A stretch of DNA of 64,000 nucleotides from positions 1,240,001 to 1,304,000 of the forward strand of contig CM102289.1 in NCBI GenBank assembly GCA_046563655.1, given 5' to 3'. Numbering within the stretch: position 1 is the stretch's first letter; every line of letters starts with the position of its first letter. The notes beneath the pieces are model-generated. The model was not told where the DNA came from. It searched no databases and worked only from the letters and a program-made list of their open reading frames with translations. The position numbers and the translations under genes are program-made. The DNA comes from Yuukianura sp. NJ FZ-2021. Taxonomy: Eukaryota. Shown one piece after another: positions 1 to 64,000 of this stretch.

Positions 1-622
1 GAGTATACACTTTTATACTTCCATTGGTTTTTCAAAATTACTTTTCTTTTTGTCTCTTTAAGTTGGATCCAGATTTCGTTTTGAAAAATTTCAATTCTCT
101 GAAACAAAAAAAAAACTACTTTGAAACGAATTTGTAGAGAAAGCTCAGATTAAAATTCAAACCACAGTTTTTTTTTTACTTTCATTGCGCAAATACGTTT
201 TCTTATTACGTCTTACGCTGCACTAACTCCAAACTGCTGGTTTTGAATATAACCTCAAATTCTCACTCCAATTTAATCTCAATTAGCGGAAATTTATGGT
301 TCTATATTCCATTTTTTTAAACTCTAAACTGATATAACAATTTTTGCAACCCGAAGTATATAATCAATAGCGGTTACGGCAAAAAAAAAATACGAAACGC
401 AATTTTGTAAGTGTGTTTGGTGTAATTTTTTAGCCGATAATCAAATTAAAATTAAGCTACGCAAAACTAATTGGCTTTATTTCCTTTTAAATTGTTTCAG
501 TTTTTCGAAATTTTGTGTTTGTTTCCGCTAATGTTTTATTCAAATTGAATGTTTTCTACTAAACATAAACAAGTAGATCCCAATTGCCAAAATTTCAGTT
601 TATCAAATGTTTGTAGCACTTT

Positions 623-1093
623 TTAACCCGAATGTTGCCCCATCCACTGCGCAAACTCATCAAGACTGATTCTGCCGTCCTTGTCCAAGTCAGCCTCAGC
701 TACAAACTGCTCATACGAAATGTCGCAATAGTGTGGGTTGTGAATCTTGTAGAGTACCATGTACTCCTCAAACTCTGGCAACGAAATGTACCCGTCTCCA
801 TCTTTGTCATAGACTTTTGCACGATTCTTTGACATTTTTTCATCGTCATGCCAATATTTCACAGTTTCAATCATTTCTCGCATGGGGATGTAGCCTCCAA
901 AATGTTGACGCCAATAGCGCTTGTAAGCGTCAATCTGCTCAGGCGTGCGTGGAAGGCCAATCCGCTCAAAGAAATGTCCAACGTCATTGGCTAAGAAGAA
1001 ACCTTCGTCGGAGAATGTCGGAATCCCTCGGAAAACGGATTTCACGCCTTCGAGCTCCTGTTCGGTAAATGGTTTAGTGAAGTCTCGTGACAT
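623..1093 (-). CDS. Calmodulin-like EF-hand protein, array copy 1 (156 aa)
   Basis: ATG at 1093 (MSRDFTKPF). Canonical EF loops DKDGDGYISLPE and DLDKDGRISLDE. Degenerate N-lobe. Clear paralogy with 13 other copies in the window. Confidence 0.9.
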   Translation of the reverse strand: MSRDFTKPFTEQELEGVKSVFRGIPTFSDEGFFLANDVGHFFERIGLPRTPEQIDAYKRYWRQHFGGYIPMREMIETVKYWHDDEKMSKNRAKVYDKDGDGYISLPEFEEYMVLYKIHNPHYCDISYEQFVAEADLDKDGRISLDEFAQWMGQHSG

Positions 1094-2063
1094 TGTATCT
1101 AACGAATAGTCACTCACTTTTCAAATAAAGTGAAAAAACAACAGTCACAAATACAAAAAATAAACTTAAGTTGGTCTCCTTTGGGAAGACAGTTTTCAAA
1201 TTTGAAAAAAGTGAAAGCAAAAGAAAATCAAAAAAAGGCTAAAAAGCTCTAAAAAGAGACAAAATATAATAATGGTCGGAAAAATTGTTGTTTTCTTCTC
1301 AAATTCTCAAATCGTTCAAAAAATTTTCCAACTTCCAAAAAGGGAATTACTGTTAATTCAACAGTAATTTTAAAAAATTGAAACATGTTTACCTTATTCA
1401 AGTCAAATGTAGAGTTCAACTGACGCGTTTGGAGTGATTTATCAAGCATTATATAATGTCTAGATTTTTAAATTTAATCAGAAAACCTGAAATTGATCAA
1501 TAAGTTTTTTAAAATAGAGGTGGAGGATTTATTTGATGGGAAAAACCCAATTAAACTAATTGATAGATTAGGTTAGGTTAGGCCAAACCTTGATAGACTA
1601 ACTATGTTTTTAGAGAATTCTGGCAAAGAAATGTGAGACCTATTTTCTTCTTACATTTTTTTTTATATTGAATGTTGAGACACATAAAGCTAAGATTTAA
1701 TACTTACTACATGTAATATATCTCATGGAAAATTTTTGTTTAAATGCGCAGTTGATCATGAAAATTTTTATATGAGGTGATAATTTTTCGATGATTATTC
1801 TAACTTGTTTGAGACTTTTATTTACTGAAAAGGCTGACTTGTTTCGTTCATCAGGCAGGTTTTGAGCTTTTTTTAATTGGACATTAATTAAGCTATTGCC
1901 GTTGTCAAGTAATTCACTTTTTCTCAAAGAGTAGCACTTTTTGTCTTTTTTCAAAGAGTGGCATTTTTTGACTTTTTTTGTAGATGATGTTTTATTTAAC
2001 TTGAAAATGCCTATACTTTTGCTTTCTCACATCAAAACGTATAAATTTCAGTTTAATCTAAGT

Positions 2064-2546
2064 TTACATCCCATTTTGACCCGAATGTTTCCCAATCCAC
2101 TTCGCAAATTCGTCGAGACTGACCTTGCCATCCTTGTTTGTGTCAGCCTCAGCTACAAACTGCTCGTACGTAAGGTTACGATAGTGCGGATTATGAATAC
2201 CGCACATTACCAGGAATTCCTCAAACTCTGGCATAGAAATGTACCCGTCTCCATCAATGTCATAGACCTTCACACGACCTCTCGCAAGTTTCTCGTCGTC
2301 GTGCCAATATCTCAAAGATTCAATCATCTCTCGCATGGGAACGTATCCACCGAAATGCTGGCGCCAATAACGTTGGTACATAGCAATTTGCTCAGGCGTG
2401 CGCTGTAGGCCGATTCGCTCACAGAAGAGTCCAACGTCATTGACCATGAAATAACCGTCGTCGGAGAATGTCGGAACTCCTCGGAAAATGGATTTCACAC
2501 CTTCGAGCTCCTGCTCTGTGTACGGTTTTGTGAAGTCTCGTGGCAT
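2064..2546 (-). CDS. Calmodulin-like EF-hand protein, copy 2 (160 aa)
   Basis: EF loops DIDGDGYISMPE and DTNKDGKVSLDE; intact ORF. Confidence 0.9.
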   Translation of the reverse strand: MPRDFTKPYTEQELEGVKSIFRGVPTFSDDGYFMVNDVGLFCERIGLQRTPEQIAMYQRYWRQHFGGYVPMREMIESLRYWHDDEKLARGRVKVYDIDGDGYISMPEFEEFLVMCGIHNPHYRNLTYEQFVAEADTNKDGKVSLDEFAKWIGKHSGQNGM

Positions 2547-3458
2547 TGTATCTAACGATTAGTTACTTCCCACCTAGAGTGAAAAAAAACACATAAATCT
2601 AATGTTAATTAATAGTTTTGGTCGGGAAATTGACTGTTTTTTTTCAAAGTTTCCACTGGTTCAAAAGATTTTTTCAAAAAGTTGATTGGTATTACTGCAA
2701 CAATAACTTTGAGAAGCGGAAACTTGCTTTTCGAACTGTAGTGGTGACCTGTTGCTTTTGAGGTGATTTATGAATGATTTAATTATGTCCAGATGCGAAA
2801 AAGTGAAATATTTCGAAATTTGTTCGAGTTTTCCAACTTAAGTTTTTAGTTTGTAAGTCTTGAATTGATGTGCGGAGCCGCTTTCGCTACTACCTTCAAA
2901 CAAAGGTGTCGAAGCTCTTTTTAAACAAATGGTGATCAGACGAAAGTGTGTTTAAAAACCAGAATGTCCAGAATTAAAAATTACTACGCAAACGACACTT
3001 GCGTCAAAGATAAATTAACAAGCAGCTTTTAGAATTTTATGACCAGAGAAGTTGATTTTTGAATTTTTGTTCCATGGTTTTGAATTCGAAGATTCGTGGA
3101 TTCAAATTAAGTTAAGCTGTTTTGAATCCGTGTAGTAGCTTTGTCTAGCCTGATTTTGCCATCATTAAAATTCTCTTTCGCAACTAGTTTTTTTTTCACA
3201 ACTCGTTTTATCTACAGGTCGTTTTAAACCAATTATTTCTTTGATTTCATTTTTTTTTAACTGAATTTTATGTTTCAATTTTTAGTGACATTAGACGACT
3301 AAAATCCAACTCTAAAGTCGGAAATGCCCTTACCCAGTAATTTTTTAATTCGGAGGTTTTATAATGCCCAAACGTAAAATGTACATTATTAAAATGTTTT
3401 AATGTTAAATATTTAAACATAAATATTTAAGTTCGAGTTTTCCATAATTAGTGGCTTT

Positions 3459-3929
3459 TTAACCAGAGTTTCTGCCCATCCACTCTGCAAACTCGTCGAG
3501 ACTGACATTGCCGTCCTTGTCAGTGTCTGCTTCTTCCACAAACTTAGCATAGGAAATGTCACGATATTTAGGATTGTGAATGCGGTAAACATCCATGAAC
3601 TCCTCAAACTCCGACATCGAAATGGTTCCGTCGCCATCAATGTCGTAGACTTGAGCTCGAATGCGAGCCAGCTTCCCGTCGTCGTGCGTGTATCTCAGAG
3701 TTTCAATGATTACTCGCATGGGGATGAACCCACCAAAGTGTTGGCGCCAATAACGTTCGTAGGCTGCATTCTGCTCGGGAGTGCGTGCATAGCCAATGCG
3801 TTCACAAAAAAGTCCAACGTCACTCGCCAAAATGAAGCCTTCGTCGGAAAAAGTCGGCATTTTCCGGAAGATGGATTTCACTTCATCCAGTTCCTGCTCG
3901 GTATACGGTTTTGTGAAGTCACGTGGCAT
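3459..3929 (-). CDS. Calmodulin-like EF-hand protein, copy 3 (LINE fragment in 5' UTR)
   Basis: ATG at 3929 (MPRDFTKPY). EF loops DIDGDGTISMSE and DTDKDGNVSLDE. Near-identical to the copy at 20436-20915. Confidence 0.88.
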   Translation of the reverse strand: MPRDFTKPYTEQELDEVKSIFRKMPTFSDEGFILASDVGLFCERIGYARTPEQNAAYERYWRQHFGGFIPMRVIIETLRYTHDDGKLARIRAQVYDIDGDGTISMSEFEEFMDVYRIHNPKYRDISYAKFVEEADTDKDGNVSLDEFAEWMGRNSG

Positions 3930-3943
3930 TGTATCTAACAAAT

Positions 3944-4301
3944 CAATCAATCAGTTTATTTGATCTTGGCCGATGCCCTATCAATTACATTCCTGCAGCT
4001 CGTTTAAGTTTTAAGAAGAACTTAGTTAGTATAACTTAGTTAAATGGTTAAAAATTAAGATAGAAGAATTAGTGCGTAGGCATAGTTGGGTCGAAAAGGT
4101 GTGTACAAATTGCAAAGTCAATTATAATTAAAAGAAAGAATATCTTCAAGGGAAAATTAAAAAACCTTATTCCAACTTTCATCTGCTTAGCATTGGTTCG
4201 AATATTTCCAGTATTTTAGCGTTGAAGTTTTGAATTTTTCCTATGAAGGCAGCGTCCGTTGCATTTGAGATGGTCCAAAGTATTGGGCACTGGTCTGGCG
4301 G
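3944..4301 (-). mobile_element. 5'-truncated LINE 3' fragment (~358 bp) with 13-bp TSD
   Basis: Reverse complement of the LINE 3' end at ~36371-36733, including AATAAA and the (GATT)n tail. Flanked by GTATCTAACAAAT at 3931-3943 and 4302-4314. Confidence 0.92.
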
Positions 4302-5085
4302 GTATCTAACAAATGGAACACTAGCAACACCTAGAGTAAAAACAAGTAAAAAATACAAATCTAACAATAAGTTTAATTGCGGAAAGAAAATGCTTATACT
4401 AATAATATCCAAAATTTCAAAATTTTGAAAAGTTAAAAGTTTAGGTAACAAAAATTTGGATAAATTGGAACAAGACATTTTAACTTACTCTTTGTCAAAT
4501 GTAGCGTTCAATTGATACGGTTGATTTGATTTGTCGAAACTTTTATAGTAAGATGACCTTGCCTAAATGTTTACTTGGAAAACAAGAAAACCCGAAATGA
4601 ATTAGTGCTGCAAAGTAAGAAAAATTGGTACCTGTTTCTTTACAAGTTTTGAACTTAAGTCGAAGGCTGAGATTCAAAATGTATGAAGTGGTTCACCATG
4701 AAATAATTTTCATGGAAGAAATTTGCACTTGAGTCATGAAGTTTATATAAGACAAAGAGAAGATTTTAACGAGAATTTTATTTCAATTCGTTTGACATCT
4801 GTTTGCATCAAATTATTTCTGGATCATTTTCTCTACGTGCAAGTGTTTTGAGAAATTAGATTTTTCGACCAGTTCGTTCGTTGTAATTCAACTTTCGTGG
4901 TAATTGGTTTCGGAAAAATTCATTCGGGAAATTCACTCAATGAAATGGCGTGACTCCCAACCTAAGTATGTAACCCAACCTAGTGACAAAATCAAGGTTT
5001 TGGTTATTTTGAAAATTCAGGAATTCAAGAAAAGAAAAATCATCAGAAAAGTTCCTTTAAATGCAACTTCTTTTTGTTTTTGTTT

Positions 5086-5568
5086 TCAAATTCGAGCTGA
5101 AATTGAATTTTTGTTCATCCATTCTTCAAATTCGTCCAGACTGACTTTGCCGTCCTTGTTTTCGTCTGCTTCTTCTAAAAATTGTTGAGATGAAATTTGA
5201 CGAAATCGTGGATTGTATGCTCGAACGAGTACCATAAACTCTTCAAACTCTTGAGCCGAAATGTATCCGTCCCCGTCAAGGTCGTAAGCTGCTGCCCGAT
5301 TTCGACAACATTTCGCTCCATCGTGAAAATTTTCAATAGTTTCCATCATTACACTCATTGGAATGTATCCTCCGTATCGTTGTCGCCAGTACCGTTCGTA
5401 CACTAATTCTTCCTCGGCCGAAAGTCCAAGCCCAATTCGTCTACTAAATAACGCAGTGTCGCTAGCCTTCATGTAACCCTCGTCGGAAAACGTCGGAAGT
5501 CCTCGGAAAATTGATTTAAAATTTTCTAGTTCCTCCTTTGTGTAGCGTCGTATAGAATCACTGGACAT
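5086..5568 (-). CDS. Calmodulin-like EF-hand protein, copy 4 (divergent subfamily, 160 aa)
   Basis: EF loops DLDGDGYISAQE and DENKDGKVSLDE. EEELVYERYW and HDGAKC signature shared with copies 8 and 14. Confidence 0.9.
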   Translation of the reverse strand: MSSDSIRRYTKEELENFKSIFRGLPTFSDEGYMKASDTALFSRRIGLGLSAEEELVYERYWRQRYGGYIPMSVMMETIENFHDGAKCCRNRAAAYDLDGDGYISAQEFEEFMVLVRAYNPRFRQISSQQFLEEADENKDGKVSLDEFEEWMNKNSISARI

Positions 5569-6326
5569 TTTTTACGAAGAACTGAGACTGCTAAAATAAC
5601 AAAAATAAGTTTAAAGTTGAAAAAAATAGATGAACAAACAATGAGGAACTTACAAAAGTTATGCGCGAGTCAGTAAAACTGTATTGAAACTACTTTATGT
5701 TCTTCAACTTAACGTTTGTATCTCGTGATTTGGGATTTGAAGCTCTTTTGACTAATAAGCTTTAAAAAAATTTTGCAACTCTTTTTAAACAGAAGGTGAT
5801 TGGGCGTAGCTAGGTTTGGCAACCAGAATATCCAGAAATTTAATTGGTTGTTTTAATTAACATGCAAAATGCGTTTGTGTCAACTTTACTATTTAACTTT
5901 TAATTGCCAGTAAAAATATTTTCAATATTTTGTTTGAATTCCATTGGGAACTGGATTCGTGGATTTTTTTTTAAAACTTGTTTTATCTATCTTGTTGGCT
6001 TTAAAATTTTTGATGACCTAGAATTTTTTTTTTGTGTAGAGTAATTTTTTTATTTGAAACTAGCCATCGCTCCGCCGTTCCGGCGGAGCGGATAGCTAGA
6101 TTATTGCGAATGTAGCCAGATTGATGAACTAACCACTCAAATAATGATACCAGAAGCGATAGCTTAACAACAAAATCATGGTTGAGCGCACTTGGGATCT
6201 GCCCCCAAGGCCCTGCCCATGCCCAATGTTTGGTCCGTAGACCGAGGCTAGGAGTTAGTCCCTCATTTTCTCACTTTGGAGTCATTTTTGAAAGTTGTGT
6301 CTATTTATCATTGCGTTTTATGGGCT

Positions 6327-9300
6327 TTACGCAAAGATTTCTTTGTAAACACAGTTAACTGTAAACCATTTATTTACTCCAGGCACCAATTTCCCTTGAT
6401 TTTCTCGGGAAATCAATTTTACCCGTACATTTTCTTGCTTGGTGCATCTAGAGAATGCCACGTACAATTGACCGTGGCTGAACACTGGAAATGGCAGGTA
6501 AATACCTACTGAATCCAGGGACTGTCCTTGGGCTTTATTAATGCTCATAACGAAAGCCAAGGCCACTGGAAACTGGCGTCTTCGAATTTCAACTGAAAAG
6601 TCACTTTCAGAAGATATTAAGTCAATTCTAGGTAGAAGGACTTGTTGTCCTTCGTACCTTCCTTGTAGGATTTCAGCACAAATGACATTTGGCTTTAGGG
6701 ACTTAATAATAAGTCGTGTGCCGTTACATAGGCCACGTCTTTTATTCAAATTACGCAAAAGCATAATTATTGCTCCAACTTTGAGCTTTAGGTGGTGAAG
6801 TGGAAACCCAGAGGGTGTCAGGGTATTGATAAATTCGACAGGATAGTCCTCAGTCGAACCCTCTCCGTCGTCATCGACAGAATCCGTACTGAAGTAAGCG
6901 ACTTCTTGTCCTTCACTGCGGTATAATATTTGTTCATTTAGTTGATGAACATGTTCGTTCTTTGGCGTTAATATAGCTTTTTTAGCCAAAGCTTTTACAT
7001 TTTCTTCATCCAGCGAAATCTTTTCGCCAAAAATGGAGGAAATTAAATCATCTTCTTCGATACAATTCGTTGGGAGTTCAATTATGTCTTCTCCCAAATC
7101 GTATTCATTGGACAATTTTCCATCCCCGAGATCGAGGAGCCATTTATTGTATTCAATTTCTCCCGGGCCTGTACGCATATTTTCGAGAAGCTTGAGAGGT
7201 TTGAAATACCTCCAAACTTTGCTTCTTTTAAGCGAGGCTTGAACAATTTGGGCACGTTTACCGTGCTTGACAATTGGGAGTGTTTGTCTAAAATCCCCTC
7301 CAATTAGGAACAATTTATTTCCGAAGGGTTTATTTACTCCCATTATTTCTCGAAATAAGCGGTCAACGGCGTCCATGTTATAGCATGGAGTCATTGTGAC
7401 CTCGTCCCAAATAATAATAGAAGCTTCGCGTAAAAGCTTTGCTTCTTTAGACGTTGGTTTAATTTTGGACGTTGTCGTCTCATTTGTATGAATCCCAAGT
7501 CCAAATCTAGAGTGGTAAGTTGTACCAGCTTCTAGTAGTGTAGCTGCTAAACCAGTGGAGGCTACTAAGCATGTTTTTAAGCCTCTACCTTGAAAAGTTT
7601 TATCAAGAGTATTATAGAGGAAGGTTTTACCACTTCCTCCAGGGCCATCAATAAAAAAACATTTGCTGTACGTGTCAGCATTTTCTGCCAATAAAATCGC
7701 ATCATAAGCTTCCTTCTGGGCAGCATTCAACATTTCAGTCAAACGCTCTGCTTCAGAAGCAAGAGCTTGAATGTCAATACCTCCTAAGAGATCTTCCAAG
7801 TCATCTCTAGGCATGGGTAGGTTGTATTCAACGCAAGATTTGCGATGTAGATTTAGAGTTTCTTCGAGATCTCGCAAGCCCAGTTGCTCTGCCAGTTCAG
7901 GAGAATGTTCCTTCAAATAATCTTCTAGGAAATCTTCTTTGTAAGTTTCCCAGAGTGCCTTAGGATTCGTGGGTGGTCCAAAAACGCAAATCATTGCAAA
8001 TAAATCCCGTAATTGGTATGGCATTTGGTAAGTTATAGCATCCAAAATGCAGCTCTCCCACTGGGAATCATCAGAAAGAAGTTGCAAAGCAATAGCAGCT
8101 TCTTTAAATGTGTCATAGACAGTTCCATTTACCGTTCGAACATCTTTGAACGATTGTGCTCCTTTTACATGTAAAAGGAGCAGCCTTAAGTAAAACAATT
8201 CGCCTTGAGACACAGAAACAGTGTACATTCTAGAAATGGTTTTCCCAAAGGCTTTTTTCCTTGGGTTCCATTTATGCCATTTTCGGTTCCAGATATAATT
8301 CTCAGGAATTTCCGAATAGAGAAATCGGCGGGCATTTATATCAGCCCTGTTTAATTCAAAGTAGGCTTGAAGCATCGAACTGCTGAGATTCGCTTCTTCA
8401 AAAGCCCCTTCTTCATCCCCCTCTTCAAAATATACCTGTTGCATATTTTCGAGGTGAACAGGGAGTCTTTTGATTACATGGGATGTGTCATCCATTTTAT
8501 ACTTTCTGATACGCCATATTCCTTCCGGAGCGCTAATGTATCTAGAATCCACAAACTGTGCAGGTTCATCCCATGTTAAAGTATCGAGGCGTACGTTTGC
8601 ACAATCATGGCCTTTGTATATGTATTTGTACAAATATTTTACGCTTTTAATTGAAGCGCAAACTTCCACGTTAATATGACTGTTATATTTGAGTAACAAA
8701 TACGGATTGTAAGGTACAACCCATGAATTGTCAATCATTTGACTTCCAACCTTATATTGTATCCCAGTATCACGTCTTCGGTACTGAGGATAACCGTCTT
8801 GGTTGGGGTTTGTTTCGTTTACAAACGTCTTTGGGAATTTCTTAGAGCATTCTCCGTTGCTCATGCAAATAGAGGATGGATTCATTTGGCCGCAAGGTCC
8901 ATGAATCATATTCTGCAAAACTGTTGCATGAAGTCTTGGGTGTGTATCAGGATCTGGTATTTCCGCACACACCAATTTATCAATGGATTCGGGATCCTTA
9001 GGCTTGTTTTCCTCATCCAATATCAAAAGCATGTGGCAGTGAGGAAGCCCGCGTTTTTGAAACTCAATAACATAAACATATGCAATTACTTTGCCAAAAA
9101 TATTCTTTTTCAGAATATCATTCAAAAGTTCTTTCAATTTGAGTTTGAAAACTCGGGCAACTAAATCAGGGCGAAATTCAGCCCTTTGCCAAGGATCGAG
9201 ATTTTCTGTTATCTCCCGCCATTTTGGGTTGCAGGTCATTGTGATAAAGAGGTCTGGCTTTCCATATTTTCGTACAATGGTCATTGCGTCTTGGAAATTT

Positions 9301-10757
9301 TGTGCCATTGCTCTCGGGCTGCCAGTGAAGGACGACGGTAGAATTACCGCTGTCCCCGCTTTAAAGCCATTGTTTTGAGCAGTTTGGTTAATATGATCCA
9401 TTAATCCTGCGTAGCTATCGACACGCAAGGCCTTCTGATTCATACGAATATAGTTTAGCCTACTGGCTTCAATTTTAACATAACTGTCAACAATAAATTG
9501 TTGGGTTAGTTTGCCAGCATTTAAAATGGGATTAAATTCATCCCTTACCGCTAATCTGTACGCATAGTATTGTAATTGCGTAATTTTTTGCTTATCTTCT
9601 TCATCATTTTGTGGCTCTTCAATTTCGCCAATTGTGAGCCTTTGAAATTGGGTGCTCAATGCTTTACCTACGGTTAAATTGATAGTCCAACCACTATCAC
9701 CGTAGGGAAACAGCAATGGATAGGTCATTGCATCACACTTTTTATGTAAAAAGCTAATCGGCTGAGTTCTATTTTCAGTTCGGGAATGAATCCTTATGTC
9801 CCGGTTAAACGGAGGTTCGCCTAATGTATTTTGAAACACCACTGCAACTTCGTTGCATCTTGGGGCATTATACCTCCTCTGATCATCAGAATAGTCATTT
9901 ACAATAGACATTGAAATTTGATGAGGAACTCGACCTTCTTGTCGAGCTAAGTCCTCTTCTTCTAGTTCAAATTCTCGCATCATTTTATATGCGTGAGCAA
10001 AAGGATTAATTTGACGCATGAGAACGTCTAATTCATTCATTAGAGCCATGTTACAACCTTTATTGGAATTCTGGTTTGCTCGGTTAGTTAACGCCTCTCC
10101 TGCGTCAATAATATACAATTGGGCATATTCTGGCTGCTCGCCTTGACGTGGGTGCAGTGGCCCAGTCAAATGATAAATTTGTCCGTGAATACGGAAACAA
10201 TAAGGTCCATACCCAGGAGGTGGGGCAATTTGCGCTCCCATTGACGCAAAAGCTATTGCGCTATTGTAGGATCTGATATTTTCCACAAAATTCCGAGATA
10301 GTTCATTCTCATGTTTCATTAGATTAGTAATAAATTCATTTGTTCGTAGGTTAGGCAAAACAATTTTTCCTTTCTCGCAACATGAAGAAAATTGTTTATC
10401 ACTTGCCCTTTCCCCTTCAAAGTTTTTTGAATTGCAATGGGCACAACGCGCGGTCATGTTACCAATAGAATATTCTTGGACATTGCTTTCATTCAAGTGA
10501 AACCCCATTTGTCGTCCCAAATTTGAGTTAGCATCTGCACGCATTGCTGTTAGCGCCCTATGGCGCAAAGCATCGGATTCGCGGCGATGTGCGACTTCAT
10601 CGACGGATTGGTTAGCCCTTTCCAGCCTTTTAGGTTCTGCGTCATACTGGCGACGTTTAATAATAGCCTCTTCGGATTCCTGGGCACGGGCGAGTCTTTT
10701 ACGAATGGCTCCGGGAGTTTGGGAAAGCTCTCGTTTTCTTCCCGACATTATTAACAT
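6327..10757 (-). CDS. Helitron Rep/Helicase (HUH-Y2 nuclease plus PIF1-like SF1 helicase), 1476 aa
   Basis: DLFITMTCNPKW, VIEFQKRGLPHCHML (HUH), KYLYKYIYKG (Y2), Walker A GPGGSGKT, IIWDE, GGDFRQTLP, LCNGTRL, SINKAQGQS, HGQLYVAFSR. Uninterrupted ORF. Confidence 0.96.
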   Translation of the reverse strand: MLIMSGRKRELSQTPGAIRKRLARAQESEEAIIKRRQYDAEPKRLERANQSVDEVAHRRESDALRHRALTAMRADANSNLGRQMGFHLNESNVQEYSIGNMTARCAHCNSKNFEGERASDKQFSSCCEKGKIVLPNLRTNEFITNLMKHENELSRNFVENIRSYNSAIAFASMGAQIAPPPGYGPYCFRIHGQIYHLTGPLHPRQGEQPEYAQLYIIDAGEALTNRANQNSNKGCNMALMNELDVLMRQINPFAHAYKMMREFELEEEDLARQEGRVPHQISMSIVNDYSDDQRRYNAPRCNEVAVVFQNTLGEPPFNRDIRIHSRTENRTQPISFLHKKCDAMTYPLLFPYGDSGWTINLTVGKALSTQFQRLTIGEIEEPQNDEEDKQKITQLQYYAYRLAVRDEFNPILNAGKLTQQFIVDSYVKIEASRLNYIRMNQKALRVDSYAGLMDHINQTAQNNGFKAGTAVILPSSFTGSPRAMAQNFQDAMTIVRKYGKPDLFITMTCNPKWREITENLDPWQRAEFRPDLVARVFKLKLKELLNDILKKNIFGKVIAYVYVIEFQKRGLPHCHMLLILDEENKPKDPESIDKLVCAEIPDPDTHPRLHATVLQNMIHGPCGQMNPSSICMSNGECSKKFPKTFVNETNPNQDGYPQYRRRDTGIQYKVGSQMIDNSWVVPYNPYLLLKYNSHINVEVCASIKSVKYLYKYIYKGHDCANVRLDTLTWDEPAQFVDSRYISAPEGIWRIRKYKMDDTSHVIKRLPVHLENMQQVYFEEGDEEGAFEEANLSSSMLQAYFELNRADINARRFLYSEIPENYIWNRKWHKWNPRKKAFGKTISRMYTVSVSQGELFYLRLLLLHVKGAQSFKDVRTVNGTVYDTFKEAAIALQLLSDDSQWESCILDAITYQMPYQLRDLFAMICVFGPPTNPKALWETYKEDFLEDYLKEHSPELAEQLGLRDLEETLNLHRKSCVEYNLPMPRDDLEDLLGGIDIQALASEAERLTEMLNAAQKEAYDAILLAENADTYSKCFFIDGPGGSGKTFLYNTLDKTFQGRGLKTCLVASTGLAATLLEAGTTYHSRFGLGIHTNETTTSKIKPTSKEAKLLREASIIIWDEVTMTPCYNMDAVDRLFREIMGVNKPFGNKLFLIGGDFRQTLPIVKHGKRAQIVQASLKRSKVWRYFKPLKLLENMRTGPGEIEYNKWLLDLGDGKLSNEYDLGEDIIELPTNCIEEDDLISSIFGEKISLDEENVKALAKKAILTPKNEHVHQLNEQILYRSEGQEVAYFSTDSVDDDGEGSTEDYPVEFINTLTPSGFPLHHLKLKVGAIIMLLRNLNKRRGLCNGTRLIIKSLKPNVICAEILQGRYEGQQVLLPRIDLISSESDFSVEIRRRQFPVALAFVMSINKAQGQSLDSVGIYLPFPVFSHGQLYVAFSRCTKQENVRVKLISRENQGKLVPGVNKWFTVNCVYKEIFA

Positions 10758-10917
10758 GTAGTCAATAGGTTATGAAGAATAAATGAAATGTGTTTTACAA
10801 CCGCTTTTATTATCCTCTGCGAACGTTAGGTTAGGCAGTAAGTTTAGGTCAGACAACAGACGTAATTAAATGAGTCTAGTCCTCTCTCAAGCGAAATCTT
10901 TACCCTGTGTATACGCA

Positions 10918-11115
10918 GGGACTTTTTCCTATTAATTGAAATAGGACTTAACCTTCTGATTGAAGGAGATTTGCCTATTAACCACAATAGGACTTCGCCT
11001 TCCAACAAAGAAAGGACTTCGCCTTTTAATCAAAAAAGGACTTTGCCTTCTAATCAAAGAAGGACTTCGCCTTTTAATCAAAGAAGGACTTTGCCTTTTA
11101 ACCAAAAAAGGACTT
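10918..11115. repeat. ~24-bp minisatellite inside the Helitron 5' region
   Basis: AGGACTT(C/T)GCCTT unit starts at 10989, 11013, 11037, 11061, 11085 and 11109 (partial), with degenerate units upstream. Confidence 0.85.
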
Positions 11116-11867
11116 ATGATGACGACGACGAATTAACCTACTAATTTAAACCTGACTAATTCTAACCTAACGAATCCCTACCAAATACAATTCAGCCTAA
11201 GATCCCTAATTTCTATCGTAGACAACGTTAATATTCTAAAAACTTCGAAAAAAAAGTGTACTCAATGTAATACTGAGACACCAATTACTTAACGTTAAAC
11301 TGATCTCGACGTTAATTGCAAAGGAAAACGAAAATCAAATCCGCAAAACAATTGAGAACCTAACAGCTGAATCACCAAAACTGGAATGAGTGAAATGAGA
11401 ATTTTCGTTGTGTTGTTGTTATTCTGCTGCTATAGGTTAGATATGCTTTCCACTGTTTGTGGAAAAAGCATGTGAGAGGGAGAGGGAACAACAGTAGGGA
11501 GGGAAACATCGTGTATTGAACCTCATCTGCCACTGTTGTATCCACGGAGTGTACCCAGCAACAGCATTTTCGTAATTACGGAGTTGATACAATTCGTAAT
11601 GCCAATTAAATTATTCAACACACAAATAATTATTATGCAACCTCCTGATAGCTCAGTTGAGTGTAACCAGAAATTACAGTGGGGTTTACACTGCGTGGTT
11701 ACAACAGATGTGGAGTTGGCTCACTCATCTGAGTCCGGACAGAAATACTGTAATAAGAATAAGATTTTTATAATGGCCAAACTAAAATTTTTTATTGTTT
11801 ATATGTTTTAATGTTTAATGTTTAACCATAAAATATTTAAGTTCGAGTTTTCCATAATTATAGTGGC

Positions 11868-12341
11868 CTATTTAGCAGAATTTTTTCCCATCCATTCCGC
11901 AAATTCGTCGAGACTGACTTGGCCGTCCTTGTTCGTATCTGCCTCAGCTACAAATTTAGCATACGAAGTTTCACCATAGTGCGGATTGTGAATCCGGTAC
12001 ACGCCCATGAAATCCTCAAACTCTGCCATCGAAATGTACCCGTCCCCATCAATGTCGTAAACTTGCGCTCGAATTTTAGCAAGTTTGCCGTCGTCGTGCA
12101 TGTATTTTAGAGTTTCAATAATTACTCGCATGGGGATGAACCCTCCAAAGTGTTGGCGCCAATAGCGTTCGTAGGCTGCATTCTGCTCTGGAGTGCGTGC
12201 ATAGCCAATGCGTTCACAAAAAAGTCCAACGTCACTCGCCAAAATGAAACCTTCGTCGGAAAATGTCGGCATTTTCCGGAAGATGGATTTCACTTCCTCC
12301 AGCTCCTGCTCGGTATACGGTTTTGTGAAGTCTCGTGGCAT
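11868..12341 (-). CDS. Calmodulin-like EF-hand protein, copy 5 (157 aa)
   Basis: EF loops DIDGDGYISMAE and DTNKDGQVSLDE; intact ORF. Confidence 0.9.
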   Translation of the reverse strand: MPRDFTKPYTEQELEEVKSIFRKMPTFSDEGFILASDVGLFCERIGYARTPEQNAAYERYWRQHFGGFIPMRVIIETLKYMHDDGKLAKIRAQVYDIDGDGYISMAEFEDFMGVYRIHNPHYGETSYAKFVAEADTNKDGQVSLDEFAEWMGKNSAK

Positions 12342-12956
12342 TGTGTATTACGAATGGAACACTAGCAACACCTAGAGTAAAAGCAAAAAAATGCAAATTT
12401 AAGTTTCAACGTTCCGGCTACTTTTTTCAAAATTTCAAAAAGTTGAGTACTGCAAATGTAACAATAATTTTGAAAAATTGTACCAAAACTTGCTTGACTT
12501 ACTCCGCCAAATGTAGAGTTCAACTGAGGCGTTTGAGGTAATTTGCCAAAATTTTATAATGGGATGACTTCGCCTATACTTTCAGCTGGTTAAACTTTTT
12601 AGCTGACTTAGCTTTTTAAAGCTTAAATGAATTAACAAGCTTGGTAGACGAATTTAACTTTCGAATTTAACTAGATTTTAATTTCGACTTTTAGCAAGGA
12701 AACTAATGAAATAAATTAGCAGGTTTTAAGTTAAGTCGAAGGTTGAGACTCATAATCTAATAAGCTCATATGTGGTTCATAGGGAAATAAATTTTATGCA
12801 GGAAATTCACACTTGGTCGCGAAATTTGTAATACAAAGGAAGAATTCTTCCAACTAGAATTTTATTCTAATTCGTTTGATGAATGTCTGCATCAAGTTTC
12901 TTCCGGATCATTTTGCTTGACCTGCAACAATGATTTGAAACTTAGAATTTTGAAAC

Positions 12957-13521
12957 CGGGTCCATGCCATTACATCGAAAAAAAGACATCGAAAGAAAAG
13001 ACATCGGAGAAAAAGACATCGAAAAGAAACACATCGGAAATACAAACACATCGAACATATAAACACATCGAAACAAAAGACATCGAAATAAAAGACATCG
13101 AAAATACAAACACATCGAAACAAAAGACATCGAAAACTACCCTCAGTCAGGCAAACCTACGCACGCCGTCACTATTGCGTGCTTTACCAAACCTAACGCC
13201 GCGCCTTCGGCGCGGAAATTCCAACAAAATTTGTGCGTTCAGTTTTAGTCTAAAAATGAAAACTTTAGGTTTGGCGTTAGGTTTGGTATAGCACGCAATA
13301 GTGATTTGGTTTAGGTTAGGATAGTGAATGCGTGCGTAGGTTTGGCTGACTGAGGTTAGTTTTCGATGTCTTTTGTTTCGATGTGTTTGTATTTTCGATG
13401 TCGTTTATTTCGATGTCTTTTGTTTCGATGTGTTTGTATTTTCGATGTGTTTCTTTTCGATGTCTTTTTCTCCGATGTCTTTTCCTTCGATGTCTTTTTT
13501 TCGATGTAATGGCGTGCTTCG
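12957..13521. mobile_element. Non-autonomous foldback DNA transposon (Mutator-like by TSD length)
   Basis: Imperfect terminal inverted arms of ~200 bp or more, built of 15-17-bp ACATCGAAA subrepeats. 9-bp TSD TTTTGAAAC at 12948-12956 and 13522-13530. Confidence 0.85.
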
Positions 13522-14110
13522 TTTTGAAACTAGCATTAGTGCGTCCCCTGGCCCTGGATAACTGATGAGTATTTCCAATCGAAATCTGAGCCCGATTGAT
13601 TGGTAAAGTTTCTTTCAGGTCTTCCTTCATTTCAAAAACTACTATCAACTAAACTAAAATTTTTAAATAACTAATTTACATCTGTTGTGAATCCATTCAC
13701 GTTTTAATACTTTACTTGACTTTCCGGAGTGAAAGTTTCCAAATTCGTCTGATTCAAAATCTGCTCCAGAAGAAAGGTCAAAGAGAAAGCTGTTTTCACT
13801 TCCAAGTAAAACCAAGGACAATACTACTTACAAACTATAGAAAAATGTTCAAATTTAAAAAACAAACAATCCAAATAGATAAATATTTCATTAATACATT
13901 GTTTGAAAATAAAAATTAACATATTGCTTTTTTTTTCTCTCAAAAGGAAAGGACGGAAACTGCAGTAGAACGTAGCCTTAAAATTGAATTTAGCAAAATT
14001 TTCAAAAAGTTTCAAACTTTTTCAAAAGTCTATGGGATTTCACATTGGAATTATGTAAAAATTTCAAAAAAATAAAGTTATGTATTATATTTATCAAGTA
14101 GTAATGGGAA

Positions 14111-15960
14111 TTAATGATATCGGGTTAGCTGGTCACATGAAATGGATCTTGACTTGTTTCCTAACATTTTGCGATTACTTGTCGAATTAGCACTAAAAAT
14201 CGGTATTCTGCTTTTGAAGTTAATGCAGGCAGTATTAGACGTATTTTGAGGTACTTTTTGAACTTTGCATCTTTCACGACGAGCTACTTGAAGTAAAACT
14301 TCACCGCTTTTGATACTTTTGAAAACATTTAAAGCTTCTGTATGCGTCACGCCAGCCAGAGGAGTTCCATTGATTGACAAAATTTCATCGCCTGACACCA
14401 AAAATCAGAATATTAATTAACACGAAACTTAATTAACAAAAAATTGCTAAGTTTCAAATTGATTACCTTCAGAAATTGTTCCATCTTCAACCGCTTGTCC
14501 GTTTGGAAAAATTCTTCTAACAAAAATGCCCATGCTGCCCTTAGCCGAATCTTTTCCGCCAACGACGCTGAATCCTAAGCCTTTCCGAGTGGGGCCTTTA
14601 TAAAACGAAATCGTAAATAGCGTAAGTGATACAGATTTTACTGACGCTTGTGTCATCGTGGGCGAATCTCTATCACGGACTTTGTTACGCAAGCGCAACG
14701 ACGGAGCCGATTGACGATGACTCTGAGTAGAGCAATTTGTAACCATTCCTGATTTTTCAGTTTTTGCTAAACTTGTGTCTTCATTTTCCAAATTCGAAAC
14801 GCTGTTGACTGCTTCTGCATAAACTTCTTCCAGCGCTTGTTTCAAAAGTTCTTCATGAATTGAAGTTTTTTCATAATCCGAGCATCCACTGCTGCTACTT
14901 GAATTAACGTCTTCCATTTGCTCAGGAATTGGCAGTTTTCCAGAATTTCTTGGCGATTCTTGTCCATTTCTGGTAGAGTCGCTGTCATAGCCGCTCTCTT
15001 CCTTCTGATTTAATTCTGCACCAAAAGTGATTGATTCGTCACTGGAATTTAAAATGTCACGAATTGAAAAAGAACGTCGTCGAAACAAGATTGTTTCTTA
15101 GACTGTTTTCAACTATGTCTTCCCACTGTGGTGTTTTATGCATCAAGTCAATTCGGATTTGACTCAGCGGGTCTGTCAGTCGCTGATGTCCATCGAAACA
15201 AGTTAAACTGGCGTTAGACAAAAGTGGACTTTGACCTAGGTCATGTTCATGCTGCAGAACTAAGTTGCCCATGCTGTGATACGAGTTTGGCAGATCGGTT
15301 GACCTGAAGTTGACTGAAGGTGTGGATGGTTCTTCTGGAAGTGAAGACAGCTCGGATCTATTGTAAGCATGTGGAAAAAATGAACGCTTTACAACAGCTC
15401 GAGCGTTTCCCAATCTGTAACTTCCGCCACTAAAAACTGAAATTGACGTTCCTCCTTCCAGGGTTGACGAATCGTCTTCTAAGTAAACACGGGATGTAAA
15501 ACAGAGGTTGTCGCAGCTAGTGGACTTTTCTAGCGGCTGTTGCTGAAATGACCTTTGACCTCTGCTGGTAAATCCAAGCAATTGGTGGTTGGAGACTCTT
15601 GGTCCAAGTCTTGAGTGTCCACGCCTTTGTCAATTTTTGTTTTAGAAGACTTTGGTTTGTTTGGTTTTAGTAAATTGCGTAATGATTCAACTCGGCTTAA
15701 ATTTCGTCTTAAGATTCCTGGATTCTTTCGATTGGACGACGATCTCTCGGAAGATTTGGTTGAAGCTTCGTAATTTTCGGGATCTTCGTGTTCTTCTTTA
15801 TAAGTTTGTTGAAAAACTGTGGCGGACTTTTTTGAATTGTATTTTGAAAACCCGAATATACTTTTGTCGAGTGTCATAGAGTTCAGTTTATCGCTGGATC
15901 CGGAACGACGCAGAGTGTCCCATGTCTTGTTGGCAACTTTTCTGCTCCATGTCGAAACGC
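14111..15960 (-). CDS. PDZ-domain protein (PDZD2/pro-IL-16-like C-terminal PDZ), multi-exon, 5' end not resolved
   Basis: [31 protein letters not shown]...[25 protein letters not shown], joined by a GT-AG intron at 14466-14392. Ser-rich upstream ORFs at 14467-15960 need further introns; one candidate (GTGGGA..TTCCAG) keeps frame. Acceptor at 15961/15960. Confidence 0.72.
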
Positions 15961-16646
15961 CTGAAAAATGAAAACTCAGCATCAAAATTCGATAAACAAA
16001 AGTAGCAACATAAGATTTAGAAAAAACGCCAACATTCTGCAGTAACAAGAACTGAAAGGTTTTGTAAATTGCAAATTGAGTGTCTTTCCGTTCGAATTGT
16101 TTCCTAGTTTCACAGCTTCACATTAAAAATTTGCCATAGTGTAAAAAATGTTGTTGCAAAAAGACCGCAAAAATGTGACAAATTTCGAAAGCACAGTGAA
16201 AATTTACCGGTAACTTCCGTTTCAAGCAAAACAAAATTAAAGAACTCATCTTCCGTTGTCGGAAGAAACGTGAAGAAAAGTCGATGTGATTAATCTCTTA
16301 GAAGTTACAGGACCGCTGAACCGTTTGACTGCGCGCATGCGCTCGAGGCAAAAACTTTCTGAACAAATTGGCGCCATTATGACCAACAAACTAACCTAAC
16401 AAAAATACAATAGCAGAAAAAAGAAAAAGTAAAGATTCACAAACTTTTTACATTAGTTTTTACTTTTTACATTAGTTTTTACTTTTTACAAGTAAAAATT
16501 GATTCTGATCTTTCAGGATGCGGTTTCAGTTCAAAAGAACAGTATGATTCAAACAATTCTTTTTAAGGAAAAACTTCCCGCTTTGTCCCACTTTTCCAAA
16601 ACTTAATAAGGTACCAGCGTAGTAATTATGTTAGGAATTTTTCTGG

Positions 16647-16680
16647 AGGTTATTGACCCCTAACGAGAGGTCAATGACCT
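16647..16680. promoter_or_regulatory. Pair of IR1 nuclear-receptor (EcR/USP-type) palindromes
   Basis: Perfect AGGTCA-A-TGACCT at 16668-16680 and AGGTTA-T-TGACCC at 16647-16659. Confidence 0.45.
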
Positions 16681-17339
16681 CTTGGAAATATTTACTCACC
16701 AGTAAATGAACCCGTTGTGTTGTTGTTCCGTTGTGAATCTTCTGTCAAGTCAAGCATCTGAAAGACTTTCAAAACCACAACGTCTTATTCGACTCAGCAA
16801 GTCTCATTTTAAAAGAACCGAAAAACTTCCATAGGAAGTTCTACGAATCTCTTTTCATCGATTCTGAATTGGACAATTTAAATCAAGACAACGGAATGAA
16901 AATTAACCCAATTTGGAAATCTTTACTGGTCCCTATGACAAGGAAACTACAAAAACGAAAATGTCCCCCGTCAGCAAATACTATTTAAATTTTCAGTCAA
17001 GTTATTTCTATAGTTTTTTCTTTTAAAATTTTTTCATAAGTTCTATCCCTGAAGAAGGACAAAGTAATTGTTCCAAAAGCTTGGGTTTTTTCTAAATAAA
17101 AATTAGATTCCACAACTGGTGTGGTGTACATACGAAAAATGAAAACTAAATACGTTTAAAGTAGTTTGCTGCTCAAACAAACTTTTATTGTATATAGTAA
17201 TTTTTATTGAATTCCAGATTTAGGGTTTTGACAGAATTTAGGACAAAAAAACTATATTCTCGGATAGGGTTTTAATAATTTTTAATTCCAACTACAATTG
17301 ATCTTGCTTGGTAGGTAGTAAATCCCTACTTAAGTTGTC

Positions 17340-17699
17340 TTATTTGCCTGGTTTGGTAAATGCACACTTCTCCTCTCTTACGTTGCAATTAATTGCCTGT
17401 CCGTTTTTCTTGCTAGTGCAGCAGTTTACAAAGTTAGTGAAAGCTTCCTTGGTTGGAGCATCACAGACATAGCCCTTTTTACCACCTTCAAGGTCTCGCT
17501 TGTAGCAATTATAAATGTCGCTCTTCCCTTTTTCCAGCTGCACTTCGCAGTCCATCGTATTTTTGTCATTGTACGTCGAAGAAACCTCTGACGAAGTGGC
17601 AGCACATAGAACGGAACGAAAGTAGGCAGCTTCTGTCTCCTTCGTCAAAGATGCAAAAATGACCATTGCAAAAACGGACCACAACAGTACCTTCCTCAT
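17340..17699 (-). CDS. Small secreted cysteine-rich protein (119 aa, 8 Cys), unknown function
   Basis: ATG at 17699, just after a splice acceptor. Signal-peptide-like MRKVLLWSVFAMVIFASLTKETEA. Eight cysteines including a CC pair. Upstream donor (~17797) and TATAAA (~17932-17937). Confidence 0.75.
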   Translation of the reverse strand: MRKVLLWSVFAMVIFASLTKETEAAYFRSVLCAATSSEVSSTYNDKNTMDCEVQLEKGKSDIYNCYKRDLEGGKKGYVCDAPTKEAFTNFVNCCTSKKNGQAINCNVREEKCAFTKPGK

Positions 17700-17702
17700 G
17701 TC

Positions 17703-19008
17703 GCTAAGCAAAATATTCAAAAAAATGATTAACGACTTTGCTGGAAATCATTTATCAAGCTATACAGCATTACCATGAACCCAGTGAATAGTCTTACCTA
17801 AAATTTTTGCCTTCTTTTTAGAAAAGTTTATTAAGCTCTGCTCAAATTTTTAAACAACAGAACCCAAATCTTTGAGTTAAAAGAGTAGATTGAAAATCTA
17901 GGTATGGCCAATTACAGCGCTCGTTTTTGTATTTATAGGGCTCGAAGCTACCTTTACCGATGGAGTTGTAAAAAAAGTGGCAAAGGTGATGAGCGAGTTA
18001 AAAGAACTTAATTTGGGTCTAAAGGTCTTCCAGCTTTGAAGTGTCAATCTCAGCTTCACTTTAATGGGGACATCTATTCGAGCAGTTTTAAAAAGTTGCT
18101 GATATGAATAAATCTCTCTATTATTTTTCCATTGGGTTCGTAAAGTCATACTTCTAAAACTAAATCTAAAATGGACAGATTTAGAAAAGAATTGAAATAA
18201 ATTAAATTATAAATTCGTTTTGGATGCCAAAACTGAATTTCATTATCCTATTTCTCCATCTGCAAAATTCAGTACGTAGACACTTTGGGAAAAAAAACTA
18301 CAAGAAATGTTGCTTCTAAGCATTTAAATACTTCTGACCATTGGTTCCTCCAATTATTTAAGGCTAAGCAAAGCTAAGCAAAATATTCAAAAAATGATTA
18401 AGGACTTTGCTGGAAGTCATTTATTAAGCTATACAGCAATACCATGAACTCAATGGAAAGCCTTACGTAAAATCCCTGCTTTTTTTTCAGGAAGGTTTAA
18501 CAAGCTTTGCTCAAATTTATAAACAACAGAACTCAAACTTTTGTGTCAAAAGGGCAGATTGAAAATCTAGCTATGGCCAATTACTGCGCTTATTTTTGTA
18601 TTGATAGGGACTCGAATCTATCTTTACCGATGGAGTTATAAAAAAAAATGCAAAGGTGATGAGCGAGTTCATGTTAAAAAACTTAATTTTGGTTTAAGGT
18701 CTTTTAACTTTCAGCTTTAACTTTAATGAGGACATCTATTCGAGAAATTTTTAAAAATTGCTTCACCATAATTTCCCCATTGGGTTCGTAAAGTCATAGT
18801 TCTAAAACTAAATCTAATATGGGCAGATTTAGTGCAAGAATTGAAATACATTAAATTGTAAATTCATTTTGGATGCCAAAACTGAATTTCATTATCCTAT
18901 TTCTTCATCTCCAAAATTCAGAACGTAGACACTTTGGGAAAAAACTACAAGAACTGGTGCCCCTAGGCATTTTACTTTTGACCATTGGTTCCTCCAATTT
19001 TTAAAGCG
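17703..19008. repeat. Tandem duplication (~660 bp x2) of the upstream region of the Cys-rich gene
   Basis: 17703-18364 aligns by eye with 18373-19008, from GCTAAGCAAAATATTCAAAAA to GACCATTGGTTCCTCCAATT. Confidence 0.9.
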
Positions 19009-20435
19009 GAAAATAGTCCAAGTCCGGACTTCTGTCACATTTATGCGTTATCTAATTTCAATCGTTCTACAAAACATGAGCTACTTTTTGAAATTTAGTA
19101 TTTTTTTCCAAAAATATGAAGAAAATTGAAATTAATTAAAAAGTAAAAGTGGAAGGCACGCAGGAAGCGTCCATTTTTGAAAGAGAAAAAATTATGGTTC
19201 AGGTACTGTGTGTTTCCATTTGGCGATTGTAATGAACGTGAATTCTGAGAATACTTCGACAATTCCAGCAGCGATGCTTAGGTCCTTAAAAACAAAAGTT
19301 GTTGTAAATTGAAAATATTTTTAACTTTAATTTTTTCAATTTACTAACTGCTGCTAAATATAAGGCCGTTCCAATATTGTATCGCGTTCATTGTGGTGCA
19401 CAAACAGTTTTCGTTCAGAAATTTCTTTTGGATTTCATCGTGACAGTCAACTTTAGCCAGCATTTGCCTTCCATAGTGCCTGCAATAGTATAAAACAAAA
19501 GCTGGCAAACCATATATAAAAAAAAATTTTTAAATACCTTTGCATGGGAGTCTTATTCCGAATGCCGAAAGAAAACATTTTGTAACATGCAGAATCCATA
19601 TATTCATCTAAAGTTTTTTTTCAAAATCATTCCAAAAGTGATTAATCCACACCGAGTGATTAAACGCAGTGAGGCCGCCTGTTAAATGAAAAACACTGTT
19701 TAGACCAAAATAACATTTCGTTAAAAGTTTATACAATTATACCAAAACTTTCAGCCTAGTCGGTACATGACCAAATGGAAAACGAAACAACTGATCAACA
19801 TTGGCGCAAATTGATAAAATGACAACTGCCAAAAGGCAGTCATACGGCCAAATTTGGATCCTGTTCCTTGTTTTACTGAAATTTCTCAATTCCGAATCAT
19901 GGACTAACAAAATGCTGAAGACTAAAGCAGGACATAAAAGAAGCTGTAAATAAAAGAACACAATTTCGCACAAATTAGTTTTAGTATTTGTAAAAATGTA
20001 TATTATTTCTGGTCTTACCAATGCTACGAGCCGAACCAGTACAACTAAACTGTGGCAAACTTGTGGTAAAACGTTTTTTAAAAGCTCTTTCAAAAGTTGT
20101 GCCCTCTCCCCTTCCGATTTCAGGTTTTAAGCTGCTTTTACTATAATAGCTTGAAAAAAAGTGTTGGAGCTCTTTCTAACCGTGGGTAATGGAGCATGTC
20201 TATGTTTGAAAACCAGAAAATCCACAATTGAAAATTACCACGAAAACTGCGCTTGCGTAAAATTTAATTTAACAAGCAACTTTATAATTTTTCGAACATA
20301 GAAAGTGTATCGTCATAAATGCTTTAATCCTGTAACGTGTTGAATTCGAAATTTTCAAAATGGCCAAACTTTAAATGTTTATTATTGAAATGTTTAATAT
20401 TTAAACAAAATATTTAAGTTTTATTTTTTTCGTAA

Positions 20436-20915
20436 TTAGTGGCCTCTTTCAGAATTCTTTGCCATCCACTCTGCAAATTCGTCAAGACTGACGCTGCCAT
20501 CCTTGTCAGTGTCCGCTTCTTCCACAAACTTAGCATAGGAAATGTCGCGATAATGTGGATTGTGAACACGGTAGACATCCATGAACTCCTCAAACTCCGA
20601 CATCGAAATGCTTCCGTCGCCATCAATGTCGTAGACTTGAGCTCGAATCCGAGCCAGCTTCCCGTCGTCATGCGTGTATCTCAGAGTTTCAATGATTACT
20701 CGCATGGGGATGAACCCACCAAAGTGTTGGCGCCAATAACGTTCGTAGGCTGCATTCTGCTCTGGAGTGCGTGCATAGCCAATGCGTTCACAAAAAAGTC
20801 CAACGTCACTCGCCAAAATGAAACCTTCGTCGGAAAATGTCGGCATTTTCCGGAAGATGGATTTCACTTCATCCAGCTCCTGCTCGGTATACGGCTTTGT
20901 GAAGTCACGTGGCAT
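20436..20915 (-). CDS. Calmodulin-like EF-hand protein, copy 6 (159 aa)
   Basis: ATG at 20915. EF loops DIDGDGSISMSE and DTDKDGSVSLDE. Confidence 0.9.
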   Translation of the reverse strand: MPRDFTKPYTEQELDEVKSIFRKMPTFSDEGFILASDVGLFCERIGYARTPEQNAAYERYWRQHFGGFIPMRVIIETLRYTHDDGKLARIRAQVYDIDGDGSISMSEFEEFMDVYRVHNPHYRDISYAKFVEEADTDKDGSVSLDEFAEWMAKNSERGH

Positions 20916-21569
20916 TGTATCTAACGAATTGTACACTAGCAACACCTGGAGTAAAAAAAGTACAAATTCAAGTTTAATTGTGGTATTTTTCAAAATTTCA
21001 AATAATTAACGAGTACTGCAAGTGTAACAAAATTTTCGGAAAGGTTAAACAAGACAATAAGCTTAACTTACTTTGTCAACTGTGGAGTTCAACTGATTCT
21101 TTTGGGGTGACTTGGCGAAAATTTATACTGAGATTCAATTCCAGTTGTTGAATTACACCTTTCGTTGTAATTGACTTTTCGTGGGAATTGGTGTCGGGGA
21201 AGTTTATTCGACGAAGTGGCGTGAAGCCAGTGGATAAACCTCGCGGTCAAAAATTCTAAGTTTTCAAAAACTGTTCCATCTTGACAATAAAAAGAACCGG
21301 AAAAAACTGGGTGTGGACAATTTTCAAACTAATCGAAATGCAATTCCCATTAAAATCTTCCCTTTGTATTAAACATTTCATGACGAAGTAAGAATTGTTC
21401 CATGAAATTTGTTTCATGGTGAACCACTTCTTACATTTTATGAGTCTCACCCATAGACTTTAAGTTGAAAACTTGTCGTAGAAAACAGGTCCCAATTTTC
21501 TTCCTAAATTCGTCTCTGAAGTTTGTTAATTCATTGCGGGTTTTCTTGTTTACCAGCTAAAAGGTTAGG

Positions 21570-21646
21570 CAAGGTCATCTCACTATAAAAGTTTCGAAAA
21601 ATGAAATCAGACGTATCAGTTGAACTCTACAGTTAACAGAGTAAGT
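21570..21646 (+). promoter_or_regulatory. A-type core promoter of EF-hand genes: CAAGGTCA, TATA, Inr, short non-coding exon, donor
   Basis: CAAGGTCA 21570-21577, TATAAAA 21584-21590, arthropod Inr TCAGTT 21616-21621, donor GTAAGT 21641-21646, acceptor CTCTAG at ~21792. The same layout is seen upstream of several minus-strand copies. Confidence 0.7.
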
Positions 21647-21828
21647 TAAGAATTTCTTTTTTCCATTTTTCAAAATGTTAGTTACCCTTACTACTATTCA
21701 ACTTTTAGAAATTTTGAAATTTTTAACAAATATTAGTATCTTAAGCGCTTCTCTACCACAACTAAACTTAAATTTGTACTTTTTAACTCTAGGCGTTGCA
21801 AGTAGGTATTCCATTCCTAAAACATACA

Positions 21829-22305
21829 ATGTCTCGTGACTTCACTAAACCGTATACCGAGCAGGAGTTGGACGAAGTGAAATCCATCTTCCGAAAAATG
21901 CCCACTTTTTCCAACGAAGGTTTCATCCTGGCCAGCGACATTGGACTTTTAAATGATCGCATTGGCTACAAACGCACACCCGAGCAGAATGTCGCCTACG
22001 AACGGTATTGGCGACAACATTTTGGTGGATTCATCCCCATGCCGGTAATGATTGACACTCTAAGAAATATGCACGACGACGGAAAACTAGCTAAGAATCG
22101 TGCGCAAATCTACGACATTGATGGAGATGGGTACATTTCGATGGAAGAATTTGAGGAGTTCATGGCAATGTACCGGATTCACAATCCGCACTATGGTGAA
22201 ACTTCATATACTAAATTTGTAGAAGAGGCGGACACAAACAAGGACGGCCAAGTTAGTCTCGACGAGTTTGCAGAGTGGATGACAAGGAATTCTGGAAAAA
22301 ACTGA
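21829..22305 (+). CDS. Calmodulin-like EF-hand protein, copy 7 (only inverted copy, 158 aa)
   Basis: ATG at 21829. EF loops DIDGDGYISMEE and DTNKDGQVSLDE. Confidence 0.9.
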   Translation: MSRDFTKPYTEQELDEVKSIFRKMPTFSNEGFILASDIGLLNDRIGYKRTPEQNVAYERYWRQHFGGFIPMPVMIDTLRNMHDDGKLAKNRAQIYDIDGDGYISMEEFEEFMAMYRIHNPHYGETSYTKFVEEADTNKDGQVSLDEFAEWMTRNSGKN

Positions 22306-22973
22306 AACTTGAATATTTTATGTTAACATATTAAACATCAAAACATTTAAATAATAAACATTTGAAGTTTGGCCATTATGGAAATTTCAAAATCAAAAAA
22401 TTACTGGATTAGAGCCTTTAGAGTGTACAGCCCCTAAACACAAAAGCTAAAAATTTCCTGACAATAATTTTGATAAATTGAAAAATTTATTCCATCAATC
22501 GTGGAGCTTAACTTACGCGTCTGAGATGATTTGTTTCGTCGAAATTTTTATAATAAACTGACCTTGCCTAAATTCTTATCCGGTATATAGGAAAATCTGA
22601 ATTGAATTTGAAATTTGGAACCTGTTTTTTCAGACAAGTTTTTTACTTAAGGTGAAGGTTGAGATATATAATGTATAAGATCTGGATTCACCTTGAAGTA
22701 AAATTCATGGAGGAAATTCAAAGTTTTATTTTATTTCTTTGGAAATTGTCTATATCAATTGTTTTCGGATAGTTTTATGTTTAAATTTATTTGAAACCAT
22801 TTCTTGAAAATTTAGAATTTGTGGCATTGATCTTCATCCTGCATTTTTTCCAATTCAAGCGGAAATAGAATTTTTGTTCATCCATTCCTGAAATTCTTCC
22901 AGACTGACTTTGCCGTCTTTGTTTTTGTCCGCTTCTTTCGAAAATTGTTCAGATGAAATTTCACGAAATCGAG

Positions 22974-23967
22974 TGTAGCGACGATGTCCTTTTTTTTATT
23001 TTTTCTGGTAATTAAATTTTAATTCAGTGATCGTCTGCCCTCCCCTTATGGACGTGCCCGTAGTTAGGCGTTCTTCTAGTTTAGGCATTCATCTAGTTAT
23101 AGGTCTTCTAGATATAGGCAGTATAGGTTAGCAGTTTTTTTAGGTTAAGTTGGAATTCCCCTGTTAACCCCTGCTCCCTTTAGTTTAAGCTCAGATATGG
23201 TTTTTCCCCTTTGTCAGCCCTCCCCCTAGGTTATTCATTCAGTAGCGTAAGTCTTTTCTTTCAGCAGCTAAGGGATAGGAAGGAGTAAGATGTTACCCCC
23301 GGACATCACGTTTGGGTGGTAAAATCTTCCTTCTTCTGGCTCCTCCCCTCCTTTCTCTATAAATACCTGTGTATTTCAGTTCGACAGTCAGTAAGAAATC
23401 AGTAATCAGTCAGTTCAGAATACACTCTCTTGGTCGGAAGTTCTCTTGTTCTCAGTTTCATTCATTCGACAGTCGAATTAGACACTCGGCATTAGACTTT
23501 CGGCAGTCGACACTCGACACTCGGCATCAGACACTCGGCATCAGACACTCGGCATCAGACACTCGGCATCAGACACTCGGCATCAGATATTCGGCAGTCG
23601 ACACTCGGCACAAGACGTTCGACTCAAGACACTCGGCACAAGACACTCGGCACAAGACACTCGGCATTAGACATTCGGCATTAGACATTCGGCATTAGAC
23701 ATTCGGCATTAGACATTCGGCATTAGACTTTCGACAGTCGCATTAGACGTTGGGAATTCGACAACAGATTTAGTGTGAACCCATCCTTCATATAGCCATT
23801 GGGATACCGTTCGTGGTAGTATCTGGCCGGCCTTACACACCGACAGATACATCTATACCACAGTCCTCCTCATTCTAACAGTTTCGGTTGAGTTGTTTCC
23901 GTCAGTTCAGTTACTCAGACTTGTTCTATATTGTGCTCTAAAAAATTCTGGAGCTATCGAAATTACA
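22974..23967 (+). repeat. 5' LTR (994 bp) with internal 14-bp tandem repeats
   Basis: TGTAGCGACG...GAAATTACA; TATAAA at ~23358; (AGACACTCGGCATC)n-type array at ~23480-23735. Confidence 0.95.
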
Positions 23968-23985
23968 TGGTCCTTCGAACCGGAT
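23968..23985 (+). other. Primer-binding site complementary to the tRNA-Tyr 3' end
   Basis: TGGTCCTTCGAACCGGAT immediately after the 5' LTR. Confidence 0.85.
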
Positions 23986-24173
23986 CGACCCAGCCATCTG
24001 ACGAGCAGTAAACCAGAGGAAGACATCCCACTTGGACATCAGTCATCACCTTTTTAAAAGGTCTATGTGAGCACCGAGCCAGCTCCAAAAAACCTACAGG
24101 GCTCTACATCAGGTGATATCGTCCCAAACGTATCATTACATTACCAATCTAATCTCAGTCCCCGTTTTCAGCT

Positions 24174-27100
24174 ATGGCAGACCTTCCGCATTCCTCTCGA
24201 AACCCACCCAGCGAAGAATTGGCAGACACTGAGGCTGACACCGTCATATCAGTCAGGGCAAGTCCACAGGGAATTGTCACTCAACCAGAAGACGACACAA
24301 GAAGTGTTGCGTCACACGTCAGTCACGTCTCAGTGAGGTCAACCATTCGGAAGAAACAACGGGAATTGGAATTGACAGCACGGATGAAGATGATGGAAGA
24401 AGACAGAAAGATTGCGCAGATGACGGCCGAGCAGGACAAGAAACTTCGGGAGATGGCCGCTGAGCAAGACAAGAAGATCATCGAGATGAAGCTGCAGATG
24501 GAGTTGGAGAACCTCGCAGATGAGGAACAGGATATTCTAGAAGAAATGGGACTCGTTGAGTGGCCTCAACCGGTGGGAAACCGTACAGACTGCCAGAAGA
24601 AAGCTACCCAAGATTGGGTCAACAACGTCCCGTCAGGTCCAGTGTCTCCAGCTCCTTCACAAGCCCCATCAGACCACATTAAGAGGGAACCACAACCACC
24701 AGCATCAGTTCACCAGTCAGAAGCGAAATCTGAAATTGTTCAGGTCGGAGAAGTAATTGCCGCGGCCCTCGGTAAGGCATTGGAGCAGATGAAACCGGTA
24801 GTTACTCCTTCCACCTCCGAAAAGGTGCTGGCCAGAAAAGCTTACGGCAGTGATCTTCCCCAGTTCAATGGTCGTCCAGAAGAGTGGTTAGTCTTCCACA
24901 CAGCGTATACCCAGTCATCTCAGAAATGCGAGTTTTCAGACTACGAGAATCTTCACCGTCTACGCAAATGCTTGAAAGGAGAAGCCCAAAAAGAAGTTGA
25001 GTGCCTGCTAGATGACCCAGAAAACGTCCCTCGGATCATGACTATCCTGGAAAATAAATTCGGGCGCAAGAAGCACATCATTAACTATCATCTCTCCAAA
25101 CTCCAGAGCGTTCCGCACATGAAGGAGAATGATCTAACGTCAGTCATGAACTTCGGAAGGTACGTCCGTAATCTAGTAGAGACACTCAAGGGTTTCAAAT
25201 CACAGGTCTATTTGGAGAATCCCCAACTATTGGATAGCCTCATCGACAAGTTACCAGACTCCATGAAAGAGAAGTGGATGGAATCCCACGACGACGACAC
25301 GAGTTCTCTCATCCTCTTCGAGGAATGGATCAGAAAGAAGGTCGACATTGCTGAGAGACTCGTACAACCAAAAATCAAGGAGGAGAGACACAAGAGTGAA
25401 AAACAGACTAGCAGATCCGTACTCACAACGGAACAGGGAAGTTCATCTCAGACAACTCCAGCCAGTCCTCAAGGTTCGTCACCGTCTCAGTCAACTTCAA
25501 GCAGTTCACAAGCATCGCTTCAGCCTCAGCGGCAGCAGTCCACTCCAAAGGTCACCCGATGTCAACATTGTCAGACAGATGGACATCGCATCCAGGGTTG
25601 TGACCAGTTCAAGAAAGCCGATTTCGATGCTCGCCTCAAGACAGTCAAGGATCGGAAACTATGCTATGGATGCCTCAACTTCGGTCATGGAACAAAGGAT
25701 TGTCGCTCCAAAAAGAAGTGCACAATTGGTGACTGCACCCACTTCCACCACCAGCTTCTACATCGGACCGCAGCTCCTGCCACCAACCACGTCGAGCCAC
25801 TTCAGTTACACGTCTCCAGTCAAGTCACCTACCAAGTTCTTCCCGTCACACTCAGAGGCCCGAAGGGAGAAGTCTCTACATATGCTCTACTGGATCCAGG
25901 ATCAGGCTACACTCTGTTGGACGAAGAACTTGCGGACCAACTACAACTCAGAGGTAAGAGACAACCACTTGGTTTCTCTACAATCAGTCACAGTCAGGGA
26001 TCAGAAATCCCATCACGTTCAGTTTCACTAAGTATTGTCAATCCCACTACCGGAGACTCATTCAAAATCACCGATGTACGTACTTTCCCCTCACTTACTC
26101 TTCGCGCCGGCACCGTGACTCCCTCACAACTTTCAGAATGGAAGCATTTCGATGGATTGCCTCTTCCATTGTATTCAGATGTCCGGCCGAAGATCCTGAT
26201 TGGCCTTCCACACCATGAGCTGATTACCCCCACAGAGGTGCGGAAAGGGCGTCAGAATAGTCCAGCAGCGGGAAAGACGCCACTCGGATGGATGGTCTAC
26301 GGAAAGATGGCCCTCCCAGAAGAGTGCAAAACAGTCAGCTACATCAATGGAGTCTACAGCATTACAGATTCAGATCCCCTTCATCAATTGGTCAAACAGT
26401 ACTTCAGTACAGAAGAGTTCGGTGTCAAACCCACTACATCTTCTCCTTACACCAAGGATGAGCAGAAGGCTGAAGATATTGCCATGAGGACGCTTCGCAG
26501 AGTCGGAGACAGGTACGAGGTTGGACTTCTTTGGAAGGATGAGACAGTAACGCTGCCTGAGAGTAAGACGATGGCCCTCCAGCGACTCTCTTCCATCGAG
26601 CGAAAACTAGACAAGGACCCTGTCTACGCTAAGAAGTACTGCGAGAATGTCCAACACTACATCGATTCAGGCTACCTCCAGAAGATGTCGAAGGAAGAAG
26701 CAGAGACAGTAACTCCGCGGACTTGGTTCCTTCCTCACTTTGGAGTTAGCAAGGTTAGTAAGCCAGAAAAGCTCAGATTGGTCTTTGATGCAGCAGCAAC
26801 CAGTCACGGAGTCAGCCTCAATTCAGCATTGCTCAGTGGACCGGACATTCTCAGACCCTTACCATCAGTTCTTTGCAAATTCAGAGAAAGGCAGATCGCA
26901 ATCACAGCCGACATCAAGGAAATGTTTCACCAAGTCAAGATGCGTGAAGAAGATCAACTCAGTCAGAGAATCCTTTGGAGAGGAATGGATCGAGTCAACC
27001 CTCCAAACCAGTACAAGATGGCAGTCATGACCTTTGGAGCAACCTGTTCGCCCTACTGTGCTCAACTTGTCAAGAGAGAAAACGCCATGCAGTTTGCTGA

Positions 27101-29741
27101 TAAATTTCCCAGAGCAGTGGATGCAATTGTCGCTCGTCACTACGTGGACGATTTGTTGGATTCATGCGACACCTCAGCCAAAGCCTTCATTCACTTCCAG
27201 GAGGTGTTCAAGATTCAGAAACATGGAGGCTTTCATCTCTGCAACTGGGCGTCCAACGATCCCACATTCATCCAGAACATTCCAGAAGATCTCCGCTCCA
27301 AATCTCAGAAGTCTTTCGGAAACAAAGACACCATTGCCAGTGAGCGGATCCTCGGTCTTGAGTGGAACCCTGGAGAGGACTTCTTCACCTTTTCAACCAG
27401 TTTCTTCAAAGTCAGGAAGGAGATCCTCGACGGACAGGAGTCGCCTACGAAGAGAGAAGCCTTGTCTGTGGTAATGTCAGTTTTCGATCCCCTGGGTTTT
27501 GCAGCAGTCCTCACAGTCAAGGCAAAGATCCTGTTGCAACTTGCTTGGCGTGCCGGAATTGGATGGGACGATATCCTACCAGAGTCACTGTGGATCAAGT
27601 GGAAGGAATGGATTGAAGACCTCAGAACAATCTCTTCCTTCAAGATTCCGAGATGTTACTCCCACCACTTCTCCATTGCTGACTCAATTGAACTTCACGT
27701 CTTCTGTGACGCCAGCGAGTTGGCCTACTCAGCGGTCGCCTACTTCAGATTGGAATCCGGTGAGACAGCCTTCGTAGCAGCCAAGACCAGAGTAACTCCT
27801 CTCAAAGCTATGACCATTCCGAGGTATGAACTTCAGGCCGCAGTTATGGGAGCCAGACTCTCCCAATCTATCAAGGAGTGGCATAGCATCCAGCCTACGA
27901 AGTGTTTCTTCTGGACCGACAGTCGCACCGTCATGTGCTGGCTGTCCATGGACTCATGCCGTTTGAAGCAGTTCGTGTCCAACAGAGTAGGTGAGATCCT
28001 AGACTTGACAGACAAGACAGATTGGAACTGGATTTCCACCCATCAGAATGTTGCCGATGAAGCCACCAGAGACAGAGACCGATGCGATTTCTCACCAGAC
28101 AGTCGATGGTTAAATGGACCAGCATTCCTGAAGCTATCCCGAGACCAGTGGCCCATCGGACAACCACCAGAACTGAACGAAGACCCTGAAATTCTAGAGA
28201 TCAAGAAGGAGTTTTGTGGACATGTGGAGAACTTGAAAAAGACTGCAGGTGAGTGTCCTTTCGACATCTCACGATTCTCCTCATGGACCCGACTCATCAG
28301 AGCAACCGGGTACCTTCTTCGCGCAGTCAGATTCGGATTTCGTGGAGGCAGTCACCCCTATCCACCTTTCGCCATTTCCGAGCTTTTCGAGTCGGAGACC
28401 TTTTGGTGGAGATGGGCTCAACAGGAATCTTATCCAGCCGTTGTCCTTGCCTTCCGTATGAAAGATTACCCCAGAGCAGCCAAACACCAGCTACACACAC
28501 CACTGCGAGGCTTGTCAATCTACATGGATGATACGGGAGTTCTTCGCCTCAAGGGACGTGTGCAGGCTGATGTTGAGATCGGAAACCTGGAACGGAATCC
28601 AGTAATCCTTCATCCGAAACATCCATACACAATCTTACTGATCAGACACTACCACGAGAAGGCAGGACACCAAAACAAGGACCAAGTTGTCAATGATCTC
28701 AAGCAGCGGTTCTGCATCACAAGTCTCAGAGAAGCAGTCAAGAAGGCCTGGTTCAACTGTCAACGTTGCAAAAATGATCGTGCTCGCCCAGTACCTCCAG
28801 AGATGGCTCCATTGCCCTTGGCACGACTCGACAGTTACCAGAGACCCTTCACTAGGACAGGCGTTGACTACTTTGGACCTATGGAAGTGACTATTGGAAG
28901 AAGACATGAGAAGCGGTATGGTGCCCTGTTTACTTGCTTGGTAACCCGTGCAGTTCACCTGGAATTAGCCGGATCCCTCTCAACCGACAGCTTCATCATG
29001 GCTCTTCGTCGCTTCATCTCCCGCAGGGGCAACCCAGCCCATATTTACTCAGACAACGGCAACAACTTCGTGGGCGCAAACAACGAACTGCAGAAGGCCA
29101 TCAAAGAACTAGATCAAGAGAAGATTCGTGCTGAGATGACCATCAGAACCATTGAATGGCATTTCAATCCGCCGTATGCACCACACATGGGAGGAAGTTG
29201 GGAGAGGATGGTTCAGGCCGTAAAGAGAGCTCTCCATGCAGTACTGAAGGAAAGAACACCTCGAGAAGAGACTCTACTTACCTTCCTCACAGAAGCCGAG
29301 AATACCGTCAATGGCCACCCGCTTACATATGTTGACTCAGACGTGGAATCAGAAGAAGTTCTCACTCCCAACCACTTTCTCATCGGAACACCCAACGGGT
29401 ACCAACCACCTGGAGCCTTTGACGATGGAGACCTCATTCCTGGGAAGCAGTGGAGACTTGCGATGCGACTGGCCGATCACTTCTGGGGACGCTGGATTCG
29501 TGAGTTCCTGCCAACCCTGACCAACCGCCAGAAGTGGATCGAGAAGGCTACTCCCATCCAGGTCGGAGACGTTGTCTTGATCGTGGACGATTCCCTTCCC
29601 CGGAACTGCTGGCTGAAAGGCATCGTCGAGGAGGTCCCAGAAACCAAGGACGGACAGACACGTTGGGCCAACATCAGGACAGCAGCAGGACATTACAAGA
29701 GACCCGCCACCAAGTTATGCGTCCTTAAAGTTAATCAGTAG
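24174..29741 (+). CDS. BEL/Pao Gag-Pol polyprotein (1855 aa)
   Basis: Gag (LPQFNGRPEEW), three zinc knuckles, protease LLDPGS, RT (RLVFDA, TADIKEMF, HYVDD), RNase H (FCDAS, WTDS), integrase (HHCC, GVDYFGP, YSDNG, GGSWER). Confidence 0.96.
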   Translation: MADLPHSSRNPPSEELADTEADTVISVRASPQGIVTQPEDDTRSVASHVSHVSVRSTIRKKQRELELTARMKMMEEDRKIAQMTAEQDKKLREMAAEQDKKIIEMKLQMELENLADEEQDILEEMGLVEWPQPVGNRTDCQKKATQDWVNNVPSGPVSPAPSQAPSDHIKREPQPPASVHQSEAKSEIVQVGEVIAAALGKALEQMKPVVTPSTSEKVLARKAYGSDLPQFNGRPEEWLVFHTAYTQSSQKCEFSDYENLHRLRKCLKGEAQKEVECLLDDPENVPRIMTILENKFGRKKHIINYHLSKLQSVPHMKENDLTSVMNFGRYVRNLVETLKGFKSQVYLENPQLLDSLIDKLPDSMKEKWMESHDDDTSSLILFEEWIRKKVDIAERLVQPKIKEERHKSEKQTSRSVLTTEQGSSSQTTPASPQGSSPSQSTSSSSQASLQPQRQQSTPKVTRCQHCQTDGHRIQGCDQFKKADFDARLKTVKDRKLCYGCLNFGHGTKDCRSKKKCTIGDCTHFHHQLLHRTAAPATNHVEPLQLHVSSQVTYQVLPVTLRGPKGEVSTYALLDPGSGYTLLDEELADQLQLRGKRQPLGFSTISHSQGSEIPSRSVSLSIVNPTTGDSFKITDVRTFPSLTLRAGTVTPSQLSEWKHFDGLPLPLYSDVRPKILIGLPHHELITPTEVRKGRQNSPAAGKTPLGWMVYGKMALPEECKTVSYINGVYSITDSDPLHQLVKQYFSTEEFGVKPTTSSPYTKDEQKAEDIAMRTLRRVGDRYEVGLLWKDETVTLPESKTMALQRLSSIERKLDKDPVYAKKYCENVQHYIDSGYLQKMSKEEAETVTPRTWFLPHFGVSKVSKPEKLRLVFDAAATSHGVSLNSALLSGPDILRPLPSVLCKFRERQIAITADIKEMFHQVKMREEDQLSQRILWRGMDRVNPPNQYKMAVMTFGATCSPYCAQLVKRENAMQFADKFPRAVDAIVARHYVDDLLDSCDTSAKAFIHFQEVFKIQKHGGFHLCNWASNDPTFIQNIPEDLRSKSQKSFGNKDTIASERILGLEWNPGEDFFTFSTSFFKVRKEILDGQESPTKREALSVVMSVFDPLGFAAVLTVKAKILLQLAWRAGIGWDDILPESLWIKWKEWIEDLRTISSFKIPRCYSHHFSIADSIELHVFCDASELAYSAVAYFRLESGETAFVAAKTRVTPLKAMTIPRYELQAAVMGARLSQSIKEWHSIQPTKCFFWTDSRTVMCWLSMDSCRLKQFVSNRVGEILDLTDKTDWNWISTHQNVADEATRDRDRCDFSPDSRWLNGPAFLKLSRDQWPIGQPPELNEDPEILEIKKEFCGHVENLKKTAGECPFDISRFSSWTRLIRATGYLLRAVRFGFRGGSHPYPPFAISELFESETFWWRWAQQESYPAVVLAFRMKDYPRAAKHQLHTPLRGLSIYMDDTGVLRLKGRVQADVEIGNLERNPVILHPKHPYTILLIRHYHEKAGHQNKDQVVNDLKQRFCITSLREAVKKAWFNCQRCKNDRARPVPPEMAPLPLARLDSYQRPFTRTGVDYFGPMEVTIGRRHEKRYGALFTCLVTRAVHLELAGSLSTDSFIMALRRFISRRGNPAHIYSDNGNNFVGANNELQKAIKELDQEKIRAEMTIRTIEWHFNPPYAPHMGGSWERMVQAVKRALHAVLKERTPREETLLTFLTEAENTVNGHPLTYVDSDVESEEVLTPNHFLIGTPNGYQPPGAFDDGDLIPGKQWRLAMRLADHFWGRWIREFLPTLTNRQKWIEKATPIQVGDVVLIVDDSLPRNCWLKGIVEEVPETKDGQTRWANIRTAAGHYKRPATKLCVLKVNQ

Positions 29742-29791
29742 TAGACATCGCTTATTTTTAGTATGAACGTGCACGTTCATACGGGGGGGAA

Positions 29792-30772
29792 TGTAGCGAC
29801 GATGTCCTTTTTTTTATTTTTTCTGGTAATTAAATTTTAATTCAGTGATCGTCTGCCCTCCCCTTATGGACGTGCCCGTAGTTAGGCGTTCTTCTAGTTT
29901 AGGCATTCATCTAGTTATAGGTCTTCTAGATATAGGCAGTATAGGTTAGCAGTTTTTTTAGGTTAAGTTGGAATTCCCCCTGTTAACCCCTGCTCCCTTT
30001 AGTTTAAGCTCAGATATGGTTTTTCCCCTTTGTCAGCCCTCCCCCTAGGTTATTCATTCAGTAGCGTAAGTCTTTTCTTTCAGCAGCTAAGGGATAGGAA
30101 GGAGTAAGATGTTACCCCCGGACATCACGTTTGGGTGGTAAAATCTTCCTTCTTCTGGCTCCTCCCCTCCTTTCTCTATAAATACCTGTGTATTTCAGTT
30201 CGACAGTCAGTAAGAAATCAGTAATCAGTCAGTTCAGAATACACTCTCTTGGTCGGAAGTTCTCTTGTTCTCAGTTTCATTCATTCGACAGTCGAATTAG
30301 ACACTCGGCATTAGACTTTCGGCAGTCGACACTCGACACTCGGCATCAGACACTCGGCATCAGACACTCGGCATCAGACACTCGGCATCAGATATTCGGC
30401 AGTCGACACTCGGCACAAGACGTTCGACTCAAGACACTCGGCACAAGACACTCGGCACAAGACACTCGGCATTAGACATTCGGCATTAGACATTCGGCAT
30501 TAGACATTCGGCATTAGACATTCGGCATTAGACTTTCGACAGTCGCATTAGACGTTGGGAATTCGACAACAGATTTAGTGTGAACCCATCCTTCATATAG
30601 CCATTGGGATACCGTTCGTGGTAGTATCTGGCCGGCCTTACACACCGACAGATACATCTATACCACAGTCCTCCTCATTCTAACAGTTTCGGTTGAGTTG
30701 TTTCCGTCAGTTCAGTTACTCAGACTTGTTCTATATTGTGCTCTAAAAAATTCTGGAGCTATCGAAATTACA
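29792..30772 (+). repeat. 3' LTR (981 bp)
   Basis: By eye it matches the 5' LTR except for one fewer 14-bp repeat unit and one extra C in a C-run. Confidence 0.95.
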
Positions 30773-32477
30773 TCGAGGATTGTAGGCTCGAACGACTGCC
30801 ATAAACTCTTCAAACTCTTGATTCGAAATATATCCGTCTCTGTCAAGGTCGTAAGCGGCTGCCCGATTTCGAAAACAGGTTGCTCCGTCGTGAAAATTTT
30901 CAATAGTTTCCATCATTTCACTCATTGGAATGTAGCCTCCGAATCGTTGTTGCCAGTAGCGTACGTACACTAATTCTTCCTCTTGCGACAGTATAATTCC
31001 GATTCGCTTAGCAAGTAACGGAAGGTCGCTAGCTTTGATGTAGCCTTCGTCGGAGAACGTCGGAAGTGCTCGGAAAGTTGATTTAATGCTTTCGAGCTCA
31101 TCTTTTGTGTAGCGTCGCCTGGAATCGCGTGGCATTTTTTCCTCTACAAAAGCGGGCATCGCTAAAATGAAAACAAATCGGTTAATATAAAAAAAAATTA
31201 TGAAATAATACACCAGAAATCCAAATTGGGGAACTTTTTTCATCCTCATTCACGTGACATATAAGGAAGATACAATAAAAGCTAACTTTTTGTGAGGTCT
31301 CGTACTATACGGAAATGACTGATGTGAGAATGGGTGGTGCAATTTCTTCAATGGACTTTAGTCGTAAGGTTTACGGTATTTGGCGGGAAAATCTTTTTAT
31401 ACCAATCAACCAATTAGAGTGAGTTCCCCATTTTGGAGTTCTGGTAATTTAACCAGCAAAGACTATTGGAGCTTACCGAAGTTTATGCGAAGAAGTGAAA
31501 TATTTTTGAAATTTTAAGTTTTTAACTTAAAATTAGTTTCTTTTTCTTGATTTGAAGCCGCTGTGAGTAATGGTTTGAAAAAAAAGTCTCGGAGCCCTTT
31601 TAAACCGAACGGTTATGAGACGCAAGTGTGCGTGAAAACCAGAATGTCCAGAATTTAAAACTACTATGCAAACTGCATTTGCGTCAAAATTTAAATTAAC
31701 AACCAAATTTACAATTTTATTTCCTGCGTGAAATTGATTTTTGAAGTTTTGGTCCAAGGTTTCTAATGTGAACTGCTTTCGTGGATTCAAACTACGTCAA
31801 ACTTTTTGAATCCGGGTATTAGCCTTTGTCCAGCCCGACCTTGCCGTACTTGAAATGGCTTGGCACAACCAGTGACGTTATAAATTTTCTCCTGCAACTA
31901 GTTTTTTCAAACTCGTTTTGTCTATGGGTCATTTTAATTTTTTCACCTCGAATCTTCTTTTCGTTTCGAGTTTTTTCCCATACTTTTTACAATCATATTT
32001 TTCAAAAACTAAAATGCATTTTTAGTTTTATGTTTTAAGTATATGACATGCTGATGGACATAATTTTTTTTAAAATCTCTTCCGTTTTTTGAAGCGTTAG
32101 TGACTACTTTACAAGCAGGCAAAATAGTACAAAAATTTTTTGATCCCTCCTTAAATCCAAAATGACTAAAACTAGTGCTTTTTTGGGTTTTCGCTCATTA
32201 TCGTTTCAACTTCAACGGATTTTATATTTTACAGAAAAGTTTTAACTGAATTTGAAGGTGTAAGACTCATAATCTAAAACCTGTATTCACTTTGAAATAA
32301 ATTTTGAAGAAGAAATTCACAATTTTATTTTATTTCTTTGAAAATTGTCTATTTTAATTTATTTCCGGAGTATTTTAAATTTAAATGGAATCGTTTTTTG
32401 AAAATTTAAAATTTTTGACATCGATGACAATTCAGAATTTGTGACATCGATGTTCATCCTCTAATTTCTTCTCAAAT

Positions 32478-32953
32478 TCAAGCGGAAATAGAATTTTTCT
32501 TTATCCATTCCTGAAATTCGTCGAGACTGACTTTGCCGTCTTTGTTTGAATCTGCCTCTTCTACAAACTTGGCATACGAAATATGGCGATAATTTGGGTT
32601 GTGAATTCGGTACATTGCCATGTACTCCTCAAACTCTGGCATCGAAATGTATCCGTCTCCATCAAAGTCGTAGACTTGCGCACAATTCCTAGCCAGTTTT
32701 GCTTCGTCGTGCCAATATCTCAGAATTTCAATCATTATCCTCATAGGGATGAATCCGCCATAACGTAGGCGCCAATAACGTTCGTAGATTGCAATCTGCT
32801 CGGGCGTGCGCGGAATTCCGATCCGCTCAAAGAAAAGTCCGACTTCGCTTGCCAGGAAAAACCCTCGTCGGAGAATGTCGGAAGTCCTCGGAAAATGGAT
32901 TTCACACCTTCGAGCTCCTGCTCGGTGTACGGTTTCGTGAAGTCACGTGACAT
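32478..32953 (-). pseudogene. EF-hand copy 9, with a 1-nt frameshift in a T-run after FSDEG
   Basis: ATG at 32953. GGT TTT TC CTG lacks one base versus paralogs (~32857-32861); the remainder is colinear. Could be an assembly homopolymer error. Confidence 0.75.
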
Positions 32954-32966
32954 TGTCTCACTTGAG

Positions 32967-33186
32967 CAAGGTTCCAACAAAATAGTTTTTTTAACAGGTT
33001 AGGCAATAACTCCTATTTTCAAAAAATGTCCATGCAGACAATTTTTCCGCCCGATTTTCCTTCTGACTTGTTGATGACTGCGTCTGAGTTCAAAATTTGC
33101 GCCAATCTATTGTTTAATGCCTATTTGACTTATTGCCTAACCTGCTAAAGAAAAGACAGTTTTCTTGTTTATGTACCTTAACCTTG
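32967..33186. mobile_element. MITE with CAAGGTT...AACCTTG termini in the 5' UTR of copy 9
   Basis: Imperfect inverted arms (CAGGTTAGGCAATAA / TTATTGCCTAACCTG). Possible 2-bp TSD (AG). Absent from paralogous UTRs. Related to 38013-38241. Confidence 0.6.
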
Positions 33187-33315
33187 AGATTGTAATAAAT
33201 GAAACACGCACTAACCATACCTAGAGTAAAAAAAAACAAGTAAAAATATACAAAAAATATTATTGTGTTAGGAAACCTCGTAAGTTTACTAATACTTGTT
33301 CGAAATTCAGAAATT

Positions 33316-34243
33316 TTAAAATGTTAACGTAAGCTTTAGAAAAATTTTGATAAACTGAAACGAGACATGCTTAACTTACTCTGACAAACTGCTTACTTCA
33401 ACTGACGCGTATAAAGAGGTTTGTGAAAAATTAATATTTATTATTCGTTATTTAATAACGAGATGGCCATGGCATTGCCTAAATGTTTAGCTGGTAAACC
33501 AGAAAACCTGAAATTAATTCACTAATACTTGTTTCGCGACTTTTTTAATTTGGAACAAGTTTTTAACTGAAGTCGAAGGTTGAGAATCATAATCTAAAAT
33601 ATGGTTTACCATGAAGTAAATTTCATGAATGAAATTTACACTTGGTCATGAAATTTTTCACCCCAAGGGAGAATTTTAACGAAAATATAAACTTGTTTAA
33701 AAATGATCTACGCCATGCTTTTTTGGTTCAACTTTTTGCTTTCATGTTTTTTTAAGCAGTATTTTGAAACCTTTTGTTTGTCAGGTTATGGGTTGACAAA
33801 TAGTACGCAAAAATTCAAAATTTTCTAAAATTTGCCTAAAGTTAGTACTTATTTCGTGTATTGCAATGTAAACTCTGCACAGTAAATGATAATGAACTGC
33901 ATCAACGCATAGTTAGCTGATTTTTTCTAATAATCACATTTCAAACTTTTGTTTTTGTTTTCGCTCTTGCTTTATTTAACTTCAATGTATTTTAATCAAC
34001 GCCAAAATAGACCTCAAATGTTTAAATCTCGGTTTATTTCGTGTTTAAAACGCTTTTTGAGCGGAATGTTTGCCCATCCATTTGGCAAATTCATCAAGAC
34101 TGATCTTGCCGTCTCTGTCCGTGTCAGCTTCTTCTACAAACTGCTCATACGTAAGGTCACGATAGTGCGGATTGTGAATACCGCAGAGGACCAAGAACTC
34201 CTCAAACTCTGACATGGAAATGTAGCCGTCTCCATCAATGTCG
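33316..34243. repeat. 928-bp direct duplication, left copy (right copy 36735-37662), flanking the LINE
   Basis: Constant offset of 3419. First ~680 bp identical by eye; ~8 substitutions in the last ~250 bp. Confidence 0.93.
34045..34243 (-). pseudogene. EF-hand copy 10: 3' half only, a duplicate of the copy 11 C-lobe
   Basis: DIDGDGYISMSE...KHSAQKAF* is identical in protein to the C-terminus of 37464-37946. The 5' half is replaced by the LINE. Confidence 0.9.
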
Positions 34244-36736
34244 CAATACGCAAATTCCGAAGGTGTAATACTGAAAACAGAGAGGTCTATGCCCAACGCT
34301 ACCTTGAAGCCCAAAAGAGCTACAAACAACAATTAGCAAACAAGAAATCAACGTTTAATTCGAACTTGGTCTCACAACTCCACGCTTCAAAGGACCCAAA
34401 AAATTTCTGGAAGGCGGTCAAATTCCACACAACTCAACACACCGTACAAGACAAAATCTCCAAGGAAACATGGTTCCAACACTTCCAGAACCTTTTCAAT
34501 TCAAACCAGGTTCCAAGGGATGTGCTACCAGAAAGCCGTGTTATAGAAAACGAGATCCTTGACCGCGACATAACAGCTCTGGAAATAAGACTGGCGACCA
34601 AGGAACTAAAAACAAACAAAGCGACAGGTCCTGACATAATCCCGAACGAGGTTTGGAAATCTGCCACTCCTAAGCTTCTATTATTCCTTGTCACTCTCTT
34701 CCAATCCATTTTTACAAGCGGGGTATTGCCAACTCAATGGTGCAACGCGCAAATTCATCCACTTCACAAAAAAGGCTCAAGGGACCTTCCAGAAAACTAC
34801 CGCCCAATATCGTTGATGAACACAATTCTGAAAGTATTCACCAAAATCCTCAACTCAAGACTCACAAACTGGATAAACATCAACCATAAAATTTCGGATT
34901 TCCAGGCTGGTTTTCGGAAATCAAGATCATGTACAGACCATATCTTCACTTTGATGTCCATGATCCAGTGCCAACTCCTAAGAAGGAAGGAACTGTATGT
35001 CGCCTTCGTTGATTTGTCTCAAGCCTTCGACACACCTAACCATAGTCTGTTATGGGCTGTCCTCGGCAACCTGGGTGTCTCCAACAAGTTCCTAAAAGTA
35101 TTCCGGTCACTGTACGACAATGCCACTGCCCAAATTAACACCAGAGAAGGCTTAACAGACCCGGTCAAGATCATGAAAGGAGTCCTGCAAGGAGAATCTG
35201 CTAGTCCCACACTCTTCAATCTGTTTATTGAGGACCTCGTCTCCAAGTTCTCTTCATCGCTACTGAAAGGTTATACCTTAGGTTCCCGAATTGTTCACAT
35301 CCTCCTGTACGCCGACGACCTTGTCATCACTGCTCAATCCAAAGAATTGCTGCAGGAGAAAATCAAACTCGCCTCCAACTTCTTCAAAGCGAGAGGACTC
35401 TGCGTCAACCTGGCCAAGACAAAAGTAATAGCTTTCCGTCGCTCAGGAAGAATTCGAAAAGACGACCACTTTCTCTGGAACGAAACCCCGATAGAGACCG
35501 TTTCGGAGTACAAGTACCTCGGCGTTATGTTCCAGTCAAATGGCTCATTCCGAAAAGCAGCAAGGAACGCCGTAGAGAAAGGAACCTCAGCACAAGGAGC
35601 GACCCTGAGGGTACTGAAGAAACAGAAGTACATTGACCTATGGACTATTAAAATGCTGCTACAATCACTAGTAAAATCAACCACACTGTACAACTGTGAA
35701 ATCTGGGGCCATCTCCACACTGACACCTTGGAAACGGTACAACAAAGTTACTTCAAACGTCTTCTCCACCTACCGTTTGCTACTCCCAGGTACTTTGTTA
35801 GATTGGAAACCGAATCTCTACCACTGCAATACGAAATCGTCAAAAGAACCTGGTACTTATATGCAAAATTCCACACCAACCTGGGTTCTGACCTCACAAG
35901 AAACGCATACTACCAGCTGCGTAAAATCACCTCTCTTCGCCCAGACGTCAAATACAGTTGGTGCACACAACTTAGATCCGCTCTCGCCCAGATTGGTCAA
36001 GAGGAGTCTATGATAGAGGAGCCGAGACCGAGACAAGAGCCCTGAAGCATACTATGGTACAGAAATTTAGGAACTTCTACCAAAAATCAGACGTAAGAAA
36101 AGCTGCACTATCGAAATCCATTCCTCACTACGCTGAAATCCACCAGAAATTCCCAGCGTCAGAGCTATTCTCCAAGCGGTTTCCTACGTATCTTACGATT
36201 CCAATTCTTCAAATCAGGCTCAACTCAAACCAGCTCTATTTCAACCGGAAATGGCTTGACTTTGGCCAGTTTACCGAAAAGAACTGCAGTTTTTGTGGCG
36301 ATCAACTCTCATACTACCATGCACTTTGGACTTGTCCGCAAACTGAACCCCTGAGAATCCAATTAAAACTCCCGCCAGACCAGTGCCCAATACTTTGGAC
36401 CATCTCAAATGCAACGGACGCTGCCTTCATAGGAAAAATTCAAAACTTCAACGCTAAAATACTGGAAATATTCGAACCAATGCTAAGCAGATGAAAGTTG
36501 GAATAAGGTTTTTTAATTTTCCCTTGAAGATATTCTTTCTTTTAATTATAATTGACTTTGCAATTTGTACACACCTTTTCGACCCAACTATGCCTACGCA
36601 CTAATTCTTCTATCTTAATTTTTAACCATTTAACTAAGTTATACTAACTAAGTTCTTCTTAAAACTTAAACGAGCTGCAGGAATGTAATTGATAGGGCAT
36701 CGGCCAAGATCAAATAAACTGATTGATTGATTGATT
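34244..36736 (+). mobile_element. 5'-truncated non-LTR retrotransposon (LINE; RTE-X/L2-like, clade uncertain)
   Basis: RT ORF, C-terminal CCHC motif, 3' UTR with AATAAA and a (GATT)4 tail. No endonuclease domain present. Confidence 0.92.
34366..36494 (+). pseudogene. LINE ORF2 remnant: reverse transcriptase plus frameshifted C-terminal CCHC domain
   Basis: KATGPD, NYRPISL, FQAGFR, FVDLSQAFD, GVLQGESASP, LLYADD, YKYLG. Frame change and stop near 36045, before CSFC-x7-H-x4-C in 36054-36494. Confidence 0.9.
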
Positions 36737-37463
36737 AAAATGTTAACGTAAGCTTTAGAAAAATTTTGATAAACTGAAACGAGACATGCTTAACTTACTC
36801 TGACAAACTGCTTACTTCAACTGACGCGTATAAAGAGGTTTGTGAAAAATTAATATTTATTATTCGTTATTTAATAACGAGATGGCCATGGCATTGCCTA
36901 AATGTTTAGCTGGTAAACCAGAAAACCTGAAATTAATTCACTAATACTTGTTTCGCGACTTTTTTAATTTGGAACAAGTTTTTAACTGAAGTCGAAGGTT
37001 GAGAATCATAATCTAAAATATGGTTTACCATGAAGTAAATTTCATGAATGAAATTTACACTTGGTCATGAAATTTTTCACCCCAAGGGAGAATTTTAACG
37101 AAAATATAAACTTGTTTAAAAATGATCTACGCCATGCTTTTTTGGTTCAACTTTTTGCTTTCATGTTTTTTTAAGCAGTATTTTGAAACCTTTTGTTTGT
37201 CAGGTTATGGGTTGACAAATAGTACGCAAAAATTCAAAATTTTCTAAAATTTGCCTAAAGTTAGTACTTATTTCGTGTATTGCAATGTAAACTCTGCACA
37301 GTAAATGATAATGAACTGCATCAACGCATAGTTAGCTGATTTTTTCTAATAATCACATTTCAAACTTTTGTTTTTGTTTTCGCTCTTGCTTTATTTAACT
37401 TCAATGTATTTTAATAAACGCCAAAATAGTCCTCAAATGTTTAAATCTCGGTTTAAATTGTGT

Positions 37464-37946
37464 TTAAAACGCTTTTTGAGCGGAATGTTTGCCCATCCAC
37501 TTCGCAAATTCATCAAGACTGATCTTGCCGTCTCTGTCCGTGTCAGCTTCTTCTACAAACTGCTCATACGTAAGGTCACGATAGTGCGGATTGTGAATAC
37601 CGCAGAGGACCAAGAACTCCTCAAACTCCGACATGGAAATGTAGCCGTCTCCATCAATGTCGTAGAGTTTTGCACAATTCTTAGCCATATTGGCTTCGTC
37701 ATGCCAATATCTCAACACGTCAATCATTTCTCGCATGGGGACGTAGCCTCCAAAATGTTGGCGCCAATAGCGTTGGTAGGCTGCAATCTGCTCGGGACTA
37801 CGAGGAACACCGATCTGCTCAAAGAAAAGTCCAACTTCACTCGCCAGCATGAAACCTTCGTCGGAAAATGTCGAAAGTCCTCGGAAAACGGATTTCGCAT
37901 TTTCTAGCTCCTGCTCGCTATAGGGTTTGGTGGAGTCACGTGTCAT
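37464..37946 (-). CDS. Calmodulin-like EF-hand protein, copy 11 (160 aa)
   Basis: EF loops DIDGDGYISMSE and DTDRDGKISLDE; closest to copy 2. Confidence 0.9.
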   Translation of the reverse strand: MTRDSTKPYSEQELENAKSVFRGLSTFSDEGFMLASEVGLFFEQIGVPRSPEQIAAYQRYWRQHFGGYVPMREMIDVLRYWHDEANMAKNCAKLYDIDGDGYISMSEFEEFLVLCGIHNPHYRDLTYEQFVEEADTDRDGKISLDEFAKWMGKHSAQKAF

Positions 37947-38012
37947 TGTATCTAAAAAAAACAGTCACAAAAAATATGTTAATATAAAAGAAATGTAAAG
38001 TAATAGTTTAAA

Positions 38013-38241
38013 CAAGGTTCTTCAAAAAAAAATAGTTTTCTCTTCAGCAGATTAGGTGGTAACTCGAAGTTATTTTTGTTAAAAAATGAGCAAAACTTGG
38101 TTCGCCATAATTTCTATGGCAAGGTGTTGTTGGACTGGCGGAAAATTGGCGGAAAAAAGTGTAGCCAGCCAGAATTTTAGAAAAACTTACTTATTGTCTA
38201 ACGTGTTAAAGAAAAACTATTTTGCTGCTATAGGAACCTTG
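38013..38241. mobile_element. MITE (CAAGGTTC...GAACCTTG) upstream of copy 11
   Basis: Imperfect terminal inverted repeats; possible 2-bp TSD (AA); similar to 32967-33186. Confidence 0.6.
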
Positions 38242-39741
38242 AATTTAACAGGCAAAGACTAATGGAAATGGAACTTACTAACTTGAGTTTATGCGAGATA
38301 GTAAAATATTTTAAAATTTTCGTAAGTTTTTCAACTTGAAATTAATTTGTACGTTTTGATTTGAAGCTGCTGTGACTAATGGTTTAAAACCAAATTTTCG
38401 GAGCCCTTTTAAACCGAAAGGTTATGAGACAAAGTGTGTTTAAAAACCAGAATGTCCAGAATTTAAAACTGCTACGCAAACGCCACTAGCGTCAAATTTA
38501 AATTAACATGCGACTTTACAATTTTTATTGCCAGTGAAATCGATTTTCGAATTTTGGTGGCATGATTTTTAATGTCAACTACTTTCGTAGATTCAAATTG
38601 CGTCAAACTTTTTAATTCCGGGTAGTAGTTTTGTCCAGCCTCACATCCTTGAAAGTCTTGACATAGTTCGGCAAAGCAAGTGACGTTGTAAATTTTTTCT
38701 TCGTAATTAGTAGATTTATTTTCAAAACTTGTTTTAACGGAAGTTAGATTTTGATCGAAGATTTTGATTTGAACCGAAGTGGCATCTTGAATTTTTTTAG
38801 GCTAAGTATTTTCAAGATAATTTTATGTAAAGATATGTTTTTCAGAAACTGAATAGCATTTTTCAATTTTATGAAATAATACTGGAAAAGGAAAACTCAT
38901 AATTTTAAAACAATTTGTGCAATTATTACGTTGTTCAGTACTTATGGATTGTGTTGGTTTGGTTTCAAAAACCATTTGTGCTTTATACTTAGAAAGTCGT
39001 AAATGCGCCAATGTAATATTTTGTTCAATTTTATTGGAATTTTAATAATTTAGTTTAATTATCTTTTTATTATTTATAATCATAGTCACTGGATTCGATA
39101 AATGATAGCAATAGCTATAAAACTTTAAAAACCACAATTGAAGTATCTTTTTATAATGGACAAAACTTGTTTGCTTTCGACTTTGGATTGGTTTTCAAAC
39201 CAGTAAATCTAGAACTTAATTAGTCGACTGATGTAATTTAGAACCTACTTAATGAAGATTATGCTAATTTAAGTTGGTCTTTAATTAACTTATAGAATTT
39301 AGCGGTGAGGAAATTTTGTGCTTCTTGCTTAGGAAGTGAGCTTCCTTGACAACGAAAAGTTGATTTTCTTTAACAAGTTGACTACTACCTCGCTTGTTGA
39401 GAAAAAAAAAGAAGTTAGTAAAAATTGATACAAATCCAAAAAATCTGGTACCAATTACTATGCAAACCTTAAAGAATCGGCTCTATTTTATTGACTACGA
39501 TGCTCTGCAATGAAAAGACACTTTTTCTTGTAAATTCGGAAAAACAGGAGGTATTGACCCACCTGTTAAAAAAAATAAAATTTTAAAACATTGTTAGGGA
39601 GTGTAAATAAGTGGTAAATGCTCTAATCCTGTATTTTCTTTAATTAGAAGTTTTCAACAAGGACAAGCATAAAACGTTTATTATTTGCACGTTTTAATAT
39701 TTGAACATAAAATATTCTCAATTTTCCATAATTAGTAGTTT

Positions 39742-40212
39742 TTAGCCAGCGTTTTTCCCAATCCACACCGCAAATTCGTCGAGACTGATTTTGCCATCCT
39801 TGTTCGTATCCGCCTCTTCGACAAATTTTGCATACGAAATGTCGCGATAGTGCGGATTGTGAATCCGGTACAGTACCATGAATTGCTCAAACTCTTGCAA
39901 AGAAATGAACCCGTCTCCATCAATGTCGTAGACTTGCGCACGATTCCTAGCCTGCTGTGCGTCGTCATGAAAACATCTCACAGTGTCAATCATTTCTCGC
40001 ATAGGCACGTACCCACCAAAATGTTGGCGCCAATAATTGTAGCAGTGAGCATTCTGCTCTGGCGTGCGTGGATAGCCGATTCGCTCACAGAGAAGCTCAA
40101 CGTCACGAGCCAATATGAAGCCTTCGTCGGAAAAACTCGGAAGTCCTCGGAAAATAGATTTCACACCTTCGAGTTCCTGCTCGGTAAATGGTTTTGTGAA
40201 GTCACGCGACAT
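39742..40212 (-). CDS. Calmodulin-like EF-hand protein, copy 12 (156 aa)
   Basis: ATG at 40212. EF loops DIDGDGFISLQE and DTNKDGKISLDE. Confidence 0.9.
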   Translation of the reverse strand: MSRDFTKPFTEQELEGVKSIFRGLPSFSDEGFILARDVELLCERIGYPRTPEQNAHCYNYWRQHFGGYVPMREMIDTVRCFHDDAQQARNRAQVYDIDGDGFISLQEFEQFMVLYRIHNPHYRDISYAKFVEEADTNKDGKISLDEFAVWIGKNAG

Positions 40213-40277
40213 TGTATCTAACGAATGAAATACTCCGTATGCACACCTAGAAAAAGAGTACAAAAAGTTCAATTGTA

Positions 40278-40439
40278 CACCTAATGTTCGAAATAAGAGA
40301 CAAGATTACTACGCCCTTTTGAGCGGAAGTTTAGGTTTAGGACACTCTTTAACTCTGGCTGATCCTCCCACTTTAAAAAACGGCAAACTTCCACTCAAAG
40401 GTGTGGAAAGATCTTGCTTCTTATAACGAACATTAGTTA
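40278..40439. mobile_element. Tc1/mariner-type MITE in the 5' UTR intron of copy 12
   Basis: ~55-bp imperfect inverted arms (CTAATGTTCG...GAGCGGAAGTTT / AAACTTCCACTC...CGAACATTAG) flanked by TA. Confidence 0.65.
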
Positions 40440-42136
40440 TAGTAGAAAAACAGTTACGCTACTAATGTTTTTTTGGAAATTTTAAAAAAATTCAATAAGT
40501 GCAGTTAGTGCAACAACGATTTTGAGAAATAGTCACAAAGTAAGCTTAACTTACTCCGTCAACTGTAGATTTCAACTGATGCCTTTGACGTAATTTGCTA
40601 AGAACTTATTGATGATACCCTTGTCTGATTTTTGCCAGGTAAACCAGAAATCCTTAAATTGCTCAACTATTTTATGCGACGAAGTTTGAAAAACTCATTT
40701 CGGACCTGTTTTTTTGTGACAAGTTCACTAATTAAGTTAAAGGATGACGAACTTAAAGTTGATCATAAGATTTATTACCCATTTTCATTTTAACTTTTTT
40801 TGAAACTTGACAGATTTTTTTTTCTATTTGCAAGTTTCTTGAAAACTTAAAATTTTTGACGTCAAGGCTCATCATGCTTGGATTTAGATCCGGTTTTTGG
40901 ATGTTTCAGTTTTATTTTATTGTTTCACGGTTAACAGTTTTCATTGCTTTCATTTCCTTTCGTAACTCAACCCTTCCAAAGTATTCAACATTCGACTGGA
41001 CTGCGTTCTATTCTGATTGTATCAATTTCCTGCCCTAAAATCAAAATCATCTCAACCAAAATACTCAAAGTCAACTTTACACTGCTTCAAAAAGCGGTTT
41101 TGATATTTTCCTTTTCAAAATTTTGCAACCTTAAGCTTTGGATGCTGAAACCCGAACTTTAGATTTCCCTGAGCATTTTCAATTTCAGCGTCAATCACAC
41201 TTTATCATGCCAAAGTGAAAAACGCCTGAAGTGAAAGGCACAAAAGACATGATGATCCTGTGGCGGTACTTTGACTACATGAACTTTTCAAAAAAAAATC
41301 AAAATGTGCTTTTCAAAACATAATGTTGTTTTTCTTAAACAGCTCAATTCAAATAAAGTTTGTGTTGTTGAAGCCCACATAAAATGGAAATGATTAAATT
41401 CGGGAAATGAGCGGCGTAGAAACCCTTAATTTTAATGGTGGTAGTTTCAGAATGTAGAAAACGGAAAAAGGAAACACAAAATTCCACTCTAAATTTAATG
41501 TTGAGTTTTACATTTCATGGCATACAATTTGAAAAAATAGTTTTGTAAGTTGAAACGTGTAAGTTGAGAAAACTACACTCAAATTACTTCTGCTGCCGGA
41601 TTCTACGGTACAGCAAACTGCTAAGGAGAAACAGCAAAGAAAGAAAAAGCCGAACTTTTTCTCCAAACTGTAAAAGGAGAAAGCTCGTTTTCATTTCCTT
41701 CTGAAATGGAGAATGTTTCTCTCGTTGTTTCATTTCCTTCCTGTGAAGTTCAATTTAGGAACCTTGTTTCCAATGTTATAGTTAGCCTTAACTAGGATAC
41801 TATCGTTGTCGTAATTGTAGGTACTACTCACAGAATTTAAAATTTCAGCTCGGTTCAGTTGGGTTTTTTAAATAAAACTTTCCCGAAATTTAATAAAAAA
41901 ACTGTGTTCTGTTTTTCTTCTGAAACGCAAAGAACTTATTTTTGTGTTTTCTGTTGTGAGTCTTTCTTTGAAATGTGGCAGAAATATTCCGTTTAGAAAA
42001 GTTATAAGTGGCGCGAACAAGTTTAAGAAAAAAGTTTAACAGCGTGTGACATGCGACAATTACTTACAACTACTAAAAGACGTTTATCCTTTAATGTCTT
42101 TGCTAATTCTAAACTTTTTTTTCTAACATGTAATAG

Positions 42137-45100
42137 ACTCGCAGCACGACTTCAAGATCTTGTCATTTTGGACGAACTTTTGAAAACGTCGTACGACCGA
42201 AGAGCAACTCCCACTAACCATCTCAGTAAGTGGTCATTTCCAATGTAAAAAAACATCTTAACAATTTAATCATAAACAGTATACAAAAATATGTTAAGAA
42301 TAGAATTCTGATTTTAATCGTTCTTTTGAAATTGGAGAGGGAATTCCTTGTCCAACTTAGCAAAAACTTCAAAAATGTTTTTATTAACACGGCTTATTAA
42401 AAATTATTTAACGGCATAAGTACAGCCGAAAATAAACTTCAAGCGCTAGTCGAAAAGTTAAAAACGTATTAAACTTAGCTTGAAACCTAACTTTTTCACT
42501 TAATCTAAATCACTTTGTTTTAGACAATACTACACCAACTCACGTCTTTTGCCAACTTTTCGTGCGTAGTTTTGGCAGTCCAAATCCTCTCACGATGGTA
42601 AGCTCCTCATGGGCTAAATATTTCACAAGCCATTTTCTTATTAATTTCTCAACACACTTTCTCTTTCACTTCCATGCAACGCTTAAAAAGCTTAATTACT
42701 CCCTTCTTTCTTTGAACTCCAAATTCCTCTGCCTCCAGAAACAAAATAAATCTGCGCTTCTATTTCACTTTGTACTAAATTTCAAACAAACCGCCTCCAG
42801 CCTCTTGCACAACTTTTGAACCTGGCGGCAACCATTTTCAAACGTTTCCATGCCACTCAACTAGCCTTTGGCTTGCAGACACTTTTCCGCCAAAGACAAA
42901 AGAAAGTTCATTCAAAAGTCATTTCAAAAAACATCAAAAGTGTCCTGGACTTTTACTTTTGTAAAACTCTTTTACTTCACAAAGTCGAAACAACAGAAAA
43001 TTCATTCCTGCCTTTGCGGCTTTACTCACTTTTGTTCTCTTTCTGGTCCAAATTCCTTTCGTTTTGTTGCTTTCACTTTGTTCTTCCTGCAAACTGGAGA
43101 AAGTTTGGAGCTTTTACGACTTTTGTCTCGCTTGCATAAATTTCCAAGAGAAAGTTTAGTGCAACTTGCCTAAGAAGTTGCAAATTGAATTTGGTTTAAT
43201 TTTCGTGTCAAATTAGGACTACACTGTTGACTTGTACTTGAGACAAAAGTGGATAGACGAGCGCCTGGAACATCCAAATTTGAAAGAGCCGCTGGATTTG
43301 AATGATCCAAATTTAGTCAAATCCATTTGGAAACCGGAAGTTTATTTTCCAAATGCAAAGGAAGCTGATTTCCAGTTTGTCACGGTTCCAAATGTCCTTG
43401 TCAGAATTTATCCAGGAGGAAAAATTTTGTACATGCTACGGTAAGTACATGCAGGAAAATTTTAAACTGCACGAAAATTTCAGTTTTTGCTAAAAAATCG
43501 ATTTTATTCAGAGTGTTATGGACGAAAACTGAACATTTTGAAGAGATCATTTTAAAACTAAAAAAAGCAGACAAAACTTAAAATTCAGCACGTCCTTGTA
43601 TGATCATCAAAACATGAAAGTTTTCGACTAGAAGTCTTTCATTTTTGACACAAACAAATTTGAGTACTATTGATTGGGTTTTCGATCAGTCAAGTGAGCT
43701 CAACCTGAGAGAAACCAATAAATCTCATTCAAAATACAAAGGAAAGTAATCGCTTTCTCCTACTTTCACTTTTTTTTGAATCTTCTAAATCTTCTTTTTC
43801 TGTTTGGTTTTTAGGTTAAGAGTAACATTTTCGTGCATGATGGATCTTTCAAAGTTTCCTCTGGATCGTCAAACATGTACAATGGAAATGGCAAGTTGTA
43901 AGTTACTTTCTCCCACAAAAGTAAAGTAGAGATTTTATCTCTTTTTCTTTTTGAAGTGGAATTCAACCGTCCAGAATAATTTGATGTGGAAATCCTATTT
44001 GCAGTTTCGAAGACGGTGGACGAGTTGCTTCTGGAGTGGGCAGTTGATTCTCCCGTGACGTATGGAAATAGCGGCATGTCGCAATTTGAAATTGATGGCA
44101 TCTCCACTATCAAGTGTCCTCGTGAATCTTTTGTGCAAATGGGTACGTAAATTGTCAAAATTTAAAATGTAAATTTTAAAAGCGTTGAAAAGGAATCTCT
44201 TCGTAAACTTGAATTTTGGCGGAAATCCAAAAATAAGACAATAGACTCGTAGGGTGTGGCGTTTGGCATGGAAGGACAGTGGCTGTTTAGTAGGATTCCG
44301 ATTCAATGCTGTTTTGAATGGAACATGACAGCTCAAGGGTATTGAGCATCTTCCCGGAGAGTTGAGTTGTGGGTTCGAGTCCCACTCGGTTTTTTATTTT
44401 TTCTCCACTTTTTAGCTTTGTCTCTTAAGCCACGAGAGAAGTGATGAAGCTCTCAAGGGTTTTCTGAATTGGAAGTAAATGCGAGAATTTTTACAAGAAC
44501 GCATTTTTTTTTTTGAAAATTTGGCTCGAAGTTATTTGAAGTTTATGAAAGGTAGACAATCATGTGACGCAGTACGTGAGCGGGAAAGGTTAACAAAAAC
44601 TTGATATGGATAAACTTATTTTTCACGTTTTTATGATGTTATTGTGATAACTTTTTTGGAAGATCATTTTCGAAAGAAAGTAATAGTTTTTGAGATGTTG
44701 TGCACGTCGTGTTCTATTATTTACTTTTTCATAACTTTGAACTTTCGCGGCAATTTCCAAACTGCGAGATGGATCATCTCGGATTTCCACATTCTTCCAC
44801 TTTCGTTTTTTTTTGACTTTGTATAAAGTCGAGTTTCATACGCAAAAGCGTCACGGAAACAAATTTAATTTTCTGTTCCATTACTTTTACATTACATGAA
44901 GTACGCTCTTCATGATCTTGTTTTTGTTTTTCAAATTCCAAAATTTGCTTTTGAGTGTTCTATTTGCATTTTCAAAAACTTTTGAATTTGTAATACACTC
45001 TGAAAGCAAACAGCGGGAGAAGTATGCTTGGAATTTTGTTTTTGCCAGTATTTTGAGAAGTTAGCAATGAAATATTTTCCCCTTTTTTGAAAAACTCATT

Positions 45101-48100
45101 ACAAAGTTTGTTTTGCACAGTGTACTCAAAGGCTCACAGTTACTGTAGTTCAAATTGGAGGGAAAAATGAGTTTGGAATTTTGAAAATAACTTTTTACGT
45201 TGAATATAAATTTGAAAATATGCCAAACTTTTCTGCATGAATTTTCCATGTTGGTTGTCGAAAAAAACTTTACATACAAATTGATCCTGAAATGGGGTGA
45301 CTTTGAACTTTAAAGAGCTGAAAACTTTTTCCTATCAAGGTAGTAAAGAGAATGAGAATGCAAAAAAGTTTCTTGATTTAGATTGAAAAGGAGAACAAAA
45401 TTCGATAAAGACTCGGAAAAAGCTTTAAATTTTCCATTTTATAAATATTTATATCTTGCGTCACGCCGAGAAATTCAGTTTTTTTGTTCATCGATCATCA
45501 AAGAAGCCACTCAAGTAAAACACTGGATTACAGTTTGTTTTTAATTGCAAAACTTTTGGAAAACAAAGTTCATAAGTACACCATGATCCACCATAAAGGT
45601 GAATCCGAGAAAAAAAAATTTGAGTTATGAAATTTTGAAGAAAGTAGAACGTGACCACACCATCATCAAAATTTTTGAGCAGCGCTGTACATATGCTTTT
45701 TGGGAAAAGTATATTAACTAACCGAATTCAAAATGGTTTTTTGTTTTTACTCAGCTTTTTTTTTAGCACAAAAGCCAATTACTCACTACGTCAAAAATTC
45801 ATGAATTCTTTTGAAAACATTGACTTTAAGCTCCACATCTTAATACACGTTTTCAATTTTTTTCTGAAACAAAATTTTTAAAAATTTCCATACAGTTGGA
45901 ATCACATTTACCGTCTAGTGGCTTTTCCTTGTTCAAAAGACAAACAATTTCAAATTTACTTTACGCCTAAAGGACTTTCTCCGGATTATTTTTTTTTTCT
46001 AAAAAAGCTAACTTAACTTTACAAAAAATCTCACGCGAAAACACACCAAAGCTTTTACGGTTTTTGGCGTAAAGTAAGTTAGGGGTAAGTAAATTGGAAG
46101 TAATTTTACTACAGTGACTCAGAAAGTAAAAAATGTAAAAAGTAAAAGTAAATTAGAGCAAATGTAGTAAAAAAAAAGCCAAACAAAGTGAAGCGAAAGT
46201 GCTAAATTTACTTTTGGTTTTTCTTTCTCTTTCTTTTCGCTTATTTGAACTAATGGAAGAGAAAGCTTGAAAAGTCTGAGCTTGAAATCCTCCAGTTTCC
46301 CGCAGTTTTTTTTTCAGTTCGAAATTCTGAGTAAAAAGTTTTGTGTTGGTAGGGATTTATTTGAAAATACAAAGACATTGAGACCTTTCCCGCTAAAACC
46401 CTAAACCCACTTTACTTTTTTGAGTAGAAAGAAAGCAGAACGTTGTCTAAAGTTTAGCCGTTTTGATACGGTTCACGATACGCGGAGTTTCGTTCTTGCA
46501 ATAAAGCTGTCTATTATTTGTGATAAAAATCTTTGTATTTTGTTCAAAACCGAAATTTATCTCTTATCGTCACTTACGATTAGTTTCAAGCATTAAAGTG
46601 GAAACAAGAAGTATATGCTTGGCTTTTCTAAAGAGAAAAACAACTAAATCCTGAGTTAGTGAAAATTATGATGCACTTTTGTCCAAAACATAAATCATTA
46701 AAATAAATCTTACGATTAGTGTTTTTTTTTTTAAATTTTCAAATTTGATGTTTTTATTTGAAACTTTTTTAGGAAACTACAGTTGCTTGGTTGCGGCGTT
46801 TCATTTGTCAAGGTCAATTGGATTTCATCTTGTCCAAAGCTACTTGCCCACAGTTCTCATGGTCGCCATTTCGTGGGTAACTTTTTCAAAAAGAACTCGG
46901 GAGATTTTTGAAACAAAAAATTTTCTACCCGGGAAATTTTCTAACTTAAAAAAATTATTGTCGATTCCAATTTTTTGTTTCAGGTAAGTTTTTGGATGGA
47001 CGTGAATGCCGTTCCCGGTCGCGTTACGCTTGGCGTAACAACGCTCTTAACGGTCTCTTCAAAATCAACGAGTAAGTGACTAGCCTAACCTAAACTATAG
47101 CCTAACCTAAACTAAAACCAAAGCTAAGTGCCTCTGGTCCAATCACAAACAAGTTCAACTCCCATTGGTCAAGCATCTCAAAGTACTGGAGATCCTAAGT
47201 GAATCTTCATTTATAATTTAAGTTTAAGTGGAAAAGGTCTAAATTCATTTCACTTCGAGAGCAACTCAAAGACGAACTTTGTTCTTTGTAAACATGGTCG
47301 CTTCAGTTCTAAAAAAAATTTGATGTCCATTCTCCGGCACAACTCAAAGTAGAACCTCATGTCCGGTGATTTGGAACCTTTTAGTTTGGACAATGCCAAA
47401 ACGAAATTGGCAATTTCCCAAAGTCATAATTGGAAAAAAAATGGATTCTTTGTTGAATGGACCGTGAGAATGTTTTGTCTTTCTATGCGGCTGGGGGTAA
47501 ATAGCATACGTTGGATTTCCGCTAGACGTAGGTAATAGTTCAACGGAAGAAATAGCAAAAACCCCATGGAAACACTTTTTAGTTGAGCTTTTGATCTTAA
47601 ATGCAGGAAATTTCAAAAATTAACGGCACTCCAAAAATCCGCACATTCCATTAAGTCATGCGATTCTAAAAAAAATGTTTCCGTTTACATTTTTTTAGAT
47701 ATTCAAGAAAATTTGCCGCAAGCTTCGTATATCAAAGCTATCGACGTGTAAGTGAAAATTTACTTTAAAATTTAACACATTTTGTAAAGTAACTGAATTT
47801 TCAAAATGCAAATAACTCTAAAAATTTATACCCTCAAAATCTAAAATTTTGATTTTTTTCAGCTGGATGGGAACTTGTACAGGTTGAGCATAAAAAATTG
47901 AACAAAGCTGTTAACCTATTGGTTATTCCAATGTGTGTATAATTTGCATATTTTAAAATTGACTCTAGGGTTTGTGTTTTTGGCGCTGCTTGAGTTTACT
48001 GTTGTGAACTACTTGTGGCGAAAAGAGTTTCACCGGGAATATTCAACGATGGGTGGAAATTACGCGGCGCAGAGTGCTACTACGGAAATAGAAGAAAATC

Positions 48101-48471
48101 CACTCTCTTCACCAGAAAACGAAGACAACGTATGAATTACTTTTAAAAAATATAATTTAATATAACTTTCTCTAATTTGATGTCTTCAGGATATCAAACA
48201 GGATTTGAGTGACAATTGCTTGGAACCCAAGTTTGTCCGGAGGTCATCAGGTCAGCGGCATGACCTGAGCGGAATCGAGTGCCCAACTATATTTCATACG
48301 CAGGCGTCAAAGAGCTTGAAACCCATTGAGCGGCATTCCGCTCCCGCTCCGGAACAATCACATCTTTCCGTTTCCGCTCGAGGAATTGACGAAACTTGCC
48401 GCTATGCTTTTCCCCTGGGGTTCCTCATTTTCAACTTTTGCTACTGGCCATACTACCTCTTCTATCCCTAG
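42137..48471 (+). CDS. Cys-loop ligand-gated chloride channel subunit (glycine-receptor-like; resembles the insect CG12344/Alka group); signal-peptide exon not located
   Basis: In-phase GT-AG exons: 42137-42225, 42524-42597, 43217-43440, 43815-43897, 44005-44142, 46773-46876, 46984-47071, 47699-47747, 47863-47882, 47969-48129, 48190-48471. Motifs IWKPEVYFPNAK, Cys-loop CMMDLSKFPLDRQTC, GNYSCL, M2 VPGRVTLGVTTLLT, SYIKAIDVW, and M4. Confidence 0.92.
44321..44402 (+). other. tRNA-like sequence (tRNA pseudogene or SINE head) in a channel intron
   Basis: D-arm GCTC-AAGGGTATT-GAGC, T-arm GTGGG-TTCGAGT-CCCAC (B-box), downstream T-run. Anticodon and acceptor stems pair poorly. Confidence 0.55.
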
Positions 48472-48476
48472 AGCAA

Positions 48477-48591
48477 TGGTCAATGACTTAGTGCAACGGA
48501 AGGGTCATTGACCTTTGGTGTCACAGAGGTCAATGACCATCGGGGTCATAGAGGTCACCTTTTGGTTCCTCAGAATGAGTCATTCAATGCA
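48477..48591. promoter_or_regulatory. Array of RGGTCA/IR1 motifs with 25-bp spacing
   Basis: TGGTCA-A-TGACTT (48477), GGGTCA-T-TGACCT (48502), AGGTCA-A-TGACCA (48527), AGGTCA (48552), GAGTCA (48577). Confidence 0.5.
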
Positions 48592-49458
48592 CAAAAATCA
48601 CAACGAGAGAAGTACTCGGTGCATACCTTACCTAATGCCAAGCGGTCCAAATTCTTAAACTTCTAAAAACAAAATTTAACACAAATTCTAAAACAAACCT
48701 TACCTTAAAAATACATGTTACTTTTCCCGTTTAAGAATTATTGTGAATTGATGTCGCTTAGGACTAACAATTTTGTAAAAAGATTGTCTAAAAGCTAACA
48801 ATTATAATAAATGTACTGATATAACATTTTACATTTGACTTTTTTCGAGACTTTATCTTTCAGTTAATGGCAACAAAGGTGTTCTAACAAAAGACTAAAA
48901 ACAAAGCGACTAAAACTTTCACTTCATTAGCCTCTCAGGCGTCTAAAACTCTTTTGTTTCCACGTAACACTACATGTCATCTCCACTTATCATTTTGAAG
49001 TCGCACTTTACTTCACCAGCATCACCATTATATCATGAGAGCTTTCATTTTCAAGTGAAGTTGGCTTTGTCATTCTCATTTTCAAAGAAAAAAAGAAAGG
49101 AAAGTGAGTTTTCAAAAAAAAAAACGAAGTGTTTCCTGTTATTTACTTTAACATTTTTAGCAATTGGATCACAAGCATCACATCCGCAGTTTAGGAATAT
49201 GAAATTTTTAAAAGTGAAAAAAAAGTTTTAGACAGAGGATTTGTAAATTTTAGGCTCGCAGCCTGCGAAGGGTCCTAAAATTTTTGATTTAATTAAGATT
49301 TTGAGTTGCTTAATTCAATTAATTTTCATTTTCTCATTACAATCCATTTTTTCATTTATAAATTTTATTACTGAGCAAACTTAAAATGTTTAGTGTTTGA
49401 ATATTTAATATTTAAACAAAAAATATTTAAGTTTCAGTATTCCATAACTTGTGGCCTT

Positions 49459-49929
49459 TTAGGCCGAATTCTTTTCTATCCATTCTGCAAATTCGTCGAG
49501 ACTGATCTTGCCGTCCTTGTTTGAATCTGCCTCTTCTACAAACTTGGCATACGAAATGTCACGATAGTGTGGATTGTGAATTCGGTACATCGCCATGAAC
49601 TCCTCAAACTCTGCCATGGAAATGCACCCGTCTCCATCAATGTCGTAGATTTGTGCACGAACCTTGGCCAGTTTCCCGTCGTCGTTCCAATATCTCAGAG
49701 TTTCAATCATTATCCGCATGGGGACAAACCCACCAAAACGTAGTCGCCAATAACGTTCGTACATGGCAACCTGCTCTGGCGTGCGTGGAAGGCCGATTCG
49801 CTCAAAGAACAGTCCAAGGTCACTCGTCAGTATGAAACCTTCGTCGGAAAATGTCGGAAGTCCTCGCAAAATTGATTTCACACCTTCGAGTTCCTGCTCG
49901 GTAAATGGTTTGGTGAAGTCACGTGACAT
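49459..49929 (-). CDS. Calmodulin-like EF-hand protein, copy 13 (156 aa)
   Basis: ATG at 49929. EF loops DIDGDGCISMAE and DSNKDGKISLDE. Confidence 0.9.
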   Translation of the reverse strand: MSRDFTKPFTEQELEGVKSILRGLPTFSDEGFILTSDLGLFFERIGLPRTPEQVAMYERYWRLRFGGFVPMRIMIETLRYWNDDGKLAKVRAQIYDIDGDGCISMAEFEEFMAMYRIHNPHYRDISYAKFVEEADSNKDGKISLDEFAEWIEKNSA

Positions 49930-50952
49930 TGTATCGTGACAATGAAATACTCCGTATACACACCTAGAGTAAATAATAGCAGAATAAAGACACAATTTTA
50001 ACCAAGGTTGCTTGACAGTCATTTACTGTTCTGTAACAGGTTGCATAGTACCTCAGTTGCTTACCAAAAAATGAAAATAAAAAACGGAGTACCAAAAGTA
50101 CCCATTCCAAAAAACGAGTTTCTGGCAATAATTCGTAATGTAAAATTTTTAAAAATTTGTTTATAATGTGATGGTTACATATCCACAAAATGCAAATTAA
50201 CCTTGTGAAATGTAAAAAACACGAGTTATTACGCAACCTGATGAGTTAAGGACTGTTAATACAACAATAATTTTGAGAAATAAGTAACAAAACGTGCTTA
50301 CCTTACTCCGTCAACTGTAGAGTTCAACTGATGCGTTTGAGGTAATTTGTTGAGAATTTATTGATGAGATAACCTTGTCTAAACTTATACCTCAAAAGCA
50401 GAAACACCTTAAATTGGTCAATTATTTTGAGCCTCAAAATTTTAAAAACTATTAATCTTGTGACGTTAAGTCGATGCCAGCGCTAAGACGCTCTTCAGTG
50501 GCACCGCATGAACTCTGCAGCGAAATAACGCAGACGTTTTTCAGAAAAGCAGATCTTTCAGCGGAATTCGAAAAAAACAAACGAAAAAAGAATTGGGAGG
50601 CGTTGTACTCAAACAAAATTTTAAATTAAGTTTAAGGGTGATCAGTATTATTATTATTATTATATATTACTCAAACTCAGTTTTTACCATGTAATAATTT
50701 TGAAGAATTTTTTTCATTTGTACAGTTGACCTTGAACATTTTTATACCAGAGGGGAGAATTTTTTGATGATTTGGTTTAAATTCTTTTAAACAGGATGCA
50801 TCAACCTTTTATTAGTCTTTTTCTTAAATGAAACGTGTTTTGAAAATTTTTGAAAATTTGAAAGTTTGACCACTATCCGCCGTTTGTAAACTCATCGTTT
50901 CTGCTTATGAAAACCAAATTCCAGAAACGTCTCAACTGCTAAGTCCTTGAAT

Positions 50953-51459
50953 TCATTTTTTCGTTGTTTTTTCAAGTTCAGTTGGATTTGGAACCGAATT
51001 TTTATGAATCCACTCTTCAAACTCGTCGAGACTGACTTTTCCGTCGTCATTTTTGTCCGCTTCTTTCAGAAATTGTTCAGATGAAATTTGACGAAATCGA
51101 GGATCGTATGCTCGAACGAGTGCCATAAACTCTTCGAACTCTTGCCCCGAAATGTATCCGTCCCCGTCAAGGTCGTATACTGCTGCCCGATTTCGACTAC
51201 ACTTTGCTCCGTCATGATAATTTCGAATAGTGTCTACCATTTCACACATTGGAATGTAGCCTCCGAATCGTTGCCGCCAGTACCGTTCGTATACTACTTC
51301 TTCCTCGGTTGATAGTTTAAGTCCAATTAGATTACAGAATAACGCAGCGTCACTAACCTTGATGTAACCCTTGTCGGAAAACGTCGGGAGTCTTCGAAAA
51401 ATTGACTTAAAATTTTCCATCTCCTGCTCTGTATAAGGTCGGCTCGAATCATGCGGCAT
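50953..51459 (-). CDS. Calmodulin-like EF-hand protein, copy 14 (divergent subfamily, 168 aa)
   Basis: ATG at 51459. EF loops DLDGDGYISGQE and DKNDDGKVSLDE; C-terminal extension. Confidence 0.9.
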   Translation of the reverse strand: MPHDSSRPYTEQEMENFKSIFRRLPTFSDKGYIKVSDAALFCNLIGLKLSTEEEVVYERYWRQRFGGYIPMCEMVDTIRNYHDGAKCSRNRAAVYDLDGDGYISGQEFEEFMALVRAYDPRFRQISSEQFLKEADKNDDGKVSLDEFEEWIHKNSVPNPTELEKTTKK

Positions 51460-54177
51460 TTTGAACAGAAAAAGCTGAAGTAACAAAAATAAGTTAAGTA
51501 AAAAGTTGTAAAATCATAGTTTAATAACTAGCACTTAAAGGAACTTACAAAAGATTATAGTAAAACAGTAAAATATTTGGAATCTGGTTGAAATTGGCAG
51601 TTTAGTATGTACGTCTTGATTTGAGGTTTGAACCTACTTTAACTAGCAGTTTTAAACAAGTGTTGAAGGGTTTTGTTTTAACAAGACGGTAATAACTATG
51701 TTTAAACATTAGAATGCTAAATTTGAAATTAATCAATTTAAAATTACCACACAAACCACACTGGGTAAAATTTTAATTAACCAGAAACCTACTAATTTTT
51801 ATCATCCGTGAAGAATATCTTTGTATTTTTGTTCCATCGCTTCGAATGGAATTCGTGGAATTAATTTCACACACTTAAATTAAGTGCGCGTCCTTGAAAT
51901 TTTCGTGTTTTGGCGATGTTTGTAAGGTTGAAAGTTGATTTTGAGGTTACTGTTGTAAAAAATTAAACTAAACTTTGAGGCTTTTTGAATTTAAGGTTTG
52001 TTTTTATTTAGTCATAAAAGTTAGAATTTAAGGCAAATTTTGGACTGCCCTTTGTATACCCTGTGGATTTTTTTTGTCACGTCTAGTACTCTATATTTTC
52101 CAGACAACAATTTGATTTGAGCAATCCTGGAGATGCGTAGTACTTTCTCTCAGAAAAAGAACTCAGAATGAGTTGTGTGGGATAAACTAATTAATGTTGT
52201 GTGACCTTTGCCCCAAGGGTGCTTCAGATCCAAAAGAAAACAGAATTGGATTTGAAGAGACTGGAAAGGTGAAAGGCTGGAATTAGAAAGCTACAAATTT
52301 GATTTCCTGCTGCCCAGATTGCCATTTCTTCTCCAAACATTTTCTCAGCCTTAGCCACTTTCCTCAAATTGGAAATCAAACACAGTTTTTCTTTTTCTCA
52401 GAGTGTGTTGGATTCAGCGGGAAATCAATTTCCTTTTGGGATTTTCATTTCCTCATACCTGTTTCTCAAAATAATACTTCAAAACTAAAAGAAGTACCAA
52501 AAGTTCTGAAAACTTTTTCAAAACAGCTACAAAAAACAAAAAAAATTAAATTTTAAAGTCGTACGCTTGTTTTATTAATTTGAAAACAGAAGATAAGGGT
52601 TAAGTGTCGACGTCTTTCTTTACTTGTCGCTGCCTCATAAAATTTAACACGAAAAAAATTTAAATAGAAAGCGAAAAAGCTTCGTTTTCTACACTCTGCT
52701 TTTCTTCTCGGAAATGCAATTCTTTTTATTCTAAGAGCGGAGGCAATCCCAAGGAAATTGAAGCTTAGTGAAAGTGGAGATTCGCATCTTTACTGCTTTC
52801 CCTTGCAAAAAAAAGTACAATGGGCTCATAACCAGAGTTTACATCCTCCCACGAGAATATGCTGCCGTCCAGCACATTTGTACTGGCAAGCACATTCGTA
52901 CTGTCCAGCACATCTGAAGCCCGTTCCAGAAATACTTCTGGACTGGCATCTTTGTGACACAAAAACAACAGTAATTTAATAGCTGTCCAGGCGCATCCAA
53001 ATCGCTACTAACAAATCGCCCATTTTAGCCGCAATTTTTCATTTCGCGTCCCGCATTTGTTTTAAAAGAGAACAAGAAATTGGACAGACGTAAAGAAACA
53101 CAAAACCGAAAGAGAAATCCCTAAACACGGGTTAGTTTTTAGTTGTTTGAAAAGGAGTGGCAGAAAACAAATACAATTTCGCGCCAAAATTTATTTGTGT
53201 GTTCACATTAGCCAGTGACCATAAGCAGTTTAGAATGATATGGAAAATTAGTTTTGAAAATGCAACGAACTGTTTCTGGTTGTAAAAAGCTTTCCAACCT
53301 CAAAACTTCATTTGGTTTTCCAAATTCCAAACCTTATGTTATAAAAGTTGTAAAAAGAAAAGTTCATTTGCGTTTTTCTTTTGAAATGGGCATAAGTACT
53401 ACTATAAAGATTTTGTGAATTTGCGAAGTTGCTACGAAATTTATACAACCCAATTTGAAAAAGTGCAGATAAAATTAACTACAATCAGAAGATATAAGCT
53501 ATTCACATGTTAACGCTAGTCATAAATGTGAAATTACTAAACATATAATTAGTATAAAACTAAACTCCTTCATAACATCCAGTTTTTACAACAACAGTTT
53601 GGAAATTTTGTTTCTTTACTTTAGTTGTTTATGTGTAATTTATGTGATGAAGGAAACACTTACAGAATGAAATAAGATAAAAAACTTAAAAAGCAAGACT
53701 TTGAATATCTAATTGCAGAAAGTTAAGAAAATTAAGCATGTATTAGGTCAGAGGGAAAGGAAAGTTTAAAAAGTGAAAACGGAATTACATTTTCGAAAGT
53801 TACAGCATCAGAAACTTTGCCTCGCTTTTGTTCTTTCCTGTTGATTCATTTTTGTTACTACGTAGTTAAATTTTGTTCAAAGTAGCAATCAACAAAACTA
53901 AATTAAAAGAAAATTCAAAAGAAAATTATGGCTTTAGAAATATTAGGATTTTTGAACAACATTTTGTATGATGCAATTTTTGATTAAAAATAGAATTAAG
54001 TAAACTTTGACAAAGGAACGCTTTTCATAAAACAAATTTGTTTGAAAAAGTAGTCGTTGTAACTTCAAAGCTCGAAATTTGTTTCTCTGGCTTTCAAATC
54101 GTGGAATACTAAAGTGTTTCAGTTTGTCTTTGTCTGCTCCTCTTGTTCCAGTTTTGTTCGATCTGTCGGATTAGGCT

Positions 54178-54610
54178 GCTCCAACTCGCGCTTTTGGCGC
54201 GAAGTCATGGCATCCCAGATCTTCTTAGGATTGTAAGTTCCTATTTGGCTAAATATTTAATAAGCCGTTTTCTTATTAATTTCTAAGCACTTTCTCCTCC
54301 TCCAAGCAGCACAAGATCTAGTTACTCCTTCCTTTCTTTGAATTCCAACTCCTCTGGCTCTATAGAAACAAAATAAATCTGCACTTCCGTTCCACTTTGT
54401 ACTATACAGACCGCCTCCAGCCTATTGCACAACTTTTTGAACTTGGCGGCATCCATCTTCAAACGTTTCCCTGAAACTCAAAAAGACTTTGGCTTCCAGT
54501 TACATTTCCGCCAAAATGAAAGTCAAACAAAAGTTCAATCAAAAGTCATTTCGAAAAAGAACAAAATTGTTTTTTTAGTTAACTTTTTTGAAACTCTTTT
54601 TACAAAATCA
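54178..54610 (+). pseudogene. Decayed duplicate of a chloride-channel exon plus intron (42532-42985)
   Basis: Shared blocks GGCTAAATATTT, TTTTCTTATTAATTTCT, AGAAACAAAATAAATCTGC, ACCGCCTCCAGCCT, TTGCACAACTTTT, CAAAAGTCATTTC. The exon portion is mutated or deleted. Confidence 0.8.
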
Positions 54611-54943
54611 AGGACATAAAATTTATTTGAAAGTTCTAAGAACAACTTCATCATAAAATAAACTCACATTAAAGTTTCCATTAAGCAGAAATTGGCTCAA
54701 AGTGGTTTACTAGGCTTAAGTGATTTTTTGCGTAAATTTGGAAAATTGGACTAAATTTAAACTTTTGTAATTTCCCACGACTTTTATATAAAGTTCCAGC
54801 GATCTAGCTTTTACAGTGGTGCAAAGTTCCTTGAATCCCTTCTGACTCCAGTAGCTTATCTTCTGAAACAAAAATTAAGTTAACACTAAACTTAAAAAAC
54901 TAATAAAGTTTGCTTAAAAAACTCATTTTTGAAAAGTTTTACC

Positions 54944-56310
54944 ATGGGAGCAGACGAACCAATTCGACTTCCTCTTCTTCAGAACTCTCCAATCAAATTC
55001 GGCAGTCCGATCAAGTTGCGCTACACTTTCGACGATGTTAACCATCCAATCTATGGCAAAGCTACGGATTTGGTTGGCGAATTACAATTCTTACTGCCTA
55101 AGGGGTAAAAACTTAGTGTTTTATTAAAATTCTTGAAATTTTAATCATGCTTTTACCACATTTTAATAATGGAGAAAGAGAAAACCAGAAACAGCAAAGT
55201 ACAAGGTTTTTCTCTTTTTTTTTTTTCAAAAAAAAAGGTTGTAGGAGTTACACAAAATTGTTCAGCTTTTTAATTAGTTTATGAAACTAATTTGATTTTT
55301 TTTTCGTGCACAGATCATACCCGATTCCAAAATTTCTGGAGTTGAGTAGACGTGAGCAGGACACACTTTTACGAAATGGCATCAACCGCCTCCGGCACAT
55401 GCACCAGCACCTCAGTGAAGAAGAACTGCAAACAAAGCTGCTCGGAACGATGCTATTTTCAACATTTCTGCATCCCCGTATACACGCTGGGACACAATTT
55501 TTTGACATCGCTTACGACATTTTTGTCACAATGTTTAGAGGTGACGACTACTTGGACGATGAAGGTGGATTTCCATTGGAAATGGACACTAAATTTATTT
55601 TCAAAAAGCGTGACCTGTGGGAACGAGCTTTCAAGGGAGAATATGAAGCAGTGCATGGGGTGAGTCAAGCTTTTCCGCCAATGGAGCCTGGAATGACCTG
55701 CATGTACAAGTCACTCAAAGCCATCGAAGAACATCTTCCAAAAGTGCGGGAAAATTTAGAAGCGTTTTTCCAATCTACGATGCTAGCGGCACAGGGGGTG
55801 ACACTAAAGCAACTGTCTGGTGATGATCCGTTTTCCGAAGAAGGCCGAAAGATCATTCGGGCATATGAAGGCGGCATGGTCATCATTACTGAAATTGGGG
55901 CCGTTTTGAGAGATATTCACGTGCCGAGCTACGTCCGACAAAGTTTGTTGTTCCGCATGCTCATTGACGGCGTCTGGTACTTTTCGGCGCTAATCAACGA
56001 CGTTCTGGGACTCAACAAAGATGTTAAGAACTCCGACACGGCGTCTAATGTCATTTTGAGAAACGTTGTCGACAGAAAAATTACACTGAAACAGGCATTT
56101 GATGATGAAGTTCGGCGTTTACAAAACATAACGAAGGATATTGGAGTTGCGGCAAGAAAGTTGGTGGCAGCATTTCCGGACAAAGGAGTGGCCGACTTTA
56201 CGCAACATTGTTTGGAGTATTGTGATGGACAGACGTACTGCTACATGATACTGGCACATCTCAAAATTCGGTATGGAGCTGTCGGTACACAAATACTGCC
56301 GGATTGTTAA
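54944..56310 (+). CDS. Class I terpene synthase, microbial-type (385 aa, 2 exons)
   Basis: Exons 54944-55104 and 55314-56310 join in phase 2. DDYLD (DDxxD), sensor Arg (IIRAYEGG), NSE motif NDVLGLNKD, C-terminal RY (KIRYG). Confidence 0.88.
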
Positions 56311-56549
56311 TGTAACAGAACATTGCGATGTTAGTTTTCTGCCTAGTTGTCTAATTGCCAATTTTTTTTTGATTCGGAAAAAGGAAGTTCAATTGACCCG
56401 GTTCATAATATTTCAAATAAATTTGCTTTTGTTTTTTCCAAAATTTTGTTTGGTCGTTATGTTGTGCATTTCAACATTTTGCTAGAAGTTTTCCAGAAGC
56501 AATAATGTTTGAAAATAACGGTCACAGTTTAGTGCTGGACATCTCACGT

Positions 56550-59081
56550 CTAGGTGGATGTAAACGGCGAAACGTTACCATTTCTAAATTTCCAACGTTG
56601 TAACACGGTTACATATAGGCGACGGTAGGCATGTCGCACTTGATTTAAGCGTCCGCGAACTACTAATTTTAAACTGAAGTGACGAAGCTTGAGACTTTTA
56701 GGGTGCATGGCTTTGAAACAACGTGAAATGGCAATTTCTAAGTTAGAGAATACACTTGTCGTTCTAATCATACAACCATAAATTATTGCTCTCACCTCAT
56801 AAAGTAATACTAAACTACACAAGCCCAAGCAACACAATATCATATAAAAACATGTGACAATGTTTGCTGTCAAATTTAATTTCTTGGGTTTTTGCTTCAG
56901 TGATTTCGCTTTTCTGTGTTTGTTCAAAATGTTGTCCATTTCAGTAGGTCTAGTGATGGGGAACCATTTTTCCCACAAGTGGTAAATTCCAGATTCCGTG
57001 AGTTGTTGCAACCGTTTGTATTGATGCTGTTCATATATTGCGTGTCCAAGAACTAAAGAGCCCAATGGTTTCGTTCCTTTGCGAAAGTGTACTGCATTGC
57101 TGCCACTAGTAGAGTCTTCAGTTTGCACTCTACTTTCATAATGTGCTAAAAATAAATTTAAAAATGGGTCAGAGGCCAGCATGGCTATTTGTGTACACAG
57201 TGAGAGAATTTCTGAAAGTCTGGGAAGTACAGCTTTAAGGTTCAGCAAAGAGTCCTCGTTGTGAAATAATATTCTAGTGAGTAGACATGTTGAAGGAAAT
57301 CTACGTTCAATGAAAGCATCCAAAACTTTTCTTGTACTTCTTTTTTCGTTTCTTCTAGTTAGGCTAAAATAGTAATAATTCAAGCAAGGATGAATTAAAT
57401 TCGGTTCAAAGGTTTGATTGTTTGATAGATGCAAACATTGGAAAATGCTCGACCTTGTGAAATCTACTATTCGCCTGAGAGCAGCGTTGCCTGTAATAAA
57501 TCCATGTCTGTTTCTATCAAAGCCCTCGCCGTGATCAAAAGTTTCTTTGCATTCACATTCAAACATCCTAAGATCTTGAGCGTATTCCCCGTCAGATGAA
57601 TTATGAATAGTATAATCATCAAAATAATCAATGAACATAATGTACTCTTCCGCTCTTGCATCGGCGAATAGCACAAAGCCCTCCAACTGATTGACGTCGT
57701 GGTATGTTTGTGTAATGGGTTTTGGCATAGTTAAATGTGAAACAACTACTCCTTTGTAAGCATTAGAGAGGATTACAGTTAACAACATCCACAGGCTGAT
57801 CACAGTCATTATGCGGTTTCGGGCAATATTTTGTTGTGCTAGAGAAAAGATTTCTACCAAACTCCCTGAGAATACAAACAAAAAGTCTAAACCAACTAAA
57901 TATTGCAGGCGTAAAGTCACAGAAGGTGACTGGACTCGAGGTACCAAAGTACCCAGAGATATTAACAAAACTCCTGTCGCTAATATTGCACCCCAAGAGT
58001 ATGCATCGTAAGGCAGCGTGTATGTTTCAAACGCAAGATTGTCACTGACTCCATCACAAGTTAAGAAATTTATGCTCTCCTGTTTGACTAGAAAAAAATG
58101 CGACACAGGATGGTATTTATAGGGGGTAACTAAATCTAAACCATGAGAAAACACCCTCGATTCCATTTCAGCTCGAAATGCGGTTTTGTTTAACGAAACG
58201 GGAATTCCCTGCTCATAGTGCAAAAGTAAGTCAATGTAGTTGGAAAACTCAAAAGTTTCAGGTACAAGTTCATTTGCCTCGTACGGATTCAGAACTTTAT
58301 CGACAGGAATCCTACCCTCAGTTACGTTGTGTGTTGAGAAATAAAGAAAATTTCTTGCATTAGCTTCCGCTGATTTGGTCACCTCTCGAAACTGGTTGTA
58401 GAACAGCGCTTGAGTTGTATTCATCGCGTACCAGCAATAAGACCCCCATTTAAAATGTCCATCATTACTTCCATTCTGAGTCTTGAAGTGCAAACGTATG
58501 TTTGAAATTTGGTATCCCCAATGGCCATGTTCTGTGAATTGAGGATTTGATGTTAGATTAAGGTAGAATAAGAACGCGTATGGGAGCTCTTTCACTAGTT
58601 CGGTCACCAGTAGGTAAGAGTAATTTCGTTGAACAATATGAATTGAAACACCCAGTTTTCTCTTAAAGTCGACGGAATCAAATAACTTCCAGTTGGGTGT
58701 GTCATGATGCCTCAACCGCTCATAAAAACTATCGGAAAGTAGCAGGAACACTTCGAAGTAGTTCAATTTGTTACTAGAAATGTCAATGTCTTGTATCACA
58801 CGAAGCACCGCAACATCAGTGTTGTGTGAGCCGTTTCTTTGCCAAATGTAGTGCAACTTTATGGGGACGGCAAAACCTTTAGTAATTTCAAACTCAGGAT
58901 TTTCAGCAATTATCAAATTGTCACTGTGTGGAAACTGAAACTGATCTATGAGTTGATGCAGATTCACAATGTTGTACGTAGGATTTGATACCATCGAATT
59001 CCCTGACACTCCTAGTATGAATATGTTCAAAGGTAACATTAGCCAAAAGAAGAACATTGTTTTAAACGAAGTTTTGCGCAT
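56550..59081 (-). CDS. Divergent ionotropic receptor (iGluR/IR-like chemoreceptor), intronless, 843 aa
   Basis: Signal peptide; NFLTC; pre-M1 FETYTLPYDAYSW; M1; pore-like FSGSLVE; M3 LWMLLTVILSNAYKGVVVSHLT; S2 LQQLTESGIYHLWEKW; M4 IVTCFYMILCCLGLCSLVLLYE. Confidence 0.78.
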   Translation of the reverse strand: MRKTSFKTMFFFWLMLPLNIFILGVSGNSMVSNPTYNIVNLHQLIDQFQFPHSDNLIIAENPEFEITKGFAVPIKLHYIWQRNGSHNTDVAVLRVIQDIDISSNKLNYFEVFLLLSDSFYERLRHHDTPNWKLFDSVDFKRKLGVSIHIVQRNYSYLLVTELVKELPYAFLFYLNLTSNPQFTEHGHWGYQISNIRLHFKTQNGSNDGHFKWGSYCWYAMNTTQALFYNQFREVTKSAEANARNFLYFSTHNVTEGRIPVDKVLNPYEANELVPETFEFSNYIDLLLHYEQGIPVSLNKTAFRAEMESRVFSHGLDLVTPYKYHPVSHFFLVKQESINFLTCDGVSDNLAFETYTLPYDAYSWGAILATGVLLISLGTLVPRVQSPSVTLRLQYLVGLDFLFVFSGSLVEIFSLAQQNIARNRIMTVISLWMLLTVILSNAYKGVVVSHLTMPKPITQTYHDVNQLEGFVLFADARAEEYIMFIDYFDDYTIHNSSDGEYAQDLRMFECECKETFDHGEGFDRNRHGFITGNAALRRIVDFTRSSIFQCLHLSNNQTFEPNLIHPCLNYYYFSLTRRNEKRSTRKVLDAFIERRFPSTCLLTRILFHNEDSLLNLKAVLPRLSEILSLCTQIAMLASDPFLNLFLAHYESRVQTEDSTSGSNAVHFRKGTKPLGSLVLGHAIYEQHQYKRLQQLTESGIYHLWEKWFPITRPTEMDNILNKHRKAKSLKQKPKKLNLTANIVTCFYMILCCLGLCSLVLLYEVRAIIYGCMIRTTSVFSNLEIAISRCFKAMHPKSLKLRHFSLKLVVRGRLNQVRHAYRRLYVTVLQRWKFRNGNVSPFTST

Positions 59082-59418
59082 TGTCTTTTGTGTTTATTGT
59101 AAATTTGGAAATGCCTTTTGGATAGCGATGATTTATTGCAGCTAGTACAGGACGTTCAAATTTGGAGACAAAAAGAAATTCGGTAGAAGAGAAGTCGACG
59201 AGCCTTTACTAAAAATTAATTTGTATAATGTATCTGTGCTGAAACATTTTTAAGCACTCCGGTTGGCGTGTATAGAAAATAAGGGCGGAATTTACATATC
59301 AAAACATTTATTCGACAAGAAATTTCGAGTTTATTTAAAATTTAGTTTGCTATGCCCAACACGGGAGGTTTATTGCGAAAATTTTACTCTACACGATATG
59401 TCGACTCTGTTATATGTA

Positions 59419-59641
59419 CAGTGACCGCCAGCTAAAAGAGTACAATAAAAATCACTATTTTGTGGAATTTACGACACTGTGGAGGAAAAACGAGTGAAAT
59501 AACGCGATTTTCAAAAATTCCATCATAAGAGTTAACTAAAGTTTCAAATTTTGAGTTAGCTCTCCCCTCATGTTTACATAAGTTTTAACCTGTTTCTATG
59601 GAAACAAGATGGGGGTGTACTCTTTTAGCTGGCGGTCACTG
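59419..59641. mobile_element. Tc1/mariner-type MITE (223 bp)
   Basis: Perfect 26-bp TIR CAGTGACCGCCAGCTAAAAGAGTACA, with TA at 59417-59418 and 59642-59643. Confidence 0.92.
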
Positions 59642-60649
59642 TATAATTTGAATGTCACGGAATGTCGGCTATATAAATTGTAATTTTAATTATTAGTTCG
59701 AACAAAAAAGTATTTAGCATGAGTATTTAGCACGAAATGCTCTACAAAACCACTCAAGAAGGAAAAATTAATTTGGCTTATGCTTGTAGTGGCAAAAAAA
59801 AAATTACCACTGCGCCACAAGTCATACTCTGCTCAAAGGGCGGAGCATTTGTTTATAAAAGTTTCTTCTACACGAAATGCCAACTGTTATCAATTTCTAA
59901 TTTTAATTTTAAAATTAGCTTTCCAAATTTTTGTATTTTTTGAAGTTCGAGTGCCGAAGGTCACATAAAAGATGATATGGTTTCAATGTTTCAAAGACAC
60001 AAAAAAAGTCATGGGAAAGTAATTTGTGTGTCTATTTTGTTGTGAAGTAAACTCACTCTCCGGATTATGTTAACTATTAGTCTTTTGTTCTCTGCAAATC
60101 CTAGTTTTTGCACATGTAATCCAGTTAGAACTAGTTCTCTAAGTTAAAAATAGATTTTTAACCGTTAGTCTTTTGTTTTGTGCACAATGTAGTTTACATT
60201 AGATCTGCATGCAATTTGTATGGCGCGTGTCCGATGCCTATAAAAAGGCTCGGCCGTGACCTCTGATCATTCACTTCTAATCCAATTCTTAAACTTACCA
60301 GAACTCTGTCCGTTCTGCGAACGGACCAGAGGTCAACAACCTAACTTTCTGAAAATAAAAGTTACTCTTCTCTGCAATTTGCGAGTCTCCTAGCAGTAAA
60401 CAATCATTTTCAGAACAATTTTTACTTGCCATGCCCATCCATGTGATGCGTTTTTGGTTTTGTCGTGCCTAGCTTATTTTTAGTTTTCAAAAACAATTTT
60501 TTTTAATTTAAAAACTACTTAGAAGCTCAAAATGTTCTAGCATTTAATGAGTGAATTCATCACTCATTGCAAAGCTAAAAAGTAACTCTAGGATAGAAAA
60601 AATTTGAATTTTGTTCTTTTTTTTTTCAAAATTAAAACAACACTGCAAA

Positions 60650-60862
60650 ATGAGGTCCGTCAAATTGGTGGTTTTGATTAGGTTAATTTTTCTATTGAAA
60701 TACTCTCCAAAAAAAATTTGTCGGTTGAGATTGTGTGTGTGAAAAGCCACATCATCAGCATCACATATTCACCACTTCTTGAAGAATTGAGCAAGAGGTC
60801 ACTAGGTCACACTGGTCAGCCCACTCAAAAACATGACCAAGGCGGGAATTCGGAAATTATGC
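60650..60862 (+). pseudogene. Decayed 5' fragment of a UGT paralog
   Basis: Aligns with 61355-61565 (AAAAGCCAC, ACCACTTCTTGAAGAA, CAAGAGGTCAC, GTCAGCCCACTCAAAAACATGACCAAG) with frameshifting indels. Confidence 0.8.
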
Positions 60863-61354
60863 AAAATGACGGAGCGAGTAACTTTCTCAGCATTGTCGGA
60901 TCAAAGGCAGCTCAAAAACGCTGTATAATTTTACGAACCTGTGCAATTCATGAGCGGCAAATTCTTCGGACTTTCTTTTTCAACTTTTGACATTCTTGTC
61001 CGTTGTATTTCAAAACAGCGTCATGCTTCTTCAAGTGTTCTAAACATCAATTTTGCTATTTTTTTGAAAGTTAGCTGGCAAAGGTCACATAGAACTAAAT
61101 GAGGTTTTAATTTTTCAAAAAAAAAAGTTATTGCTAAGTAATTTTTGTGTCTATTTTTACTTGTTGTGTCCTTCCGCGTAATTGGTTTTTGGTTTTGTTG
61201 TGCCTGTGCCTAAATTATTTTTAGTTTTTAGTTTATAAAAGTTGGAAATACTCCTGTGTTCATTAGTGCGAAGTTGAAAGGAAACTCACCTTTGAGATAT
61301 TAAATAGTTGTGTTGCCTTTTGTGTAAAAAAAAAAGTCAAACAAAATTGAAAAA

Positions 61355-62425
61355 ATGAAGTTAGTGAACGTTGTATTGTTTTTGATTTGCCTAATTTTTC
61401 CATTGAAATGCTCATCAAAGAAAATTTTGTCAGTTGAATTTGTTTCTGACAAAAGCCACGAACTCACCTATTTACCACTTCTTGAAGAACTTGCATCAAG
61501 AGGTCACGAGGTTACACTTGTCAGCCCACTCAAAAACATGACCAAGTCGGAAATTCGTGAACTGATAACAATCGACTTCAACAACATTCGAGTCCAGTCG
61601 GTATTTTCAGTGAAAGAAAAAAACGAAATTCCGAATCCAATTGTCTATTATCGCAACATTATCCCACCAGCATGTCGTGACCTCTATGACCGCGCTGAAA
61701 TTCAAAATCTGGTGAAAGAAGAATTTGACCTCGTCATTCTCCAACCGGTTTTTAACGAATGTGCTCTTGGATTTGTTCATATCATAATGCAGAAAAACAA
61801 CGCCCCACTGATTTTGTTTTGTCCAAGGTCACCGAATAGCTTTCTCGTTGGATTTCTAGGTGGACACTATCCACCTTCATTTGTTCCAGGAATTTTTGGT
61901 GGTTTTGGCGTTGGACCGACATTTCTAAAAAGAGTTCAAAACTTTGTGATTGAAGTTTTTGTGTATTTGCTGTACAATTTTTACTTTTTACCGGTCATGG
62001 AAGCCGTTTATCGTGAAAAACTTGGTGCCGATCTTCCGAGCGCGCGAGAAATTCTCGGTTCGGCTTCAATCATGCTGTCGAATGGACATTTTAGCACGAG
62101 CACACCGAAACCGAACTTGCCGGACGTCATTGACGTAGGAGGACTTCATACTATTCCACCGAAGGCACTTCCCAAGGTAAGACTTAAAAAAATCAAAATT
62201 TGAAAACTTTTTGGATTTCGAAAATTGATTTAGAAATTTTGACAGAATCTGGAAGATTTCATTGCCCAGGGGAGAGACGGCTTCATCTATGTCAGTTTCG
62301 GAACGACAATTTCTACAGTCGACATGTCTCCGGAGAAACTCGAAATTTTTCTTTCGGTTTTTTCAAAATTGAAACAACAAATCATTTGGAATCATGAAAT
62401 TGGTAAAACTGAGACATTTGATTAA
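61355..62425 (+). pseudogene. UDP-glycosyltransferase, apparently 3'-truncated
   Basis: Signal peptide, SH catalytic His, ELASRGHEVT, VGGLH. Intron 62177-62245. Exon 2 reads NLEDFI..GFIYVSFGT..KQQIIW, then stops at 62423-62425. No WxPQ signature or TM segment in the window. Confidence 0.8.
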
Positions 62426-62469
62426 ACCAAACATCTAAGTTTTTGATTTGCTTTAATCAGTTTATCCAT

Positions 62470-63619
62470 TTATTGAACTAATTTGACAAAGCCTAAACTA
62501 CGGTGTTGTCGTGACTGTGAATATCCGTGACTAATTCCAAATAAGTATGCATCTGTAAGATCCATATATTTCACCAAATCTGGATGGTGGTCGAATTCCT
62601 TCAAAACGCTTTGACGCAAAAGCACGTAGTCTGCATGGTCATTTATAATTGCAGACAATACACTTTGAGCAGCCACGTCCACCGGAATCTCTTTTTGAAC
62701 AACTTTGAAAATAATTAGGTTCTCAGAGTGTGCATTTCCAAAATCCTTTCTCAATCCAAGCAAGTCATTAATACTTCCAGCGAGGGAGTTCAAAATTTCC
62801 AACAGTAGTTTAAACGACGGTGCTCGTAAAATGTTAGCTGGAAGTAAATTTCCCACAAAAATCCAAACAGTTTCCACCATAAGATCGGCAAATGAAGCTC
62901 GTTTTCTGTAATAGCTGAACACTTCTTCAGAGTACTGGCGGTCAATAGGTCTGATTGCAGCCCACCGCGCTGTTTCCAGTACCTGGCGCAAGTATTTGCA
63001 AAATGGTGGTTTCTTTTTTTTCCCAGTCTGGGATCAGTTCTCTGTTACGCCGGTTCAGATCTACCAAAGCGCAAAATAAAGAACGAAAGTCGGAAAAGTT
63101 TTCAACTTCGGTATAAACTGTTGCATTATTTTCCAAAACGTCCATCAACTGCAACATTCCTGCGCAGAGCGTTTTGACAGGAACTCTGTTTGCTACCACT
63201 GGTTCCAGGGTTTCTTCCATTGTCCACTCCCACAAGTACCAGTAGTTGAGTAGTTTCATTTCTGGACTGTCGAGGGGTAAAAATGGGTTGAGGTACGCAG
63301 ACGCAAGCGAGCTTGTTTCAATCAATAGCTTAAAATATGTAGATTTACCAGTTGAGTCAAAAAAATTGTTGAACCAATTCTGCAAGTCGACGACCATTGG
63401 GTCCAGTTCCTGTTGAGTCAGCTTTGGACGTTTATATTTTGCATTAAGCGTGAAGTACTCACCCTTGACATGGCGTGGCCCATGTTTTGGATCCACCAAT
63501 TCACCAAAGTCAAAAACGACTTTTGGAAGAGCAACTGACTTCTCGGAAAGTGACTCCGCTAACGTAAACAAAAAAGTAACGGTGAGCAATATACCGGTTA
63601 TTAAATTTATCGAGAAAGG
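62470..63619 (-). pseudogene. Second microbial-type terpene synthase-like gene with a +1 frameshift in an A8 run; start not resolved
   Basis: WTMEETLE at the DDxxD position, YYRKRAS, NSE motif INDLLGLRKD, NLI. Removing one base of the T-run 63014-63021 joins ORFs 62942-63589 and 62470-62991. Confidence 0.75.
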
Positions 63620-64000
63620 CTAATAATTAAAGCATTAATTTAAAAAAAATACCATTAAAAACAATCTTAGATTTTCATTCAATGCTAAACTCTAATATCA
63701 CTAAACGTATCGGTGATCCCTGAAATTTTTTGGAAGCACTCAGGCATTTATGGAAATTTTTTCCAACTGACTACATATGTGCGGAGAAGGGTGAGGTCGT
63801 TTGTTTAAATTCGTTGTTTTTACGAACTTTTTTTTGAGCTATTACATTTTTCTTCTAAAATCGAAACATGAAAACCAAGTTTACACTTGTTGAAGAATTT
63901 TGGTTTTCAAGTTTGTGTTCAGTTTAGTAGATAACGTTTCAAAGTAAATAAACCCAAAGTTGTGGAAACATTCCCAGAAAAATGAAAATAACACCGATTG

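Follow-up and report, generated by a model that had tools for sequence, protein, structure and literature searches.

A tandem array of calmodulin-like genes with a conserved N-lobe lacking canonical calcium loops in Yuukianura sp.

The gene array and its surroundings

The 64,000-nt window (the whole stretch of Yuukianura sp. NJ FZ-2021 contig CM102289.1 that was analysed) contains 14 loci of one calmodulin-like gene family, spread over approximately 51 kb (623-51459; Table 1). These were located by ORF listing and by a tblastn search of the copies against the window, in which 15 match clusters resolve into 14 loci, the number given in an earlier sequence-only reading of this DNA. Eleven loci are intact single ORFs encoding 156-168 amino acids. 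The remaining three are defective, and include one copy split by an LTR element, one with a frameshift and one 3' partial duplicate. In the comparisons below, the 12 window copies are the 11 intact copies and the split copy, c8. Three of these (c4, c8 and c12) form a divergent subgroup B in the tree.

Each gene consists of a single coding exon. A polypyrimidine tract followed by YAG, resembling a splice acceptor, lies 5-40 nt upstream of every ATG, and in 10 of the 12 copies an AATAAA or ATTAAA sequence follows the gene within 300 nt. The listed ORF for c8 (30743-31249) starts at an upstream ATG and reads into LTR sequence, and that for c11 reaches 50022 through an upstream ATG lying across the acceptor-like site.

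Table 1. Family members, mobile elements and neighboring ORFs in the window
Feature	Position	Strand	Evidence
c1, intact, 156 aa	623..1093	-	Complete ORF; EF-hand pair residues 94-151; loops at 96, 135
c2, intact, 160 aa	2064..2546	-	ORF, Pfam EF-hand pair, loop pattern
c3, intact, 156 aa	3459..3929	-	ORF, Pfam EF-hand pair, loop pattern
c4, intact, 160 aa, subgroup B	5086..5568	-	ORF, Pfam EF-hand pair, tree
Helitron	6327..10757		
c5, intact, 157 aa	11868..12341	-	ORF, Pfam EF-hand pair, loop pattern
c6, intact, 159 aa	20436..20915	-	ORF, Pfam EF-hand pair, loop pattern
c7, intact, 158 aa; sole + strand copy	21829..22305	+	ORF, Pfam EF-hand pair, loops
c8 3' piece, codons ~121-160, EF4	22852..22971	-	tblastn, 80% identity to c4 residues 121-160
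LTR retrotransposon splitting c8 at ~codon 120	22971..30773	+	LTR comparison, ORF listing
1855-aa ORF in LTR element	24174..29741		
c8 5' piece, codons 1 to ~120	30774..31135	-	ORF listing, alignment, tblastn
Pseudogene copy, single frameshift near codon 31, rest open	32490..32965	-	tblastn segments in frames -1 and -3
3' partial duplicate of c9, codons 96-160	34048..34242	-	tblastn; identical to c9 over 65 aa
RVT_1 of reverse-transcriptase element	34816..36045		Pfam
c9, intact, 160 aa	37464..37946	-	ORF, Pfam EF-hand pair, loop pattern
c10, intact, 156 aa	39742..40212	-	ORF, Pfam EF-hand pair, loop pattern
c11, intact, 156 aa from homologous ATG	49459..49929	-	ORF listing, alignment
c12, intact, 168 aa, subgroup B	50953..51459	-	ORF, Pfam EF-hand pair, tree
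Terpene-synthase-like ORF, weak	55399..56310		Pfam, below cut-off
UDPGT ORF	61355..62203		
Terpene-synthase-like ORF, weak	62470..63397		Pfam, below cut-off

Mobile elements are interspersed with the genes, among them a Helitron. The element that splits c8 has LTRs at 22971-23968 and 29789-30773 (98.4% identical over 999 nt), the first of which adjoins the 3' piece of the gene; its long ORF, judged by eye from the translation, appears to be of the gag-protease-RT-integrase type. The partial duplicate of c9 is contained in a 928-nt duplication (33316-34243 and 36735-37662, 99.1% identical), with a reverse-transcriptase element between the two duplicates. Beyond the array, at a distance of 4-12 kb, are a UDP-glycosyltransferase (UDPGT) ORF and two ORFs that only weakly resemble terpene synthases, with a score under the Pfam cut-off (20.9 vs 23.7 bits). 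The available text of one study reports terpene synthase genes in 26 springtail genomes (PMC13638087). An 843-aa ORF at 56550-59081 was considered as an ionotropic receptor, and this assignment was rejected, as the ORF has neither a Pfam match nor a PDB sequence match.

Protein sequence and relatives

The Pfam EF-hand pair (EF-hand_7) is detected in the C-lobe (residues ~90-152) of all 12 copies, with E values of 1e-10 to 1e-14 in the 11 intact ones. Using a PROSITE-type loop pattern, a canonical 12-residue EF3 loop (residue 96) is found in 12 of 12 copies and an EF4 loop (residue 135) in 11, the split copy having EF3 only; the perfect EF3 and EF4 loops described earlier for intact copies are thus confirmed in all 11. 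The same pattern gives four matches in a calmodulin-like control (P0002) and none in the N-lobe (EF1, EF2) of any of the 12 copies. EF1 is instead replaced by PTFSDEG (variants PTFSDDG, PTFSNEG, STFSDEG, PSFSDEG and PTFSDKG) and EF2 by Y-x-R-Y-W-R-Q-H/R-F/Y-G-G. These replacement motifs had been quoted in the sequence-only reading, and are present in the alignment with small exceptions in c10 (39742; C-Y-N-Y-W), the split copy (W-Q-Q) and c11 (49459; W-R-L-R).

The copies start with MPRD, MSRD, MTRD, MSSD or MPHD. A family signature is preserved in all of them and conserved in 34 relatives. It comprises F..P-T/S-Y/F, R-T-P-E-Q, Y..YW...G-G and H-D in the N-lobe, together with H-(D/N)-P in the EF3-EF4 linker and a tryptophan after EF4. 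The strings preceding H/N-D that had been cited as evidence of a highly variable central helix (VKYWH, LRYTH, LKYMH, LRNMH, VRCFH, IENFH and IRNYH) are all found. The description itself is overstated, as the variation is concentrated at residues 79-81 and the helix is predicted to be broken at 80-83.

Relatives of the family were recovered by a full HMMER scan, a word-index search with one copy having given four weak calmodulin-like matches. About 70 cluster representatives, at 30-48% identity, bear the same N-lobe signature, and an HMM built from the N-lobes of the window copies alone matches 72 of 180 retrieved proteins. The N-terminal MPRD..KPYT motif is kept across this range of identity. 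Among 34 distant relatives, the conserved N-lobe positions include P25 (29/34), T/S26 (33/34), Y/F27 (33/34), E52 (29/34), G67 (32/34) and H82 (30/34); among 59, both C-lobe loops are retained in 45 and an N-lobe loop occurs in one. As judged from these residues, the N-lobe lacks a canonical Ca2+ loop yet is conserved across distant relatives. The window copies differ from the relatives at the first EF2 loop position (R, vs D or E in 24 of 34) and at position 147 (F, vs C in 23 of 34).

The only named relatives are four proteins from the springtail Folsomia candida ('calcium-binding protein 2-like', LOC110855971, LOC118439013 and LOC110855326), which are automatic annotations and uncharacterised. 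They share the N-lobe signature and the C-lobe loops, with 29-36% identity over >90% of the length, but are placed elsewhere in the family tree, in different clades. Full-length relatives exist elsewhere, one of which (P0065) is labelled as a transcriptome assembly. A related-loci search with a closer alignment returned 68 loci, including four near-full-length members (L001-L004) and one partial member (L005), the rest being generic EF-hand or calmodulin-like matches; ESM Atlas neighbors are only generic EF-hand clusters at 0.91-0.92, from mixed taxa. A description of the family was not found in the literature on Collembola or Folsomia candida calcium-binding, EF-hand or calmodulin-like proteins, nor were family terms found in the main texts of the papers describing the genomes of Orchesella cincta and Folsomia candida. 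The family is apparently an uncharacterised, springtail-type branch of the calmodulin-like proteins. The named relatives and the weak terpene-synthase-like ORFs beyond the array also point to a springtail as the probable host.

In a tree with 59 relatives, all 12 window copies group in a single clade (SH-aLRT 98), and the array is therefore, by its phylogeny, a lineage-specific tandem expansion. The family itself, called lineage-specific in the sequence-only reading, is not private to the genome. A single clade with three defective copies also supports the birth-and-death evolution proposed there, in which copies are occasionally lost.

Comparison with known EF-hand proteins

Over its whole length, the family profile can be aligned with calmodulin residues 3-148 (E 1e-17 to 1e-18), in agreement with the earlier assignment to a calmodulin-like four-EF-hand family. 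Length, helix-loop-helix spacing and canonical EF3 and EF4 loops are shared with calmodulin and with calmodulin-like proteins such as CaBP1 and Drosophila Androcam. However, identity to calmodulin is only 24-29% (21-26% to solved calmodulins; 29% in the comparison with a calmodulin-like protein from a coral), EF1 and EF2 are without Ca2+ ligands where calmodulin proper has four functional Ca2+ loops, and the EF3-EF4 linker, which bears the conserved H-(D/N)-P, is three residues longer. Calmodulin is also near-invariant in sequence, whereas the window family is multi-copy and fast-evolving. A calmodulin-derived origin is plausible, and the parent may be calmodulin proper or another calmodulin-like protein.

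An AlphaFold model built from a 38-sequence alignment (pLDDT 94.5, pTM 0.85) is a compact globule made up of four helix-loop-helix units, in which short strands at 32-34 and 68-70 are paired. Since the interlobe helix is broken at 80-83, there would be no long central helix, and the predicted fold is not the calmodulin dumbbell. The N-lobe (6-82) and C-lobe (82-156) of the model each match solved EF-hand pairs (Z 9-10), and in the model the N-lobe keeps the EF-hand-pair fold. The structural Z values, 8-10, are of a size that the structure-search tool flags as common for helical proteins. The N-lobe is matched best by calmodulin N-lobes that are calcium-free or Mg/Zn-trapped (Z 9.7-10.2, 74-77 residues aligned); as calcium-bound N-lobes trail the apo ones by at most one Z unit (9.2-9.3 vs 10.2), the apo-like state has no more than a slight preference.

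Over 135-146 residues, the whole predicted chain matches compact sensors of the CIB, CBL and NCS/GCAP families with Z 7.6-8.8, in the range of common arrangements. The matches include GCAP1 (Z 8.8, 143 aa, rmsd 3.5), AtCBL2 (8.8), CIB3 (8.2) and NCS1 (8.0), these four having rmsd 3.5-4.8, with AtCBL2 (8.7) and CIB2 (7.6) in an independent structure search. From the model, we infer a compact globule like these sensors. In CIB proteins only EF3 and EF4 are active, and in CIB1 only these bind metal, a division of labour that the window family would share by analogy. However, the window proteins are smaller by about 30 residues. When the family profile is compared with PDB sequences, the CIB, CBL and NCS/GCAP families are absent among the best 60 of 608 matches, which comprise calmodulin, calmodulin fusions, CaBP1 and EFCAB6. 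The Met-Gly start that signals N-terminal myristoylation in the NCS family is likewise absent from all window copies.

Inactive N-terminal sites are also known in amphioxus calcium vector protein, myosin essential light chains and arthropod troponin C, which are bound regulatory subunits. The window N-lobe matches those of fly troponin C F1 and of myosin light chains with Z 7.3-8.0, but among the matches listed there is no specific sequence relationship and calmodulin outscores these proteins; the N-lobe motifs of the window family are not known as features of them. Juvenile hormone diol kinase, sarcoplasmic Ca-binding proteins and coelenterazine-binding proteins are not among the sequence or structure matches listed.

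Selection and possible function

Over the 55 pairs with finite dS, the median pairwise dN/dS is 0.17 (range 0.09-0.29; N-lobe median 0.21, C-lobe median 0.16), with a median dS of 0.87 and dN between paralogues of 0.1-0.35. No 15-codon window exceeds 0.40, and hypervariability appears confined to one or two individual sites (81, perhaps 102). These values indicate purifying selection and not broad diversification; the N-lobe is constrained, as the sequence-only reading had held, while its proposal of diversifying specificity is not supported and pervasive diversifying selection is rejected. In c3, c5 and c6, dS is 0.12-0.19 in the N-half vs 0.38-1.5 in the C-half, and c3 and c6 are 93% identical in DNA over 545 nt. 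Local gene conversion among these three is probable, and would explain part of their N-lobe identity.

On balance, we lean towards a calmodulin-like four-EF-hand protein that senses Ca2+ in the cytosol or serves there as a regulatory subunit, with both of its Ca2+ sites in the C-lobe. The N-lobe would stay Ca-independent and, as the model suggests, apo-like, while Ca2+ on EF3 and EF4 would switch contact with a target helix. The protein may act as sensor or regulatory subunit in the way that CIB proteins do, with different paralogues perhaps serving different targets or tissues. A tentative alternative, to which we give a smaller share, is a Ca2+ buffer or storage protein resembling sarcoplasmic Ca-binding proteins or parvalbumin, amplified for dosage without a specific target. 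Two canonical sites per protein and 11 intact copies, all similarly constrained by purifying selection and free of any diversifying region, are consistent with such a role, which a compact predicted two-site protein in many copies would fit equally well. However, half of a buffer so built is predicted to bind no Ca2+, its conserved Ca-free N-lobe and MPRD..KPYT motif are not obviously needed, and paralogues this old and this divergent in dN have not been kept identical for dosage.

The conserved aromatic residues that now occupy the EF1 and EF2 loop positions could also line a pocket, as in a Ca2+-switched small-molecule binder or enzyme of the kind represented by juvenile hormone diol kinase and coelenterazine-binding proteins, a reading that might tie in the neighboring terpene-synthase-like and UDPGT genes. 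We consider this unlikely: in the model the conserved loop residues lie at the EF-loop pairing strands, where a structural role would suffice to account for their conservation, the terpene synthase match is sub-threshold, and gene proximity alone is weak evidence. A broader version, in which a springtail-restricted calmodulin offshoot would use a Ca2+-independent, aromatic-lined N-lobe module for a hydrophobic ligand (e.g. a neighbor-made terpenoid) or a lineage-specific target, with the C-lobe as Ca2+ switch and hypervariable residue 81, beside the invariant His-Asp hinge, tuning paralogue specificity, is speculative and rather doubtful. That the array is a decaying, non-functional set of retroposed or selfish duplicates, as three defective loci and the interspersed transposable elements could suggest, is very improbable. 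It is disfavoured by the pairwise dN/dS values, by the persistence of 11 intact ORFs despite their age, by the acceptor-like sites conserved upstream of every copy, and by the full-length relatives elsewhere, including the one labelled as a transcriptome assembly.

The family is of interest in that half of the protein, to judge from its loops, gave up Ca2+ binding and yet stays conserved, while the genes multiply in tandem. At present this represents a solid gene-family annotation and not a new mechanism. Should the proteins prove to be expressed and to bind targets, they would provide a natural example of the repurposing of an EF-hand lobe, and could bear on springtail Ca2+ physiology, including moulting, renewal of the gut epithelium and muscle.

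Array layout and neighbouring features

An ORF listing under the standard code, combined with a search of the window with translated copies, gave 15 tblastn match clusters that resolve to 14 loci of one calmodulin-like family between 623 and 51459, so the count of 14 and the extent proposed in an earlier, sequence-only reading are right. Complete single ORFs of 156-168 aa are found at 11 of the 14 loci; the other three are defective and comprise a split copy (c8), a frameshifted copy and a 3' duplicate of c9. The duplicate is part of a duplicated stretch of 928 nt whose two copies, 99.1% identical, sit on either side of a reverse-transcriptase element. The array starts 622 nt inside the window and may extend past its edge.

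Calmodulin-like copies (c1-c12 and derivatives) and other features of the window
Feature	Position	Strand	Details
c1	623-1093	-	complete ORF
c2	2064-2546	-	complete ORF
c3	3459-3929	-	complete ORF
c4	5086-5568	-	complete ORF
c5	11868-12341	-	complete ORF
c6	20436-20915	-	complete ORF
c7	21829-22305	+	complete ORF
c8, 3' piece	22852-22971		EF4-encoding; from window search with translated copies
c8, 5' piece	30774-31135		break at about codon 120; cut by LTR retrotransposon
Frameshifted copy	32490-32965		one frameshift near codon 31
Partial duplicate of c9	34048-34242		last 65 codons of c9
c9	37464-37946	-	complete ORF
c10	39742-40212	-	complete ORF
c11	49459-49929	-	complete ORF
c12	50953-51459	-	complete ORF
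Helitron Rep/helicase ORF	6327-10757	-	1476 aa, apparently intact; Helitron_like_N E 1e-65, PIF1 E 6e-57
ORF fragments with partial PDZ domain	14447-15982	-	E 1.2e-5
119-aa ORF	17340-17699	-	signal-peptide-like start; 8 cysteines in mature part
LTR retrotransposon splitting c8	22971-30773	+	LTRs 98.4% identical over 999 nt; uninterrupted 1855-aa polyprotein ORF
Terpene-synthase-like ORF set	55399-56310	+	microbial-type, weak
843-aa uninterrupted ORF	56550-59081	-	hydrophobic N-terminus, several hydrophobic stretches
UDP-glycosyltransferase exon	61355-62203	+	PF00201 E 2.8e-16; N-terminal signal-like start
Terpene-synthase-like ORF set	62470-63397	-	microbial-type, weak

A polypyrimidine tract and a YAG lie 5-40 nt ahead of every array ATG. 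In subgroup A (nine of the 12 aligned copies, with c4, c8 and c12 forming subgroup B), most copies share a leader after the YAG that ends in GATACA-ATG or something close to it. The arrangement looks like a 3' splice acceptor, which makes a non-coding 5' exon further upstream probable. No TATA-like hexamer was found within 200 nt of any array ATG, and polyadenylation hexamers occur at most 300 nt downstream in 10 of the 12 copies.

The full-length LTR element in c8 looks recently inserted, and the Helitron ORF sits between c4 and c5. A 362-nt segment is present at 3941-4302, directly upstream of c3, and again, 100% identical and in inverted orientation, at 36371-36732, where it borders the reverse-transcriptase element next to the c9 duplication. 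The segment is probably one terminus of a non-LTR element with recent activity. The PDZ fragments, between c5 and c6, resemble exons of a spliced gene inside the array, and the 119-aa ORF, which has no Pfam match, may encode a small secreted protein. Beyond the array, the terpene-synthase likeness is weak: PF19086 scores 20.9 bits, below the 23.7 cut-off, and PDB terpene synthases match at E 0.05. The two terpene-synthase-like ORF sets share 31% identity over 59 aa in a metal-binding N-D-x-x-G-L-x-K-D region. The UDP-glycosyltransferase exon falls between these two loci, and together they may constitute a small secondary-metabolism neighbourhood. For the 843-aa ORF, neither Pfam nor the PDB sequences gave a match.

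EF-hand loops and relation to calmodulin

An EF-hand pair at residues ~90-152 is the sole Pfam match in the array proteins, and in a single-sequence search of PDB sequences only calmodulin C-lobes are matched. An alignment with a coral calmodulin-like protein is colinear across the whole chain, and places F-R-x-L-P-T-F-S-D-E-G-F-I at the EF1 position and Y-W-R-Q-H-F-G-G-Y-I-P-M-x-E at that of EF2; the motif strings listed in the earlier reading are all present in the alignment, apart from small deviations in c8, c10 and c11. A PROSITE-type loop pattern that gives four matches in a calmodulin-like control finds both C-lobe loops (residues 96 and 135) in 11 of the 12 copies, but in the split c8 just the one at residue 96; it matches the N-lobe (the EF1 and EF2 half) of none of the 12.

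Positions 7-153 of the family profile align to calmodulin 3-148 (E ~1e-17 to 1e-18), and the 60 PDB matches listed for the profile are calmodulins, calmodulin fusions, CaBP1 and EFCAB6. Identity between calmodulin and the array proteins is 21-29%. This end-to-end alignment bears out the calmodulin-like assignment, and fits descent from a calmodulin-like ancestor that was not necessarily calmodulin itself.

Family range and evolution of the array

Among 1.84 billion cluster representatives, a full HMMER scan found 786 matches with E<=1e-3, of which 76 reach E<=1e-10; the best are full-length (154-165 aa) and 40-48% identical. An HMM of the N-lobe only (residues 1-84 of the window proteins) recovers 72 of 180 retrieved proteins, with 59 of the 72 measuring 140-240 aa. 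Among 34 aligned relatives, numbered as in c3, the conserved N-lobe positions are P25 (29/34), T/S26 (33/34), Y/F27 (33/34), E52 (29/34), Q53 (26/34), Y57 (24/34), W61 (22/34), G67 (32/34) and H82 (30/34); H118 (26/34), P120 (29/34) and W150 (33/34) are also conserved. When the last pattern position is dropped, both C-lobe loops are kept in 45 of 59 relatives and a canonical N-lobe loop in one of 59. A conserved, Ca2+-free N-lobe is thus a trait of the whole family and not specific to the array. The first EF2 loop position is R in the window clade, versus D (18/34) or E (6/34) in the relatives, and position 147 is F, versus C in 23/34. His82 and His118, with Cys147 where present, are conserved outside the Ca2+ loops, and could make a contact between the lobes or bind a metal.

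The only named members are four from Folsomia candida ('calcium-binding protein 2-like', LOC110855971, LOC118439013 and LOC110855326), found in word-index searches; these sample words and do not allow absence from other taxa to be inferred, so restriction of the family to springtails is only likely. A further member, P0065, is labelled as a transcriptome assembly in a eukaryote collection, and the others are unnamed metagenome or read-assembly proteins; two metagenome relatives inspected are also single uninterrupted ORFs. Transposable elements like those flanking the array are typical of animal genomes. Together with the F. candida relatives and the terpene-synthase-like ORFs, they are consistent with a springtail genome; terpene-synthase-like genes are reported from 26 springtail genomes (PMC13638087). 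Springtail/Collembola literature searches and text look-ups found no description of the family, which exists in databases solely as automatic annotations.

A quick maximum-likelihood tree was built from 73 sequences: 12 window copies, 59 relatives and two calmodulin-like outgroups. In it the window copies group together as a single clade (SH-aLRT 98) within which subgroup B is nested (support 100), and the F. candida proteins belong to two separate clades, making the expansion lineage-specific. With three of 14 loci defective, the lineage-specific birth and death suggested earlier holds. Nei-Gojobori estimates over 55 pairs gave median dN 0.18, dS 0.87 and dN/dS 0.17 (N-lobe 0.21, C-lobe 0.16); dS is saturated in three whole-gene pairs and in additional pairs when each lobe is analysed on its own. 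The N-lobe ratio and the signature conserved in 34 relatives agree with the constraint on the N-lobe that had been claimed. The diversifying specificity also proposed is not borne out: dN/dS is 0.09-0.29 in every pair with finite dS, and no 15-codon window exceeds 0.40 when the nine subgroup A copies are pooled. In the same pool, codons 71-90 are mildly raised (0.28-0.34). Variability ahead of the invariant H-D centres on residues 79-81; site 81 (W/T/F/M/Y) has pN 0.54 versus pS 0.11, and variation is seen as well at site 102, the seventh position of the EF3 loop. By this crude method, one or both of sites 81 and 102 are candidates for positive selection. In c3, c5 and c6, N-half dS is 0.12-0.19 versus 0.38-1.5 for the C-half, which suggests that their 5' halves were homogenised by gene conversion. 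The overall picture from these sequences is birth and death with some concerted evolution under purifying selection, without broad diversification.

Predicted structure and proposed role

AlphaFold gave pLDDT 88.5 and pTM 0.78 with a 13-row alignment, and 94.5 and 0.85 with 38 rows. The model contains four helix-loop-helix units. Loop strands 32-34 and 68-70 are paired, and the interlobe helix breaks at 80-83, exactly at the conserved H-D. A structure search aligns each lobe with solved EF-hand pairs at Z 9-10. The top N-lobe matches (Z 9.4-10.2) are calmodulin N-lobes in calcium-free, Mg-bound or Zn-trapped form, together with apo-calmodulin in complex with IQ motifs or SidJ; because calcium-bound forms trail them by at most 1 Z, an apo-like N-lobe is only a lean.

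Over the whole chain, the predicted model matches GCAP1 (Z 8.8, 143 residues, rmsd 3.5), AtCBL2 (Z 8.7-8.8), a CatSper EF-hand subunit (Z 8.2), CIB2/CIB3 (Z 7.6-8.2), NCS1 (Z 8.0) and calaxin (Z 6.7), values of a size that can reflect a mere common helical arrangement, whereas calmodulin or troponin C give rmsd 12-15. The array proteins lack a Met-Gly start and, judged by eye, a signal peptide. The matches to compact sensors and the loop pattern point to a cytosolic Ca2+ sensor or regulatory subunit; a role as a Ca2+ buffer is the main rival, and ligand binding by the N-lobe is a less likely alternative. In CIB proteins only EF3 and EF4 are active, and these proteins, with light-chain-like calmodulin relatives, are the nearest functional analogues. 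As sensors or regulatory subunits, the array proteins would use their two C-lobe sites as a Ca2+ switch, and the N-lobe would serve as a Ca2+-independent structural or anchoring module.

What the first reader, a model, noticed from the sequence alone, without database searches (positions are those of the whole stretch)
33316..37662. LINE flanked by a 928-bp 'giant TSD' that duplicated half a gene and a promoter
The sequence immediately left of the LINE 5' end (33316-34243) is repeated immediately after its (GATT)n tail (36735-37662), exactly as a target-site duplication would be. It is about 70 times longer than the 13-bp TSD made by the same family at 3931-4314. It copies the promoter of copy 9 and the C-lobe of copy 11. 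The ~8 differences cluster in the 250 bp nearest the 5' junction and the coding ones are synonymous, suggesting that part came from a different allele. Inference: retrotransposition-coupled tandem duplication, by a distant second nick or repair from the homolog, is one way this array grows.
Basis: partly seen in the sequence, partly recalled or inferred. Interest (0 to 1): 0.75.

Follow-up and report, generated by a model that had tools for sequence, protein, structure and literature searches.

The report
LINE bridging a two-allele duplication
A young jumping gene sits between two copies of the same 928 bases of a calcium-binding gene cluster, and the copies differ by letters found in other alleles, so the insertion likely joined two chromosome copies out of register; this kind of event is known from human cells and flies, and here it made no new complete gene.

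Summary
33316-34243 repeats at 36735-37662 around a 2.49-kb 5'-truncated LINE, with 8 differences, all in the last 247 bp. The tail joins a family-type TT|AAAA site; the 5' end has a 2-bp microhomology. Of 37 other family copies, 20 have 12-19-bp TSDs and none has a clean long duplication.

Best reading (0.45): one insertion whose cDNA joined a break 928 bp downstream on the homologue. Rivals: a perfect giant TSD later recombined or phase-switched (0.3), Bar-type crossover between two insertions (0.13), mis-join (0.08). No read spanning both copies was seen.

Large L1 TSDs and duplicate-TE-duplicate alleles (Bar, px1) are published. 'This is how the array grows' is unsupported: the product is a start-less 65-codon fragment, and no other paralogue junction carries a relic of this LINE. 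My look-ups found no earlier scan report of this kind.

The parts
33316..34243 (+). Left copy (A) of the 928-bp duplicated unit
34244..36734 (+). 5'-truncated non-LTR retrotransposon: ORF2 from about codon 349 of the 1100-codon relative, RT domain, ORF2 split near 36002, 3' UTR, (GATT)n tail whose last TT overlaps the start of copy B
36735..37662 (+). Right copy (B) of the unit; starts at the TT|AAAA nick site and runs on into the intact gene
34242..34243 (+). 2-bp microhomology (CG) at the 5' junction, shared by target and by the 92% relative of the LINE
33997..34210 (.). Zone of the 8 A/B differences (37416-37629 in B); 6 of the 8 A-type letters are listed as variants in public-run contigs
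33374..33405 (-). Predicted transcription start (Inr-like TCAGTTGAA), 26-nt first exon and GTAAGT donor of the gene at 32478-32953; the same motif lies upstream of 7 of 10 paralogues scanned
   Evidence: function inferred from conservation
36793..36824 (-). Duplicate of that promoter/first exon, now pointing antisense into the LINE's 3' end
34045..34243 (-). Truncated EF-hand gene fragment (codons 96-160 of gene 11 plus stop); the frame stays open for 30 codons into the LINE antisense strand but has no ATG there
37464..37946 (-).
32478..32953 (-). EF-hand gene (copy 9), frameshifted near 32860-32895 in the assembly; the LINE nick site lies in its predicted 5'-UTR intron
3931..4314 (-). 362-bp 3' fragment of the same LINE, 100% identical, with an exact 13-bp TSD (comparison copy)

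Best explanation
A young 5'-truncated LINE sits between two allelic copies of one 928-bp segment, most likely because a single insertion was primed at the start of the segment on one chromosome and its cDNA was likely joined to a DNA end 928 bp downstream on the homologous chromosome. Shown: the geometry A-LINE-B; the tail joined at a TT|AAAA site like the family's other sites; a 2-bp microhomology at the 5' junction; the youth of the element; the allelic nature of the A/B differences. Inferred: step 1, the LINE endonuclease nicked at 33316/36735 and primed reverse transcription there, fixing LINE-B-right flank. Step 2, instead of a second nick 12-19 bp away, the truncated cDNA end was captured by microhomology at a break or an extended 3' end 928 bp further on. 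Step 3, that end came from, or was copied from, the homologue, which puts another allele's letters in A. The result is an unequal join that keeps gene 9's predicted promoter (in A) and gene 11's coding and 3' region (in B) whole, and adds only a start-less gene fragment and a spare promoter facing the LINE.
For: Tail junction GATT|AAAATG matches the family: T|A at 17 of 21 tallied sites, one of them (L052) unsure. Removing LINE plus one copy restores normal array spacing: 1092 bp from ATG to the next stop, against 782-1024 bp for four other neighbours and 1796 bp for a fifth. The LINE is very young: 1 substitution in 2289 bp against the C3 copy, 100% identity to the 362-bp copy. At most about 0.6 post-insertion changes are expected in 2 x 247 bp against 6-8 seen, P about 4e-5. 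No paralogue explains the A letters: 0 of 11 aligned paralogues is clearly closer to A than to B (largest gap one base). In one search, A-type letters are listed at 37416, 37430, 37456, 37457, 37459 and 37629. An X1 contig covering 37501-37797 carries the A-type T at 37629 and runs through 37662 into the N-terminal half of gene 11, so that letter exists on an intact allele. An X2 contig begins exactly at 36735, as expected if two left contexts (unique flank and LINE tail) meet there; this is indirect. The same outcome is published for L1: TSDs of 0.2-6.8 kb in repair-deficient cells (PMC5223499, passages), 1-10-kb tandem duplications read as large TSDs (bioRxiv 2024.12.14.628481, passages), and an L1 bridging chromatids in a tumour duplication (PMC7058536, passages).
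Against: No read or contig spanning both copies was seen, and no 37662-to-34244 joint is listed in any of the 4 runs laid; the stretch began at 34244, so such contigs may have been counted as running over its end. The X1 contig passes 37662 unbroken, so X1 shows no sign of the A-LINE junction. That contig has the B-type C at 37503, and the A letters at 37500 and 37503 are not among the 40 rows shown (147 hidden). The first 681 bp are polymorphic in the runs (2 substitutions and 3 indels listed), yet A and B are identical there, which two random alleles need not be; a later exchange explains this as well. A T|A site does lie 21 bp left of the 5' junction, so a second independent insertion there is not excluded. 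Published models use the sister chromatid or the intact strand, not the homologue.
Confidence: 0.45

Rival explanations
1. One insertion made a perfect 928-bp TSD (distant second nick, break-induced copying of the intact strand, or a sister-chromatid bridge). The allelic letters came afterwards, by a crossover or gene conversion with an empty allele inside the repeat, or by a haplotype switch when the genome was assembled.
For: Identity over the first 681 bp followed by allelic differences is what an exchange point inside B would leave. Sister-chromatid and intact-strand models are the published ones. The differences lie next to the unique right flank, where reads from an empty allele would anchor.
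Against: The element is very young, which leaves little time for a crossover in a 681-bp window. Base accuracy of the assembly looks good: 11 of 15 longer relatives have an unbroken ORF2 of about 1100 codons, though this does not test phasing. Run X2 holds a contig identical to the proximal part (36735-37127) and A-type letters at 37416-37459, which fits A being one whole natural allele (unphased).
Confidence: 0.3
2. Bar-type unequal crossover: two separate same-orientation insertions of this LINE, one at 33316 on one haplotype and one at 34243 on another, recombined and left one hybrid LINE between two allelic copies.
For: It predicts allelic copies directly, as at Drosophila Bar (PMC13322080, section 6) and white (PMC7003089, passages). 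The array attracts this LINE: 2 of the 3 near-identical copies in the assembly lie 33 kb apart (rough chance 0.002). A T|AGCC site, like that of L067, lies 21 bp left of the 5' junction. An unexplained X1 joint 37253-to-36435 could be a third insertion in the unit (table 5c).
Against: It needs two insertions within 928 bp from a lineage with 3 near-identical copies in 98.7 Mb. No T|A site lies 12-19 bp left of 34243, the family's TSD range. No tail-to-376xx joint is listed in the runs. The 37253 joint joins two similar A-rich stretches at a lowered likeness threshold and may be spurious.
Confidence: 0.13
3. Assembly mis-join: two haplotypes, each with its own LINE insertion, were joined inside the LINE, so the duplication does not exist on any chromosome.
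For: A and B carry allelic letters; no spanning read was seen; X1 shows a single uninterrupted gene 11.
Against: It needs the same two independent insertions as the crossover model. The window lies in a 10-Mb contig of a 22-contig assembly, and the 4.3-kb A-LINE-B block is short for long reads (inference; read type not on record). No alternative haplotig of the unit is present.
Confidence: 0.08

Closest known systems
Large target-site duplications of human L1 in cultured cells (Servant et al., PMC5223499, passages seen; Gilbert et al. 2002/2005 as cited there)
   Same: 5'-truncated APE-type LINE with a normal endonuclease site at the 3' junction, flanked by a duplication of hundreds to thousands of bases; a minority outcome (at most 10% in HeLa per that paper; 1 of 38 copies here).
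   Different: Here natural and apparently inherited, in an arthropod, by a (GATT)n-tailed LINE of untested clade; the two copies carry different allelic letters.
L1-mediated tandem duplications in tumours and induced clones (PMC7058536; bioRxiv 10.1101/2024.12.14.628481; bioRxiv 10.1101/2024.08.27.596794; passages seen)
   Same: A single LINE at the junction of a tandem duplication, explained by cDNA capture on another chromatid or break-induced replication; 1-10-kb cases are called large TSDs.
   Different: Those are somatic and modelled on the sister chromatid, the intact strand or non-homologous chromosomes; this one is 0.93 kb with evidence for two alleles.
Drosophila Bar1 (roo between 203.5-kb copies) and px1 (1.5-kb partial-exon duplication separated by DM412) (PMC13322080, section 6 and passages seen)
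   Same: Germline duplicate-TE-duplicate structure; divergent copies (Bar); partial gene duplicated (px1).
   Different: Those involve LTR elements; Bar arose by crossover between two existing elements, whereas here the 3' junction is a LINE priming site and the 5' junction a truncation with microhomology.

Membership tests
TPRT insertion of an APE-type non-LTR retrotransposon | Reverse transcriptase ORF, with an N-terminal endonuclease in full-length members | tested here: met
   PF00078 at E 2e-36; full-length relatives have an ORF1 and a ~1100-aa ORF2; many ORF2 homologues carry PF14529/PF03372. The focal copy lacks the endonuclease part through truncation.
TPRT insertion of an APE-type non-LTR retrotransposon | Intact 3' tail joined at an endonuclease-type site; variable 5' truncation | tested here: met
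   (GATT)n then AAAATG, TT shared; T|A at 17 of 21 tallied family sites; truncation at 34244.
TPRT insertion of an APE-type non-LTR retrotransposon | Short TSD at both ends | tested here: not met
   No short TSD at the focal 5' end; 928-bp repeat instead. 20 of 37 other copies have 12-19 bp.
LINE-mediated large TSD / tandem duplication (single insertion) | Duplication breakpoints coincide with both LINE ends, direct orientation | tested here: met
   A ends at 34243, LINE 34244-36734, B starts at 36735.
LINE-mediated large TSD / tandem duplication (single insertion) | Only one endonuclease site, at the 3' junction | tested here: inconclusive
   No T|A within 12-19 bp of the 5' junction, but one at 21 bp.
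LINE-mediated large TSD / tandem duplication (single insertion) | An empty allele with one copy of the segment and no LINE exists | tested here: inconclusive
   X1 contig crosses 37662 unbroken with an A-type letter, as an empty allele would; the left junction of that allele was outside the stretch laid.
LINE-mediated large TSD / tandem duplication (single insertion) | Both copies and the LINE lie on one molecule | not testable with these tools
   Only short-word contigs were served; no listed piece spans the stretch.
Bar-type unequal crossover between two TE copies | Two parental alleles, each with the TE at one breakpoint and its own short TSD | tested here: inconclusive
   No such joint listed in 4 runs from at most 3 samples; contigs show presence, not absence.
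A named LINE clade (L1, RTE, CR1, I, Jockey and so on) | RT phylogeny with reference elements | not tested
   Nearest named RT homologues are springtail proteins at 40-45% identity with generic labels; no reference set was on hand.

The most novel reading that the evidence does not exclude
A single germline LINE insertion acted as an unequal crossover between homologous chromosomes: primed on one homologue and sealed on the other 928 bp downstream. The allelic letters would then be a direct record of template choice during retrotransposition in an animal germline. Such 'buffered' insertions, which leave both neighbouring genes whole, could persist and seed copy-number change in tandem gene arrays. 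My searches (listings and the passages named) showed no natural single-LINE case with allelic copies.
Probability: 0.35. Interest if true: 0.6.

Novelty: new member of a known kind. Interest (0 to 1): 0.4.

Why it matters
Large duplications at LINE insertions are known mainly from cultured human cells and tumours, and one germline survey collected only TSDs of 5-30 bp (PMC2912911, passage). This is a clean natural example in an invertebrate gene array, with markers that can show which chromatid sealed the insertion. Its effect on the host looks small: no new complete gene, both neighbours keep their parts, and the 928-bp repeats should allow the LINE to be lost again by recombination (suggested for long TSDs in PMC5223499). 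It matters as a testable case of template choice, not as a new system.

Tried and rejected
Mutation after insertion as the source of the 8 differences: rejected, P about 4e-5 at the upper bound, and all 3 coding changes are silent.

Gene conversion from a paralogue: rejected; no paralogue carries the A pattern and no third near-identical copy is in the assembly.

Long flanking duplications at other family copies: 36 other loci plus the small in-window copy were examined. Six gave long flank matches. L056 is a 75% paralogue match. L059 and L071 are ordinary 17- and 14-bp TSDs inside older tandem repeats. L052, L053 and L061 lie in tandem or dispersed repeats and could not be scored. Three copies gave only 8-10-bp matches and 13 gave none (L053 and L061 among them). 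About 6-7.6 kb upstream of each tail was visible, and the genome search is a lower bound (40 of 43 candidates scored).

LINE scars at older array junctions: none by tblastn or blastn in the window plus 10 kb each side.

A chimeric protein from fragment A: no ATG in the 30 open codons upstream; splicing from the duplicated promoter is untested.

No RNA holder listed. The metagenome scan found nothing. No homologue of the EF-hand protein scored in the 5.8-billion set; the Atlas gave generic EF-hand clusters only. Runs X4 and X6 cover the unit too thinly to score; contig depths were not used as copy numbers.
Full report
Observation. The window (G000:C7:1240001-1304000, 98.7-Mb assembly in 22 contigs) holds one 928-bp direct repeat, A = 33316-34243 and B = 36735-37662, with 8 mismatches and no gaps. 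All mismatches fall in the last 247 bp; the first 681 bp are identical. The three coding differences are silent. Between the copies lies a 2491-bp LINE fragment with an RT domain. A 92%-identical relative aligns from base 34244 and continues further 5', so the truncation point is exact; target and relative share the two bases CG there. The host is probably a springtail: the best named RT homologues are from Folsomia and Orchesella at 40-45% identity (inference).

Context. The region is a tandem array of intronless EF-hand coding sequences: 12 near-complete copies, one of them frameshifted, plus one split by an LTR element and the fragment in A. A motif of Inr-like start, short first exon and GTAAGT donor lies upstream of 7 of 10 copies scanned; for gene 9 it is at 33405-33374, inside A. 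The LINE's nick site therefore falls in gene 9's predicted 5'-UTR intron. A also holds codons 96-160 of gene 11 with no start codon in the 30 open codons upstream. Removing the LINE and one copy gives a 1092-bp spacing, close to four of five other neighbours, so a single-copy ancestor is the natural reading. Gene 9 keeps its predicted promoter and gene 11 its whole coding region, so the duplication buffers the insertion but adds no complete gene.

Family survey. From the genome search I took 36 other loci plus the 362-bp copy in the window. Twenty of these 37 have a TSD of 12-19 bp as scored with one mismatch and tail overlap allowed; for L066, L072 and L073 it lies 190-360 bp from the BLAST-mapped 5' end and is less sure. 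Three gave only 8-10-bp matches, 13 gave none, and L052 is unresolved. None shows a clean long duplication in unique DNA; L052, L053 and L061 sit in repeats and cannot be scored. The nick site reads T|A in 17 of 21 tallied cases, and the focal tail joins TT|AAAA. So the 3' junction is a normal priming site and the giant repeat is a rare outcome, 1 of 38. Left of the 5' junction the only T|A is 21 bp away, just beyond the family's range.

Age and origin of the differences. The focal LINE differs from the C3 copy at 1 of 2289 bases and not at all from the small copy. Even at a 95% upper bound, about 0.6 new changes are expected in the two 247-bp arms, against 6 events or 8 sites. No paralogue supplies the A letters. 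Six public runs hold the stretch; I laid four on 34244-39500. A-type letters are listed at 37416, 37430, 37456, 37457, 37459 and 37629, several at the full depth of a run. An X1 contig (37501-37797) carries the A-type T at 37629 and continues into the rest of gene 11, so at least that letter belongs to an intact allele. X1 and X2 are one sample; with X4 they differ from the assembly at full depth at several right-flank sites (for example 37954, 38012, 38047), so they do not look like the assembled haplotype. Against a simple picture: that contig has the B-type base at 37503; 37500 and 37503 are not among the 40 rows shown; the proximal 681 bp are polymorphic in the runs although A equals B there; and no joint from 37662 back to 34244 is listed. 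An X2 contig starting exactly at 36735 fits two left contexts, but this is indirect.

Mechanism. The best reading is a single target-primed insertion at the start of the unit whose truncated cDNA was joined by microhomology to an end 928 bp downstream supplied by the homologue (0.45). A perfect giant TSD with later crossover, conversion or an assembly phase switch explains the sequence nearly as well (0.3). Together these single-insertion readings have about 0.75. A Bar-type crossover between two insertions (0.13) predicts allelic copies and gains some support from the clustering of young copies in this array, but needs a second insertion at an atypical distance from a T|A site. A mis-join of two such haplotypes (0.08) has the same requirement.

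Comparison with what is known. L1 TSDs over 100 bp occur in at most 10% of HeLa insertions and in most insertions in NER-deficient cells, up to several kb (PMC5223499, passages). Tandem duplications of 1-10 kb at L1 junctions are described as large TSDs arising by break-induced replication (bioRxiv 2024.12.14.628481, passages). A 22.6-Mb tumour duplication is bridged by one L1 across sister chromatids (PMC7058536, passages). Duplication-like bridges are a class in long-read tumour data (bioRxiv 2024.08.27.596794, passages). In the fly germline, Bar1 has one roo between divergent copies and px1 has a 1.5-kb partial-exon duplication split by DM412 (PMC13322080, section 6 and passages); roo crossovers at white are described in PMC7003089 (passages). 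Extremely long TSDs are linked to 5'-truncated L1 in PMC2912911 (passages). Passages of PMC12350158 gave only normal TSD sizes. I saw no natural single-LINE case with allelic copies in the listings, but the library lacks most subscription papers and I read no supplements. The scan's own notes had nothing near this place and no finding with all the search words.

Verdict. The feature is real in the assembly and very probably in the genome. It is a new natural member of a known kind. Interest 0.4; 0.6 if phased reads and population data prove that the homologue sealed the insertion.

Noticed in passing
window 36002; L037 (G000:C3:7093919-7096207): The focal LINE and its C3 sister share a one-base shortfall that splits ORF2, while 11 of 15 longer relatives have an unbroken ORF2 and runs X1, X2 and X4 show the unbroken form. 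Both copies may descend from a frameshifted donor moved in trans, or share an assembly error.
   Followed up: partly
window 3931-4314: The 362-bp LINE fragment sits about 11 bp before the ATG of the EF-hand gene at 3459-3929, in the same sense and carrying AATAAA, so it may cut that gene's transcript. Two of the three near-identical copies in the assembly lie in this array.
   Followed up: partly
window 32860-32895: EF-hand gene 32478-32953 is frameshifted at a T run: a pseudogene allele or an assembly slip.
   Followed up: no
window 22971-30773: BEL/Pao-type LTR element with 98.4%-identical LTRs and a 1855-aa ORF splits an EF-hand gene into 30773-31135 and 22867-22974.
   Followed up: no
window 6327-10757: Helitron with an intact 1476-aa Rep-helicase ORF inside the array.
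   Followed up: no
window 22971 vs 5083 and 50996; 21829-22305: One array copy (21829-22305) is inverted relative to all others.
   Followed up: no
L069 (G000:C1:407432-417431), L071 (G000:C10:26279-36278): Short family members (about 1.5 and 2.3 kb) that keep the 5' end and the (GATT)n tail but little or none of ORF2: possibly non-autonomous derivatives.
   Followed up: no
L052, L053, L059, L061, L071: Five of 37 other family copies lie inside tandem or dispersed repeats (units of about 155, 161, 279 and 507 bp among them).
   Followed up: partly
window 37253 and 36435: Run X1 shows a joint between these places with 4 extra letters (table 5c): another short insertion in the unit or a spurious match between A-rich stretches.
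   Followed up: no
window 55399-56310: Intronless 303-aa ORF with a weak terpene-synthase Pfam hit, below the curated cut-off.
   Followed up: no
window 623-51459: The EF-hand protein family of the array had no scored homologue in the 5.8-billion-protein search; it may be lineage-specific.
   Followed up: partly

Follow-up and report, generated by a model that had tools for sequence, protein, structure and literature searches.

The two terpene synthase (TPS) genes, the ionotropic-receptor-like (IR-like) open reading frame (ORF) and the UGT gene described here probably form a fast-evolving neighbourhood in which members of three gene families, each expanded in the lineage, adjoin one another and make up no pathway. 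All three families were found in one 8.7-kb part of the window, i.e., of the whole stretch of 64,000 nucleotides that was analysed. Their adjacency would reflect co-location of families that evolve by gene birth and death, and not a co-adapted unit of synthesis, modification and perception. We infer that the genes are not functionally coupled; gene structures, the fold, motifs, breaks and clade membership are reported as they were found. The features are listed in Table 1. All four gene-family assignments of a preliminary description of this DNA were recovered at the positions it had given.

Table 1. Features of the TPS-IR-UGT neighbourhood (positions in the window)
Feature	Position	Strand	Description
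TPS1, whole gene	54944-56310	+	predicted intact class I terpene synthase
TPS1 exon 1	54944..55104	+	ATG at 54944; 53 codons and 2 bases
TPS1 intron	55105..55313	+	209 nt, GT..AG, phase 2, within a Gly codon
TPS1 exon 2	55314..56310	+	entire alpha domain; stop codon 56308-56310
IR/iGluR-like ORF	56550..59081	-	intronless, 843 aa; ATG at 59081, stop codon 56550-56552
MITE-like element	59417..59643		in the IR-UGT spacer; perfect 28-nt terminal inverted repeats
Decayed partial UGT duplicate	60415..60870	+	copy of the UGT 5' flank and of roughly 215 bases at the start of its coding part; ATG 60650
UGT	61355-62424	+	PF00201 (UDPGT), incomplete
UGT exon 1	61355..62176	+	274 codons; signal-peptide-like start and acceptor-side domain
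UGT intron	62177..62245	+	69 nt, GT..AG, phase 0
UGT exon 2 fragment	62246..62424	+	in-frame stop 62422-62424, or possible donor after 62408
TPS2	63558-62470	-	two frames, a broken gene
TPS2 N-terminal half (frame A)	63020..63558	-	from a predicted acceptor, AG at 63560-63559; no ATG
TPS2 frameshift, A8 run	63014..63021	-	one-base shift; junction placed by alignment
TPS2 C-terminal half (frame B)	62470..63021	-	carries NDLLGLRKD; stop codon 62470-62472

The window, from an arthropod-like genome, is rich in transposons. It also carries a Helitron, a BEL/Pao element and an array of EF-hand genes, and its GC content is even throughout (0.33-0.39). Among the 588 contigs of read run X1 that were placed on the region, 149 are less than 90% alike to it, which indicates many paralogues and repeats. 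The bins of the MITE-like element have an X1 contig depth of 2158-4176, whereas single-copy pieces that match exactly lie at about 50-57. Rfam gave zero matches in positions 53000-64000, and Pfam gave nothing over cut-off for 48 further ORFs at 51.6-61.5 kb. Two contig joints were seen in runs X1 and X2, one from 56438 to 63636 (depth 85.2 and 49.3, respectively) and one from 61130 to 54927 (49.7 and 38.7). Both could stem from a variant, or from a paralogous copy of the region, that lacks the IR-UGT-TPS2 block; their flanks are AT-rich and of low complexity.

TPS1 is a nuclear animal gene. Its intron is matched in position and phase by that of L001, a relative with 46% identity. This conserved intron, the animal-type genes and transposons nearby and the uniform GC content support the integration of TPS1 in the host genome, as had been proposed from its spliceosomal intron. 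Exon 1 is 52% identical over 48 aa to positions 448-591 of L001 (E 3e-15), and phmmer also matched it to the N-termini of P0032 (E 1.7e-6) and P0025. One X3 contig continues from 55103 to 55313 across a gap with GT..AG ends. Its shorter side has 23 letters where the bar is 31, and the kind of run X3 is a guess (“DNA?”), so this joint lends weak support. The gene was probably domesticated by its animal host and acquired an intron.

The AlphaFold (AF2) model of TPS1 (pLDDT 93.4, pTM 0.91) has the class I all-helical (alpha) fold, as far as a predicted structure can tell. Foldseek returned 194 PDB matches for it at E<=1e-3. The top ranks are occupied exclusively by class I terpene synthases, namely bacterial or fungal terpene cyclases with TMq 0.58-0.73. 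The same full-length fold (TMq <=0.73) is seen in 2-methylisoborneol synthase (4la6), T-muurolol synthase (9hqd), Copu9 (7ofl), BcBOT2 (8h6q) and epi-isozizaene synthase. In a profile alignment with T-muurolol synthase both metal-binding motifs coincide, NDVLGLNKD of TPS1 standing opposite NDVLSYPKE. Unlike these synthases, TPS1 is extended at its N-terminus by about 53 aa, which occupy an exon of their own and are common to some of its relatives. TPS1 itself scores E 3.7e-4 and 20.8-20.9 bits against PF19086 (Terpene_syn_C_2), whose gathering cut-off is 23.7, and 35 of the 40 TPS family members match PF19086 at E<=0.001 (best 2.8e-26). A PDB profile search with the family gave a best E of 0.12, which is not significant by sequence alone. 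The fold matches and the family-wide PF19086 matches agree with the initial assignment of the TPS genes to the microbial (canonical alpha-domain) type and not to the IDS-derived one.

The Asp-rich motif of TPS1, DDYLD, lies in exon 2 at residues 77-81; in the alignment of 40 family sequences D77 is invariant and D78 nearly so. The second metal motif, NDVLGLNKD, occupies residues 228-236, and its N228 is invariant or nearly invariant in the family. In bacterial TPSs a diphosphate-sensor Arg precedes the second motif by about 46 residues, and there is a C-terminal RY pair. TPS1 has R182 at 46 residues before this motif and RY at 319-320, where R319 and Y320 are nearly invariant across the family. 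As translated, the second motif ends with D and not with E in TPS1 as well as in TPS2 (NDLLGLRKD), and this NDxxGxxxD variant makes up 33 of the 86 motif instances among 114 matches. On its modelled structure and motifs, TPS1 is well supported as an intact, working-looking canonical class I terpene synthase. Its Asp-rich and NDxxGxxxD motifs would bind a prenyl diphosphate together with three Mg2+ ions, the substrate being most likely FPP and possibly GPP or GGPP; the enzyme would ionise this substrate and release at least one terpene hydrocarbon or alcohol.

The nearest searchable relatives of TPS1 come from metagenomes. The closest database “proteins” (P0001 and the like) are truncated calls on eukaryotic metagenome contigs that have the TPS1-type intron. 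A pattern scan of 185,579 prokaryotic species genomes, whose reach is limited to close relatives, found no TPS relative among 90 candidate stretches.

Canonical TPS genes have been described before in mites (Dong et al. 2018, PMC6275457), in sciarid flies (Sciaridae BcTPS1-5), Collembola and Acariformes (Chen et al. 2024, PMC11665903) and across springtails (Wang et al. 2026, PMC13638087). TPS1 and TPS2 were set beside these enzymes as published, the tree containing none of their named sequences. The present genes resemble them in having a single class I alpha domain, in lying with introns in an animal nuclear genome, in belonging to two deeply diverged clades per genome and in forming families specific to a lineage. 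They are also similarly distant from bacterial and fungal enzymes, with 10-18% identity here in structural alignments and at most 30% reported for the mite enzymes. The second motif differs: it is NDxxGxxxD here and not NDxxSxxxE.

Judged from its sequence, TPS2 is a pseudogene and belongs to a second TPS clade that diverged long ago. Its C-terminal half matches PF19086 above the cut-off of 23.7 (E 2.2e-5, 24.7 bits), the TPS1 family by hhalign (E 2.3e-6), and P0109 (1.9e-43) and P0092 (6.8e-40) by phmmer. The N-terminal half was matched by phmmer to P0092 (5.1e-23), P0054 (1.1e-14), P0077 and P0064, which are shared with the C-terminal half; hhalign found no convincing match between this half and the TPS1 clade (probability 2.2). 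Relatives of the TPS2 clade were located among the 114 matches. The frameshift is present without mismatches or gaps in X1 record 6 (62362-63122) and X3 record 22 (62472-63149). The match of X3 record 23 ends at 63560, though the record runs 132 letters further. The first exon of TPS2 is absent from the window. The Asp-rich motif is replaced by EETLE where all six aligned clade relatives have DDxx[ED], the DGHN position reads FGIS with F where seven of seven relatives have D, and Q stands at the R(Y/H) Arg site, which is R in seven of seven. If run X3 is RNA, its exact contigs would mean that TPS2 is still transcribed.

The two TPS genes evidently are not a recent tandem pair, since they are only 26% identical over 92 aa and fall into separate supported clades of 20 and 9 rows (SH-aLRT 95 each). 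These clades lie on opposite sides of the midpoint root, and yet the stop codon of TPS2 is 6.2 kb from that of TPS1. Such a layout would be expected if both clades had been acquired, or long kept, as one segment in which the IR-like ORF and the UGT landed later; we consider this history unlikely. The MITE-like element and the duplicated fragments between the two TPSs are signs of later insertions and fit it. So do S1 and S2, a pair of clades described by Chen et al. (PMC11665903), both of which have homologues in the same mite species; transfer of both S1 and S2 copies is inferred there. The supplement of that paper, however, assigns BcTPS2/3/5 of B. coprophila to chromosome II but BcTPS4 to chromosome III, so that linkage of the clades is not a given.

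On its sequence features, the IR-like ORF is best explained as an intact channel subunit of ionotropic-receptor-like type, encoded by a single exon and very divergent. Its open frame spans 847 codons, and the chance of such a frame staying open is about 5e-25 given the base composition. Hydropathy indicates a signal peptide at residues 9-27 and membrane segments at 365-383, 395-413, 424-442 and 741-772, i.e., the order signal peptide, extracellular domain, M1, pore loop, M3, S2 loop and M4. The third segment is followed by SNAYKG, which we take to stand at the site of the iGluR motif SYTANLAAF. The only Pfam family found is Lig_chan (PF00060), with a sub-threshold E of 0.013-0.044 (14-15.8 bits versus 30.8). 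Language-model look-alikes are arthropod IR/iGluR clusters (scores 0.89-0.92). In phmmer searches residues 300-843 had no relatives at E<=0.001 and residues 330-800 none at E<=10, and a comparison of the ORF with PDB sequences gave two chance chromodomain matches only (E>1). The single-sequence AF2 model has a mean pLDDT of 36. The proposed intronless divergent IR is upheld as regards the intact ORF and the topology, and the frame needs no intron; as a family member it is a candidate, the Lig_chan match being sub-threshold. X1 record 5 matches a stretch inside the ORF exactly. X3 contigs have no cover over 56719-59254, which is uninformative.

Divergent IRs of arthropods are reportedly numerous and many of them single-exon. 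The ORF shares with them, besides the single exon, the signal peptide, a large extracellular part, three plus one membrane segments and a long loop; its loop of about 300 aa between the third and fourth segments is longer than usual for iGluRs.

TPS1 and the IR-like ORF are the sole two intact genes here. They are convergent, and their stop codons lie about 240 bases apart (56310 to 56550). In run X4 of a related organism there are pieces 97-98% alike to TPS1 (records 24 and 25) as well as to the IR-like ORF (records 27 and 29), but these contigs are too short to show adjacency. One might read the two genes as a signal and its receptor that are inherited together, the UGT and TPS2 being unrelated debris. 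This is improbable: the IR assignment depends on a Pfam match below the threshold and on look-alikes from a language model, and since divergent IRs are reportedly so numerous and often single-exon, a chance neighbour is plausible. An extended version, in which a receptor tuned to the product of a horizontally acquired enzyme is tightly linked to it as a pheromone “supergene” and the UGT and TPS2 are leftovers of turnover, is a very long shot.

The UGT, in turn, is incomplete in the window. Its exon 1 matches UDPGT at E 4.7e-16 over profile positions 74-263 (10-263 in a longer frame), and exon 2 covers positions 264-316 of 499. In the profile, exon 2 takes up where exon 1 leaves off (263, then 265); 10-316 of 499 positions are covered in total, the end of the match falling at 313-316. 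The acceptor-binding domain is thus present and the UDP-sugar-binding half is absent within the window; none of the 15 plus-strand ORFs at 62545-63890 match UDPGT at E<=1. With insect-type UGTs (PF00201) the gene shares the signal-peptide-like N-terminus and the acceptor-side domain; in contrast to them, neither the donor-binding half nor the membrane anchor lies in the window, and there is an in-frame stop at 62422-62424. Further exons could lie beyond base 64000 with TPS2 nested in a UGT intron, the donor after 62408 being usable. The upstream copy is linked to the UGT by direct repeats D1, D3, D7 and D9 at a spacing of 703-741 nt. Its DNA alignment with the UGT has about 80% column identity, coding indels of 1, 2, 3 and 6 bases and similarity that ends at about 60870. 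The frame-breaking indels and this identity bear out its description as a decayed duplicate. It had also been said that two members of the neighbourhood look damaged. This is correct and slightly understated, as the UGT is incomplete in the window and TPS2 is frameshifted with motif residues lost.

The preliminary description proposed a “make, modify, sense” cluster resembling a biosynthetic gene cluster. In such a cluster TPS1 (and TPS2) would produce a terpenoid for the UGT to glycosylate and the IR to perceive, selection holding the genes together. The three families within 8.7 kb and the intactness of TPS1 and the IR-like ORF speak in favour of this proposal. It is not supported, because the UGT and TPS2 are broken: the former lacks the UDP-sugar-binding half in the window, and the latter has lost clade-conserved DD, D and R residues besides its frame. 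A biosynthetic cluster would comprise at least two intact adjacent pathway genes, whereas TPS1 is the only intact enzyme gene here. Nor does the linkage recur at the related locus L002, where the TPS neighbours are EamA, BTB and C2H2 zinc-finger genes and none of ten scanned flanking ORFs match UDPGT or Lig_chan. This comparison covers a single distant locus (40% identity) with 594 bases of flank on one side, L001 being too short at 2207 bases. We regard such a cluster as highly improbable.

Our literature search found no TPS-IR-UGT linkage described in arthropods, so the cluster would be new. Chen et al. (PMC11665903) make no mention of IR or UGT neighbours of TPS genes. If real, the cluster would be a first case in which genes for making a signal and for perceiving it sit together; no biosynthetic cluster is known to contain a receptor gene. 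Octocorals reportedly have terpenoid biosynthetic gene clusters, in which a microbial-type TPS likewise lies in an animal genome beside genes that possibly act on terpenoids. Compared with them, the tailoring candidate here is truncated, the second TPS appears to be a pseudogene and no conserved linkage was seen at the one locus compared (L002). The octocoral clusters are also not known to include a receptor-like gene, whereas the neighbour of TPS1 is receptor-like.

Bacterial or fungal contamination, or mis-assembly of unrelated pieces, might be suspected from the microbial type of the TPS family and its metagenomic closest relatives, but is scarcely credible given the introns in TPS1 and the UGT (the former conserved in L001), the even GC, the exact contigs over TPS2 (X1 record 6, X3 records 22 and 23), the IR-like ORF (X1 record 5) and the window end (X1 record 7), and the empty prokaryote scan.

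Several observations run against co-location of independently evolving families, which we still consider the probable explanation. Uniform random placement would seldom bring members of the TPS, IR and UGT families into the same 9 kb, and the IR-like ORF next to TPS1 is fully intact and convergent with it. TPS2 may still be transcribed, depending on the kind of run X3, the UGT could continue past 64000 around a nested TPS2, and synteny was compared at L002 alone.

Canonical TPSs of animals are a recent discovery, and this locus adds to them a well-supported intron-bearing member with 39-46% identity to its nearest searchable relatives. Inheritance of the two TPS clades as a block, if it took place, would be relevant to the proposed origin of both sciarid TPS clades from mites. 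Two deeply diverged clades about 6 kb apart are a concrete lead for asking whether both moved, or persisted, as a block.

The window derives from an animal genome. Its GC content over 52-64 kb, where the terpene synthase (TPS), ionotropic receptor (IR)-like and UDP-glycosyltransferase (UGT) genes are located, is 0.33-0.39, which is that of most of the window. The Helitron ORF is possibly an active copy. The BEL/Pao ORF has a GC content of 0.49 versus 0.33-0.40 in the background, and the 2-kb bin holding the reverse transcriptase ORF has a GC skew of -0.18. The EF-hand genes are dispersed, single-ORF (~170-190 aa each), and make up a local family with transposons in between. The MITE-like element was covered at a depth of 2158-4176 by contigs of X1, one of four coded sequencing runs (X1-X4) whose assembled contigs were matched to the window. 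Exactly matching single-copy pieces have a depth of ~50-57, far lower, and the element therefore belongs to a high-copy family.

Features of the window and their coordinates; the exons and introns of UGT and TPS1 were read from the sequence
Feature	Position	Strand	Characteristics
Helitron Rep/helicase ORF	6327-10769	-	intact, 1480 aa; Helitron_like_N E 1.3e-65; PIF1 helicase E 5.9e-57
EF-hand ORFs (n=6)	20436-21005(-), 21793-22305(+), 30743-31249(-), 39742-40305(-), 49459-50022(-), 50953-51513(-)
BEL/Pao retrotransposon polyprotein ORF	24153-29741	+	uninterrupted, 1862 aa; Peptidase_A17, RVT_1, integrase zinc domain, DUF5641
Non-LTR-type reverse transcriptase ORF	34213-36045	+	610 aa; RVT_1 E 2e-36
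TPS1	54944-56310	+	two exons, one intron
TPS1 exon 1	from ATG at 54944	+	161 bases
TPS1 intron	GT donor 55105; AG acceptor 55312-55313	+	209 bases, phase 2
TPS1 exon 2	ends at stop 56308-56310	+	
IR-like ORF	59081-56553	-	843 residues from ATG; 847-codon open frame
MITE-like element	59417-59643		227 bases; perfect 28-base terminal inverted repeats
UGT 5' partial duplicate	about 60415-60870		copies UGT 5' flank and first roughly 215 coding bases
UGT	61355-62424	+	two exons
UGT exon 1	61355-62176	+	signal-peptide-like start
UGT intron	62177-62245	+	69 bases
UGT exon 2	from 62246	+	in-frame stop 62422-62424; possible donor after 62408
TPS2	63558-62470	-	two overlapping frames

The preliminary description, which listed a TPS, an IR, a UGT and a second TPS, was largely right as an observation: gene structures were found at 54944-63558. 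Exon 2 of TPS1 lacks a Met upstream of the conserved domain, and therefore the gene requires exon 1, which is a genuine coding exon. It shares 52% identity over 48 residues (E 3e-15) with the stretch immediately 5' of the main ORF of L001, a metagenome locus bearing a TPS1 relative. The intron of L001 (GT..AG, roughly 60 bases) matches that of TPS1 in codon and phase, and in the database proteins P0032 and P0025 the TPS1-type N-terminal segment is found inside one protein. A single X3 contig joins 55103 to 55313 with GT..AG ends; its support is weak because the shorter side of the joint is 23 letters and the kind of run was guessed. The intron shared with L001 and the animal-genome setting uphold the earlier claim that TPS1 is host-integrated.

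A diverged TPS1 paralogue, ~92% alike over 55825-56311, is present in all four runs. It has 3 extra bases at 56177-56178, where TPS1 is one residue short compared with its relatives.

The TPS1 protein family is rare. A word-indexed search found 3 relatives with 39-46% identity, and in a profile search against 1.84 billion representatives 114 proteins reached E<=0.001 (49 at <=1e-10 and 10 at <=1e-30). TPS1 itself scores 20.8 bits against PF19086, below the cut-off of 23.7; in an alignment of 40 members of the family, 35 match this profile at E<=0.001. The AlphaFold model of TPS1, built on the 40-sequence alignment, has a pLDDT of 93.4 and a pTM of 0.91. A Foldseek search of the model against the PDB gave 194 matches at E<=0.001, and the top ranks are exclusively bacterial and fungal class I terpene synthases (TMq 0.58-0.73, 10-18% identity), including 2-methylisoborneol synthase, T-muurolol synthase, Copu9, BcBOT2, and epi-isozizaene synthase. 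These top ranks and the PF19086 matches of the family agree with the assignment of the TPSs to the microbial type in the preliminary description.

The catalytic landmarks of TPS1 are DDYLD 77-81, Arg182, NDVLGLNKD 228-236, and RY 319-320 (exon-2 numbering). The second motif has a central G and ends in D. In the 114 hits, 33 of 86 regex instances (a few of them spurious) have the form NDxxGxxxD and 38 have the form NDxxSxxxE. Since the former recurs, it is a family trait and not a lesion.

The N-terminal and C-terminal halves of TPS2 match identical proteins (P0092, P0054, P0077, and P0064; best E among the common proteins 5.1e-23 and 6.8e-40, respectively), and thus the two frames are a single gene divided by a frameshift. 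An alignment of TPS2 with its clade relatives places the break in the A8 run at 63014-63021. Two contig matches, X1 record 6 and X3 record 22, cross the break gap-free, so the frameshift is in the reads and is not an assembly slip alone; these runs may share the sample of the assembly. Residues conserved in its clade have been lost as well: TPS2 has EETLE versus DDxx[ED] in 6/6 clade relatives, FGIS versus D at the first position in 7/7 (mostly DGHN), and Q versus the R of R(Y/H) in 7/7. The exon that can be seen lacks an ATG and opens at a predicted acceptor (AG at 63560-63559); no first exon was seen in the window. The match of X3 record 23 ends exactly at this acceptor, with 132 further letters in the record. 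We read TPS2 as a pseudogene, possibly one that is still transcribed.

X4, a run from another organism and another study, contains a 1029-letter contig that is 86-89% alike to TPS2 over 62972-63574. Its depth is 207; X4 pieces elsewhere on the region have a depth of 3-5. This contig may represent a relative that is highly expressed or present in many copies.

TPS1 and TPS2 share 26% identity over 92 residues. We built a quick maximum-likelihood tree (SH-aLRT support only) of both proteins with 70 of the 114 hits (280-450 aa). The midpoint root separates a 20-row clade containing TPS1 from a 9-row clade containing TPS2, each with support of 95. Given the low identity and the separate supported clades, TPS2 is not a recent duplicate of TPS1. 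Block inheritance of the two clades is possible but unlikely.

The IR-like frame would arise from base composition alone with a probability of ~5e-25. Hydropathy indicates a signal peptide (9-27) and membrane segments at 365-383, 395-413, 424-442, and 741-772, with a ~300-residue loop separating the third from the fourth. This topology is the iGluR/IR layout. Lig_chan was the sole Pfam family obtained with the whole protein and its pieces, always sub-threshold (E 0.013-0.044). Sequence searches found no relatives, there was no match to PDB sequences, and single-sequence fold prediction gave no usable model. Language-model look-alikes are almost exclusively from Arthropoda. They serve as leads only: scores are 0.96-0.97 for arthropod “hypothetical” clusters and 0.89-0.92 for named IR/iGluR clusters, which have 171-189 features in common with the ORF. 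With moderate confidence, the ORF is best labelled a divergent IR-like channel subunit.

The UGT exons jointly cover positions 10-316 of 499 in the UDPGT profile, and none of 15 plus-strand ORFs in 62545-63890 matches UDPGT. Therefore the sugar-donor half is missing within the window. On the opposite strand, TPS2 has its stop codon 48 bases past that of UGT. UGT may continue in exons past base 64000, in which case TPS2 would lie inside a UGT intron. The partial duplicate has ~80% column identity to UGT; its frame is broken by indels of 1, 2, 3, and 6 bases, and the similarity stops at ~60870.

Neither gene integrity nor the limited synteny evidence supported the proposal that these genes form a functional cluster to make, modify and sense terpenoids. 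Among the five family pieces, TPS1 and the IR-like gene are intact and the other three are damaged or partial. The two intact genes may form an emitter-receiver pair, a reading of low probability. The locus L002, whose TPS is 40% identical, is the sole related locus with usable flanks (594 bases and 10 kb; L001 is too short). The neighbours of its TPS encode an EamA-type transporter, a BTB protein, and a C2H2 zinc-finger protein. Neither UDPGT nor Lig_chan was found in the 11 ORFs scanned there (the TPS and 10 flanking ORFs; 20 ORFs of at least 90 aa are present). The TPS-IR-UGT adjacency would be rare under uniform placement. However, lineage-expanded families of such kind tend towards common fast-evolving regions, and the locus was singled out among a great number of windows and of conceivable combinations of families.

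On this region, 149 of 588 X1 contigs are less than 90% alike, which fits multi-copy families and repeats. In X1 and X2, contigs connect 56438 with 63636 across 17 other letters (depth 85.2 and 49.3, respectively) and lead from 61130 back to 54927 across 27 letters. These joints may stem from a haplotype or paralogous locus that lacks the IR-UGT-TPS2 block; alternatively, they may be artefacts caused by repeats in AT-rich sequence.

Full-text literature search found no paper on a TPS-UGT or TPS-IR linkage in arthropods among those listed, which, judged by their entries, were on plants or other subjects. Canonical TPS genes were reported in trombidid mites in 2018 (PMC6275457) and in Sciaridae, Collembola, and Acariformes in 2024 (PMC11665903). 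The latter paper describes TPS introns, two clades (S1 and S2), tandem copies, and enzyme activities, with expression peaking in adult males of Bradysia coprophila. For springtails, 277 TS genes over 21 genomes were reported in 2026 (PMC13638087). Database protein P0001 is a truncated gene prediction: in L001 (442-660), an exon whose ATG lies at 442 precedes the predicted ORF, and the contig is eukaryotic. The “metagenomic” relatives of the TPS1 family are probably genes of soil arthropods. Since canonical arthropod TPS genes have already been published, TPS1 adds a new gene to a known kind.
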